Origin: Mobula hypostoma
Lineage: Eukaryota
Length of the DNA stretch: 64,000 nucleotides
Assembly (NCBI RefSeq): GCF_963921235.1
Contig: NC_086108.1
Location: 88,476,001 to 88,540,000, forward strand
Reading direction: 5' to 3'
How positions within the stretch are numbered: position 1 is the first letter of the stretch; every line of letters begins with the position of its first letter. A program made the translations under genes and the position numbers. The notes under the pieces are model-generated. The model was not told the DNA's origin. It saw only the letters and a program-made list of their open reading frames with translations, and searched no databases. Shown in pieces: positions 1 to 64,000 of the stretch.

Positions 1-820
1 ATTTAATGTGGATAAATGTGAAGTTATCCACTTTGGTGGCAAAAATAGGAAAACAGATTATTATCTGAATCGTGGCCGATTAGGAAAAAGGGAGGTGCAA
101 CGAGACCTGGGTGTCATTATACACCAGTCATTGAAAGTGGGCATGCAGGTACAGCAGGCGGTGAAAAAGGCGAACGGTATGCTGGCATTTATAGCGAGAG
201 GATTCGAGTACAGGAGCAGGGAGGTACTACTGCAGTTGTACAAGGCCTTGGTGAGACCGCACCTGGAGTATTGTGTGCAGTTTTGGTCTCCTAATCTGAG
301 GAAAGACATCTTTGCCATAGAGGGAGTACAAAGAAGGTTCACCAGATTGATTCCTGGGATGGCAGGTCTTTCATATGAAGAAAGACTGGATGAACTGGGC
401 TTGTACTCGCTGGAATTTAGAAGATTGAGGGGGGATCTGATTGAAACGTATAAGATCCTAAAGGGATTGGACAGGCTAGATGCAGGAAGATTGTTCCCGA
501 TGTTGGGGAGGTCCAGAATGAGGGGTCACAGTTTGAGGATAGAGGGGAAGCCTTTTAGGACCGAGATTAGGAAAAACTTTTTCACACAGAGAGTGGTGAA
601 TCTGTGGAATTCTCTGCCACAGCAAACTGTTGAGGCCAGTTCATTGGCTATGTTTAAGAGGGAGTTAGATATGGCCCTTGTGGCTACAGGGGTCAGGGGG
701 TATGGAGGGAAGGCTGGGTTCTGAGTTGGATGATCAGCCATGATCATAATAAATGGCGGTGCAGGCTCGAAGGGCCGAATGGCCTACTCCTGCACCTATT
801 TTCTATGTTTCTATGTTTCT
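1..820 (+). mobile_element. CR1 LINE 3' end (RT C-terminus, 3' UTR, (TTCTATG)n-like tail)
   Basis: ORF 8-724 has CR1 motifs KCEVIHFG, LYKALVRPHLEYCVQFWSP, RGDLIETYK, FFTQRVVNLWN; ends in ttctatgtttctatgtttcta. Confidence 0.93.
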
Positions 821-1229
821 ACTTTGTGGTCCTTAGGCTGGCAATCAATATGGTTGAAACATCAGGTTGAAACAATATGTTGTAATCAAATATACTAGAA
901 AATAGTGTTCATTTTTGCTCAATCATTTGTTTCTCTAGTATTCTGTTCAGTTTAATCCATAGAAATTTCCCCTTGGTGCATGAGAACTACAAATCAGAAG
1001 ACTATTTTTTCAATAATTCTGGATGTTACACAGGGGTTCAGAATAAATTACAGAACAGAATATTGGAAATCAGCGAAATGATCTTTAACTGGAGACAAAT
1101 GAGGCATAAATAAATTCTGACATTTTGATTGAACATTGCTTTCCTGTGAGTAGCTGAATATCGAAACATTTGTTTTATATTTTTCAGCTGGTTAAGTTCA
1201 AACATTCCCAAGTTAAAAATACTTCTTAC

Positions 1230-1386
1230 CTGTAATGAATTTCTGCCATTTTTGGTCAATGTTGTAACGCACACAGCCGCTCCCAGAAGGGAATATTATA
1301 CTTTGATCATCAAAATAAAAAACATTATTGACAACAGAGCTTTGAAACCCAAAAATATGATGAGCCTGGACCACTGGAGTTGTCAT
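1230..1386 (-). CDS. CFAP57: Cilia- and flagella-associated protein 57 (WDR65), first coding exon; gene continues left of the window
   Basis: Hand translation [52 protein letters not shown](G) closely resembles the CFAP57 N-terminus as recalled ([29 protein letters not shown]); 157 nt ending at donor CAG|gtaaga. Absent from the ORF track. Confidence 0.9.
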
Positions 1387-2238
1387 TGTGGACTACTGTC
1401 AATATTATTTTCTTTATCTATACTTTTTAGTATCAATCATTCAAATAAACTGTATATTCATATCCCTAGCACACTTTGTCTTTCTCCTCTCTGTTGTATA
1501 TTCATTCTACCTCTATTCTTTACACACTGTGTATTTATCACTTATACTTTCTCAATAAACCGTCACTTTATGTTCCCCTTTCTTCGATTTTCTAAATATC
1601 ATTCAATATTGTGTTGTACACCTTTCTCATATAACCTCTGATATATTTCCTATCTGTCATAGATTTTATAATATTATCTCCTCTTCTTTCAAGCAAGCCT
1701 GTCTCATTTTAATGACCTTTATGTCTAAAATTTATTGAGCTTTATCCACTGGAGTTTTCCCCCTTGTCCTCTAACTCACTCTCTATCTAATGCACAGCGA
1801 ACCACTGCATTCTCTCTACCACACTCCCTCTGCAGGTCTCCAGTAATCTGTTCTTTTGCACTCGCCCTGTCACTTTCCTTCTTTCTTTATCTGCAGTAAT
1901 CACTTTTTCTCTAAATATCCACGCACCACACCTTTTAATACCCCTTTATCATTATTATTCTTTCTTAATCCCTTTACTTTCTCTATTACTCGCGCTATCA
2001 CTTTCAATGAAGTTTGCTTGTTTGCTTAATCTCTCTACCTCTATCACTATCTCTAACTGCGTCTCTAACTCAGTTCCTCGCTCTCTCTCTCCCTCTACTA
2101 TCACACTCTCGCCATCTGTCTCTGTCGATCTGTCTTTTGCTCTCTACGTTACTCCCTTGTTCTCCCTCTATCTTTTCTTTTATCACTCTCGATCCGCTTG
2201 CAGTACAGACCCTGGTTTCTTGTCCTGTAAATAATGCT

Positions 2239-2316
2239 GTTGCCATGGACACGGGCCGGAAGCTCCTCACCGGAAGCGATCGGCCGCGGCTTGCCGGGGC
2301 TCTGGGAATTGTAGTT
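2239..2316. promoter_or_regulatory. CFAP57 core promoter: RFX X-box, two ETS/GABPA-type sites, ZNF143 (SBS) motif
   Basis: GTTGCCATGGACAC at 2239-2252; CCGGAAG at 2256-2262 and 2270-2276; CTGGGAATTGTAGTT at 2302-2316 (ACTACAATTCCCAG on minus); local CpG cluster about 850 bp upstream of the ATG. Confidence 0.75.
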
Positions 2317-2329
2317 CAAAAATTTAGCA

Positions 2330-2423
2330 CACGAGATTCTGCAGATGCTAAGAATCCTGAGTGACATACACAAATCTTGCTGAGTTCCTCCAGCATTTTG
2401 TGTGTGTGTGTGTGTGTGTTGCT
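2330..2423. repeat. Degenerate Penelope-like terminal fragment with (GT)n microsatellite
   Basis: ctgcagatgct and gagttcctccagcattttgtgtg shared with other PLE copies; (GT)n at about 2399-2418. Confidence 0.55.
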
Positions 2424-2847
2424 GAGGGTTAAAGCAGTGGTGGAATACGTTTTTACTTGAACCAGTCATTGCTATGCTCTAATCGTTCCTGTAAGTTTCA
2501 TCAGTTTTGCATGCTGCACTTTATAGTATTGACTATAGGTGACGCTTTGCTACCAGCTCCAGAACGGTAAGAAGACTGAACGACCAAATGCAATTGATAC
2601 AACAAAAAAAACGCTTCGGAAGTAAACTGGATTCCCTGCTGAGATACAAAAGCAAAGAGTAATTTAAATTTCAAATTTATAGTTTCATCTCGCACATCTA
2701 GCAAGAGAAGGGCATGCCAGAAGATATCAAAGACACCAGAACTGTACCATTTCAAAAAAGGAGATCACTCCAATTGCGGAGGCGTCAGAGAGATTTCCCT
2801 ACTGCCTGCAAATAAGAAAAGTAGTCACTCGGATCCTTCTTAGCTGT

Positions 2848-2865
2848 CGCTACCAGGGGGCCAAA
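2848..2865 (+). promoter_or_regulatory. Putative CTCF site
   Basis: CGCTACCAGGGGGCCAAA resembles the CCACCAGGGGGCG core consensus. Confidence 0.4.
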
Positions 2866-2882
2866 GTACTTCTTCCTGAATG

Positions 2883-3094
2883 CAACACACATCAAGGTTG
2901 CTGGTGAACGCAGCAGGCCAGGCAGCATCTCCAGGAAGAGGTACAGTCGACGTTTCAGGCGTCCTGACGAAGGGTCTCGGCCTGAAACGTCGACTGTACC
3001 TCTTCCTAGAGATGCTGCCTGGCCTGCTGCGTTCACCAGCAACTTTGATGTGTGTTGCTTGAATTTCCAGCATCTGTAGAATTCCTGTTGTCTG
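2883..3094. mobile_element. Palindromic non-autonomous Penelope-like insertion
   Basis: 79-bp inverted arms 2882-2960 / 2980-3058 with 2 mismatches; flanked by direct repeat CTTCCTGAATG (2872-2882, 3095-3105); same sequence as GIY-YIG-linked copies at 33.4 and 47.2 kb. Confidence 0.8.
2961..2994 (+). ncRNA. Minimal type I hammerhead ribozyme motif
   Basis: GTC-CTGACGA-AGG(GTCTCGG)CCT-GAAA-C-GTC-GAC; intact catalytic core, predicted cleavage after C2991. Confidence 0.72.
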
Positions 3095-3846
3095 CTTCCT
3101 GAATGACAAGTTTCTGTTTCCCAGATTTGATGAAGCATCCTGGAACTTAAGTAGTTTAAGCAATTTCTGGTTTATACATGATTTCCAGTACAGTTACTTG
3201 CATTTTTTAAAATGTAATTTCCTGAATTGCAAGGTGGTTTCCACACAATGGGCATAAAATTAAATTTCAAAACATTGCCGGGAGTAGCAACAACCACTTT
3301 ATGTGGCCTGTTTTGACCTTAAAAAAACTTTAATTTAGATCAAGAAGGATTTTAGTGAATTCTGAACTTTGTCCACAGGAATTAATCCCCATTTTACATC
3401 AGCTACATCATTGCATCTTAAACATGGTCCACAACAAGCTCTAAATCATGATGAAAACATGTCAAGCAAAAATGTGTCATTCTCTCAAAACTTTTCTTAA
3501 TCTTTCTCACTGCAGTGAAAGGTCTCCGACGTGTAATGCTAACATGCGTGTTAACTCACTAACACACAGAGCAACACACATAAAATGCTGGAGGAACACA
3601 ACTAGTCAGGCAGCGTTTGTGAAGAGGAACAAATTCCACTGAAGTCTAGGTGGGGTGGTGAACTCAGTTTTTAAAAGTAAAGGGTCAATTGCAGTGACCA
3701 GAGAATACAAAGGCATTTTTAAAAATAGCCTGTAATCATCAGACTCTTTGCAAACAATTATTAACCTTAATTCAATAACTTTTTCTTGGAACCTCCCATC
3801 TGATTGAGAGTCAGAGGCAGATGTCCATAATTTGGAGTAGCAAGAT

Positions 3847-4157
3847 GTGTTGCTTTACCCCTTGCCCATCCTCTGGGTCCCCCACCCCCCGCGTCTTTCT
3901 TCCCAGACCTCCTGTCCCATGATCCTCTCGTATCCCTTTTGCCTATCACCTGTCCAGCTCTTGGCTCCATCCCTCCCCCTCCTGTCTTCTCCTATCATTT
4001 TGGATCTCCCCCTCCCCCTCCAACTTTCAAATCCCTTACTCACTCTTCCTTCAGTTAGTCCTGACGAAGGGTCTCGGCCTGAAATGTCGACTGCACCTCT
4101 TCCTAGAGATGCTGCCTGGCCTGCTGCGTTCACCAGCAACTTCTATGTGTGTTGCTT
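3847..4157 (+). mobile_element. Penelope-like element terminal repeat fragment
   Basis: C/T-rich segment followed by hammerhead motif and gatgctgcctggcctgctgcgttcaccagc; reverse complement of the 47.2-47.5 kb copy. Confidence 0.8.
4056..4093 (+). ncRNA. Minimal type I hammerhead ribozyme motif
   Basis: TAGTC-CTGACGA-AGG(GTCTCGG)CCT-GAAA-T-GTC-GACTG; helix I AGTC/GACT. Confidence 0.68.
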
Positions 4158-4439
4158 TGAAAAGGCTTTGTATTTACATAAATGGGGTTCCAGTTATTTA
4201 ACAGCAAATCTTCACAGGCAGGAAGAACTAAATGATCAAGCAAGCAGCAACGCAAAGATAATGCTGGAAGAACTCATCAAGCCAGTCATCTGTGTAGGAG
4301 GGAAGCATTAAATGTTCACTGACATACCGAGTATTTGCAACACTTTGTTTTTATTACATTGATATTGTAATCACAAAAGTGCATTGAAGGCAGACTTCTC
4401 ACTTGATTAATCTTCTGACTCTTCAAAGTCTACCCGTTA

Positions 4440-5270
4440 CTTCTGAGACAATGCAGGAGTGTGATAGAATCCATTCTACTTGCTTGGATGACTGCACTTC
4501 ATGTATACTTGACACCATCTAGAACAAAACAGTGCTCTTCATTGACACCCCAAGCAGCAGTTAAAACAGTCACACCCTCCATGGTCTGAGTACCGTGGCC
4601 ACACAGCATCCCATCGCTAAAATGCAGACTGATAGGTGGTAGATATTATAGCTGCCACAGTAACACAGTAATACTTGGTAATGATCATCTTGAAAAATAG
4701 TGAATCTAATCACTGACATTCCATGGCATTAGCACTACTGAGTTCCCCACCTTTAACATCCTGGGGGCCTCAACTGATTAGAAACTCAACTGCAACAGCC
4801 ACATTAAGACTATGATTATAGGAGAAGGTTAGAAGCTGTGTGTCCTGTGGAGAATGTCTCACTTCCTGATGTCTCAATGTCTTTCTGCCATCTACAAGGA
4901 GCAGGTCAGGAGTGTAAACAGTCTCCACTTACCTAGGTGAGGAAAGCTCCCACAGCTCTCAAGAAGCCATGCATTATTCAGGACAAAGTAGGCCACATGT
5001 TTGGCACCTCATTCACCATCTTAGGTATGAATTCTCTCCACTCCCCTATACAGTGGCTGAAATTTGTACCATCTCCAAATTATGCTACTTAGACAACTCC
5101 CACAGCACCTACCAAGCCTATAATCTCTGACACCTAGAACAATAAAGTGAGTGAGCCACTTCCTTCAATAACCACAACGTGCTTACTTTATCTCTGCTGA
5201 ATCAAAGTCTTGAAAATTTCCCTGTTCAAGAACACTGTGGGAATTATGTAGATTGTAGTGGTTCACCTTA
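4440..5270 (+). mobile_element. Old degenerate LINE 3' fragments (CR1/L2 group)
   Basis: Two related diverged segments (gacaccatc...acaaa.cag...ttgacaccc and caggacaaagtaggccacatgtttggcacc); a similar piece lies at 29905-30010. Confidence 0.4.
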
Positions 5271-5330
5271 GCAAGAAGAAGAAACAATGAGTAACTTATG
5301 TTGCCAATGTCAATGGCAGTCTCAACCTTA

Positions 5331-6211
5331 TGTTACGTACCCGGTAACTGGGTTGCCAAACCAGCAGAAATGGATCACTCAGTTGGAGTCTGGATTACTA
5401 GAACTAAGAAAGTTTTATTAAAGAAACAAGCAACACAGTACTCTAATCAAAAGGATAATGAATGCAACAGTTCAGCAATGATAAACATACATGTACACAG
5501 AATTAAGATAACAGGATCAATCAAGCTCTATCGTTGTCTAGGGGTAAATGACCAGTTTCAAAGTGACACAAAGTTCAGTTCAATTTAGTTCAGTTCAGTT
5601 CAGTTCGCAGTAATCGCTGCCGTGGCGATGGACAGTGGGGGGAAGGAGAGAGAGAGCAAAAATGAATGAATATTCAAAACGGCTTCCACACAGACCTTCA
5701 CAGTCAGCTTTCAGGTGAGCCCTTTGTGATGTCATCTGAGGTCACCGACCGTGACCCCTCCGTTTCCAGATACGATCGTTTCTCTGCAGTGAACCCGGCA
5801 CCCAGGCAAGGGTGGACACACACCAGGTTCCCACCGATCGTGCCTTTCCACCCTGAGCGTCTATGGCTTGATCCCGCGACCAGCCGTCCAAAAGCTTCCC
5901 ACCGACTTGTGAGAGACGCACCGCTTCCAGGGTCTCGTTATCTCGGGTGTCGTGTGTGTCCTTGCCTTAGTGAACCTGTCCCTTTTTATCCCCCTGCTGG
6001 GGTATCGCCTGTCCATCACTTCAAACAGTTCAGGGTTCAAAGGGGGAGCCGACCTTGACAGCTCTCCTTCCCTTCATTAACATCTCCAAATGCTGCTCCA
6101 TTGTTTTCCTTCTCTCTCTCTCTCCTGAAGACAGGTGGCAGACCAACTGCTGATCCCACTGGTGCCAGCCCAAGACAGCTAACATCTTTATCGATGTGTA
6201 TTCTTGTCACA
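5331..6211 (-). mobile_element. Solo LTR of the Gypsy family found at 41746-44156
   Basis: Reverse complement of the 41746-42618 LTR over its full length; TG...CA termini; near-TSD CTTA/CTTT. Confidence 0.9.
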
Positions 6212-6234
6212 CTTTTAATAGATGAAATAAACTT

Positions 6235-6326
6235 CCTGATGAAGGGTCTCGGCCCGAAACGTCAACTGTACCTTTTCCTATAGATGCTGCCTGGCCTGCT
6301 GCATTCCACCAGCATTTTGTGTGTAT
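6235..6326 (+). mobile_element. Penelope-like terminal fragment with hammerhead core (6236-6263)
   Basis: CTGATGA-A-GGG(TCTCGG)CCC-GAAA-C-GTC; the 5' arm of helix I is missing. Confidence 0.7.
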
Positions 6327-6539
6327 TGATGCAATAAACAGTTGGTTTTGGCAGTTTTATAGTCCTACATTATTAATTATCAACGAGTGTGGTGATTTTT
6401 TGTGTACAGCTCCCAAGGGAATCATCAAATATTCCCGTTCAGATCAATTACAGCTGAAATCTGCAGCCGTACTGCTGTGAGAAGCCTTGTTTCAAGTCTT
6501 TGAACTTTGAAGTCATTTAAAAAGTATAGCAATCTTTAA

Positions 6540-6756
6540 AATGGTGCATATATGGAATGCTCTGCCCCAGAAGGCTGTGGAGGCCAAATCTCTGGATGCT
6601 TTCAAAAAAGAGATGGATAAAGCTCTTAAAGATAGCGGAATCAAAGGTTATGGGGATAAGGCAGGAATTGGATACTGATTGTGGATGATCAGCCATGATC
6701 ACAGTGCTGGCTCGAAGGGCCGAATGGCCTACTCCTGCACCTATTGTCTATTGTCT
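6540..6756 (+). mobile_element. CR1 3' terminal fragment
   Basis: tggaatgctctgcccc...gatcagccatgatc...ggctcgaagggccgaatggcctactcctgcacct followed by tattgtc repeat tail. Confidence 0.85.
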
Positions 6757-7834
6757 AAAATTAGCACAGTGGGGACTGCAGATCACCCAGGTTCAAGATT
6801 AAAGACCCTCTCTACCCAGGACATGTCCCCTTCTCCTTTCTACCATCACGGAGGAGGTACAGGAACCTGATGATTCAAACTCAAAGTTTTAGGGACAACT
6901 TCTTCCTCGCTGCCATCAAATTTCTGAATGGGACATGAACTCATGAGCACCAGCTTGCTATTCCTGTTTTACTCCATTAATTAATTAATTTGTTGATTTA
7001 TATTGTGATTATAGTATACCTGCAGTGTACTGCTTCCAATAAACAAGAAATTTCAAGACTTGTGTCAGTGACAATAAACTTGACTCTGATTTGTAAATAT
7101 TAAGGAAATGCAAATGATCAATCAAAACATTAATTTCAAAGTTCAAAGGTAACTGATTATCAAAGTACAGATATGTCACCATACACAACCCAGAGATCCA
7201 TATTCTTGCGGGCAATCACAGTAAGTACAAGAAACACAATAAAATCAAAGCTTGCACCCAAAAGGAGTGACAAACAACCAATGTGTAAAAAGAAAGAAAA
7301 AGAGAAATAATAATAATAATACATAAATAAATAAACAATAAATATCAAGAACATGAACTGAAGAATCCTTGAATGTGAGTTCATACGTAGGTTGTGGGAA
7401 TAGTTGAGTGATAACTTCTCCACCAATGCTGGCTGAACTGCAGAATATTTCCTGTGACCTTTTTATTTGAGATATTCATGTGTTTTGCATGCAGTTCAAT
7501 CTACTTCTCAAAAAAATCCACTACCCCCGACGTTACCACAGTATAAACCAGTGTCAGTTTCATTACCCGATCTCTTAGTTTTCGCCCTATCACCTTTAAT
7601 GACAATATACTAATCTTCCAAAGTATTGGCCTTCTTCTCACCATAAGGCTCCAAATATCGTACCCAGGTAAAGCACTAACTATACACATTTTTGGAACCC
7701 TTATTGGCTACTCTCAGAGTTGGTGGGATGGACTGTAGAGTAGGCCATTGCTACACAGAACACCTCCATTCAATCACTATGCATGATTCTGACATTTCAT
7801 TATAATTTTAATTTGCATTTCCACTCCTTCAGAG

Positions 7835-8472
7835 GTTCTGATGAACTTCTATAGATGCAGAACAGAGAGTAGCTTAACTGGTTGCCTCGCAGCCCGATGT
7901 GGGAACACCAATGCCCAAGAACGGAAAAGACTATGGAAAACTGCTGGATACAGCCCAACTCGTCACAGGGAAACCCCTCTCCACCACCGAGCACATCTAC
8001 AAAGAGCACTGCTACAAGAAAGCAGCATCTGCCATCAAAGAGTCCACCATCCGGACTATGCTCTCTTTACGTTGCTGCCATTGGGAAGGAGGTACAGGAG
8101 CCTTAGATCCCACACCACCAGATTCAGGAAGAGTTATTACCCTTCAACCATCAGGCGCCTAAGCCCGTGTGGACATCGTCACTCGCATTCAACACAAGCT
8201 ATGGGCTCACTTTCAAGGACTCTAACAACTCACATTTTTAATTATTTATTTATTATTTATTTCTCTATCCATCTATCAGTTTCTTTGTTTGCTTGTTTGT
8301 TTCTCTTTGTCTTCATTTGCACGTTGGTTGTTTGTCAGTCTTCATTTGTGTGTAGTTTTGCATTGATTCGATTGTACTTCCTTGTCCTTCTGTGAATGCT
8401 TGTGATAAAATTAATCTCAGGATAATATCTGGTGACATATACAGTATGTGATAATAAAGTTACTTCAAACTT
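7835..8472 (+). mobile_element. Rex1/Babar-type LINE 3' fragment
   Basis: Frameshifted NFYRCRTESSLTGC...HP..ALF.LLP.GRRYRSLRS.TTRFR.SYYP.TIR motif; T-rich 3' UTR. Confidence 0.75.
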
Positions 8473-8796
8473 TGATCCCTGTCTTTGGCCCACTAAGCTG
8501 TTCTAATTAAGTTCAAGGAATAGCGATTCTTCTCAAGACATTTTACATCCTTTTGTACTCAGTACGAACTTCTACAATTTCAGATCACTGTCACTGCCAA
8601 ATCTGTTTGGAATAACAACAGCAAATACATTTTCAACCCCATTTACTCCTCCTCCAGATCCATCTTTTTTCCATAGTAATGCAGCCCATTAACAATGCTT
8701 TTTGCTTGTTGTCCAGTTTTGCACCCCATTGTTCACCTTCTTCTTGATCCCTAGTTGAACTCTGCCACATCATCACTTTTTCCCCAGTTATAATGC

Positions 8797-9088
8797 AAGA
8801 TGGCGGGTTGGAGTTATGCCTCTCTCAAAGGAGGTGTAAAGCACTCCTTCCCTCCACTGGTCTGCAGGTCACCCTTGGGCAAGATGCAGCACCTGCTTAG
8901 GCTCCGTCCCAAATGATCAGGCTCATGTGAAGTCATGAGTAGGTGGTGGACGGTCATATGAGCAGCAGGTGCACCTCACGTCCTGGTTATGCAACCACTG
9001 AAGCCAGGCAGACGATTTTTGAAGAGTATTGATAATGGCTGCAGTCACCCATCTTGTAAAAATACTGCTTAGAAGAAGGCAATGGTAA
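8797..9088 (+). mobile_element. Isolated RTE 5' UTR fragment
   Basis: Homologous to the reverse complement of 53950-54215 (aaaggaggtgtaaagcactcctt ... gaagaaggcaatgg). Confidence 0.6.
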
Positions 9089-9489
9089 TTTTCATTTGCT
9101 TTTAATTTTTTACTCTTTACTTTAAATCTTATGGATTCATATCTCATTTTAAATACACATCCCTGCAATTTTCTGCACAACCTCCACAGCAAAGGGCTGT
9201 ATTCTAGACAGATTGCCTCTATTATTTCCCCTTTTCTTCAGATCTTTCACTTTCAAATACCCATCAGTACCCCAAATGTCATTCTACTTCCGCATGCATT
9301 CTGAAATGCTACCCAAGATGTCTTATGTAATTATTTCTATTAATTTCTCTCGTTACAGTAAATTCTTTGATTAGATCAACTCTTAGCCTTACAAGTGCAG
9401 GGCTTAATAAGAATTGTAGGCCATTTTTCCCTTCGAGCCTATTTTGTTATGTAAAAATACACAATTATTTACTGCGTCTTGACAGGCAG

Positions 9490-12400
9490 GTGAGCAGAGA
9501 GAATGATATGAAATCGAATCCTGAGAAAGAGATGACATAGGAGTGGAAGATGTAGAATCCTTGGGGGTACAAAAAAGAAACTGCAAGGGCAAGAAGACCC
9601 TGATGGGAGTTATATACCTTTCTCAAAGCAGTAGCCAGCATGTGGGCTACAAATAACAATGGGGAATAGAAAAGACATGTTTAAAAAGGCAATGTTACAA
9701 TTGTCATGAGAGATTTCAATATGCAGGTAGATTGGGAAAATCAGGTTGGTACTGGATCCCAAAAGAGAGTTTGTAGAATGCCTATGAAATGGCTTTTTTT
9801 GAGCAGCTAGGAGATCAGCGATTCTGGTTTGGGTGTTGTGCAATGAACCTGAATTGATCACAGAGCTTAAAAGTAAAGGGACTCTTGGGGGGGGGGGATT
9901 GGAGCGGTGGGGAGCAGTGACCATAATGTGATAGTATTCACCTTGCAAGCTGAGGGGGAAAAGCCAGATATATCAGTATTACACTGGAGTAAAGGGGATT
10001 ATAGAGGCTTGAGAGAGGAGCTGGCCAAAGTCTCTTGGAAGGGAACACCAACAGGGATGGCAGCACAGAGCAATGGCTGGAGTTTCTGGGAGCAATTTGG
10101 AAGGCGCAAGATAGATAAATCCTAAAGTAGTATTATAAACTCAGTCACAGTTGCATCATCCTGACAAGGGAAGTCAAAGTCAACAGAAAAGCAAAAGAGG
10201 GGCATATTAAATCAAAAATTAGTAGGAATTTAGAGGATTGGGAAGTTTTTAAAAACCAACAGAAGGCAACTAAAATAAAAAGCCAGGAGGGAAAAGATGA
10301 AATATGAAAGTAAGCTAGCCAATAATATCAAAGATTACACCAAAAAGTATTCCTCCCCCCCATATAAAGAGTAAAGGAGAAATGAGAATAGATATCAGAC
10401 TGTTGGAAAGTGACACTGGAGAGGTAATAATGGGGGACAGGGAAATGACAAATGAACTAAGTCAGTATTTTACATCATTCTACTCTGTAGAAAACAAGAG
10501 CAGTGTGCAAAAAGGTCAAAAGTGCCAGGAGGCAGAAGTGAGTGCAGTTGCTATTACTAGGGAGAAGTTGTTTGGGTAGCTGAAAGGTCTGAAGGTAGAC
10601 AAGTGACCTGGACCAGATGAACGGTACCCCAGGGTTCTGAAAGAGGTGGCTAAAGAGATTGAAAGATCATTACTAATGCTGCAGGGGCAGATAGTGTTGA
10701 GGAAGCAGGGAATGGACAAGGAAATGCAGAAGGAATGGTGTCAGGAAGTGTATGGTCATGTAGTCTGGTAGAAGGAATAAAAGCATAGACTATTTTCTAA
10801 ACTGGGAGAATATTCAAAAATCCAAGGTGCAAAGGGACTTGGGAGTCCTCATGCAGGATTCCCTTAAGGATAACTACAGGTTGAGTTAATGGTAACAAAA
10901 TAGATGCAGGAGTAGGCCATTCAGCCCTTCGAGCCAGCACCGCCATTCACTGTGATCATGGCTGATCATCCACAATCAGTACCCTGTTCCTGCCTTCTCC
11001 CCATATCCCTTGACTCCACTATCTTTAAGAGTTCTATCTAACTTTTTCTTTGAAAGAATCCAGAGAATTAGCCTCCACTGCCTTCTGAGGCAGAGCATTC
11101 CACAGATCCACAACCCTGTGTGAAAAAGTTTTTCTTCAATACTGTTTTAAATGGTCTACCCCTTATTCTTAAACTGTGGCCTCTGGTTCTGGACTCTCCC
11201 AACATCAGGAACCTGTTTCCTGCCTCTAGTGTGTCCAATCCCTTAATAATCTTATATATTTCGATCAGATCCCCTCTCATCCTTCTAAATTCCAGTCTAT
11301 ACAAGCCCAGTTGCTCCAATCTTTCAATATATGACATTCCCGCCATCCCTGGAATTAACCCAGTGAACCTACACTGCACTCCCTCCATAGCAAGAGTGTC
11401 CGTCCTCAAATCTGGAGACCAAAACTGCACACAATACTCCAGGTGGGGTCTTACCAGGGCCTTGTACAACTGCAGAAGGACCTCTTTGCTGCTGTACTCA
11501 ACTCCCCTTGTTATGAAGGCCAACATGCCATTAGCTTTCTTCACTGCCTGCTGTACCTGTATGCTTACTTTCAGTGACTGATGAACAAGGACACCCAGAT
11601 CTCGTTGTACTTCCCCCTTTCCTAACGACACCATTCAGATAGTAATCTGCCTCCCTGTTCTTGCCACCAAATTGGATAACCTCACATTTATCCAGATTAA
11701 ACTGCATCTGCCCACTCACCCAACCTGTCTAAGTCACCCTGCATTCTCATAACATCCTCCTCACATTTCACACTGTCACCCAGCTTTATGACATCTGCAA
11801 ATTTGTTAATGTTACTTTTAATCCCTTTATCTAAATCATTAATGTATTTTGTAAATGGCTGCGGTCCCAACACCGAGCCTTGCGGTACCCCACTAGTCAC
11901 TGCCTACCATTCTGAAAAGGACCCGTTAATCCCTACTTTTTGTTTCCTGTCTGCCAACCAATTTTCAATCCATGTGAATACCTTACTCCCAATACAATGT
12001 GCTCCAATTTTGCCCACTAACTTCCAATGTGGGACCTTATCAAAGACTTTCTGCAAGTCCAGGTACACTACATCCACTGGCTTTCCCGTGTCCATTTTCA
12101 TAGTTACACTCTCAAAAAATTCCAGATTATCAAGAATGATTTCCCCTTCGTAAATCTATGCTGACTCGGACCTATCCTGCTACTGCTATCTAAATATGCC
12201 ACTATTTCATCTCTTATAATTGACTGCAGCATCTTCCCCACCACTGATGTCAGTCTAACTGGTCCATAATTGTCTAAAATGCAATGTTAGCATACATTTT
12301 GAGAGGACTAAAATATAAAACACAGATGTTATATTGAGGATTAATAAAGCACTGGTGAGGCCTCACTTGGAACAGTGAGAGCAGTTTTGGGCTCCTCATC

Positions 12401-12790
12401 TAAGAAAGGTGGTGTTGTATTGGAGAGGTTTCAAAGGAGGTCCATGAAAATGATTCCAAGATTGAAAGGCTTCCTATAATGAGGGAGTCTAGGATCACAG
12501 GGCAAACCCCCAGAATACAAAGATGTCCCTTTAGAACCAGATAGGAAGAGGAATTTTCTTTGCCAGAGTGTGGTGAATTTGTGGAATTCATTGCCACAGG
12601 CAGCTATGGATGACAGGTCATTGGGTGTATTTAAGGTGGAGGTTGATAGGTTCTTGATTCATGAGGACATGCGAGGTTACAGGGAGAAGGCAGGAGAATG
12701 GGGTTGAGGGGTAAATGGATCAGCCATGCTGAAATGTGGAGAGGACTCAATGGACCAAATGACCCAGTTCTGCTCCCATGTCTAATGGTC
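9490..12790 (+). mobile_element. Degenerate CR1 (EN-RT-3' UTR with internal deletions), split by an antisense CR1
   Basis: GSSDHNVIVF endonuclease motif and RT remnants; sequence stops at about 10894 and resumes at about 12276. Confidence 0.75.
10895..12275 (-). mobile_element. Younger CR1 3' part nested in the older CR1
   Basis: ORFs 11068-11634, 11697-11900 (SGVPQGSVLGP, KFAD) and 11904-12101 (VVYLDLQKVFDKVPH). Confidence 0.9.
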
Positions 12791-12884
12791 GTAACTCCAT
12801 ACACTTATCACTATTACATATTCATGACCGACTTTCATCCATCAGATTTTAGAGCACATTTGCATTGTGTGCCGTTCCGTTTGC

Positions 12885-13310
12885 CATGATACAAGAATGG
12901 AGGCCTTGGACAGGCCTGAATTTCAGAATATTAATTACAAGGAAAGGTTGGACAATCTTGAATTGATATCCTCTGGACTGGAACTGAAGGACAACCTGAG
13001 AAGTCTATAAAGTTATGAGAGACATAGGCATGGTAGATAGTCTTTTTCCCCCAAAATTGAAATGTCAAATAGTAGAAGGTATGGTTTTAAGATTTGGGGG
13101 GGGGGGGTAGGGTGAGAAGAGGAATAATTTACAAGGCAATTTAAAAAGTTACAGAATACACAGCTAGGACAGTGGTGGAAGTATATGCAAAAAGAACATT
13201 AAAAAGGCATTTAGACAGACACATGAACAGATAGGGAATGGAAATTGGAATATGTGCAAGTTTACAGCATATACCCAGCTTTATAACATCATGGTTTGTG
13301 CAAAATGTCA
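12885..13310 (+). mobile_element. Highly degenerate CR1 3' fragment
   Basis: Remnants such as aaaggttggacaatcttg, tataaagttatgaga, aaaaggcatttagacag. Confidence 0.55.
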
Positions 13311-13761
13311 TTGCATTATATTTTACCCAATTTTATAAATTGAGGAGACAAGTGGATATTTGGACCATAATATTACCTGGTTTCTAAGCCAGTTTTCTTT
13401 TGAAAAAAATAAAGACACTTGCTAGTCCATGAAGAGAAAAAAATTGTTGCTTAGGATATATACAATCTATATTTACTGTATCACTATTTTGTACACAAAC
13501 CTCAGTCAAACCAGAATTTCCCCATAGGAATATTTATTCTAAACTCCCTCCACACTAATTTCCTGTTGTGTTGAAGCACACTCCTCTGTATTATTTCACC
13601 TTGCCATTGTAATCCCCATGCTTAAAAATCTCCCCCTTAGTGCGCTCTGCTTCTTGTTACTAATCTTTCGCCTAATCAGTTTTGGTTAAAATGGAGACAT
13701 CTGAACACGAGACATCCTGGGACATGAAGAATATTAAAAAATGAAAAAAAAGAGAATAATT

Positions 13762-13790
13762 TTTATTGCTAAAAATCTTAAATGTTTATT
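13762..13790 (-). terminator. Candidate polyadenylation signals of the FRRS1-like gene
   Basis: Two minus-strand AATAAA (13785-13790, 13762-13767) about 870 nt after the stop codon, followed by U-rich sequence. Confidence 0.55.
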
Positions 13791-14657
13791 TTGTACAATA
13801 CAATAGCAAGATAATTATCAGATACAAGGCTTAATTTCAGGCATAGTAGTCTACATCACAGGCTCTTTGATCCAAAATATGCACGATCTAGTTAATTGCT
13901 TCTGAAAGTCAACATTGTGTGGAGCTTCCGTAATTAATATCAAAAGTAATGATGCAGATGAACTGTCACTTTGAAATTACATTGTAATCCATCCACCCTG
14001 AGCAACAAGAGAGTGATATTGCTCAACTGCAGAGCTGAAGGGACTTTGTTCTAGTGTTCAAAGTCAAGGCCAAGACACCCATGTTTACAAATCATTGAAT
14101 CATTTAGTCCAGGAAGCCATTAGGCAAAGGGTGAAGGAAAATTAACAATTAAACCACAGTAGATGCTTTGGATGTAAATTAGTACTCTGAATCACTTCAC
14201 AATTGTTTTAGCTTCAATGAGCAACATCTTTCATCTAGGGCCAAGGCTTCACAACTACGAATTTAAGACAGTCATACTATTTCAGTTTGCTTTAGGAGCT
14301 TACATCGGTTCCTCCCATGACATCATCACCATCCTGTTGAGTATATTAAGAGTTAAAAACAAAAAGCATATAATAATTACTTACAATTCTTTGTAAGACA
14401 TTCTGATATACAAATTCATGGGTGTGATAATTAAATGCCTTCTTGATCTTCAAAAAGGTGGGATTCATTAGCTCACTGTAGAATCTTGACAGGCTAATAA
14501 TCATCTTTCTGCAACCATAAACAATCGTAAAAACCAGGATCAGACTTTTCAAATTGGCTCAAGTGTTTAGTTGGGGTATGACTCATGTTGAAGTCTTCAT
14601 GATACCAAGCCAGTGACCAGTAAGGATCCGTAACTGTCTTCATTGCAAAATGAAATG

Positions 14658-14747
14658 TTATGTTTGGCCAATTCCCACAAGGACTGCTATCAGAAATGCC
14701 AAGTTTCCACACAGGTACACCATAAATACGAGTAAGAAGGGCTTCGC
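14658..14747 (-). CDS. FRRS1: FRRS1-like terminal exon (last TM helix)
   Basis: ttttcacag|GCG...TAA = AKPFLLVFMVYLCGNLAFLIAVLVGIGQT*, similar to the recalled FRRS1 C-terminus IYVCGNVTFLIIFL. Confidence 0.88.
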   Translation of the reverse strand, partial: AKPFLLVFMVYLCGNLAFLIAVLVGIGQT

Positions 14748-15427
14748 CTGTGAAAACAAAACAAAACACTTAATCCTTCTGAAAACATATAGTTAGCAAT
14801 GTTGCTCAAATTAGGAATTGGTAAGCATTCTCAGAAATTATTGTCCAATCAAAGTTTTCAAAGGCTTCCAATTGCTCTTATGGCTTAGTTGGAGAATTGT
14901 ATTATTATGCAGATAAAAAAGCCCCACGTTTAAAGCTCTATCAATTGATCACAATTTAGACAAGTATTATAACATCAACAAAGTGGCATCAGCATTTTCA
15001 CACTGGAAGGGAGCAAAACTGGAGAAAGTTTCAAACACTTGATCATCATCCTAGAGACCTCCAAAGAATGTGTGTTTGTAAACATGGCGAGGAATTTGGT
15101 GATGATCAGAATTTTCCCCAATTCTGATTAAAGGACTGAGAAGAGGAGAATTCTTTTAGGACGCATTATCATATTTTGGTTATAGGAGACTGTTCAAACT
15201 GTGCAAGCTCCACAAAGGAGGAAAGTAATGGTTCAAGTCGCCTTCCACTTCAAGTGCTGCAAGTTATCTTTCAGATGTTGATCCAACTTCCCACAAAATG
15301 TTATAGATGGATTTTACCCCATGACTACACTGACTGTGAAAATAGTTTAAAAACAAAAAAGTTCTTCAGATTTCCTTACAACCTCCTGTAATCCAACTAT
15401 AAAAATCCCAGCTAAATCTCATCTAAA

Positions 15428-16348
15428 AGGGTGGGTTAGTAAGATTGCTGATGGCACAAAGGTTGGGGGTGTTGTGGATAGTCTGGAGGGCTGTCAGAGG
15501 TTACAGTGGGACATCTGTATTATGCAGAACTGGGTTGAGAACTGGCAGATGGACTTCAACCCAGATAAGTGTGATGTGGTTCATTTTAGTAGGTCAAATT
15601 TGATGACAGAATTAGTATTAATGATAAGACTGTTTGCAGTGTGGAGGATCAGAGGGATCTTGGAATCTGAGTCCATAGGACACTCAAAGCTACTGCGCAG
15701 GTTGATTCTGCATTAAGGCGGCATATGATGTATTGGTCTTCATCAACCGTGGGATTCAGTTTAAGAGCCGTGAGATAATGTTACAGCTATACAAGACCTT
15801 GGTCAGACCCCACCTGGAGTACTGTGTTCAGTCCTGGTCATCTCACTACAGGAAGAATGTGGATACTATAGACAGTGCAGACGAAATTTACAAGGAGGTT
15901 GCCTGGATTGGAGGGCGTACCTTATGAGAATAGGTTGAGTGTACTTGGCCTTTTCTTCTTGGAGTGACAGAGGATGAGAGGTGACATGATAGAGGTGTAC
16001 AAGATGAGAAGCATTGATCATGTTGATAGTCAGAGACTTTTTCCCAGGGCTGAAATGGCCAACATGAGTTGGCATAGTTTTTTTTTTAAGAAAGGTGCTT
16101 AGAAGTAGGTACAAGGGAGATGTCAGAGGCATGTTCTTACACAGACTGTGGTGGGTGTGTGGAATGGACTACCGGTGACAGTGGTGGAGGCAGATACAAT
16201 AGGGCTTTTAAGAGACTCTTAGATAGGTACATGGAGCTTAGAAAAATAGAGGGCTATGCGGGAGGGCAATTCTAGGCAGTTTCTAGAGTAGGTTAGATGG
16301 TTAGCACAACATTGTGGGCCGAAGGGCCTGTAATGTGCTGTAGATCTT
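15428..16348 (+). mobile_element. CR1 3' fragment
   Basis: WQMDFNPDKCDVVHF, LYKTLVRPHLEYCVQ; 3' UTR gcacaacattgtgggccgaagggcctgt. Confidence 0.85.
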
Positions 16349-16908
16349 TACAACTCCCGCCCCCCCCGCCCCCGAAATGTGGTGCACAGAATTGGACACA
16401 ATAATCCAGAGATGGCTACACTAATGGTTTTAGAATAAGATTTGTTGTTTCCATACATGGTATGAACCCCAAGATCCCAAAATATTTTTTAAAATTTAAT
16501 AATAATACCTTCACGTGAATTTTGTATACCTACAGATCTGAACTTTTGACATTGTGTCTTTGGTTCCTTCCTCTCATCCTTACTAACATGTACACATCAA
16601 AATAAGAGTACACTCAAATACTTTGGAAATGCAACACTTTTTGCTAAAATCCTCTGTTGTACAACAAAGGACTGCTTGGCGAATTACAGTTCAAATTAAG
16701 AAAACACTTCAATCTATAGCACTTCTGATATATTGCACACAGAATGCGTCTTACAACCTTCAATTGACTTTGAACAAGTTTTAATTTGTTCATTATCTCC
16801 AAATCCAAGCATCTCTTCTGTGGATTGCTAACCTACAGTTGCCAGTTTTGAATTTTAATTTCTTACGAAATACAGCATTTACAGGCAAGTAGTTAAAAAA
16901 ATAATTAC

Positions 16909-16940
16909 CACTTTCTTCGTGTCTTTGCAACTACAAGTTG
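16909..16940 (-). CDS. FRRS1: FRRS1-like 32-nt micro-exon
   Basis: Strong acceptor ctctttctcttgttttttag, donor GTG|gtaatt; phase 1 to 0 restores the frame needed for the last exon; (A)TCSCKDTKKV. Confidence 0.72.
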
Positions 16941-17054
16941 CTAAAAAACAAGAGAAGAGAATCCAAAGTTAGTTTGCATCATTTCATCCCTCCTCCTACA
17001 ATTATTAGATTTAATAACTGAGGGAAAAGAAACAAATTCTAAACTTTGCCTTAC

Positions 17055-17192
17055 CTCCATTTCCAAAACAGAAGATCAGGTTAAACAGAATGTGGACAAG
17101 GAATTCCCATCCAACAAAACCACCCAATACCTTTACTGGCCACTTACTGGGTGCCGAATTTATTAGTAAAATACCTAGGAATAGTGTTGCCA
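17055..17192 (-). CDS. FRRS1: FRRS1-like exon (b561 TM segments)
   Basis: (V)ATLFLGILLINSAPSKWPVKVLGGFVGWEFLVHILFNLIFCFGNG; ttctag| ... G|gtaagg. Confidence 0.88.
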
Positions 17193-17956
17193 CTAGAAGA
17201 GAAAACAAGAACAAAATAAAAATAAAAGGTTATTCCATGGAAGTTGACTCAAAAACTGACAAGTCCACCCCCCAGTCACTGTCACCTTATTTCCTGTCAG
17301 TCACCTTATGTTCAGATACTTCTGCAACAAGTGTCACTTCATGTGCACACAGTCTATGTGTTTTAAGCTAATTCTATGTATACAAGGCCACAATCAACAG
17401 TTGCTTGTACTATGTTTTATAGGACATTAATGTAATTTATACATTTTTATTATTCTGCACTGAATCAGAAATAACATTCATGTTGTTCTCATTTATACTT
17501 GTGTGAAGAATGACAAACAACCTTGCAACTTTTCAACAAGCTACCGCTGAAACATCCGAAATATCCGCAAATCCGATTTGCATTTGGAATTTAAACATTG
17601 TCAGTACAAAATTTATTAGGCGAGCTCACTCCATCCACTGACATAACACCAGCAGATGTCTAGTTTACATTGTAACGCTAAGTTTTCCTTCCCCCTCAAT
17701 ATGCTGCTGAAATTAGCATAGCTGAGGAGAGTTTTATTTGCACTTACACCAAATCACTGACATCAAAAATACATGTTGAATAATTGACTCCTGTTAATGA
17801 AGGCACAAATCCATTTATCACAACCACACTAAATGAAGAGTGCATGCAAAACTGATAAAAATGAAGGGCTGAGTTTGACAACACTATTTGGAGATACTCA
17901 TTTCAATCTTTAAAATTTATGACTGTTCATACTTTGCATGTTTAGTAGTCACATAC

Positions 17957-18015
17957 CTGCAATAGGTCTGATCGCATAGGCCACTGCTGAATGAAAATAT
18001 TTGAAAATCCACCGC
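17957..18015 (-). CDS. FRRS1: FRRS1-like exon (fourth b561 heme His)
   Basis: (R)RWIFKYFHSAVAYAIRPIA; 59 nt, phase 2 to 1; ttttcag| ... G|gtatgt. Confidence 0.88.
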
Positions 18016-18389
18016 CTGAAAAAAAAGCAACAAAAACTAGAGTAATCTTACTTTTATGATAAACACTATTGGATGGAAAAGTGGAATAGACAGTTACACT
18101 TTTATTTCAGTGGACTGTGTAAATTTTGATATACCCGCCCTCGTGCCATACACTTTGTTACCCTGATCAATCATGAAACTATCAATTTTCAATTTAAATA
18201 TACCCATCGTCTCAGCCACAGCTGTTTGTAGCAGAGCATTCCACAGATTCACTACCTGTCTTGCTAAAAAAAAGTTCCTCCTTACCTCTATTCTAAAGGG
18301 TCACCCCTCAATTTTAAGACCGTGCTCTGTAGTTCTGGATACCCCAACCATAGGAAACCTGACCAGTGTCTTACGAAGCTTCAGCTTTT

Positions 18390-19172
18390 TAGAAACATAG
18401 AAAACCTACAGCACAATACAGGTTCTTCAGCCCACAATGCTGTGCTGAACATGTACTTATTTACTTAGGGGAGCAGAGAAGGTTATTGGGGTCTCCCTAC
18501 CTTCTGTCCAAGACCTCTTTCAGTCGATGCCTCTAGAAGACACGGTACATCATTAAAGACCCCTCACACCCTCTCCATGAACTGTTTGTTCTTCTGCCAT
18601 CAGGCAAACGTTACAGGAGCATCAAAACTAAAACCACAAGGCTACTAAACAGCTTCCTCCCACAGGCAGTCAGACTGCTAAATAGCTGCTCTACCTGACT
18701 CTGCTTTGGACACTTCTAACTTGCACTGGACACTTATAACTGATTTTAACTGACATGTGGCAGTTATGTTTTACTATTTATTGTTATGTTTATTATTTAG
18801 TGTTGTGTTTGTTATGTTATGATTGCACTGCTCCTGAGAAACGCTGTCTCATTCTGCCCTGCAGAGCTGATGTACGGTTAGAATGACAATAAAGTTTTTT
18901 TGAATCTTGAAATTACCTGGGCTTACCTATAGCCCTCTATTTTTCTAAGCTCTATGTACCTATTCATGAGTCTCTTAAAAGACCCCATCATATCTGCCTC
19001 CACCACTGTCGACGGCAGCCCATTCCATACACTCAACTCTGCATGAAAAACTTACCACTGACATCTCTTCTGTACCTACTTCCAAACACCTTAAAACTGT
19101 GCCCTCTCACGTTAGCCATTTCAGCCCTGGGAAAAGGCCTCTGACTATCCACACAACCATTGCCTCTCATCA
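18390..19172 (-). mobile_element. CR1 3' fragment interrupted by a plus-strand Rex1-type piece (about 18466-18911)
   Basis: CR1 tail (tagaaacatagaaaac) at left; CR1 resumes after aataaagttttttgaatcttgaa. Confidence 0.7.
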
Positions 19173-21059
19173 TCATTTTTCTCCTATTCTTATATTGTTT
19201 CCCTTGAAATAAGTGCCAACATTGAATTTGCCTTCTTTACCACAGACTCAACCTGCAAATTAACCTTTTGGGAGTCTTGCACAAGGACTCCCAAGTCCCT
19301 CGGCACCTCTAATGTTTGAACCAAACCCTCCAGTTAGATAATAGTCTGCACTTTTGTTCCTTCTACCAAAATCCATTAATGTACATTTCCCAAAGCTGTA
19401 TTCCATCTGCCACTTTTTTTGCCCATTCTTCTAATTTGTCCAAGTCCTTCTGCAACTGCATTGCTTCCTCAGCACCATCTACCCCTCCACCTATCTTCAT
19501 ATCATCTGCAAGCTTTGCCACAAAGCCACCAATTCCATTATCTGAATCATTGACGAAGAATGTGAATGGTACCAATCGCAATACTGACCCCTGAGGAACA
19601 CCACTTGTTACTGGCAGCCAACCAGAAAAGGCCGTTTTATTCCCTACCTCCTGCCTGTCAGCCATTCCTCTATCCATGCCAGTATCTCTCCTGTAATGCC
19701 ATGGGATTTTATCTTGTTAAGCAGCTTGGTGTGGCACCTTATTAAATGCATTCTAAAAATCCAAGTAAATGACATCCACTGCCTCTCCCTTGTCCACTCT
19801 GCTTGTTACTTCCTCAAAGAAGTCTAAATGATTTGTCAGGCTAGAAGTCACTTAACAGAAATCATGCTGACTGACTTATTTTATCATTAGTCTCAAGATA
19901 AATAATGATAATTTATTATCCAAGGACCTCAAAACATCATCCTCAATAATGGACTCCAACAATTCCCAACCACTGAGGTTAGGCTAACTGGCCTATCATT
20001 TCCTTTCTTTTGCTTTCCTCCCTTCTTAAAGAGTGGAGTGATATTTGCAATTTTCCAGTCCCCCAGAAGCATGCCAGAATCAAGTGATTCTCGAAAGATC
20101 ATGACCAATGCATCTGCCATCTCCTCAGCAACATCTGCCAGAACTCTGGGGTATAGTCCATCTGGTCCATGTGGATTACCCACCTCAAGACCTTTGTTTG
20201 CCTAGCACTTTTTCCTTTACAATAGCAATGGCACTCTTGGTTCCTGACATACATGGAGCTCTGGCACACTGCTAGTGTCTTTTACAGTGAAGATTGATGC
20301 AAAATACCTATTAGCATCTGCCATTTCTTTGTCCCCCATTTATCCCTCGCCAGCATCATTTTCCAGTGATCCAATATCAACACTCACCTTCCTTTTACTC
20401 TTTATACAACTAAAAAGCTTCTGGTATCCAGCTTTATTTTATTGGTTAGTTTGCCCTCATATTTGATCTTCTTCCTTCTTATGTTTTTTTTTAAGTTGCT
20501 TTTTGTTGAATTTTTTAAAAAAAGCTTCCCAATCATCCAGCTTCCACTCACTTTTGCTACCTTATATGCCCTTTCCTTGGCTTTTATGCAGTCCTTGACT
20601 TCCCTTGTCAGACACAGTTGCCTACCCCTGCCATTTGAGAACAACTTCTGTGGGATATATCTATCCTGCGCCTTGAACTATCCCCAGAAACCTCAGCCAC
20701 CTCTGCACTACCATCATCCCTGCCAGTATCCTCTTCCAATCCACCCGGGCAAGCTCCTCTCTCATGCCCCTCCAACTCCCTTTATTCCATTACAATACTC
20801 GTACATCTTACTTGCATTTCTCCATCTCAAATTGCAGTACAAATTAAATCATATGATCACTGTCTCCTAAGGGATCCTTTACCTTAAGCTCCCTAATAAA
20901 ATCTGATTACACAACATACCCTTTCCCCAAGTAGGCTCATGCACAAGCTGCTCTAAAATGCCATCTCATAGGCATTCAACAAATTCTCCATCTTGCGAAC
21001 TGACAACAACCTGATTTTCCCAATCTCCTAGTGTACTGATGTCCAATTAAAGTTGTGAT

Positions 21060-24000
21060 GGGGGACTTCCGCATGCGGCTCAATGGAGTAATACATAAAT
21101 TTTGCGGCTGCCTTTAATTCCTCCTTTTCCCCAGTTTAAACGTTGACTTTTTAACTTTTATTTCTTGCATCTTAGAGGGAAATAGTTGTCATTATGTCAT
21201 ATCCTTTAAGAAGTGGAAAGCAGCCTTTTGAATCCAGCAATGGAAAGGGAAAAACTTTGAAAGAAAAATCAGAAGATATGCCTGTCTGGGCTGAGCTTTG
21301 GAACGTGCGTTGATGGCTCTCGACAACAAAATAGACAATAACACTTCTGAGTTGAAGTCGTTCCAACAGAGTTTTCGGAATATTGAAGAAAATATTATTT
21401 CCTTGAATACTGAGTTTAAAAAATCGAAACGTCAGGTTGTGGATATTTCAATCCACTTGGAACAGGCTCAACATAAAATTGTCGATTTAGAGGCTAAGTC
21501 TCGTCAGAATACCATACGAAATATCAAACTCAAGGAAGGTTCTGAGAGTGGGAATTTAATGGACTATTTTGCCAATTTGTTTCAATCTTTGTTTCTGGAT
21601 ATTCTACCTCAACCTCCTGATATTGAAAGATCTCATCGAATTTCCATATCGAATTCTCAGACCTCAGGTAAATCTCGCCCTATTTTGGTCAACTTTCTGT
21701 GCTTTAAAGGCCAAATTATAAAATGTGCGAGGAAACAGTGTTTTAAAATTGAACGGTTCTGAGATCCCTTTTTACGAAGATTATCCATGGGAAATTATGG
21801 AACAGTGGATCAAATTTGCCCCAGCGATGAAAACTGCTTATGAAAAGGGACTTTTTCCATCGCTTCGCTATCCAGCAAGATTAAAATTATTTCCTAAAAA
21901 TTCTACACCTCGTTTGTTTTCGGATTCCCAAGCAGCATTGGACTTTGTTAACTCTATTGTGGAGTCGGCTGACACATGAAGGATATTTGGGTTGCTGAAT
22001 AATTTTCTGAAAGAAAACAGGCTTTGAAGACTTTTGATATGCTGAAAATTCCCTTTGACTGATGAACTATTTAAAGAAGTGGTGAACTTCTTGGTTTGAC
22101 TAATGAATGACTTTTTTGAAGTCTGTTTGGTATATGGAGTGAACTAACACAGTGGGCAGATTATTAACTGGTTTGATTATCTGCTTCTTTCTTCCTTTTC
22201 TTTTATTAAGTGATAGCTTTCATAGTTTATATAGATTCTTTCTTATATAGTGAGGAGTGTTTAGAATAGATAATTAGCTTTAGTTTTAAGCTAAAGGAAT
22301 AATGGTGTCTTTTTCTTGTTTGAGAATGTACTGCTTAGGTTTAAATAGCGTTGTTTTGACGCCTTTGGAGACTGTTTTTGCATTCCTAGTTTATTTTCAA
22401 TGATTAACTATAAACATCTTTTTTCTGTTTCTCTGCTGAGCTTTTCTTATCTTAGGGTCATGTGATTTCTTTGTAAAGGGGAGGGGGGGAAATTGGGAGA
22501 GAAACTTTTAAATCACTATTTATATTGAGCCGCATGTGGAGTTCCGCTTTTCTCTCTTTCTTTGGGAAGGCATTCCGGCTTTTTCCTTCCTTTTTGCCGG
22601 ATTTCTACCTTTTGGGATGGGGGGAGGATTTGGGGTTTTTTTGCATTTTGGGGTTTATGATAGGGTTTCTTTTTCAGGGTTTTTCCCCATTCTGGAGCTC
22701 CGGAGGATGCGTGTTTTCTATATGGTTATACTCATCATCGCCATCTTTGATTAGCCCACAATGGTATGCGTGTATTTTTGTGTTTAAAACAATATTCTAT
22801 GGTTAATAAACAGACAAATGTTATTAGTTGGAACATACGTGGCTGGAATCATCCTATTAAGTGAAAGAAGACTTTAAAAATTATTAACCGATTCCAGCCT
22901 GATATAATTTTTGTTCAAGAAACGCACATCAGAATGGGCGATCAAAATAGATATTTTTAAAACGTGGAAATATCATGCTACTTGTCAAAATAAAACAAAG
23001 GGAGTATCTATTTTTATTAAAGTTAATATTTTATTTATCCAACAAGATAGCATCTCAGATATCAATGGTAGATTTTTAATTATTAAAGGATCAATCTGTA
23101 ATAGAAAAATTGTCTTGGTTAATCTATATGGACCTAATGTAGATGATCCTTTTTTTAAAAAAATGTATTTGGTTTATTACCAGACTTAAATGAATATATG
23201 CTGCTGATGGGAGGTGACTTCAACTGTTGTTTAAACCCTTTGATTGACCAGAGTTCAACGAATCAGCAGCTTCCAAGTGATTCAGCATCACTTATTAATT
23301 CCTTTTTAATTGATTATGGTTTGATAGAAATCTGGAGAAATCTATATCCTAATGATAGAGATTATTCTTCTTATTCACATGTCCATAATTTGCGATTTTT
23401 TTCCCCAAAGTCCAGAAATGTGAATATGATGCTATTGCTGTCTCAGATGATGCACCTTTAAGCTTAATTTTTGAATTGAATGATGTTAGCAATGTAAACT
23501 TGCCTTGGCGTTTTCCAGAAAACTTATTACAAAGTTTGGATTCAGTTAAATTTATAGAGATTCAAATAAAAGATTTTTTTCTTTTTAATAATACAGAAGA
23601 TATGTGGAAATTGATTATATGGGATACATTTAAAGCGTATTTGCGAGGTCAGATAATCTCCTATTTGGCTAAGCTTAAGAAACAGACAAAAATAGAGTTA
23701 GATAGGATTTCAAAACAAATTAAAGACTTGGATTACACTTATGCAGTTTCTCCTAATATTGACTTATTTAAACAAAGGGTTGAACTTCAATCACAATATA
23801 ATTTATTATTAACTTATCCTATTGAAAGAAATTTGCTTAAATTAAAAAGTCAATTTTATGTGTTTGGAGATAAAGGTAATAAGCTACTAGCATCCCAACT
23901 AAAAGCAGTTAGAGCTAAAAGACAAATTTTAAAAATTCGTAAGGGAGATGGTAGTTTAGCTTGTAACTATGAAGATATTAATAACATTTTTCAAGACTAT

Positions 24001-26487
24001 TACAGTGAACTTTATAAATCTCAGTTTCCAGCTGATCCTTCTAAAATGAATGCCTTTTTAGAAAAGATTGATTTTCCTAAAATATCTGTTGAAGATCAAC
24101 AAATTCTTGATACTCCTTTTGCTGAAAGAGAAATTCAGAAAGCTATTTTTTCCCATGCAATCTAGTAAAGCTCCTAGACTGGATGGTTTTTCTGCAGGAT
24201 TTTAGAAAACATTTGAAAATTTGCTTACTCCTTATATGTTGGAAATGTTTAAAGATTCTTTTTTGTTAGGAGAGTTACCTTCTACATTTTATGAAGCTTC
24301 TATTTCTTTAATTCTTCAGAAAGATAAAGAGCCTACGGATTGTGCTTCATATAGACCCATCTCATTATTAAATATAGATGCAAAAATTCTTTCAAAAATA
24401 ATGGCTAATTGGTTGGAAAATATACTAGCTAAAATTATTTCTCAGGACCAAACAGGTTTTAGAAAAGGCCGTTATTCTTTTTCTAATACTCGGAGACTGT
24501 TAAATGTTATATACTCATCCCCCTCGAAAACCCCCCAATGTGTTGTTTCTCTTGATGCTGAAAAGGCATTTGATAGAGTTGAATGGAAATATTTATTTAA
24601 CGTTTTAGAGAAATTTAACTTTGGTACTAATTTCAATAAGTGGATTAGAATGATATATAAAAGCCCTATTGCCACTGTAATTACTAATAACTCTAGATCC
24701 CCCTTTTTTTGACTTTCGCGGGGTATTCCTTTATGGATGTGTTTCAAGAAGGCCGATTTATGTCCTTGGAGAAATTAGTAACTAAATACTCTTTCATACT
24801 CACACTTTTTGCAATATCTTCAGGTCAGACTTTTTTTTTTTTACAAGAATATTTAAGTAATTTTCCATATATACAAGATTCTGACCTGTTAGACACTATT
24901 TTAAAAATCAACCCTTTAGTGAAAGGTTTTATTGGGAAAATTTATAATTTAATATTACAACAGGATAATTATCCTCTATTTAAGATTAAGCAAGATTGGG
25001 AAAGAGAGCTTAACATGACCTTGATAACAGAGGATTGGTTGCGAATTTTGAAGTTGGTTAACTCTTCTTCGATTTGCGCCAGTCATTCTTTGATTCAATT
25101 TAAAATTGTACATCGTGAATATCTGACAAAGGAGAGACTGTCTAAATAATTTCCTAATGTTAATAGTCAGTGTGATAGATGTAAACCTGAGATAGCTACA
25201 TTGACACATATGTTTTGGTCATGTTCTGTACTAAAACAGTTTTGGAAATCTATTTTTTCTACAATTTCTAAAGCTTTAAAAATTAATTTACAACCTAATA
25301 AATTGACAGTTTTATTTGGTATAATTCCTCAACATATTCATGGTATTTCAATATCAGACCAATATGTAATTGCACTTGTTGCATTATTACAGACATCCCA
25401 CCTCTCCCAGAACTTCCAGGAGTCTCCTGCATATTAATAGTGGCTCCCTGATGCCCGCAAATTATATACAATATCACGGAAATCAATTTTTTTGAGAGCG
25501 AGCGAGAGAAAAGCAAGAGAGAGCGCGAGAGCGACCACGAGAGAGAGCGCGCGCGAGAGCAAGCGAGAAAGTGAGAGAGTGAGCAAGCAAACGAGAGCGC
25601 TTGAGAGCACGTGAGCGAGAGAGAGAGAGCGCGAGCGAGAGCGTGCCATGGCAGAGTGTTCCAAAAACATATAAAACGTACATCACCTCATCCTACACTA
25701 AAGTGTACCCCTGCCTAATAGGGGTCAAAAATAATGACAGTGTTGCTCACTGCACTGTTTGCAACAGTGACTTTTCTATTGCCCATAGTGGGTTAAGACT
25801 GTAAAAGACATGTTGAGGTGAGTTTAACAGGTGTCATTCGTTCATTAGCATAGCTAACGTTATTTAAACTAGCTGGCCAGCTGCTCAGGAGCTACTCTAT
25901 TGCAGACATCCCACCTCTCCCAGAAGTCTCCCGCAAATTGATGGTGCTACCTCCCTGAAATGAGCTTTTGCAGGGTGGGATGTCTGTTATTGGCTAGAAG
26001 GGCTATTTTATTAAAATGGAAAGATGCTTCTGCTCCCACTTCGATACAATGGTTCTCTCAGGTGATGCTATGTCTTAGTTTGGAAAAAAATCAGGTCGAA
26101 CTTCTGATCCTCAATTTGACTTTGAGAAAAGGTAGAGCTCCTTTGCCTGCTACTATCATTTGATTTGAGTTAATTAAGATGGTTCCCTTCTAATTCTTGG
26201 GTAAATGGATTTGGTTGGCAGATTGATGTCTTTTTTTTTTAAATAGAAGCTTGAATGGTGTATAGCTCCAGGTTTGTGCTCCAAATGGGTTTTTTTCCTC
26301 ATTGTTTTTGTTTGTTAGTTGGTTTTTTTTGTTTTAGTTTGTAGGGGTTCTTTTTTCCTTTTTTTCCCCCCAAAAAATATAGCTTTAACATTTTGTTTTT
26401 TTTAAAATTATTATTGATATATTGTTTAGTTTGGTTAATAGTTTGACTCTTATTATACTTACAGATAAAAGAAATTAAAAACAAACA
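21060..26487 (+). mobile_element. L1-clade LINE with both ends intact, decayed ORF1/ORF2 and internal RT deletion
   Basis: ORF1-like 21298-21979 (LEAKSRQNTIR, FYEDYP, SLRYPARLKL); ORF2 from about 22799 (ISWNIRG, GGDFN, YRPISLLNIDAKIL, LDAEKAFDRVEW, CDRC...HMFWSC); A-rich tail; TSD AAAGTTGTGAT (21049-21059, 26488-26498) at a TT/AAAG site. Confidence 0.92.
25390..25986 (+). mobile_element. Non-autonomous hAT-like DNA transposon inside the L1
   Basis: TIRs CAGACATCCCACC / GGTGGGATGTCTG; internal BED-finger remnant AHCTVCNSDFSIAH.G..DCKRH; GA-rich repeat at 25495-25642; L1 frame VALLARR is restored on removal. Confidence 0.8.
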
Positions 26488-28670
26488 AAAGTTGTGATAT
26501 TACCCTTATTACATGCCCTTTCCAGCTCCATTTGCAATCTCATCCCCATAATCAAGGCTACTATTTGAAGGCTTATATATGATTCCTATGTTTTTTCTTA
26601 CCCTTGCAATTTCTTAACTCCACCCACAGATTTGACATTCTCTGACCCCATGTCACCTCTTTCTAAAGATGTAATTCCATCTCTTACCAACAGAGCCACA
26701 GCACTGCCTCTGCCTTCCTGCCTGCCCTTTCGATATAATGTATATCCTTTGATATTACGCTCCCAATTACGACCTTCTTCCAGCCATGACTGAGTGATGC
26801 CCACAGCATCATACCAACCAATCTCTAATTGCACCACGAGTTCACCCCCTTATTTCAAACACTACATGCATTTAAATATAACACCTTCAGTCCTGCATTC
26901 TTTGCCTTTTGAATTTTGCTTCTGTGGTACAATTCAACTCTTCACACTATCTGCATTTGTACTCGGCCATTGGCTTGTCCTTCCTTACATTCATGTTAGA
27001 CCCATCATCTACTTGTAAACCTGCTGGCTCATCCTCAGCTCTATCATACTGGTTTCCATCCCCCTGCCATATTAGTTTAAATTAATTTAGTAACAGCTTC
27101 AGCAAACCTGCCCGCAAGGATATTTGTTCTCCTCGGATTCAGGTGCAACCTGTCCCAGAAGAGGTCCCAATGATCGAGAAATCTGAATCCCTGCTTCAAT
27201 TCTTCAGCCATTCATTTATCTGCCACCTCATTCTATTCCTATCCTCACTGTTACGTGGCTGTAATCCCGAGATTACTACCCTTGAGGTCCTGCTTTCCAA
27301 TTTCCTTCCTAAATCCATGTTCTGCTTTCAGGACCTCCTCCCCTTTTCTACCCATGTCCTTGGTATCAAGGTGTACCTCAGCTTCTGGCTACTCCCCCTC
27401 CCTTTTCAAGATATTGGGGATTTCAGGATATTCAGAAACATTGTGGACCCTGGCACCTAAGAGGCAAACTACTATCCAGGTTTCTTTTTCACATCTACAG
27501 AGGTCCATGGTATAAAAAAGGTTGGAAACCCCTGATTTGTGACCAACTTTCACAACACTGTTCAACAACGTAGAATACTAGTGCATGAATATTAAAATGC
27601 AGAGTTAATTAAAATCAGATAACAAGTGGCTCAATGAAAGTCATTTAAATTTCTAACATCAGTGACATGCTAGAAGTGCTAGGTTTGGACTTGCAAATCT
27701 TGAACTGTTGTTAAGTCAGGTGGTTCTGAGGCAGATAAAGGCCCACCAGCCCAGGATCTTATACAGATTAGGCATCAAGGAGTTTCTAATGCTCCTTTTT
27801 ATGACTATCAATATTGACATCATACAGACAACCAATTTGCATTTAAGTGCACCAGTCCAACACGAGAACAACAGTTAAAGTTGGCTAGATTTAGGGCTGG
27901 GCTTACCATTTGTTATAGCTTATGAAGCGGGTAGACTTTTTTCCTCACCATTCAGGTCAGATCAAATAGATCTGCAAGTCCCCATTTGGAGAAATGACTG
28001 AAAGACTCATGTCCTCACTTTGTTTACAGTTAAGAGAAGATGGAGATGCCCTTTAATGCTTGTACAAGCAGGAACATTGGTTTGTTCTCAGCTTTGGTGG
28101 TGTAATAAGACTTCTTGGACCAACCTAATGCAAGGAGGACCAGTATCCCAATAAAATGAGATATCCCCTGTTCAGTACAGGACTGTTTGTGATCAAGAGC
28201 AACAGCAGAATTGTCGAGTTTCCTGATGGGAATAGAAAACTCTGGTGACTCCTGACAGGCTTAGAAAAAGCAGGCGCTCAGGTGCTTCTCTTCCTGGACA
28301 AGCTCAAAGCAAAGCATTGGACAAGAATCAAAACTTGAAAAGTAACTACATGCATGCTTCTAATTGGAAGCCAAATACTGGAAATGCGGCTAAAAATATT
28401 GAAAAAGGGTCATCTAAATTCTGCTCTCAGCCTCCAGAAATTCAACAAGCTGACAACATACCTACTGACTATGCAACATAAATGCCACCTTCCTGTTGGA
28501 AATGCACACCCTCCTAGACAAACTGAACATTCTCAAGTGTTATCAGAATTAGACTGCCTGGTCTTTGTTTAATTATCGAACAGATGCCTAGAGAATGATC
28601 ACTGCCAGAACAAAACCCAGGTTTTAAACAGAAAATATCACCCAACATTAGAAGTTGCCATTTAACTGAC

Positions 28671-28768
28671 CTCTTGTGATCTGGTGGAGGACGAAAGATG
28701 GCTGCTGTAGGTTGAATCAGTGCTAGCCCCATAACTATACATCCCAACACAGGGTGAGACCCGGCACC
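28671..28768 (-). CDS. FRRS1: FRRS1-like exon (third b561 heme His)
   Basis: GAGSHPVLGCIVMGLALIQPTAAIFRPPPDHK(R); tttgtag| ... AG|gtcagt. Confidence 0.93.
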
Positions 28769-29294
28769 CTACAAAAAAAGAAAAGGAAAAAAAAAAATTC
28801 ACATGCAGAGAAATGCAGTACTTCACAAATCTAGTGAAGAAAGGTGGTATTGGCGGAACATTGTTTCATTCGGTGGTCTACATGTATACGGTTGAATAAC
28901 AATAAACTTGACTACTTAATCCAAGGTAAATCAAGTTGTTTGTTCTGAAATGAAAAACATTAAATATTCTATCCTCATTACTATCAAACCTAAATGGAAA
29001 CAAGTTTTGCTTGAAATGTCAGTGACCAATCTGATGAATTATTCTCAATCCTCTCCTCTTTTGCTGTATAACTAGTTTGTTATCTATTCCGCTGCTCAAC
29101 CTCACACGCCAAGTACCTTCAACATCAGTTAACCTAGCTGATCACCTTTAAAAGTGATTCCAAAGTTCATAAACAAGCCAGGATTAAAGGAACATTAGCA
29201 AGATGGAACCAAATTTCCAGTCAGAAATTAATCAGAGGCAGACTCAATCCTAACATCCCAACACCCTACAGACATCTAATAACTCAAAAGGGTT

Positions 29295-29878
29295 AGAACA
29301 GTTCAGCACAGGAAGAGGCCATTTAGCCCACAGTGTTGTGCCGAACCAGCTAAAAAGCAAATCAAAGATACCCAAACATTAATCCCTCTTACGTAAACAA
29401 AGCCCATATCCCTCCATCTTCCTTATATCCATGTTCCCATCACAACATCTCTTAAAAGCCTCTGATGTATTTGCCTCTACAACCATACCAGGCAGCGCAT
29501 TCCAGGCATCCACAACTCTAAGTAATTAAAGGAAAAACTTGCCCCTCACATCCTCCTTGAATCTACTCTCTCACCTTCTTAGACATCTCAACCCCAGGAA
29601 ACAAATACTCCCTGGCTATTCAGTCTATTTTATAAACCTCTATCAAACCTCTGCTCAAGCCTCCAGAGAGGGGGAAAAAAAAATCAACCCAAGTTTATCC
29701 GGCCGCTCCTGATAGCACATGCCCTCTAAACCAGGCAGCATCCTGGTAAACAACTTCTGCGCCCTCTCCAAAGCCTCAACGTCCTTCCTATAGTGGGGTA
29801 ACCAGAACGGTACGCAATACTCCAGATGTGGCCTAACCAGAGTTTTATAAAGTTGCAACACAACCTCTTGACTTTTGA
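29295..29878 (-). mobile_element. CR1 3' fragment
   Basis: ORF 29655-29921 LYKTLVRPHLEYCVPFW. Confidence 0.8.
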
Positions 29879-30810
29879 AGATTGAATATTTTTTCTTGAA
29901 GAATGCATTTACAACAAGCACTCCGTCACCATTCAGGACAACAAAGCCCTCGTAGCTGGCACCCCATCCAGCCTAAACATACATTGCCCCACCACCATCT
30001 CACTGGGCACTGCAGTTACTCATCTCAGCTCTTTTCACAGCACAAACTTGCAACTTCTTCTGTCTGGGTCAAAGGCAGCAGGAGAACGCTTACATCTGCA
30101 GTGTTCTCTGATCACATCATCTTGGGGCACAAATTCTACAACCCCCTCCCTAGGGCAGAGCAGGAATACATTTATTACAAGAGTTACAGAGAGTCAAGCT
30201 GTTGGTTCACTACCATCTTCATGGACAAAAGTTGGTACACTGCTAGTGACACTCGTATTCCAAAACTGAATAAAAGACACACATGACAGGCAAAGTCAGT
30301 AAACTCCTCAGAAGTAGAAATTTAAAAAAAAATAATAACTTCAGTTCCAGAATCTGGAAATTCAAAAAACTCTGCATCAGGCAGCATCTGCTGAGAGAAA
30401 GAATTAACATTTCAGAGCATGGATCCTTTAGGTGATATGTCTTTGACCTGAAGCATCAACATAGTTTCTACAAATGCAACCTGACATACTGAGGCCACTT
30501 CCTCAGAAATAAAATCATGTTGCTTAGTGTGAAATGGTGTCAGCTTGGAGGACCAACTGTCACAATACAGAGATGGTTAACTCAAACTACTTAACTGATC
30601 ATTACACCAGAGGGTTGAAATTCGTTTAAGGACTGTCACAATACATAAAACAAATTATGCTTGTTATACATGTTGCAAGATTTTTGAGGAAATTACATTT
30701 CATATCAACATTTGATTTTGGGGCTGAAACTTAAAAAAGGAATGTTACATGCACAAGAATGTTTCAAATTATTTAACCAATAAACACATTTAAAAAATAT
30801 CAAAACTTAC

Positions 30811-30897
30811 ATGACTCCAACCTTTTACTTGGACGAATGCCAGCACAAAGCCAATTATTGTCAATACAACAGTCAGTATCATCAGAGGCCAGTGCAA
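30811..30897 (-). CDS. FRRS1: FRRS1-like exon (second b561 heme His)
   Basis: LHWPLMILTVVLTIIGFVLAFVQVKGWSH; ttaattag| ... CAT|gtaagt. Confidence 0.92.
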
Positions 30898-31946
30898 CTA
30901 ATTAAAGAAGAAAAAAACTATATTACCTTTACATGCTAGATATGTTAATAATATAAATCTCACAAAAACATGCAAGGATTCGGATTTGATAATTAAAATA
31001 AAAATGAAGAAACTCTTCTGACAACACTTGCAGTAATAAACAGAGTGCCCTGTGCATAGCTCGAAATCCTGAGATTTGTGGGCATATTAAATTTGGTAAC
31101 AAAGTGCAGAACCCCTCCAGGAGGCCCTCCATAATTCAAAATGGGACAAATTTTAAATTCTCTCATTTGATTTTTCTTGTTTTCCAGATCTATCTTTTGA
31201 GGTATTAAATACTGTTGTGTACCCAACCTACTTACTTTGATTTACCTGAACCTAAACAATATCATAGATTGTGGATATGTCAACGATAGTTTTGATTGTA
31301 TCATCCAGCATTTATATTCTATACTTGACCTATGAAAATGTGCCTTCTATCTACCTGTGTTTTTACTCTTATTGTGCTGGATACCTTTAGATTAGATTTC
31401 TACACATCATATCCAATATGCTGTTCTAGCATTTTGCATTTTATTTGACCAGAATTTACACTGAGTCTGGAAGGCTGCTGTGCTATTTGCCCCACAAATA
31501 TGATGAACTGAGACCGAGGCTCCAGGGATTTGGGCCTAGGGAATTAGTTTGGTTTGGAAAGCTGTGCTCACTTCTATTGTATGTGTTGTTTGTAATTATT
31601 TTTCTCTCTGCGCATTGGGTGTTGGTCTTTATTGTTTTTTTAAAAATTGATCCTTCCTGGTTTCTTGCTTTGTGGCTGTCTGTAAACAGCCAAATATCAA
31701 GTTTGTACAATTTATGCATTCTTTGATAATAAATGTACTTTGGGAATCAATGATTAAGTTGAGAATCAAAGAAGTTATCCCAAACTTCAAAAAGCCCGAA
31801 GCACATGTTAAAAAAAATTTTTTAAATCTGAAGTCAAAGTTATTAAAAGACAATGCTCGAGTTGAAAAATGGTAGCAATGAAGCACATGGAAAATACAGT
31901 GGAGTAAAATAACACATTCTGAAATCAGAAAATCTATAAATTGTAC

Positions 31947-32062
31947 CTGAAACCAAAGGTCCTTGCCAAAAATCTTTTTTGTATTTCCTATGCACTTAAA
32001 ATACTGGGCAATCAGCATACCAATACTTCCAGTCGTCATCCAAGCTATTAACATCAGTGCAC
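31947..32062 (-). CDS. FRRS1: FRRS1-like exon (b561 TM1)
   Basis: (G)ALMLIAWMTTGSIGMLIAQYFKCIGNTKKIFGKDLWFQ; ctttaaag| ... CAG|gtacaa. Confidence 0.95.
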
Positions 32063-32359
32063 CTTTAAAGAGAAATGAAAGGGCTTTATTTATTATATAC
32101 CATTTTAATAGCACAACTTTGGATGGTTTATTTCTGGGTTCAGTTTCTCCAATGAGGGAGAAGTCTGGTGTACTCCCTTGACCAAAAGTTATAGTACAGA
32201 TTTATCACATGTACATGGAAACATACAGTGAAATGTACCATTTGCATTGAGATCCAACACATCCTAGCACCTGCTGGGAGCAGCTGGCAAGGTTCTGGTT
32301 CCAACATAAAGTAAACAATATCATAGATTGTGGATATGTAACAATAGTTCTGATGGCAT

Positions 32360-33395
32360 CTTTGAAGCCACGTGTCAGTCACAAGAGTGAACTGTCCAGG
32401 GGTGGCCATACGTCAATTTTTTTCCCCACACACAAGTTCAGATGTGCCATACAACTCTTGTACCCCATTCAATTCTGGTAAAAAATGTTAATATAGAACC
32501 CGTGCATTGGGGTGGGGGGAATGCGTCTGAACTCATATGAAAAAATTGATGCATAGAATGTAAAAGGTTAAGCAAATGATCAAAGACTGGTTTACTCTCA
32601 GTTCCCAAGCAATGGAAACTATGAAACAATTGATCTTCCACTGATACCTGCAATAATTCTATTGAGTAATGTTTTGCAATGGACCCTAAAGTTAATTTAA
32701 TATTCATTGAAAGTTTTGCACTCTCTTGACATTACAACCATTGCCATTGAACCTTACACTCATACTTTCACAGGTTAACCTGTTTGATAATATAAATAGC
32801 TGGTCGGAAAATTAATTTAAGGAAATTCAATTAAAGTTGGTCACAAATAAATTGGACATAGACTTTGAACTGACTAAAGAATACCTTTGTTCATGAATAA
32901 GAGTGGCTCACTAATAGTGTAAGCACCAGGTCTTCCTCATCGCCAGATCTGTCAGAGAAATCACTCAAAAACACCAGTTTCGGACGGAAGTAAAGAGAAC
33001 TTTATTCATGATATCATGGGGAGTGTAACCACTAACAGTGGGTTTTGAACTCCAAATATACAGGGAGCACAGCTCCTTTTATACACGTACAAATTGATTT
33101 GCAAAAGCAAAGTCTGTTCGATTCCCTTGTGAATTACCTTGTTTCCCTTGTGAATTACAAAAGCTAGGTTCTCATGCAGTTCCCTTGGGATAAGCTGCAC
33201 CCATTGCAACAGCCAAAGTTTTAAAATATTCTGTCAAAGACAGTTTGCCCATCTGCCTGAGGCTGATTCTTACAAAATAAGCTACTGCAGGAAGAGTATT
33301 TATTCTCTGAATTGTCTCTGCTAAAAGCCAAGCCCATATCTATATAAACTATGCTGCAAACTAGTTTCCACACTCACAAAAGGCAATATTAACCC
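32360..33395 (-). mobile_element. Gypsy-like remnant: LTR (32950-33395), PBS, leader, possible gag start
   Basis: On minus: TATAAAAG, AATAAA, LTR end ...TCTGACA, then TGGCGATGAGGA (32934-32945, like the tRNA-Ser PBS TGGCGACGAGG); MATPGQF..D.W from 32409. Confidence 0.55.
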
Positions 33396-33963
33396 AAAAT
33401 ACTCTGCAGATGCTGGGGTCAAAGCAACACTCACAACACGCTGGAGGAACTCAGCGGACTGGGCAGCATCTGTGGAAACGAATAGTCAATGTTTCAGGCC
33501 GAGACCCTTTGTCAGGACTGAAGAGGGCAGGGGCAGGGACCCTATAAAGAAGGTGGGGGGAGGGTGGGAAGGAGAAGGCTGGTAGGTGCCAGGTGAAGAA
33601 CCAGTAAGGGGAAAGATCAAGGGGAGGCAGGGAGGTGATAGGCAGGAAAGGTGAAGAAGGAATGGGGGAAAGCACAATGGGTAGTAGGAGGAGGCGGAAC
33701 CATGAGGGAGGTGATAGGCAGCTGGAGGAGGGGGTGGAGTGAAACTGGGATGGGGGAAGGGAGGGGGAAGGGAATTACCAGAATTTGGAGATGTTTGGAA
33801 TGTTTATGCCAAGGGGCTGGAGACTACCCAGACGGTAGATGAGGTGTTACTCCTCCAACCTGAGTTTCGCCTCATCGTTGCAGAAGAGGAGGCTATGTAT
33901 GGACATATCCAAATAGGAATGTGAAGCAGAGTTGAAGTGGGTGGCAATCGGGAGGTCCTGTCT
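33396..33963 (-). mobile_element. Penelope-like element 3' end (GIY-YIG C-terminus plus terminal repeat with degenerate hammerhead)
   Basis: DLPIATHFNSASHS...EAKLRLEE*HLIYRLGSLQP; CAGTC-CTGACAA-AGGG..CCT-GAAAC at about 33484-33520. Confidence 0.85.
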
Positions 33964-35553
33964 GATGCACCATACAACTCTTGTACCCTGTTCAATTCTT
34001 GTAAAAATGTTAATATAGAACTTGTGCGGTGGGGGGGGGGGGCGGTAGAAGAAAAACACACCTGAACACGTGTGAAAAAAATTGATGCAAATGATCAAGT
34101 ACTGGTTTAACCTCAGTTCCCAAGTAATGGAAATTATGAAACAATTGATCTTCCACTGATACCTGCAATAATTCTATTGATTAATGTTTTGCAATGGACC
34201 CTAAAGTTAATTTAATACTCATTAAATTAACATTAAAAGTTTTGCACTCTCTTGACATAACATATACATGGTAAACGGTAGGGCATTGAAGAATGCAGTA
34301 GAACAGAGGGATTTGGGAATAATAGTGCATAGTCCCATGAAGGTGGAATCTCATGTGGATAAGATGGTGAACCTACTTTATTAGGTTAACCTGTTTGAAG
34401 AAAGCTTTTTGTATGCTGGCCTTTATAAATCAGAGCATTGAGTATTGGAATTGGGATGTAATGTTGAAATTGTATAAGGCATTGGTAAGGCCAAATTTGG
34501 AGTATTGTGTACAGTTCTGGTCACTGAATTATAGGAAAATGTCAATAAAATTGAGAGAATACAGAGGAGATTTACTAAAATGTTGCCTGGGTTTCATCTC
34601 CTAAGTTACAGAGAAAGGTTGAACAAGTTAGGTCTTTATTCTTTGGAGTGTAGAAGGATGAGGGGGGACTTGATAGAGGTATTTAAAATGATGAGGGGGA
34701 TAGATAGAGTTGACGTGGATAGGCTTTTTCCATTGAGAGTGGGGGAGATTCAAACAAGAGGACATGAGTTGAGAGTTAAAGGGCAAAAGTTTAGGGGTAA
34801 CATGAGGGGGAACTTCTTTACTCAGAGAGTGGTAGCTGTGTGGAACGAGCTTCCAGCAGAAGTGGTTGAGGTAGGTTCGATGTTGTCGTTTAAAGTTAAA
34901 TTGGATAGATATATGGACAGGAAAGGAATGGAGGGTTATGGGCTGAGTGCAGGTCGGTGGGACTAGGTTAGAGTAAGAGTTCGGCATGGACTAGAAGGGC
35001 TGAGATGGCCTGTTTCCATGCTGTAATTGTGATATGGATATACAACAACAATTGCCATTGAACCTCGTACTCATTAACTACTTTATTAGGATAACCTTTT
35101 TGATAATACAAATAGCTGGTCGGAAAATTAATTTAAGGAAATTCAATTAACGTTGGTCACAAATAAATTGGACAGACTTTGAACTGACTAAATACCTTTA
35201 TTCATGATATCATGGGGAGTGTAACCACTAACAGTGGGTTTTGAATTCCAAATATACAGGGAGCACAGCTCCTTTTATACACGTACAAATTGATTGCAAA
35301 AGCAAAGTCTGTTCGATTCCCTTGTGAATGACCTTGTTTGCCTTATGAATTACAAAAGCTAGGTTCTCATGCAGTTCCCTTGGGATAAGTTATACCCATA
35401 GCAACAGCCAAAATACTGCAGGTACAGTATTTATTCTCTGAATTGTCTCTGCTAAAAGCCAAGCCCATATCTATAACAAACTAAGCTGCAAACTAGATTC
35501 CATACTCACAAAAGGCAATATTAACCCTCTGTCTATCAAAATATTAACTCACA
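33964..35553. repeat. Second copy of the 32443-33395 segment, carrying a CR1 insertion; includes the LTR 5' end (TG at 35553 on minus)
   Basis: Direct homology gatg..ccatacaactcttgtacc ... ctcacaaaaggcaatattaaccc. Confidence 0.85.
34262..35040 (+). mobile_element. 5'-truncated CR1
   Basis: ORFs 34395-34604 and 34580-34966; same subfamily as the antisense copy starting at 35962. Confidence 0.9.
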
Positions 35554-35961
35554 ATCTTTTCCTCCACACTGTGAATCTTAAGTTTTTATTAATATTGGTT
35601 AAAATTTGGTTGATACAGTACTATACAAATGTCTTGGGCACTCTAGCTATATACATGCAACCAAGACTTTTGCACAATACTGTACCTTAAACCTTTCATT
35701 TCTGGAATTATTCTCATGAAACTTCCCTGGACCTTCTTCAATGCCAGGACGTCTTTTCTTAGACAAGAAGCTGAAAACTGTTCACAATGCTCCAAGTGCA
35801 ATCTGACCAATACACACTGTACTGTATTCTATCTGACACTTCTTTGCCCATTCTTTTTATCTGGCCAAGACCTTCTGCAGACTCCCTTCTTCCTCAAAAC
35901 TACCTGTGCCTCCATGCATCTTCGCATCTTCCACAACCTTGGCCACAAAGCCATCAATTAA

Positions 35962-38640
35962 CCGTATAACAATTACAGCACAGAAACAGGCCATCTCAGA
36001 CCTTCTAGTCCATGCCAAGTTCTTACTCTCACCTAGTCCCACCGAACTGCACTCAGCCCATAACCCTCCATTCCTTTCCTGTCCATATAGCTGTCCAATT
36101 TAACTTTAAATGACAACATCGAACCTGCCTCAACCACTTCTGCTGGAAGCTCGTTCCACACAGCTGCCACTCTCTGAGTAAAGAAGTTCCCCCTCATGTT
36201 ACCCCTAAACTTTTGCCCTTTAACTCTCAACTCATGTCCTCTTGTTTGAATCTCCCCCACTCTCAATGGAAAAAGCCTATCCACGTCAACTCTATCCCCC
36301 TCATAATTTTAAATACCACTATTAAGTCCCCCCTCACCTTCTACGCCCCAAAGAATAAAGATCCAACTTGTTCAACCTTTCTCTGTAACTTAGGTGATGA
36401 AACCCAGGTAACATTCTAGTCAATCTTCTCTGTACTCTCTCTATTTTGTTGACATCTTTCCTATAATTCAGTGACCAAAACTGTACACAATACTCCAAAT
36501 TTGGCCTCACCAATGCCTTGTACAATTTCAACATTACATCCCAACTCCTATACTCAATGTTCTGATTTATAATGGCCAGCATACCAAAAGCTTTCTTCAC
36601 CACCCTATCCACATGAGATTCCACTTTCAGGGAACTATACACCATTATTCCTAGATCCCTCTGTTCCACCGTATTCTTCAATGCCCTACCATTTACCATG
36701 TATGTCCCATTTTGATTAGTCCTACCAAAATGTAGCACCTCACATTTATCAGTATTAATCTCCATCTGCCATCTTTCAGCCCACTCTTCTAACCAGCCTA
36801 AATTTCTCTGCAAGCTTTGAAAACCTACTTCCACAAGTCCACCCTTCTTAGTATCATCTGCATACTTACTCATCCAATTTACCAACCCATCATCCAGATC
36901 ATTAATGTATATGACAAATAACATTGGACCCAGTACAGATTCTGAGGCACACTACTAGTCACCGGCCTCCAATCTGACAAACAGTTATCCACCACCACTC
37001 TCTGGCGTCTTCCATCCAGCCACTGCTGAATCCATTTTACTACTTCAATATTAATACCTAACGATTGAACCTCGCTAACCAACCTTCCATGTGGGACCTT
37101 GTCAAAGGCCTTACTGAAGTCCATATAGACAACATCCACTGCTTTACCCTCCTCAACTTTCCTAGTAAGCTCTTCAAAAAATTCAGTAAGATTTGTCAAA
37201 CACAACCTTCCACGCACAAATCCATGTTGACTGTTCCTAATCAGACCCTGTCTGTCCAGATAATTATATATCCCATCCCTAAGAATACTTTCCATCAACT
37301 TACCCACCACTGACATCAAACACACAAGCCGATAATTGCGAGGTTTACTCTTAGGACCCTTTTTATACAATGGAACAACACGAGCAATACACCAATCCTC
37401 CGGCATCATCCCCGTTTCTAATGACATTTGAAATATTTCTGTCAGAGCCCCTGCTATTTCCACACCAACTTCCCTCAAGATTCTAGGGAATATCCTATCA
37501 GGACCCGGAGACTTATCCACTTTTGTATTCGTTAAAAGCTCCAGTACTTCTTCAATCGTCATAGTTTCCATAACTTCCCTCCCCGTTTCCCTTATCCTAC
37601 CCAATTCAATATCCTTCTCCTTCGTGAATACCGAAGAAAAGAAATTGTTCAGAATTTCCCCCATCTCCTTTGGCTCCACACATAGCTGTCCACTCTGATT
37701 CTTTAAGGGACCAATTTTATCCCTCACTATCCTTTTGCTATTAATATAATGGTAGAAACCCTTGGGATTTATTTTCACCTTTCTTGCCAAAGCAACCTCA
37801 TATCTTCTTTTAGCTTTTCTAATTTCTTTCTTAAGATTCGTTTTACATTCTTTATATTTCTCGAGCACCTCATATACTTCATGATGCCTATATTTATTGT
37901 AGATATCTCTCTTTTTCCGAACCAAGTTTCCAATATCTCTTGAAAACCATGGCCCTCTCAAACTTTCAACCTTTCCTTTCAACCTAACAGGAACATGAAG
38001 ATTCTGTACTCTTAAAATTTCACCTTTAAATGACCTCCATTTCTCTATTACATCCTTCCCATAAAACAAATTGTCCCAATCCACTCCTCCTAAATCCTTT
38101 TGCATCTCCTCAAAGTTAGCCTTTCTCCAATCAAAAATCTCAACCCTGAGTCCAGACCCATCCTTTTCCATAATTATATTGAAACTAATAGCATTGAGAT
38201 CACTGGACCCGAAGTGCTCCCCAACACAAACCTCCATCACCTGCCCTATCTCATTCCCTAACAGGAGATCCAACACTGCCCCTTCTCTAGTTGGTACCTC
38301 TATGTATTGCTGAAAGAAAAACAACTATCTTGCACACATTTTACAAACTCCAAGCCATCCAGCCCTTTTACAGTATGGGCTTCCCAGTCTATGTGTGGAA
38401 AAGTAAAATCTCCCACAATCACAACCTTGTGCTTACTACAAATATCTGTTATCTCCTTGCAAATTTGCTCCTCCAATTCTCGCTCCCCATTTGATGGTCT
38501 TAATACACCCCTATAAGTGTTACTACACCTTTCCCATTCCTCAATTCCACCCAAATAGCCTCCCCAAACCAGCCCTCTAATCTATCCCGCCAGAGCACCA
38601 CTGTAATATTTTCTCTGACAAGCAATGCAACACCTCCCCA
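35962..38640 (-). mobile_element. Long CR1 ORF2 (EN-RT) with few frameshifts, plus 3' UTR
   Basis: 481-aa ORF 36879-38324 (KSPGPD, QHGF, YMDFSKAFDKVPH), 196-aa ORF with KYADDTK, EN motif IVGDF. Confidence 0.93.
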
Positions 38641-39204
38641 TTCAAATCTATCATGCAAATCATTTACAATGCGATAAGAAATTTTCCCAGCCCCTACAGA
38701 ATGCCACTAGTCATTGGCAGCCAACCAGAAAAGGCCCCCCTTTATTCCTACTCTTTGTCTCCTGCCAGTAAGCCAATGCTGTATCCATGCTAGAATCTTT
38801 TTCATAAACACATTTGGACTCTTATCTTGTTTAAGCAGCCTCATGAGTGACACCTTGTCAAAGGCTTTCTGAAAATCCAAGTAAACAACATATACTGACG
38901 CTCCTTCATCTATCATGTTGTAGAAAAGTACAGCACAGAAACAGGCCCTTCAGCCCATCCAATCTGTGCTGAATCATTATTTAACCTAATCCATTGACCT
39001 GCATTCAGACAATAGCCCTCCATACCCTCCCATTCATGTACCTATTCAAACTTCTTAAATGTTAAAAATTGAACCCACATCCAACAATTGCATTGCAGTT
39101 CATTCCACATTCTCACCACCCTCTGAGTGAAGTTCCCCTCAAAACATTTCACCCTTTGCTCTTGACCAATGACCTAGTCACAGTCTCACCCAAATTCAGC
39201 GGAA

Positions 39205-39403
39205 GAACAGCAGGCCAGGCGGCATCTATAGGAAGAGGTATAGTCGACGTTTCGGGCTGAGACCCTTCGTCAGTCCTGACGAAGGGTCTCTGCCCGAAAC
39301 ATCAACTGTACCTCTTCCTATAGATGCTGCCTGGCCAGCTGCGTTCCACCAGCATCTTGTGTGTGTTGCTTGAATTTCCAGTATCTGCAGATTTCCTCGT
39401 GTT
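39205..39403. mobile_element. Palindromic Penelope-like insertion with two back-to-back hammerhead motifs, inside CR1 debris
   Basis: Inverted arms about 39208-39273 / 39276-39341; minus core 39246-39273 (CTGACGA..GAAAC-GTC); plus core 39276-39303 (CTGACGA..GAAAC-ATC). Confidence 0.8.
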
Positions 39404-39704
39404 CAGCAGAAAAAGCCCGCTTTCATTTACCCTATCTAGACCCCTTAATTTCCTGAAAGAATTCCAACAGATTTGTCAGGCAAGATTTCCCCTTCAGAAA
39501 ATCATGCTGACTTTGGCCTATTTTATCAGGTGCCCCAAATACCCCAAAACCACATCCTTACTAATGGATTCCAACATCCTCTCAACCACTGAAGTTAGAC
39601 TAACTGACTCAATTTCTTTTCTTCTGCCTCCTTCCAGTCTTAAACAGTGGAGTGGCGTTGAAATGTTCCAGTTCTCTAGAACTATTCTAGAATCTAGTGA
39701 CCTC

Positions 39705-39988
39705 CTGGGACTTTCATGTCTCTGGAGCTTACAGAGAATGGTTTGAAAAACAACAAATATCCAGTGACTGGCAATTCTGTGGGAGAAAATTCTTTGTTAA
39801 AGAGAGAGGTCAAGGAGAATTGCCCGACTATTTTAAGTAGACAGGAAGACAGTAACAACTCAAACACCCACGCGTTACAACAGTGGTGTGCATAAGAGCA
39901 TTCTGAATACACAGCCTGTCAAATCTTGAAGTGGATTGGCTACAGCAGGAGATCATGAACATAAACTCGGTGCCCATTTTATTAGGTA
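39705..39988 (+). mobile_element. Tc1/mariner fragment; its terminal piece is displaced to 45201-45228
   Basis: acagagaatgg...aaaaa..tccagtg, gagagaggtca, gttacaacagtggtgtgca; TIR-like tacctaataaagtggccactgagtg at 45203-45227. Confidence 0.6.
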
Positions 39989-41745
39989 AATCAGGATATT
40001 CTTTAATGACCACAGCTCAGCATTTAATACCATCATGCCCTCAAAACTAAAATACGAGCTTCAAGACCTTGGCTGCAATAATCCCTTGAGAAACTGGATC
40101 CTCATTTTCCTCACTTGCAGACACCAGTCAGTTCGGATTGGCAATAACATCTCCTCCACAATCTCCATTAGCACTCATGCATCACAAGGCGATGTGCTTA
40201 AGCACCCCGTTCTACACTGACTTATTGACAACACCACTGTTGCAGGTCAATTCAAAAGGTGATGACAAATAAACATACAAGACATAGGAGCAGAATTGGG
40301 CTATTTGATCGATAGAGTCTGCTCCATCACTTCATCATAGCTGATCCAGATCTTCCTCTCTGCCCCAATTTCCTGCCTCTGCCCTGCATCTCTTCATGCC
40401 CTGACCAACCAAGAATCTATCAACCTCTGCCTTAAATACACAGCTGCCTGTGGCAAAGAATTTCAGATTTACCACTCTCTGGCTGAGGAAATTCCTCATC
40501 GCCATTATAAAAGGACACCTCTTGATTCTGAAGTCTTGTCCTCATGTTAGACTCTCTCACCATAGGAAACATCCTCTCCACATGCACTATCAAGGCCTTT
40601 CACCATTTGATAGATTTCAATGATGTCACCCCTCATTCTACTAAATTCTAGTTAATATAGGCCCAAAGCCATCAAACGTTCTTCATATGACAAGCCATTC
40701 AATCCTGGAATCATTTTTGTGAACCTCTTTTGAACCCCCTCCAGTTTCAGCATATCCTTTCCAAGGGACTCCAAACTGTTCACAATACTACGAGCAAGGC
40801 CTCACCAATGCTTTATAAAGTCTCAACACTACATTCTTGCTTTTAATGTTCAAATCCTCTTGAAATGAATGCTAACATTGCATTTGTCTTCCTCACCAGA
40901 CTCAAATTAAACTGAAGAATCCTGCACAAGGACTCCCAAGTCCCTTGGCGCCTCAGTTTTTTTTTGTATTTTCTATTTAGAAAGTAGTCAATCCTTTCAT
41001 TTCTTCTACCAAAGTGCATAATCATACACTTCCTGACACTGTATTCCATCTGCTACATTCTTTGCCCATTCTCCTAATCTGATTAAGTCCTTCTGTAGCT
41101 CCTCTGCTTCCTCATACAACATAAAAAGAATCGGTCCCAACACAGATCCATGTGAAACACTACTAGTCACCAGCAACCAACCAGAAAAGGCTCCCTTTAT
41201 TCCCACTCTGCCTCTTGCCAATCAGCCACTGCATTATCCACGCTAGTTTCTTTCCTGTAATACCACAGGCTCATAGCTTAAGCAACCTTGTGTGTAGCAC
41301 CTTGTCAAAGACCTTCTGAAAATCCAAGTACACAAAGATTCTCCTCTGTGTAACCTGCTTGTTATTTCTTCAAAGAATTCCAACAGATTTGCCAGGCAAG
41401 ATTTTCCCCTGATGAAACCACGCTGACTACAGCCTATTTTATCATATACCTCCAAGTACCCCATAACATCATCCTTAATAATTGACTCCAACATCTTCAC
41501 TGAGGTCACACTAACTGGCCTATTATTTCCTTTCTTCTGACCCTCTCCCTTCTGGAGGAAAGCAGTGATATGTGCAAGATTCTAGTCTTCCAGAACCTAG
41601 TGATTCTTGAAAGATCATTACTGATGCCTCCACAATTTCTTCAGCCACGTCTTTCAGATCCCCAAGGTGTACACCACCTGGTCCAGGTGACTTAACTACT
41701 TCAGACCTTTCAGTTCTCCAAAAACCTTCTCTCCAGTTATGGTAA

Positions 41746-44156
41746 TGTGACGAGAATACACATAAATTAAGATGTTTGCTGGCCTGGGCTAGCACCAGTG
41801 GCATCAGCAGTTGGTCTGCCACCTGTCCTCAGGGGAGGGAGAGATAAGGAACACAATGAAACAGCATTTGGAGATGTTAATGAAGGAGCCATCAGTCTGG
41901 GTAATGTCAAGATCGGCTCCCCCTTTGAACCCTGAACTGTTTGAAGTGATGGACAGGCGATACCCCAGCAGGGGGATAAAAAGAGACAGGTTCGCTAGGG
42001 CAACACACACGACACCCCGAGGTAACGAGACCCTGGAAGCGGTGCGCCTCTCACAAGTCGGTGGGAAGCTCTTGGACGGCTGATCGCGGGATCAGCCTTA
42101 AACGCACAGGGTGGAAAGGTACGATCAGCGGGAACCTGGTGTGTGTCCGCCCTTGCCTGGGGTGCCAGGTTCACTGCAGAGGATCGACCGCATCTGGAGG
42201 AGGGGTCACAGTCGGTGACCTCAGGTGACATCACAAAGGACCCGCCCGAAAGCTGCTTGTGAGCAATATCGCAGGTCTGTGTGTGGAAGCCATTTTGAAT
42301 GATCATTCATTCTCGTTCTCTCTCTCCCTCCCCCCACATTGTCCATCGCCATGGCAACGATTAATGCGAACTGAACTGAACTTTGCGTCACTTTGAAACT
42401 GGTCATTTACCCCTAGACAACGATAGAGCTTGGTTGATTCTGTTATCTTAATTCTGTGCACATGTGTGTTTATCATTGCTGAACTGTTGCATTCTTTATC
42501 CTTTCGATTACTGTGTTGCTTGTTTCTTTAATAAAACTTTCTTAGTTCTAGTAATCCAGACTCCAACTGAGTGATCCATTTCTGCTGGTTTGGCAACCTA
42601 GTTACGGGGTACGTAACATAAGTGGGGTTCTCGTCCGCGATTTTGAACGCTAAATTTGGGACGGAGTAAATTGATTGGGTCAAAATTCTTGAAAGAAAGA
42701 AAAGACAAACAGCAGAAATGGAGGCTGAGGAATTTATAAAGGCGCCGACCTTGGAGGCATTAGAGGATGCCAGGAAATCGGAATTGGTAGCTGTGGCCAA
42801 ACGGTTGAATCTTGCTAAGGGGAAGTCGACAATGAGGAGAGAGGAGATACACAGAGCTATCGTAGAGCCCTATGTACCTAAAGGCGTGTTTCCCCAAGGC
42901 GAGCTGGAGGTGGTGTCTATTGAAAAACCTGCTGGAGACGCGGTACAGGTGCAGCTCGAAAAACTGAGACTCGAGCACGAGTTCCGGGTACGGCAGTTGG
43001 AGCGAGAAGAGAAAGAGAGGGACAGACAGTTACAGCGAGAAGAGCAGGAGAGAGAGTTAGAAAGGCAAGAGAGAGAGAGACAGTTGGAGAGAGAAGAGAA
43101 AGAGAGGCAATGGGAGCGAGAAGAGAGAGAGAAACAGAGGGAAAGGGAATTTGAGCTGGAGAAGTTAAAGATAAGGGCCGAGCAGGGGCTCGTGCTGAAC
43201 CAAGGTGGAGGGTTCCGGGCGACCCAGGAGGTTAGGTTGGTTCCCCCATTTGACGATACCGACGTGGATCGGTACTTCCTCCATTTCGAAAAAGTGGCTA
43301 TAAGTCAGGACTGGCCGAGGGATAAGTGGGCTGTTTTACTTCAGTATGTACTGAAAGGGAAAGCCCAAGAAGCTTACTCAGCTTTGTCCGCGGAAGATGC
43401 CCAGAGGTATGAGGTGGTGAGAGAGGCCATCCTCAGGATTTATGAGTTGGTCCCGGAGGCATACCGGCAGAGGTTCCGGAATTGCGAGGAAGCAGTGGGA
43501 CCGCACGTATTTAGAGTTTGCCCGTGAGATGCAGACATATTGTGAGTGTTGGTGCGCCTCGAAGGGGGTAGAGGGGGATTATGACAGACTGCTACGGCTG
43601 ATCCTGATTGAGCAGTTTAAAGGTTGTGTCCCTGAGGGTATGAGACCCTATCTAGATGAGAAAGAGGCAGCCACGTTAGCCGCAACTGCTAAGTTAGCGG
43701 ATGAGTATGCGTTGACGCATAAAATGAAGTTTGCCCGAAGTAAAGGCTACCAGAAGGGTAGTCAGGACGGTGGGGAGAGTCCGCCGGAAAAGTCAGAAAG
43801 TAAGCCGGGGACTAGTGAGAAGGATAAGGTAGACCGGGAGCAGTCTGGCAGGAAGTCTCCTGGGGTCGTCTGTTATAATTGCGACGGCAACGATTACTGC
43901 GAACTGAACTGAACTGAACTTGGTGTCACTTTGAAACTGGTCATTTACCCCTAGACAACGATAGAGCTTGGTTGATCCTGTTATCTTAATTCTGTGCACA
44001 TGTGTGTTTATCATTGCTGAACTGTTGCATTCATTATCCTTTCGATTACTGTGTTGCTTGTTTCTTTAATAAAACTTTCTTAGTTCTAGTAATCCAGACT
44101 CCAACTGAGTGATCCATTTCTGCTGGTTTGGCAACCCAGTTACGGGGTATGTAACA
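41746..44156 (+). mobile_element. Gypsy LTR retrotransposon, internally deleted (5' LTR 41746-42618, tRNA-Pro-like PBS 42623-42640, gag, partial 3' LTR from about 43883)
   Basis: TG...CA termini; perfect GTAA TSD; PBS TGGGGTTCTCGTCCGCGA; pol absent. Confidence 0.92.
42718..43882 (+). pseudogene. Frameshifted Gypsy gag (coiled coil, capsid/SCAN-like region, truncated zinc knuckle)
   Basis: LVPPFDDTDVDRYFLHFEKVA..WP, YELVPEAYRQRFR, LILIEQFK, KLADEY, VVCYNC; frameshift near 43480. Confidence 0.85.
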
Positions 44157-45737
44157 GTAACTTCACACACTTCATGACCCCTGACACCTAGAACTCCCTC
44201 CATACTGCTACTGTCTTCCAGTGAAGACTGATACAAAATACTTATTCATTTCGTCCGCCATTTCCTTGGTCCCCATTACCACCTCCCCAGCATAGTTTTC
44301 CCAATGGTCTGGCAGAGGGAGATTGGAAATGTGACTGTGTGATACCATTACAATAACCTCTTACTCAAGACAAAGGAGCTGATTATTGACTTCAGGAGGA
44401 AACCAGAGATTCATGAGCCAGTCCTCAAAAGGATCAGAGGTGGAGAGGGTCAGCAAATTTAAAATCCTCAGTGTTATTGAATTGGACCTGTCCTGGACCC
44501 AGCACACAAGTGCAATTATGAAGAAAGCACAACAGTGCTTCTACTTCCTTTGGAGTTTGCGAAGATTTGGCATGACATCTAAAGCTTCCACAAACCTCTA
44601 CAGATTATGCATTGGAGAATACATTTACTGGCTGCATCACAGCCTGGTATAGAAACACTAATGCCCTTGAACAGAAAATCCAATAAAAAGTAGTAGATGT
44701 GGCCCAGACAATAATGGGCAAAACCCCCGCCATCATTGAACACATCTACAAGAAACGTCCGATTAGGAAAGCAGCATCTATCATCAGATCCCCACCACAC
44801 AGGCCATGCCTTCTTCTCAATGCTGCCATCAGGAATGTAGTAAAGGAGCCTCAGGACTCACATCACCAAGTTCAGGAATAGTTATTTCCTCTCAACAATC
44901 ACGCTCTTGAACAAAAGGAAATAACTTCATTTGCCCCATCATCGGAATGTTCCCACAACCTATGGACTCACTTTCAAGGACTCATCTCATGTTCTCAATA
45001 TTTATTGCTTTTTATTATTTCTTTTTTATATTTGCATGATTTGTTGTCTTTTGCACACTGATTGAGCACCCAAGCTGGTGTGGTCTTTCAATGATTCTGT
45101 TATGGTTATTATTCTATTATGGATTTATTGAGTGTGCCCACAAGAAAATGAATCTCAAGGTGGTATACGGTGCTATGCATGTACTTTGAACTTTACTTTC
45201 TGTACCTAATAAAGTGGCCACTGAGTGCATTTCTGTTCCACAGTTTATATTGCACTACAGGGCACACTTGCTACAAATCTCACAAGATCCAGAGGTTCAC
45301 TGCCAAAAGAACTGTAATATAAATACAAGTTAAGCACATGTCAGAAGTCATCTGAGCAGTGGCTGCAAAGTTTTGTACAGATGCTGAGATTTTCCCCATG
45401 ACATTATTCAGGCTTTTAAAATTTGAAGCTCAAAACTCACATGTCCCTCTTCATTGGTTTCTCCATCCAGTAGGATGGCCCACAGACTGCCATCCTGGTT
45501 ACACAGTTAAAAATAATACCATGATAAGTCAACGGTGAACAGCCATCTTCTGTCTACAGCATGTGGGATTCTTCAGTACAAACCATGTGCCAAATTAAGC
45601 AATTTATATTGTAGCACAATTGTCTTAGAGAGCCCCACCAACTGATGAAAAACAGATAAATGATTTTATGTTGTTGGCCAAGGTCAGCATTTATTGGACT
45701 TCTTCAATTGGGCCCCAAGTCCACTAGATTATTGGGT

Positions 45738-45985
45738 CACACACACAAAATACTGGAGAAATCCAGCAAGTCAGGTCGCATCTACAAACGATGTTTGTAT
45801 GAGTGGACTAAACAGTTGACATTTCGGGCCATAACCCTTCCTCAGAATGTAAATATCAGACTTGATGAAGGGTCTTCACCTGAAACATCAACTGTTTAGT
45901 CCCCTCCATAAACACTACCCGATTTCCTCCAACACTTCATGCACATTGCTCAAGATTTCCAACATCTGTAAAATCTGTTCTGTTT
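45738..45985. mobile_element. Old palindromic Penelope-like insertion with decayed hammerhead motifs
   Basis: ttgacatttcgggccataacccttcctcag facing ttgatgaagggtcttcacctgaaacatcaactg. Confidence 0.6.
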
Positions 45986-46314
45986 GAATTATTGAGTCAG
46001 GTCATATGTCGTCCAGACCAGGCAAAGATAGCTGATTTCCTTCTTTGAAGTATTAGATGGGATATTACATCAATCCAGAAGTAGCATGACTATGTCATTG
46101 AGAAGACTTCAACTCAAAATTCCAGAAATTTAGAATATCAAGTACTTGGATTTCAATTCTCCAAATCCACACTAGAGTTCACTACTTCAAATGTTGCAGA
46201 ACTTTACCTGCTAGTCCAGTCAATAACATACACGACTACTCCACATACACTGGGTAAACAATGATTAGTTAAATGCTAATATTCAGTGGTGAAATTACCT
46301 GTCACAACTCTTAC

Positions 46315-46428
46315 CGTGAGTCTTGATAAGGACAGGTGTGTCATTGTTCCCAGAGGCTGACTGTGCAACTGCTACATTTACTTTCTCCATTGATATGAAT
46401 GGAGAATCTTGATGCTTGTTTATTCTTC
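46315..46428 (-). CDS. FRRS1: FRRS1-like exon (DOMON His, first b561 His)
   Basis: (G)RINKHQDSPFISMEKVNVAVAQSASGNNDTPVLIKTH(G); ttttcag| ... G|gtaaga. Confidence 0.92.
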
Positions 46429-46604
46429 CTGAAAAATGAAAATTGTTAGAAAGTTACACTAAAACAATAATTTCCATGATAATGAAGCCGATTCTAATGC
46501 ACATTTTGGGATGTCATTTTGGCAAAAGATGTTGTTGCTCATTACTACTACAACATTATCTCTCTGCCATCTCATCTACTCTAATTCCTCCATCCCACAA
46601 TCTT

Positions 46605-47533
46605 GTAGAGCTGATTGTGGACTTCAGGAAGGGCAAGACGAGGGAACACAAACCAATCCTCAGAGGGATCAGAAGTGGAGAGTGTGAGCAATTTCAAGTT
46701 CCTAGGTGTCAATATCTGAGGACATAACATGGACACAACATATTGATGCAGCTATAATGCAAGTCAAGACAGCAGTTATATTTCATTTGGAGTTTGAGGA
46801 GATTTGGTTTGTCAACTAAAACACTCAAATTTCTACAAATGTACCGAGCAGAGCATTTGGACTGGCTGCATCACTATCTAGTATGGGGGAGTGGGGGGGG
46901 GGGGGCAGGGGGAGGGATGCTACTGCACAAGATCAAAGTTGTTGCAGAAACTTGTAAAATCAGTCAGCTCCATCATCATTTCTAACATCTGTAGTATCAA
47001 CAACAACTTGAAGGAGCAATGCCTTAAGGCAGTGGTGTCCATCATTAAGGATCCCCACCACCCAGGACTCTGTTGCACACACACACAACTCAGTTTTGTC
47101 CCTCCTCTATATTTATCATGTATTTCATTGTACTGCTGCCATAAAGTTAACACATTTCATGACACAAACATGAGGAAATCTGCAGATGCTGGAATTAAGC
47201 AACGCACATAAAATTTGCTGGTGAACGCAGCAGGTCAGGCAGCATCTCTAGGAAGAGGTACAGTCGACGTTTCGGGCCGAGACCCTTTGTCAGGACTAAC
47301 TGAAAGAAAAGCTAGTAAGAGATTTGAAAGTGGGAGGGGGAGGGGGAGATCCAAAATGATAGGAGAAGACAGGAGGGGGAAGGGATGGAGCCAAGAGCTG
47401 GACAGGTGATTGGCAAAAGGGATATGAGAGGATCATGGGACAGAAGACCTAGGGAGAAGGGGGACGGGGGGAAGCCCAGAGGATGGGCAAGGGTTATAGT
47501 GAGTGGGACAGAGGGAGAAAAAGAAGGTGCAAA

Positions 47534-47565
<32 letters not shown>

Positions 47566-47715
47566 GGATGGGGTACGAGGGGTTGGTGGGACATTAGCGG
47601 AAGTTTGAGAAGTCAATGTTCATGCCATCGGGTTGGAGGCTACCCAGACGGAATACAAGATGTTGTTCCCCCAACTCCAATTTCATGACATATGCCAGTG
47701 ATATTAAACGTGATG
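46605..47715 (+). mobile_element. Rex1-type 3' fragment with a nested Penelope-like piece
   Basis: ELIVDFRK and IIKDPHHPG motifs; tail atttcatgaca appears on both sides of the insert. Confidence 0.65.
47163..47678 (-). mobile_element. Penelope-like element 3' end
   Basis: Minus strand encodes EQHLVFRLGSLQPDGMNIDFSNFR*, then (TTTA)n and TAGTC-CTGACAA-AGGG..CCC-GAAAC-GTC-GACTG (47261-47298). Confidence 0.88.
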
Positions 47716-47719
47716 TTAA

Positions 47720-47978
47720 GATCTGGGCTCATTTCCCACTGCTGACTGCAAGGAGTTTGTACATTCTCCCCATGGCTGCATGGGTTTCCTCGGGGTGCTC
47801 CAGTTTCCTCCCACATGTCAAAGGCACACAGGTTAGGGTTAGTAAGTTATGGGCATACTATGTTTGTACTGGAAGTTTGGTGATATTAGTGTGCTGCCCA
47901 GCAAAGTCCTCACTGATTTGATGCAAACACATTTCACTGTGCACTTTGATGTATATATGTAATAAAGAAAGCTAATCT
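47720..47978 (+). mobile_element. V-SINE-like element
   Basis: V-domain tgggtttcctcggggtgctccagtttcctcccaca; tail aaagctaatct. Confidence 0.7.
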
Positions 47979-48068
47979 GTACATCTTTATTTCTCATGTT
48001 TCATACAGATTAGAATATGTTTGGGCTGTACCTCAAGAAGTTATTGCAGATGTCACTGCGGCACTTAC

Positions 48069-48210
48069 CACCACTTGAAGTTCCATAAGCAAAAAATAAG
48101 TAGTACGTATTATTGGCAGCTCTTTGGGCTGTTGAAATGACGTTTCTTGTTACAAATGAGCATTGAATTATTCCATTTTTATTTGCCACACTTATACCAT
48201 CTACTTCACC
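48069..48210 (-). CDS. FRRS1: FRRS1-like exon (DOMON)
   Basis: GEVDGISVANKNGIIQCSFVTRNVISTAQRAANNTYYLFFAYGTSSG; ttttacag| ... G|gtaagt. Confidence 0.92.
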
Positions 48211-48384
48211 CTGTAAAATAAATCATTATGTTTACACAATACAGAATTAATAATGTATATGTTTCAAGTGCTCCACCCTTGGCCATGGTTGGGTTAATGG
48301 CATTGGTAGCTGACATAATCAAGGATCCCTCCCACTTTGCTCATTCTTTTTCTCCTATTCTGTTGGACAAAAGATGGAACAGCT

Positions 48385-48645
48385 TCAAAGATTAGCTTTG
48401 TCACATATACATTGAAATGTACAGTGAAATTTGACATTTGCTTTACTGGTGCCAACATAGCGTGCCCACAGCCCACTAACTGTAACCACTTGTCTTTGGA
48501 ATGTGGGAGGAATCTTGAGCACCCAGAGGAAACCCACAAGGTCATGGGAAGAACACAGGAACTTCTTAAAGAGAGCAGCAGGAATTGAACCCCATTAGTG
48601 ATCTCTGGCACTGTAAAGCAACTATGCCAACCACTGTGCCACTCC
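48385..48645 (-). mobile_element. V-SINE-like tRNA-derived element
   Basis: Minus strand: A-box-like tggcacagtggtt, B-box-like ggttcaattcc, V-domain, tail aaagctaatct. Confidence 0.72.
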
Positions 48646-48946
48646 AAGCCTGAAGGAATGTACAACCAGACTCATGGAGAACTTTTATCCCACTTTCATC
48701 AGGCTCTTGATCAGACCTCTCATATACTAAAGATGAGCTCTTGATCTCTCATTCTTTTCCATCATGGCCCTTGCATTGTTTACACACCCTCTCTAGCTTT
48801 AACATTATATTCTACACTGTCTTCTCACTACTTCAATGTACAGTAATGTGTCATTGTCTATCTACATTGCACACAATCGAAAGCTTTTCATTACATTTGC
48901 TACATGTGACAATAATAAGCCAATGTGAATGCATTTTTATTTCGGC

Positions 48947-50353
48947 TGTTATGTACCCCCAGGGTTCATATTTCCTGGGGACTGTCACTTTAAAACGTCG
49001 GGAAAATGAGACACTGTTTGAGCTGCTGCAGAGAGAGAGGGTCAAAGCCTGCCTTCCAGGTGGTGTTTATACAAACTCTAAAGTGTGTTTACACTTATAC
49101 AAGGACGCTGCCTGCTTGTGAGTTCTTACAGAGAGAGCGCGCAACGAGCAGCTCGTGGGTTGCCATGGTGACTGAGGGTGGCGTTAATTGATGGACAGCT
49201 GGTGTTCAGCATGCTGAGATAAATACAAGGTCAGCTGGTTGTTAAACAGAGACACATGGTTTTGGACACTGGATGAGCTTGGTGTGCTCACAGAAGGGTG
49301 GGTTTTGGAAGACTGATCTGGAGAATTGATCAGCGGCTCTCACAGTGTGGAAAAGGTGTGACTGGTGGGAAGTTATCAGTCTTGCCTGGGTTGATAACTT
49401 TACCACAGAAGACGGTCTCCTTTTATGTGGTCACATTCAGTGACTTTAAAGGAAGAGGGGAGAGGAAGGTTTGAGACAGAAGAAACGTAGTGACAAAGAG
49501 GTCACTGTTTGGACTCTCTCTCTAAGTAGCCCATAAGAGTGAGTTTGAGTTCCATTTGAATGCAAAGGTGTGACTGTCACATAGTTAATCCACAGGAGTG
49601 GGTTCTCTGGTGAGGGGAGTACCTTTGTGAATACCACTTGTGTTACCCTTGTTTGGGTGTGGTAGTTCACTGAAGAAAGGCACCCCTGTGGCAAATCACT
49701 GTTGGACTTATTTTGTATGTCGTGGAACTGGATAAGTGGCTATCACGTCATGTGTTTGGGGTAACCGTGTGGAATCTACTGGTGTGTCGACCCTTGCCTG
49801 GGTGATGGTTCCCTTGGAGTGTCCCCTTTGTGATAAGCTACTGTTGGTGATAATCCATACCTGGATTCTGTTGGACTGTCCTGTAGCCACCACTTTGGGA
49901 TAACCTATAGCTGAATTTGGGTGTGGTACCACTTGTGTTGACAGGATGCTCGTGGAAGATCACTGTCGGTGATATTTTGTGTGTGGAGTGGAACAACTTC
50001 AGAGATAAAACCTTCTACTATTGTCATTTTGTATTGCTATCGTGGAATATCGACATAATTGCCTTCTCACAACATTTGCCTTTTCGATTACAAATATCGC
50101 TCATTAATTAACCTGAGCATTGAACTGAACTATCTTACATTCCATCATAAGACTGTATCCCATTACCTAAGGTTGACTTTTATATATTCCCACATTTATA
50201 TATGCATGAACTTTGCTAACCTGTTTGATTTATCTAATTTTATATTACTGTATTGCGTAGTTACTAATAAAATAGCTTTAGTTAACAGCAATACCAGACT
50301 CCAGGCATTTTCCATTTCTGCTGACTCTATAACCCGTTACGAGTTACGTAACA
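48947..50353 (+). mobile_element. Solo LTR (1.4 kb) of a related Gypsy family
   Basis: TGTTA...TAACA termini; AATAAA near the end; 3' end shares ccagactcca...ccatttctgctg...gttacg..tacgtaaca with the 41746 LTR; no clear TSD. Confidence 0.7.
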
Positions 50354-50361
50354 GGACGGAC

Positions 50362-53300
50362 AACATTCATTCAGGTGCCTTGCCGTTCGGCATGGGCGAT
50401 CGTGTCTCTCCATTCATCATGGTCCCTGACCCTCCGAATCGTAGTTGTTGCCTCCCCTGTTTCTAACCATGATGTTATTCCATCTATCATTTTCATTCTC
50501 TGTCAGCCTCTGCTTCTTTTTCCTTCCAGCTTTTCAGTTGTAACTAAATGTTCTAATGTCTCTCTTCGCATGATGCGTCCAAAGAATTTTGATTGATGTT
50601 TTCTAATTTATTTTTTTTATATAAAGGTAATGCAAGTTTTGTTTTCGTTCTCTGTAGAACTTCTTCGTTGGTTATCCTGTCCGTATACGATATGCATAGC
50701 ATTCTTCTGAGGAACCACATCTCTGCTGCATTGATTCTTTTTTCCATTGCATTTGGGATGGTTCATGACTCGCAGCCATACATCAATATAGGAAGAATGT
50801 AGCAGCTGAGAGCTCTAAGGCAGATGTCAATTGCTATTTTCTTGTTCTTTAAGATGTTTCTCATTTCTGTAAATGCTATTCTTGCCAGTGCTATTCTTGC
50901 TTTTATGTCTGTTTCGCATTTGCCATCAGATGTTACCCATGATCCAAGGTACTTGAAGTTGTGAACTTATTTCAGGATTTCATTTCCCAATACGATCCTA
51001 CAGTTTGGGATATCAGGTTTCTTTGATATTACCATTACTTCAGTTTTCTTTTTGTTTAAGGTTAGGTCAAGTCTTTCGCTCTGTGTTGATGGTAGATACT
51101 AGTTTCTGTAAATTTACTTCACTGTTTGCTATCAGCACTATCATCCGCATAGCGGAGGTTGTTGATATTGTATCCTCCTATACTTATTCCAGGTAGGTCT
51201 TGTATGTTTCTCATGTTTTTACTGTACAGGAAGAACAGGTCTGGTGACAGAACACAACCCTGTCTGACTCCTCGCTTTATTGGCTGATATTCACCAATCT
51301 CATTGTCTATCCGTATGGTTGCACTTTGTTGCCAGTAGAGATTGCTGATTATTCTTAGATCTTTTCTGTCGATATTAATATCTTTAAGCATTTTCATGAT
51401 GACTTGGTGTTTCACTGTGTCAAAGACTTTTGTGTAGTCAATGAAACAGAAGTATAGGTCTTGTTGTACTTCTATTGACCTTTCAATAATATTCCTAAGA
51501 ATATAAGTAGCGTTTGATGTTCCCTTGCCTTCGACAAAGCCGCACTGTTCTTCACTGATCTCCGGTTTAATTTTGTTTCTTATTCTGAGCATGATGATTC
51601 CAAGTGGAATTTTTGTGAGGTGGCTCATTAAACTAATTGTTCTGTGTTGTCCACACTCTGTTACACCTGGTTTCCTTGGCAACGCAATGAATACTGTCTT
51701 TAAAAGATCTCCTGGTACTTTGCCACTGTTGTATATTCTATTCAATAAGATTGTTAATTTCTCTACACCAAAATCTTCTAGCGCTTCATACAGTTCAACT
51801 GGAATGTTATCTGGTCCTAATAATTTCCCCTTTCACATTTTCTTCATAGCATGTTCCACTTCTTTCAGTATTACTGAGCCCTCGTTGTTGTTGCCAATAT
51901 CAAAGTTGTCCTCTTGGTCTTTGTTGTCATATAGGTCTTTGATGTATTTATGACCATCTTTGCATTATTTTTCCTTTTTCCATAATTGCAGAGCTGTCTT
52001 TTGCTTTTATACATCCTGTTGTTGCCCCGCTTTCCTTCCGATTTGTGACCTCTTTGATCTCGTGGTGCATACGTTTGCTATTGTTGGTCTTCTGCCATTG
52101 TTCTATTAACTCACATTTATTCTTAAGCCACTTTTCTTTAGCTTCCTTGCACTTGGTTGTTATCTGTGCATGCAAGGATACGTAGGCTTTTTCGTTTTCC
52201 TTATATTTTCTTCTTTGTTCCGTAAGATTCAGAATTTCTTCTGTCATCCATTTCTTTTTAGCTTTTTTCTGTTGTTTGGGAATCACCTCTTGTGCTGTTG
52301 TGTTATGCTGTCTCTGAGATTTTCCCATTGCTGTTCTATAATGTCAAGTAGGGTATCGTGCACAATCCTGATTTGATGGAGGCAGACGTGAGAGCACGGA
52401 GGAACATCTGGTGAAACTTCTGAAATGCCTGTTTCGCTGCCCCTATTATTGTGTGATCCAGAATCTCTGGAGGGGAAGGCCCCGAGTCCTCGGCTTTGCT
52501 TGTTGCCCGGCGGCTGGGGCGGGGTCAAAGCGCTCGGCAGAGATGGTGCTCGGTGTCAAAGGGCTGGTCGGAGGCTCGAAGTTTTCGGACAGACTCAAAG
52601 TGGTCTGTGGTCGGATGCTTCCAGGGTGCTGCATCAGCAAGTTTGCGGCGCTGGAGGTTCATGGCAGGAAGAGTTTCTCCCTTCTACCGTCTACGTGAAA
52701 TGATGGGCTATCGGGACTTCGAGACTTTTTTTTTTAAAACCATGCCCATGGTCTGCTCTTATTAAATTATGGTATTGCTTTGCACTGTGGTAACTATATG
52801 TTATAATTATGTGGTTTTGTCAGTTTTATTCTTGGTGTCCTGTGTTTGTGATATCATACTGGAGGAACATTGTATCATTTCTTAATGCGTGCATTACTAA
52901 ATGACAATAAACGAGGACTAAGTGTCCTCATAATCTAATCTAATAGTGATGTTTTGTAGCGCCTCGAATTTGTTCTTCACTGTTTTTTGGAATTCATTTT
53001 TGATGTCACTGTTTTTTTCTCAAAAGTCCCAAATTCAGCTTTGGCTCCTCTCGGTCTTTTAAGCTCCGAGTCTCAGGCACATCACGCTGATTATTGGTAC
53101 GTGATCACTAAAGCAGTCTGCACGTTTTGCATGATTTCAGAGCATTTCCATACCTTCTCCTTGTAAGCACGTAATCAATCTGGTTTCTGGTGTTGTCCCC
53201 TGGGCTCTTCCATGTCCATAGTTTTCTTGGGTGTTGCTTGAAGACGGTATTACCAATTATATAACCTTTTTCTGCGACTCATGTAGCTAGTCGTTCACCT

Positions 53301-54215
53301 CTGATTTTTCTCACCTATCCCGTAATGCCCAATTTTGTCCTCGTCCCTGGTCTTGCCTACTTTTGCATTGAAGCCATCTGAATAATGGTATTTTCAGCGC
53401 TTTTACATGGTCTTAATGCTGTTTCTAGTTCATCACAAAATTGATCGATGCCTTCTTCCCTGCTGTCTGCTGTTGGGGCATAAACTTGAACGATGTTAAT
53501 GTCAAAAGGTTTTGCATGTAGTTTCACAAGTAACATTCCATCTGATTTGTCCAATAGTCTTTTATTAATTTTGCATGTTCTTCATCTAACATAATTCCAA
53601 TACCTTTTTCATGTATTTCCCCTCCTGAGTAAATGATGGTATATCCCTCTGAGCTTGTTTTACCAGCTCCTTTCCACCTCCTCTCGCACATTTCCAAGAT
53701 GTTGCTTTTTTAATCTTTCCATTTCCTGTCTGATGTTGTCTAGTTTACCAGGTTGGTTAAGGGTTCTTGCATTCCAGGTTGCTAGTCTGATCTTCTTTGC
53801 TTTTAATCTGCCAGCAGTTGCTGGATAACGGTTGAGGTTGACCTGTGGTGCATGAGATCCTCTACCGGATGAGGCTCCTTCGGTGAAGGCTCCATTCACA
53901 TCTTTGAGCTGAGATCGTAGTTGATTTGAGTTCATGATTGTACAAAGGAGGAATACTGAAGTGGTTTCCCATTGCCTTCTTCAGTTGCAGTGTCCATACT
54001 GGACAGGTAACCCTGGCCATTGATCAGCAGATTCATCTGCCCAGCATTTTTAGTTTCACAACCATAAATTCCAATTGTAGAATCTGCTTGTAAAACCATC
54101 CACCACCTGCAAACCATGGCTTCACGTGACCCTGATTGGGAGGCTAAACAGGTTCTACAGCTTGCCCAAGTGTGATCTGTAGGCTACCGGATGAAAGGAG
54201 TGCTTTACACCTCCT
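50362..54215 (-). mobile_element. Near full-length degenerate RTE-clade LINE (5' UTR, EN, RT, TGAA tail)
   Basis: IRLATWNARTL, IVQVYAPTAD, HRTISLMSH, EEQCGF, GVRQGCVLSPDLF, NNLRYADD, AAEMWFLRRML. Confidence 0.9.
52352..52944 (+). mobile_element. Non-autonomous retroposon inserted in the RTE
   Basis: GC-rich 5' part, T-rich 3' part, aataaa and (CTAAT)n tail; interrupts RTE coding sequence. Confidence 0.65.
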
Positions 54216-54616
54216 TTTGCTGAGCAATTGCACAGCACCGACACCGCAGGGTGAACAACAGAGGAACGAAAAAGTGATTTTGCAAATGAGGTGGGTACCA
54301 CTTGCCAATCAAACTGGCCATACCTATTGGCCTTCCTACAAAATATCCTCCCTTTCATTGGTTTTTAAAATTTTCTCCAGTCATAATTATGAGATATTTT
54401 TGGACAGGGTTACATAATGCTGTCTTATTGTTCAGCTTTAATTAACAATGGTCTACCACTTCCTGTTCTACTGCAACCCTGTTTCATCATATGTATTTCC
54501 TGGCAAGTTTCAAGAGTCAGGTCTAAAGGATATTTATGATTTTTACAGGACCCACCAATTTTGCTGGAATTTTTTGCTTCTCTTGGCCTCAAAACAATTT
54601 CTGCACAATGTCACAA

Positions 54617-54785
54617 AACAAGAGAAAAATCCACAGATGCTGGAAATCCAAGCAACACACACAAGATGCTAACGGAACTCAGCAGGCCAGGCACCATCTA
54701 TGAGCCAAAACGTCCACTGTGCTTTTTTCCCCCCCATACTTGCTGCCTGGCCTGCTGAGCTCCTCCAGCATTTTGTGTGTGCTGC
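54617..54785. mobile_element. Small palindromic Penelope-like remnant (hammerhead core largely deleted)
   Basis: acacacaagatgct..ggaactcagcaggccaggca facing tgcctggcctgctgagctcctccagcattttgtgtgt. Confidence 0.65.
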
Positions 54786-54880
54786 TCCGCACAACATGAA
54801 TGATCTTCAATTCTTTTGCAAACCTTCCAGTAATTCCTCAATATTCTATCCTTCATATGGCTTCCAGAGGTTACCCATCT

Positions 54881-55130
54881 GGGGCAGCATGGTAGCATAG
54901 TGGTTAGCACAACACTTAAGAGACCTGGGCTCAAATTCCCACTGCTGCCTGTACATTCTCCCTGTGACTATGTGGGTTTCCTCCAGGTGCTCGCGTTTCC
55001 TCCCACAGCCCAGAGACATACTGATTAGTAGGTTAATTGGTCATTGCAAATTGTCCTGTGATTTGGACAGGATTAAAATCGGGGGTTGCCAGGCGATGCT
55101 TTTCAAATGGCTTTCTCTGCGCTGTATCTC
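54881..55130 (+). mobile_element. V-SINE-like tRNA-derived element
   Basis: ggtagcatagtggttagcac A box; V-domain tgggtttcctccaggtgctc..gtttcctcccaca. Confidence 0.75.
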
Positions 55131-56327
55131 AATATATCCCCCTTATTCACAGACTTAAACCATAGTTCAATGCTCCACACCAAGAGACTTTGATCAATTT
55201 TAGTCCACCAAGGGTTAGTGGTCTATAGATAGTGTATTCCCTTCCACTGCCCCTCCATTTTCTGATCGCAACTTCCAACTTTCCTATGATGAGGGACTAT
55301 AATTACAAGAATGGGTCAGAGGGCTGGGACTGTTTTGTATTAAGATAACTGAGGGAAGAGGGGTCAGGGCAGAACAGATAATGAGAGGCTGTCTCCTTCA
55401 GAGGAACAGAGACCTAGAGATAGCAAGGAACAAAAAATAAAAACTTGAGTATCGTGAGGAAAAGCATTCTAAATGCTGCATGTGGTCTGAATTTGGAACG
55501 CACTGCCTGCCGCTGTGGTAGAGGCAGGTTCTGCTGTGACCTTCAAGTAGATCAGAGAGTGATACAGCACAGAAACAAGCCACTTAACCTACCACTTCCA
55601 AGTCAACCAGTGGTCACCCTTTGGTATTAATCCCATCTTCCAGCAAACAGCCCACAGCTTTCTATATCTAGGCAATTCAGGTGATTGTTTAAACACTTAA
55701 ATACCATCAGCAACTGATTCCTCCACTCTGAGGCAGCCCATTTCAAGTACATAGCACTCTGGGTGGAAAAAGCAATCCCCTCAAATCCCTTGCCCCTTAC
55801 CCCAAGTCTATACAAATTATTTTTCTTTACCTCTGATACGGGGAAGTGTTTCCTTTAGTCTACCCTATCCATATCCCTCATCTTAACATATCTCAATTAA
55901 ATTCCATTTTAACCTTTCAAAGACCTTGCAGCCATTAGTCATTTGCCCCAAGATCTCCTTGGTTTCAGACATTGTTTGAAAATTTACTGCAGGACAGACA
56001 TGAAAAAGACCCATCATCAAAAGTTATATAGAAAGGATTTGGAAAATGGGAATTTTAACCCAGTTGCTACAGACTGCAAGAGAAGTCAGTGCCAATGGGC
56101 CAAAAGAAAAATAAAGGTCTATTAGCATTTGTACTCCACCCAGTTCATTAATCAGGATTTTAGTACTGCATGGTACAAATTTAGTGACAACACAATTCTG
56201 GAATGAATATCAATTCTACAGACTTCTCACCTAAAAACAAAATCACTAAACAATCTCAATGCTCCACTGTACTTTTATAGTAGTGCTTCTCACATAGATC
56301 TTTAACGTAGAATCTGAAAATAGTTAC

Positions 56328-56429
56328 CAGCGACATACGGCTCGGGGGTGTTCTTCCTGTGGAATAGGCTCGTTGAACTTCTATTCGTCCAGTGTTAGTT
56401 ATACTACAAATGTATATATCATCTTCACC
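56328..56429 (-). CDS. FRRS1: FRRS1-like exon (DOMON)
   Basis: GEDDIYICSITNTGRIEVQRAYSTGRTPPSRMSL; ttcctag| ... CTG|gtaact. Confidence 0.92.
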
Positions 56430-56669
56430 CTAGGAAAAATAATGTAATGCACCAGTGACTGAGGAGTCCTCATATTTAAATTAAGATACTGCAACTGACA
56501 ATAAAATTAAGTCAAGCATATCCAATGTAGATTAATCTACAGGAATTTAAACTATTTTAAATCAGCCAAGCAATCCAACATGATGCAAGTGGATTATTGA
56601 AGCTGAAACCAGTGTAAGATTCAATATGGTTAAAGATAAAGTTAAAAGTAAACACTCGTTACCCTTCCA

Positions 56670-57070
56670 GCTCTTGAAGAGGACCACAACCTTGTTGAGG
56701 TTTGGAGGCTTGCATACCTCAATGACCCAGAGGGCTATATTGGCTGGAGTCAGGGCTTTATGCGTTGGCTCTTGGTAGAGTCACCCACGCTAAACGGGTC
56801 AAAGGGTTGAGGACAGAGCAAGAGCGGTCCACTGGTCCTCCAGGTTCAACTCAGGGCTAACAACTGACTAGCAAACCAAAATTGTTACTGAAACAGCAAT
56901 GAAGAATCCTTCTACATCTGAGACCAACAGCATTCTTGTGTCTCTACCCGGGACTTGCACGATTGACAGTAGTGAGAAAGAGCTACTGACAAGCTGAAGG
57001 CAGCCCTGAACACTGTCAGAGATGGAGGACCTTCACTGGTGCCCTAAATGCCAGCAGCATAATGGGTAGT
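56670..57070 (+). mobile_element. Short bipartite RTE-derived element (5' UTR fused to 3' end)
   Basis: 5' part resembles RTE leaders (ggtcctccagg...gggctaacaac); 3' part gatggaggaccttc..tg.tgccctaaatgcca resembles RTE termini. Confidence 0.5.
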
Positions 57071-57406
57071 TGCAACCTCTACACCAGAGGTTATCAGAAG
57101 AAAAATCCAACTTTGATGGACATTACTGGTTCTTCCACTGGTAACTGCAGAAGACAGGCCATTTGACCATTAGCAGAGGGACATGTGCTAATCATGCACC
57201 ACATGCCATTTAAAAAAATTCTAATTTCCTCAACACCTATATCCATATTTTCCCCATTTGGAATGACTAATGAACTAACTATGCAGCAAGTTATATGCAA
57301 TGTAATACCTGGCGATGTACATTGACAAGAATCAGCTCAAATACCATTAGTAATGCTAGACTAATTTCTCAGGTTTCACGGTACATTTTTTTCCAAGACT
57401 CCTTAC

Positions 57407-57592
57407 CATTATTTTGTCATCCGAGAAACCGACTGAGATGTAGCCACTTGCCTTTCCTCTCATTTCAAATCGTAACCCTTGGTTACCCAGTGGAGTGGAT
57501 GACATAAAGTAACAATTTGGATCTGTGGCTGGGTTGCATTGTGAAGGATTACTGAAGCAAAATTTAGTCGTCCCACATCCTTCACTGGAGAT
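57407..57592 (-). CDS. FRRS1: FRRS1-like exon (DOMON start, heme Met)
   Basis: ISSEGCGTTKFCFSNPSQCNPATDPNCYFMSSTPLGNQGLRFEMRGKASGYISVGFSDDKIM; gtttag| ... ATG|gtaagg. Confidence 0.94.
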
Positions 57593-57774
57593 CTAAACCC
57601 AAATGACAAAAATAAAAATGGTTATCACCCAATACTTAACACAGCTTTGTACATCGTTCTGTGCTCTCCAAATTCTGAGTAGTCACTTAAGAAGCATTAG
57701 GGTTTAGATGCTTATTCTGCTTTAAGGTTTCATATTCTTGAGCAGGGTTAACAATTGTTTTGTAGTCTCCTGAA

Positions 57775-58290
57775 GGCCCTAGGGCCAACACATTGATGCA
57801 ATCACAAAGAAGGTACACCAGTGATTCTATGCAATTAGGAGTTTGTGGAGATTTACTATGTCAAAGAATCTGATGTGCAGCGGAGAGCATTCTGAGAGGT
57901 CGCATCATTGCCTAATGTGGAGGCTCCAATGCTCAGAGTCACAAGAGGATGCAGAGCGTTGCAGACTTAGCCAGTTATATCACAGGAACAACCCTCTCCA
58001 CTATCAAGGATACCTTCAGGAGGCAGTATCTCAAGAAGGCTTTATCCATCAATGAGGATCCTCACCAACCGGGACATGCCCTCTTCTCATTCCTGTACTC
58101 CCTGATGGAAGTAGCGTGGACACCACACAATGAATTAGAACCAGCTTCTTCCCCTTGTCGTCAGATTTCTGAATGGTCCATGAACACTACCCCATTCCTT
58201 TTGTCTTGCACTATTTAGTAATTCATGAAATTTTTTATGTCTTTGCACTGTACTGCTGCCACAATAAATTTGTCATATAAAAGACATAAC
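57775..58290 (+). mobile_element. Degenerate Rex1-type 3' fragment
   Basis: KALSINEDPHQPGHALFS motif; tail cactgtactgctgccacaa. Confidence 0.65.
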
Positions 58291-58714
58291 AAACGGAATC
58301 TGTTTTTTCAAAAAAAAACAGAATGTAATGCTGATTTTCCCATCAGCAAGTGAAAGATCAGAAATACCCAGTGGGGTGGGGGAAACACCAAACAAGAGGG
58401 TGGAGAGTGCATCGTTGGCACAAACGTGAAAATAAAAGAAATTCTTCAGATGTTTTCCCCAAGATGAGGCACCGATAGAATAAATGACTACTCTAATAAA
58501 GATCATTTTAAAAAGGTTTTGATTTATAACGATATCATATGAAAGTGATTTGCAAAGGGCACAGAAGCAGATGTCACAGTCACAGAGCCAATGAGCACAG
58601 AACAAATAGTTCTCCTCTTGTTTTTCTGCATTTCTCAGCTATTAAGTCATTTCAATAATATCACTTGGGAAGATTAACCAAAGTTTTGAGTAGCAAAAAA
58701 AGGTCTCAACTTAC

Positions 58715-58871
58715 AGCATCCAGGTTTGAACTAGCAGTCGAGGTTAAGTTGCCCCCTTGATTCTGAGAGCTAGTGGACAGTGGAGGCACAGTGGGGGCAG
58801 AGGAAGACCTTTGAATGATTGAGGATGATACGCCTGTCCAGAAAGTTTGCTTAGATTTCACAAACGTAGCT
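58715..58871 (-). CDS. FRRS1: FRRS1-like exon (reeler end plus S/T/P-rich linker)
   Basis: (R)ATFVKSKQTFWTGVSSSIIQRSSSAPTVPPLSTSSQNQGGNLTSTASSNLDA; catgtag| ... GCT|gtaagt. Confidence 0.92.
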
Positions 58872-59685
58872 CTACATGGAGAAATTAAAAATTGTTAATG
58901 TGATATAACTGCTGCAAAACATTTAAATGTCTTGAGGAAATATCCACCACAAGAATAAATAATCTCCAACTGATCTTATTTGCAATAAAACAATTAAGAA
59001 ATTTGGCTGGGCTTCAGAGAGCCAATGCTTATAAAGGCTGCACTGGTCAATCTGAACACTTGAACTTTACCTTGCTATCCCTCTTATGCAACATATAGTA
59101 ATTTATATGCCTTGCACTGTACTGCAGCCAACACCTGTTAGCAATAGCCAGCACCAGAGGACATCCTCTTAAAATTAGTAGTGGAAAGTTTAGGTGAGAT
59201 GGTAGCAGTAGGTTTTTAAAAAAAAACCGTAAACACTCAGAGTGGAATGTGCCCAAATCGCACTTCTGGGGTTTGTGGTGGAGGCTGATACATTAGGGAC
59301 ATTTAAGATACTTTTACTTAGGAACATGGATGAAAGAAATCAAGGGCTATGGGTTATGTAGGAGGGAAAGGCTAGATGAGCATGGAAAATGTTTATATAG
59401 GTCGACACAACATTGTAGGCTGAAGAGCCAACACTGTGCTGTGCTTTTCTATGTTCTCTGTGCAACCGTGGTATGTAGCCAAATCACAATGCCAAAAAGT
59501 CAGATCTGAACTCTCCCCAAAACTCTAATGATGGTCTATCATTAGGGGGGAAAAAAAAGTCAGTGAAAGATTTGAGGAACAACATGTTGGAAGCTGGGAA
59601 CAGAACCACCTTTCCAAACTTTATTTGGGAAATGGGAAAGAATAAAGCAAACAAAATGAAAAAAAAATTGCAAATATAAAACTAC

Positions 59686-59774
59686 CTGAATACAATGTCG
59701 TTCGAATTTGGTGCAGTCCAGTTGACAATGATCTCTGATTTTTCACTTGATGATACTTGACTAACAGCAGAATC
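59686..59774 (-). CDS. FRRS1: FRRS1-like exon (reeler)
   Basis: DSAVSQVSSSEKSEIIVNWTAPNSNDIVF(R); ttccaaag| ... AG|gtagtt. Confidence 0.92.
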
Positions 59775-60020
59775 CTTTGGAAAGACATTTTTTTTTAGTG
59801 AAACAGTAATGCAAATAAAACATAAACTAAGAATTTTAGTTTCTCACTATGTCTTTTGGGTGACTAAATAATAGAAATCAAGGACTGATTTTGAAAAATA
59901 AATACAAGAATCCATTTCAACAGGTTATCAAATTGAAATTACTGGTGATATGCAAATTGTACCTTTAAAGTAGAATTCTAGGATTTATATTGCAAGCTGC
60001 ATAATTTCTCTCCAACAAAC

Positions 60021-60295
60021 TGTGGTTAAGAAGGCATACAGTATATTGGCCTTCATTAATCGTGGAATTAAATTTAGGAGCCGAGAGGTAATGTTGCAGC
60101 TATATAGGACCCTGGTCAGACCCCACTTGGAGTACTATGCTCAGTTCTGGTCGCCTCTCTACAGGAAGGATGTAGAAGCTATAGAAAGGGTGCAGAGGAG
60201 ATTTACAAGGATGTTGCCTGGATTGGGGAACATGCCTTATGAAAACAGGTTGAGTGAACTCGGCCTTTTCTCCTTGGAGCGACGGAGGATGAGAA
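60021..60295 (+). mobile_element. CR1 RT fragment; further CR1 debris at 55545-55910, 59150-59460, 60340-60875
   Basis: LYRTLVRPHLEYYAQFWSP. Confidence 0.8.
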
Positions 60296-60879
60296 GCTTT
60301 TTCAAGCATAGATCGCCATCCTCAGAACAATTTTCAATAATTTCCCTTCCATTGATATTAGTACAAGTGACTTGTAATTATCTGGTTTATCCCTGCTGCC
60401 CTACTTGAACAAAAAAAGTACAATAGTCACAGGCTTCCAGTCATTTGGAACCTCACTGGTGGCCAATGAAGATGTAAATATCTCCATCAGGACCTCAGCA
60501 ATCTCACACTAAAGCCTGGGATAAATCTCAGCAGATCCAAAGGAGTTGTCCTCCTTAATTCTGCCAAGGCATCTACATCCTCCTTTATAAACTTAATATG
60601 CTCAATTACTACTTTGTTCTTGTCCTCTGGCTCCATACACAGTAGATTGTAGGATACTTTGTCCTATAGCAGAGGTACCTTAAACTAGGTGCCATTGCTC
60701 TGGAGGAAGGGGCAAAAAAATTTAGAGGATGCAAGGAAGAAGTTTCTCAATCAGAAGGTATTTGGACGTGGAACATGCTGCCTGACTGCCAGCTACATTT
60801 AAGTACCTAAGTGAACACTGGAATTGCAAAGGCACAGTCGGCTACAGACCAAGTACCGGTAAATGGGATTAATATAGAG

Positions 60880-60959
60880 CAGGGGTTCCCAATTTTTTTT
60901 ATGCCATGGACCAATACCATTAAGCAAGGGAGTCTGTGGTTCTAGGTAAGAAACCCTTG
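60880..60959. mobile_element. 80-bp hAT-type MITE
   Basis: CAGGGGTTCCCAA...AAACCCTTG termini; imperfect 8-bp TSD ATATAGAG/GTATGGAG; a related end lies at 27500-27534. Confidence 0.55.
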
Positions 60960-61977
60960 GTATGGAGAGATACTTGAAGGATAGTTAGCTCAAGAGCACT
61001 TCTTTGGTATCTGGTACAGTGATGAAGGAATACCAAGGGGCAACAGTAAAACACTGAGGGCAAATTTAAGTCACTGATAATTTTTCCTCCTTACAATTTG
61101 CTTTACCCCCCACCCAGAGGTCGGTACTAAGTGGAAGACTGGAATTCATTGAAGTACTGGCACTACAGTTACTAGACTAGGAGGCTAATAGTGTGATTAG
61201 ATCAGTGAACACAGTCAATAAGCACAGACACAGTGGGAGATAAATAAATTAGATCCAAATTCAACATTCTTCTGTTTATGGCGGAGTAGGAGTCGGAGTC
61301 GGAGTCGGATCTTCTACTATAGCAGTTGATAGTAAAATGTGGTTATGCAGTTGTCATACCAAGCTGCTCATGCATCCAAATTGAATGCAGTTTTATGCTG
61401 CATCAAATTTAAAAATTGGTAAGGATGAACAGGGAGATGCTGAATTTTTTTCCCCCAGCACATTGTAGGAACAAGTCACCCGTCTATGGATGCTGCCTAT
61501 ACTTCTCACTCACTCAGTTAAACATCCAACATAATCAACAACCTCACCCATACTAGTCATTCTCTCTACTCCTAACAGGAGGAAGATTTAAAAAAAACTG
61601 AAAGCACGTACCAACAGGCTCTAGAACAGTTTCTATCCCACTGTAATCGGACTGTTGAACGGACGTCTTATATGACAAGATGGATTCTTGACCTCATAAT
61701 AAAGTGCAAGATCATAATGAACCTTATTGTTTACCTGCATTGAATTTTTTTTCTCTAGCTTTTCCACTTTATTCTGTATTGTTATTGTTTTACCCTATTC
61801 TACCTCAACTGACCCTATTCTACCTCAACTCACTGTATAATGTTTTGATCTGTGTGAACATCATGCAAGACAAGCTTTTCACTGTTATCTTGGGATATGC
61901 AACAATAAACCAATGTCCATTTATTGTTGAAGGGTTCAGTGTATCACTGGCAAAGAATGATAGTTGCAATAACTTAC

Positions 61978-62132
61978 TTCGTAGGTAATACCATCAACAT
62001 CACAGTTAAGGGGTTGAGCTTGAGAATCATCTGTAATGAATTTGCCAAGTGGAGTTCTCAAAGAGGACCAAGCATCTCGAGCTTCCAGCAAAAATCCTTT
62101 AAAGGTTTCACTTGAATTGCTTTTCAATGTCA
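61978..62132 (-). CDS. FRRS1: FRRS1-like exon (reeler); most 5' exon found in the window
   Basis: (V)TLKSNSSETFKGFLLEARDAWSSLRTPLGKFITDDSQAQPLNCDVDGITYE; tttttaag| ... GAA|gtaagt; FKGFLLEAR is the reeler signature. Confidence 0.93.
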
Positions 62133-62971
62133 CTTAAAAAAAAGTGCAGAATTCAGCATTAATTGAAGTTAGATGCTTCAATGTTTTAAGATGGATACCA
62201 GATTTCAGTAGGAAAAACCATACATAGTAAAATTTGCAAAATGTTCCAAATAATAAAATGTACAAAGGTCAAACAAAGCACATGATGCAAAACTCCATGC
62301 CCTTCCCTTGCAGATTTCCAACTTTAAAATTCTTGAGAGTACAGTGCAAAGGACCAAGTCTCTCAGCACCTGGTTTCTTCTCTTCCCCCCCCCCACCCCA
62401 CCCCTATCGCACAAAAGGGACAGCTTTACTGGAATGGAAAGCTCCTGACCAAACATGCATTAAAAAATTCTCTCTGGAATAGAGTTTTTGCACAGTTTCA
62501 TAACAAAGGAAGTCTCACTTCCACCATAGATATAATGTCTTCTTTTAAAAAAAATCACAGCAACATAATGGCATTTTACAAAACAAGTCTCTGCAGGAAA
62601 CAAAAAGATAGATAGAACATAAACAATTTTGGAAATACTGGAGTCTGGCAACAACAATGGAGGAGAAACAGTTAACGTTTCAGATCAATCATTATTCAGA
62701 AATAAGAAAACAAACAGGTTATATCACAGAGAAAGAAAAGCAAACCAAAAAGAATGGCATGATACTTTGGGGATGAAAAATTAGTTACAGGATTTGTAGC
62801 ACCTGACATTACTTTCTCCCCAAAGCGGATAGGTAAAACTAATCAAGGGCACTACTAAATTACAAGTGTCACTGGACAAATATAGTCCCTATGAAGGGAC
62901 CCAACGACATTCATTGTGAGGTACTGAGCGTCCCAGGTATGGATCAAACAGAAAATACACATCCGATCCAT

Positions 62972-63110
62972 TGACACAAGAAGTACTGCAGTTGCTGGAA
63001 AGCTGGAACAATACACACAAACTGCTGAGGAAGCTCATCAGGTCAGGCAGCATTGACAGATGGCAGTAAACAATCAATGTTTCAGCCCAAGACCCTTCAT
63101 CAGGACTGGT
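62972..63110 (-). mobile_element. Penelope-like terminal fragment with decayed hammerhead
   Basis: Minus strand: CAGTC-CTGATGA-AGGG..GCT-GAAAC-ATT-GATTG. Confidence 0.65.
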
Positions 63111-63344
63111 CCTTTGTTTCAATTTGGGGCAAACTCTCACTTTTTGTTTAATTAATAGTACTCTAAAACGAGTATTTTTCCTATATTGGAGGGAAATGTT
63201 GGTGAAGGTGGGGTACACAGCAACAATTGATTTTTGCTCATTAACAATATGGGGCATATGTGGGGTGGGGTTCAGGGTAGTTTGAAATAGAATTCCTACA
63301 CATCTCATCTATTTCCTGCATCTCAGCTTTAATACATTCGCCTG

Positions 63345-64000
63345 AACAGCAGGAACAAATTTCCTCTGCTCCTTGCCTTCCACCCCATCAGCATCTACGT
63401 TCAACAGATTATACTTTGCAATTCTTGCCGGCTCCAATAAGATTCCACCACCAGCTACACATTCCTCTCCTTTTTCCAGAGAGTCACATCAGCAGAATTA
63501 CAAAAGGATTCACTCATTTTGACTCCCTGATTCACTCTTCTGTCCCCACTTACTTGTCCTTTTGTAAGGCACTTCCCCATGCAGATGCTGGAGTTATAAT
63601 ACCACAGTTTTCACTTCACTCATTTTCAGTCTTTTTATTCCCCCAGCTAAAGCAGCATTTCACTTGCACTTCTTATGGTCTAGTGTCCTGTAGTCTCGAG
63701 AAATCAAATGCAGATTGGACGTTTGCTTTGCAAGACATCTATGTGCACAGTCTGCACGCATAGCTACTATGTTCTCCCGCTGCTTCTCTCATCGCAATCT
63801 ATGCACCATGCTTTCCCCCATGAGGTGGTACCTGCTGTACTTGTCCCAGTTGCTAAAATTTCACCAGACCTGCTACCATGTTAATTCACCTTCATGCTCC
63901 ATTTCTGACCTCAGTCTGTCTCCTGTCCACTTACAGTGAGGCCCAAGGCAGCTTGAGAAGCAATACCTCATCTTCCATCTGGGCACGTTGCAGCCTACCA
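63345..64000 (+). mobile_element. Degenerate Penelope-like ORF (linker plus GIY-YIG region)
   Basis: Remnants QHFTCTS..LV, E.K..L..FA.HL and cttgagaagcaatacctcatcttccatctgggcacgttgcagcct (LE.Q.LIF.LG.LQP). Confidence 0.6.

What the first reader, a model, noticed from the sequence alone, without database searches (positions are those of the whole stretch)
2961..63108. Dispersed family of minimal type I hammerhead ribozymes carried by Penelope-like terminal repeats
Seen: at least nine copies of CAGTC-CTGA(C/T)GA-A-GGG(TCTCGG)CC(C/T)-GAAA-C-GTC-GACTG, at 2961+, 4056+, 6236+, 33484-, 39246-, 39271+, 45860+, 47261- and 63071-. Two lie directly downstream of GIY-YIG C-terminal coding sequence. Helix I (CAGTC/GACTG) and helix II pair, while helix III is reduced to the self-complementary ACGT. 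Established: Penelope-like elements carry such minimal hammerheads, proposed to act as dimers, and newt satellite 2 has a similar CUGAUGAAGGG core. Inference: copies 2961, 4056 and 39246 keep all catalytic nucleotides and may still cleave.
Basis: partly seen in the sequence, partly recalled or inferred. Interest (0 to 1): 0.7.

Follow-up and report, generated by a model that had tools for sequence, protein, structure and literature searches.

The report
Decayed Penelope stubs with hammerhead motifs
The repeated 38-base motif is real and matches the known minimal hammerhead ribozyme at the end of a Penelope-type jumping gene, but every copy here is a broken or folded-back stub that likely no longer cuts RNA, so this is an ordinary example of a described kind of element.

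Summary
Observation confirmed: ten core-bearing copies (the nine listed plus 45813-45850 minus) and one half copy; none in shuffles. They lie in nine separate 5'-truncated insertions of an endonuclease-bearing Penelope-like element of Neptune/Nematis type. Evidence: GIY-YIG C-terminal remnants 84% identical to a stingray-labelled RT-GIY-YIG protein, 11-13 bp target-site duplications, fold-back arms, and two classes of 3' end about 35 nt apart (the known 'tail'). Helix I covaries across unrelated families that share this core, so the hammerhead fold is well supported for the lineage. The claim that copies 2961, 4056 and 39246 may still cleave is weak. 2961 and 39246 sit inside long fold-back hairpins and have lost part of helix I; 4056 has lost the ACGU palindrome. 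No copy keeps every element, and differences are mostly CpG decay. Seven of ten arms begin within 6 nt of the core, at an initiator-like motif, and none begins at the cut site; the element's RNA likely starts there. Minimal PLE hammerheads are published (Cervera and de la Pena 2014), and this scan has noted this family and this end pattern many times in the same genome. Cleavage was not tested. Low interest.

The parts
2872..3105 (.). Locus A: fold-back insertion; inverted short arm 2883-2960 (-), direct long arm 2961-3094 (+), exact 11-bp TSD at 2872-2882 and 3095-3105
   Evidence: (I17: 79 nt, 97%)
2959..2996 (+). Hammerhead copy: core and ACGU intact, helix I 3 bp, G10.1-U11.1; buried in the fold-back hairpin; predicted cut after 2991
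3846..4158 (+). Locus B: about 200 nt of pyrimidine-rich pLTR, hammerhead and short 3' end; 11-bp TSD (3846-3856, 4148-4158) that overlaps the element's own end
4056..4093 (+). Hammerhead copy: core intact, helix I 5 pairs, palindrome broken (AUGU), G10.1-U11.1; least damaged copy outside a hairpin
6221..6339 (+). Locus C: 95-bp stub starting 2 nt before C3, hammerhead 6231-6268 without the 5' strand of helix I, short 3' end; 12-bp TSD with 1 mismatch
33392..33981 (-). Locus D: older subfamily; GIY-YIG C-terminal remnant 33778-33981 with one stop, 254-nt spacer, hammerhead 33483-33520 (G8>A, G16.2>A, C17>U), long 3' end; no TSD found
39195..39411 (.). Locus E: head-to-head fold-back joined at the core; hammerheads 39241-39278 (-, helix I 5' strand absent) and 39271-39308 (+, G16.2>A, pair 2.1-1.1 broken); 10-bp TSD candidate with 1 mismatch (not above chance on its own)
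45728..45999 (.).
47154..47692 (-). Locus G: last 29 codons of the GIY-YIG domain (47597-47683), 295-nt spacer with a TTTA microsatellite, hammerhead 47261-47298 (G8>A), long 3' end; 13-bp TSD with 1 mismatch
54608..54786 (.). Locus H: fold-back of the same family truncated inside the hammerhead (no CUGANGA); one long and one short arm
62975..63108 (-). Locus I: older copy, hammerhead 63071-63108 (G16.2>A, C17>U, one helix II mismatch), long 3' end; starts 5 nt before C3
63266..63996 (+). Decayed PLE ORF remnant (RT C-terminal region to GIY-YIG end), facing away from locus I and running to the window edge
   Evidence: tblastn with P0002, E 1e-6 for the best piece
3567..3629 (-). Old 3'-end remnant of the family without hammerhead
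   Evidence: (D5)
4243..4305 (-). Old 3'-end remnant of the family without hammerhead
   Evidence: (D5)

Best explanation
The ten motifs lie in separate, 5'-truncated insertions of a Penelope-like retrotransposon and match its minimal type I hammerhead, which is predicted to cut RNA as a dimer in intact elements but likely no longer cuts in any of these damaged or folded-back copies. In the intact element the order is RT-GIY-YIG ORF, 250-300 nt pyrimidine-rich spacer, hammerhead, about 100 nt more, then the next unit (shown for the 3' part here and in full for the related locus L001). Two tandem hammerheads would pair their ACGU palindromes into a shared helix III and cut after GUC (from the literature; not tested here). 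The endonuclease makes a staggered cut (inferred from the 11-13 bp duplications). Reverse transcription likely starts inside the uncut RNA at one of two sites about 67 and 100 nt past the cut site (two end classes shown here; internal priming shown in vitro for the anole element). It usually runs off at the 5' edge of the hammerhead, where the RNA likely begins. One run gives a stub; two runs joined head to head give a fold-back with one short and one long arm. After insertion the copies decay neutrally, mostly at CpG.
For: PLE identity: the window remnant P0001 is 84% identical over 55 aa to P0002, a 457-aa RT plus GIY-YIG protein with a CX3CXXC linker, labelled Hypanus sabinus by its source; tblastn finds three ORF remnants in the window. 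Insertion marks: TSD score >=9 at 5 of 9 loci against 9 of 300 random position pairs. 3' ends fall at +64 to +78 or +98 to +103 after C17 in 8 of 9 arms measured, the ninth at +41. Fold-backs A, E, F and H each have one long and one shorter arm, as described in PMC8557442 and PMC11167929. Fold: among 116 distinct metagenome matches to the core pattern, the free helix I positions 1 and 2 are paired in 95% and 94%; at cluster level 39 of 45 Watson-Crick pairs against 19.7 +/- 3.2 in shuffles, 0 of 20000 as high. Covariation score 0.374 against 0.155, and above all slid controls. The window has C-G, U-A, G-C where other families have A-U or U-A, C-G or G-C. Decay: 24 of 80 CpG cells differ from the majority against 13 of 250 other cells; in public contigs G12 is altered in about 7-34% of depth in 6 well-covered runs. 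0 of 10 copies keep core, ACGU, G10.1-C11.1 and three helix I pairs together.
Against: No cleavage or expression data exist for this family. Rfam finds no hammerhead. The covariation comes from other PLE families; no compensatory change was seen among the ten window copies. The search pattern fixed the core and the first three helix II pairs, so their conservation is built in, and the clusters are not fully independent. The fourth helix II pair is unpaired in 25 of 82 distinct rows and helix I pairs 4-5 are weak. Loci D and I show no TSD, and those of E and H are within chance. No full-length element of this family was available, so tandem geometry is inferred. Energy gaps come from a 2D model that does not score the dimer.
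Confidence: 0.85

Rival explanations
1. Some copies still cleave host read-through RNA, for example as a heterodimer of 2959+ and 4056+, which lie on one strand 1097 nt apart and could pair ACGU with AUGU (three Watson-Crick pairs and one wobble).
For: Both keep the full core. For 4056 the hammerhead fold is only 2.8 kcal/mol above the minimum if the RNA starts at helix I.
Against: A transcript reaching 2959 from upstream contains the inverted arm, which pairs with the catalytic 3' half (gap 39 kcal/mol). Both copies have G10.1-U11.1. Even intact minimal dimers cleave weakly in vitro (PMC4209133), and the anole hammerhead needed the element's protein (PMC11167929).
Confidence: 0.08
2. The short units and hairpins are a mobile non-autonomous family in their own right (a MITE-like palindrome or a non-LTR retrozyme) and not by-products of the coding element.
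For: Most copies carry no coding sequence and have their own TSDs. Non-LTR retrozymes were reported in one chondrichthyan genome (10.64898/2026.07.22.740005).
Against: The four fold-backs have four different centres and arm lengths, no tandem array is present, and the same sequence is continuous with GIY-YIG coding sequence at loci D and G.
Confidence: 0.1
3. The 5' ends cluster at the hammerhead edge because of a splice acceptor there or because reverse transcriptase stalls or switches template at short homologies, not because the RNA starts there.
For: The three long copies have a pyrimidine tract ending in CAG just before helix I. In Drosophila virilis the Penelope intron ends at the 5' end of helix I and the start site lies 46 bp before the intron. 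Junctions at A and E show 3-5 nt homologies (sequence).
Against: No shared upstream exon precedes the stubs. A helix read 3' to 5' would be expected to stall the enzyme at its 3' strand, not its 5' strand (inference).
Confidence: 0.35
4. The motif is not a ribozyme but a protein-binding or promoter element that resembles one.
For: No Rfam hit; helix I overlaps an initiator-like motif; hammerhead mutants did not impair insertion of the anole element in vitro.
Against: Helix I covaries around an exact hammerhead core across unrelated families, and related PLE hammerheads cleave with C3/G8-dependent activity.
Confidence: 0.05

Closest known systems
Minimal hammerheads (min-HHR) in pLTRs of metazoan PLEs (Cervera and de la Pena 2014, PMC4209133; parts 1-2 of 4 of the text read, supplement file 2 searched)
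   Same: Type I layout, no helix III, extra base between 9 and 10.1, G10.1-C11.1, palindromic 15.2-16.2, short helix I, mostly single dispersed copies, some opposite-strand pairs.
   Different: Helix II here is 4 bp (7-8 bp in the Schistosoma families). No shark, Callorhinchus or Leucoraja entry in the supplement text searched (figures and file 1 not seen).
EN+ Penelope-like elements, Neptune/Nematis linker type (Craig et al. 2021, PMC8557442; passages)
   Same: C-terminal GIY-YIG, CX2-5CXXC linker in the close relative P0002, strong 5' truncation, inverted 5' arm, 30-40 bp tail on one end.
   Different: No full-length copy in the window; clade not placed by a tree.
Poseidon element of Anolis carolinensis (Frangieh et al. 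2024, PMC11167929; parts 1-2 of 4 read)
   Same: Hammerhead in the pLTR; two internal start sites whose spacing gives the tail; no sign that cut RNA is the template.
   Different: Different clade; there the ORF starts inside the hammerhead, which could not be checked here. TSDs of 11-13 bp and 5' ends at the hammerhead edge are not discussed in the parts read.
Animal non-LTR retrozymes and newt satellite 2 (10.64898/2026.07.22.740005, parts 1-2 of 5 read; PMC6155905, passages)
   Same: Type I hammerhead acting as a dimer; proposed PLE origin.
   Different: Those are tandem non-coding repeats; the copies here are dispersed, not tandem, and two are joined to coding remnants.

Membership tests
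Minimal type I hammerhead of metazoan PLEs | Conserved core C3 U4 G5 A6 N7 G8 A9 / G12 A13 A14 A15.1 / U16.1 H17 | tested here: met
   Intact in 7 of 10 copies; the other three have G8>A (two) or C3>U
Minimal type I hammerhead of metazoan PLEs | Helix I closing the motif, with covariation | tested here: met
   Across families sharing the core. Within the ten window copies no compensatory change was seen.
Minimal type I hammerhead of metazoan PLEs | Helix II with G10.1-C11.1 and an extra base between 9 and 10.1 | tested here: met
   Extra A in 10 of 10; G-C in 5 of 10 and G-U in 5 of 10. Covariation of the first three pairs not testable because the search pattern fixed them.
Minimal type I hammerhead of metazoan PLEs | Helix III reduced to a palindrome at 15.1-16.1 | tested here: met
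   ACGT in 4 of 10 copies; the others are single CpG transitions of it (ACAT 4, ATGT 2)
Minimal type I hammerhead of metazoan PLEs | Self-cleavage as a dimer or with protein help | not testable with these tools
   Needs in vitro transcription or raw RNA reads; only contigs were available
Rfam hammerhead families | Match to a curated covariance model | tested here: not met
   No hammerhead family at E<=1 (window) or E<=10 (4020-4160)
EN+ Penelope-like elements | Single ORF with RT and C-terminal GIY-YIG endonuclease | tested here: met
   Only C-terminal remnants in the window; 84% identical to P0002, which holds RT and a GIY-YIG match (E 8e-4, just below the Pfam cut-off)
EN+ Penelope-like elements | Inverted 5'-truncated arm and one-sided 30-40 bp tail | tested here: met
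   Loci A, E, F, H; ends at +67 and +103 in locus A, 36 nt apart
EN+ Penelope-like elements | Tandem or partial tandem units forming direct pLTRs | tested here: inconclusive
   No tandem unit in the window; no whole genome held
Neptune clade | CX2-5CXXC motif between RT and EN, and RT phylogeny | tested here: inconclusive
   Motif present in the relative P0002, which excludes Penelope/Poseidon by PMC8557442 but not Nematis; no tree built; the motif is not preserved in the window
Non-LTR retrozyme | Tandem non-coding repeats with a hammerhead in each unit | tested here: not met
   No tandem array at any copy; copies are dispersed with their own TSDs

The most novel reading that the evidence does not exclude
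In this family the hammerhead is the very 5' end of the element's RNA: transcription starts at an initiator that overlaps helix I, and the reverse transcriptase copies the uncut RNA from two internal sites and runs off that end, so the stubs and hairpins are run-off products and self-cleavage serves to decap or switch off the RNA rather than to make the template. Tested here only by end positions (7 of 10 arms within 6 nt of C3, none at the cut site) and a TCAGTY motif in 3 of 3 long copies; earlier unreviewed notes of this scan propose the same for this genome.
Probability: 0.45. Interest if true: 0.5.

Novelty: new member of a known kind. Interest (0 to 1): 0.22.

Why it matters
As a ribozyme finding it adds little: minimal hammerheads are a described, general feature of Penelope-like elements, and these copies are fossils. 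What use it has lies in the insertion anatomy. Target-site duplications, two 3' end classes and 5' ends at the hammerhead edge give a testable picture of how this poorly understood class of retroelement copies itself and of what the ribozyme does not do, namely make the template's end. An abundant family in a probably cartilaginous-fish genome would be a convenient source of such junctions and of natural sequences for dimer cleavage assays.

Tried and rejected
Whole-genome counts: no genome is held for this window. Rfam searches gave only sub-threshold miRNA-like hits on the locus E hairpin and one unrelated sRNA. Viral contigs: 0 matches to the core pattern. Expression: no RNA holder listed on record; the runs laid are contigs whose RNA status is a guess, and they show no pile-up of molecule ends, so nothing is concluded about transcription or cleavage. 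Loose contig ends at 47295-47297 fit 5' ends at the hammerhead edge but also fit a different subfamily upstream sequence, so they are not counted as support; those at 47197 continue into tail-like sequence and reflect an indel in copy G, not a true end. Hammerhead versus flank identity between subfamilies was higher for the hammerhead in D and F but equal to the downstream region in I: inconclusive for selection. In metagenome families 55 of 93 copies lose upstream homology within 50 nt of the core, about four times the rate further out, but not at 0-6 nt as here, and subfamily divergence can mimic ends. TATA-like motifs at -33 to -36 from C3 are weak in two of three copies. Search of earlier findings by sequence returned nothing. 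Lunse et al. (PMC5785218) is not held and is known to me only through the review PMC6765202 (passages); it may already list cartilaginous-fish motifs. Literature searches for a report in sharks or rays found none on hammerheads apart from the retrozyme preprint; these searches cover open-licence papers only.
Full report
Observation. A pattern search found 5 copies at up to 3 mismatches and none in 100 dinucleotide shuffles. A looser script found 10 copies at up to 9 mismatches and none in 5 cruder shuffles at up to 14: the nine listed plus 45813-45850 minus. A 3' half copy lies in the inverted arm at 2945-2960. The layout is a 5-nt helix I strand, CUGANGA, an extra A, a 4-bp helix II with a 4-nt loop, GAAA, C, GUC and the second helix I strand. 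Rfam reports no hammerhead family on the window or on the best copy alone; a model that expects helix III would plausibly miss it (inference).

The carrier. The motif is part of a longer repeat. Upstream of two copies lies the end of a reading frame, 254 nt (locus D) and 295 nt (locus G) away. The locus D remnant, read with X at its one stop, found 2 proteins among 7 candidates, both labelled Hypanus sabinus by their source. One, P0002, is a 457-aa RT plus GIY-YIG protein under a host-gene name, 84% identical over 55 aa. It carries CKRKCYTC between the domains, the linker that PMC8557442 gives for Neptune and Nematis and not for Penelope/Poseidon (passages). A third, more decayed ORF remnant runs from 63266 to the window edge. 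P0002 has 1012 relatives at E<=1e-30. The host is therefore probably a ray or another cartilaginous fish (inference). Thousands of contig records in each of four public runs fit the element (3,184 to 29,615 records), so it is abundant in several organisms.

Insertion anatomy. The copies belong to nine loci. Direct repeats of 11-13 bp flank A, B, C, F and G with scores reached by 9 of 300 random position pairs; E and H are within chance and D and I show none (boundaries set by homology). A, E, F and H are head-to-head fold-backs, each with a different centre. 3' ends fall into two classes, +64 to +78 and +98 to +103 nt after C17, in 8 of 9 arms measured (E inverted ends at +41); D, I and one arm of H also carry the long end. 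In locus A the two ends differ by 36 nt. This is the inverted arm and one-sided 30-40 bp tail described for PLEs, which PMC11167929 traces to two internal start sites of reverse transcription on uncut RNA (parts 1-2 read).

Is it a hammerhead? They share no flanking DNA similarity with the window element apart from a microsatellite, but 21 of 121 match P0002. L001 holds a nearly whole element, 47.5% identical, with the motif about 130 nt after the stop and an inverted motif-bearing arm at the 5' end. Of 131 matches, 128 had full flanks and 116 were distinct. Helix I pairs 1, 2, 3 and 4 are paired in 95, 94, 73 and 59% of these, pairs 5 and 6 in about 15%. For 14 clusters plus one window copy, 39 of 45 positions in the first three pairs are Watson-Crick against 19.7 in shuffles (0 of 20000). 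The largest cluster merges more than one family, and singletons may not be independent. On all 126 rows (82 distinct) the covariation score is 0.374 against 0.155 shuffled and at most 0.161 slid. The window family has C-G at the first pair where the others have A-U or U-A. All the features match those listed for min-HHRs in PMC4209133. The core and three helix II pairs were fixed by the pattern and are no evidence.

Do these copies still cleave? Seven of ten keep the core, four keep ACGU, five keep G10.1-C11.1 and five keep the three inner helix I pairs; none keeps all four. The five copies inside fold-backs need 30-51 kcal/mol to leave the hairpin for the hammerhead fold; the other five need 7-12 in 100-nt flanks. 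Differences fall mainly on CpG sites, 24 of 80 against 13 of 250 (N7 may vary by subfamily). In public contigs nearly all listed differences in the motif are CpG transitions, and they include catalytic G12. This is what unselected, methylated copies would show. Published minimal dimers cleave weakly, and the anole one needed protein. Activity of these copies is unlikely but untested.

5' ends. Seven of the ten core-bearing arms lose homology to the native upstream sequence within 6 nt of C3; the other three run on for 200 nt or more. Under a constant truncation rate the chance for five independent loci is about 7e-7 (a simple model fitted to ten arms). None of the five partial arms clearly starts at the cut site. 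All three long copies have TCAGTY with the A 4 or 8 nt before C3, and a TATA-like word at -33 or -36 that is good in D and weak in B and G (motifs recalled; TCAKTY occurs 1.85 times per kb of strand, and B and G are one subfamily). The same letters read as a splice acceptor, and in D. virilis an intron ends at helix I. I favour a start site because no shared exon precedes the stubs. I had seen the clustering before reading earlier notes; the promoter check came from e1-8639351.

Known or new. Minimal hammerheads in PLE pLTRs, including fish Neptune elements, dispersed single copies and opposite-strand pairs, are published. A 2026 preprint reports hammerhead retrozymes in one chondrichthyan (its supplements were not available). 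I found no paper on this family in rays, but Lunse et al. could not be read. This scan holds 2416 notes with these words in at least 68 genomes and 1838 matching notes in this genome; they are unreviewed and are not counted as support. Verdict: a real, correctly identified, ordinary member of a known kind, with the claim of residual activity overstated.

Noticed in passing
window 42368-44156: LTR-retrotransposon-like remnant: two 251-nt direct repeats (98%) around gag-like frames with a SCAN domain (Pfam E 1.6e-7); related pieces lie inverted at 5327-6211.
   Followed up: partly
window 36879-38324 (-), 51119-51832 (-), 23389-24712 (+), and repeats D1-D10: Many LINE remnants; two have Pfam RVT_1 matches. 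No host gene exon was identified among the eight long ORFs examined.
   Followed up: partly
window 34264-36703: Nested inverted repeats between LINE 3' parts (338 nt at 95%, 143 nt at 94%), suggesting an inverted duplication.
   Followed up: no
window 3846-3856 and 4148-4158: The TSD of locus B matches the element's own last 10-11 bases, as if the target had paired with the RNA at the priming site.
   Followed up: partly
window 2883-3058, 39205-39346, 45740-45920: The fold-backs would give long near-perfect RNA hairpins if transcribed (locus A: -174 kcal/mol) and could feed small-RNA or editing pathways; locus E gives sub-threshold miRNA-model hits.
   Followed up: no
proteins P0002, P0003: PLE coding sequence is annotated in public records under host-gene names (a kinase-domain gene and an ATP synthase subunit isoform), either by exon capture or by misannotation.
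   Followed up: no
L001:1005-3663: Nearly complete PLE in a metagenome contig with the same 28-nt core, a different helix I, a probable frameshift between two ORFs, and inverted terminal arms.
   Followed up: partly
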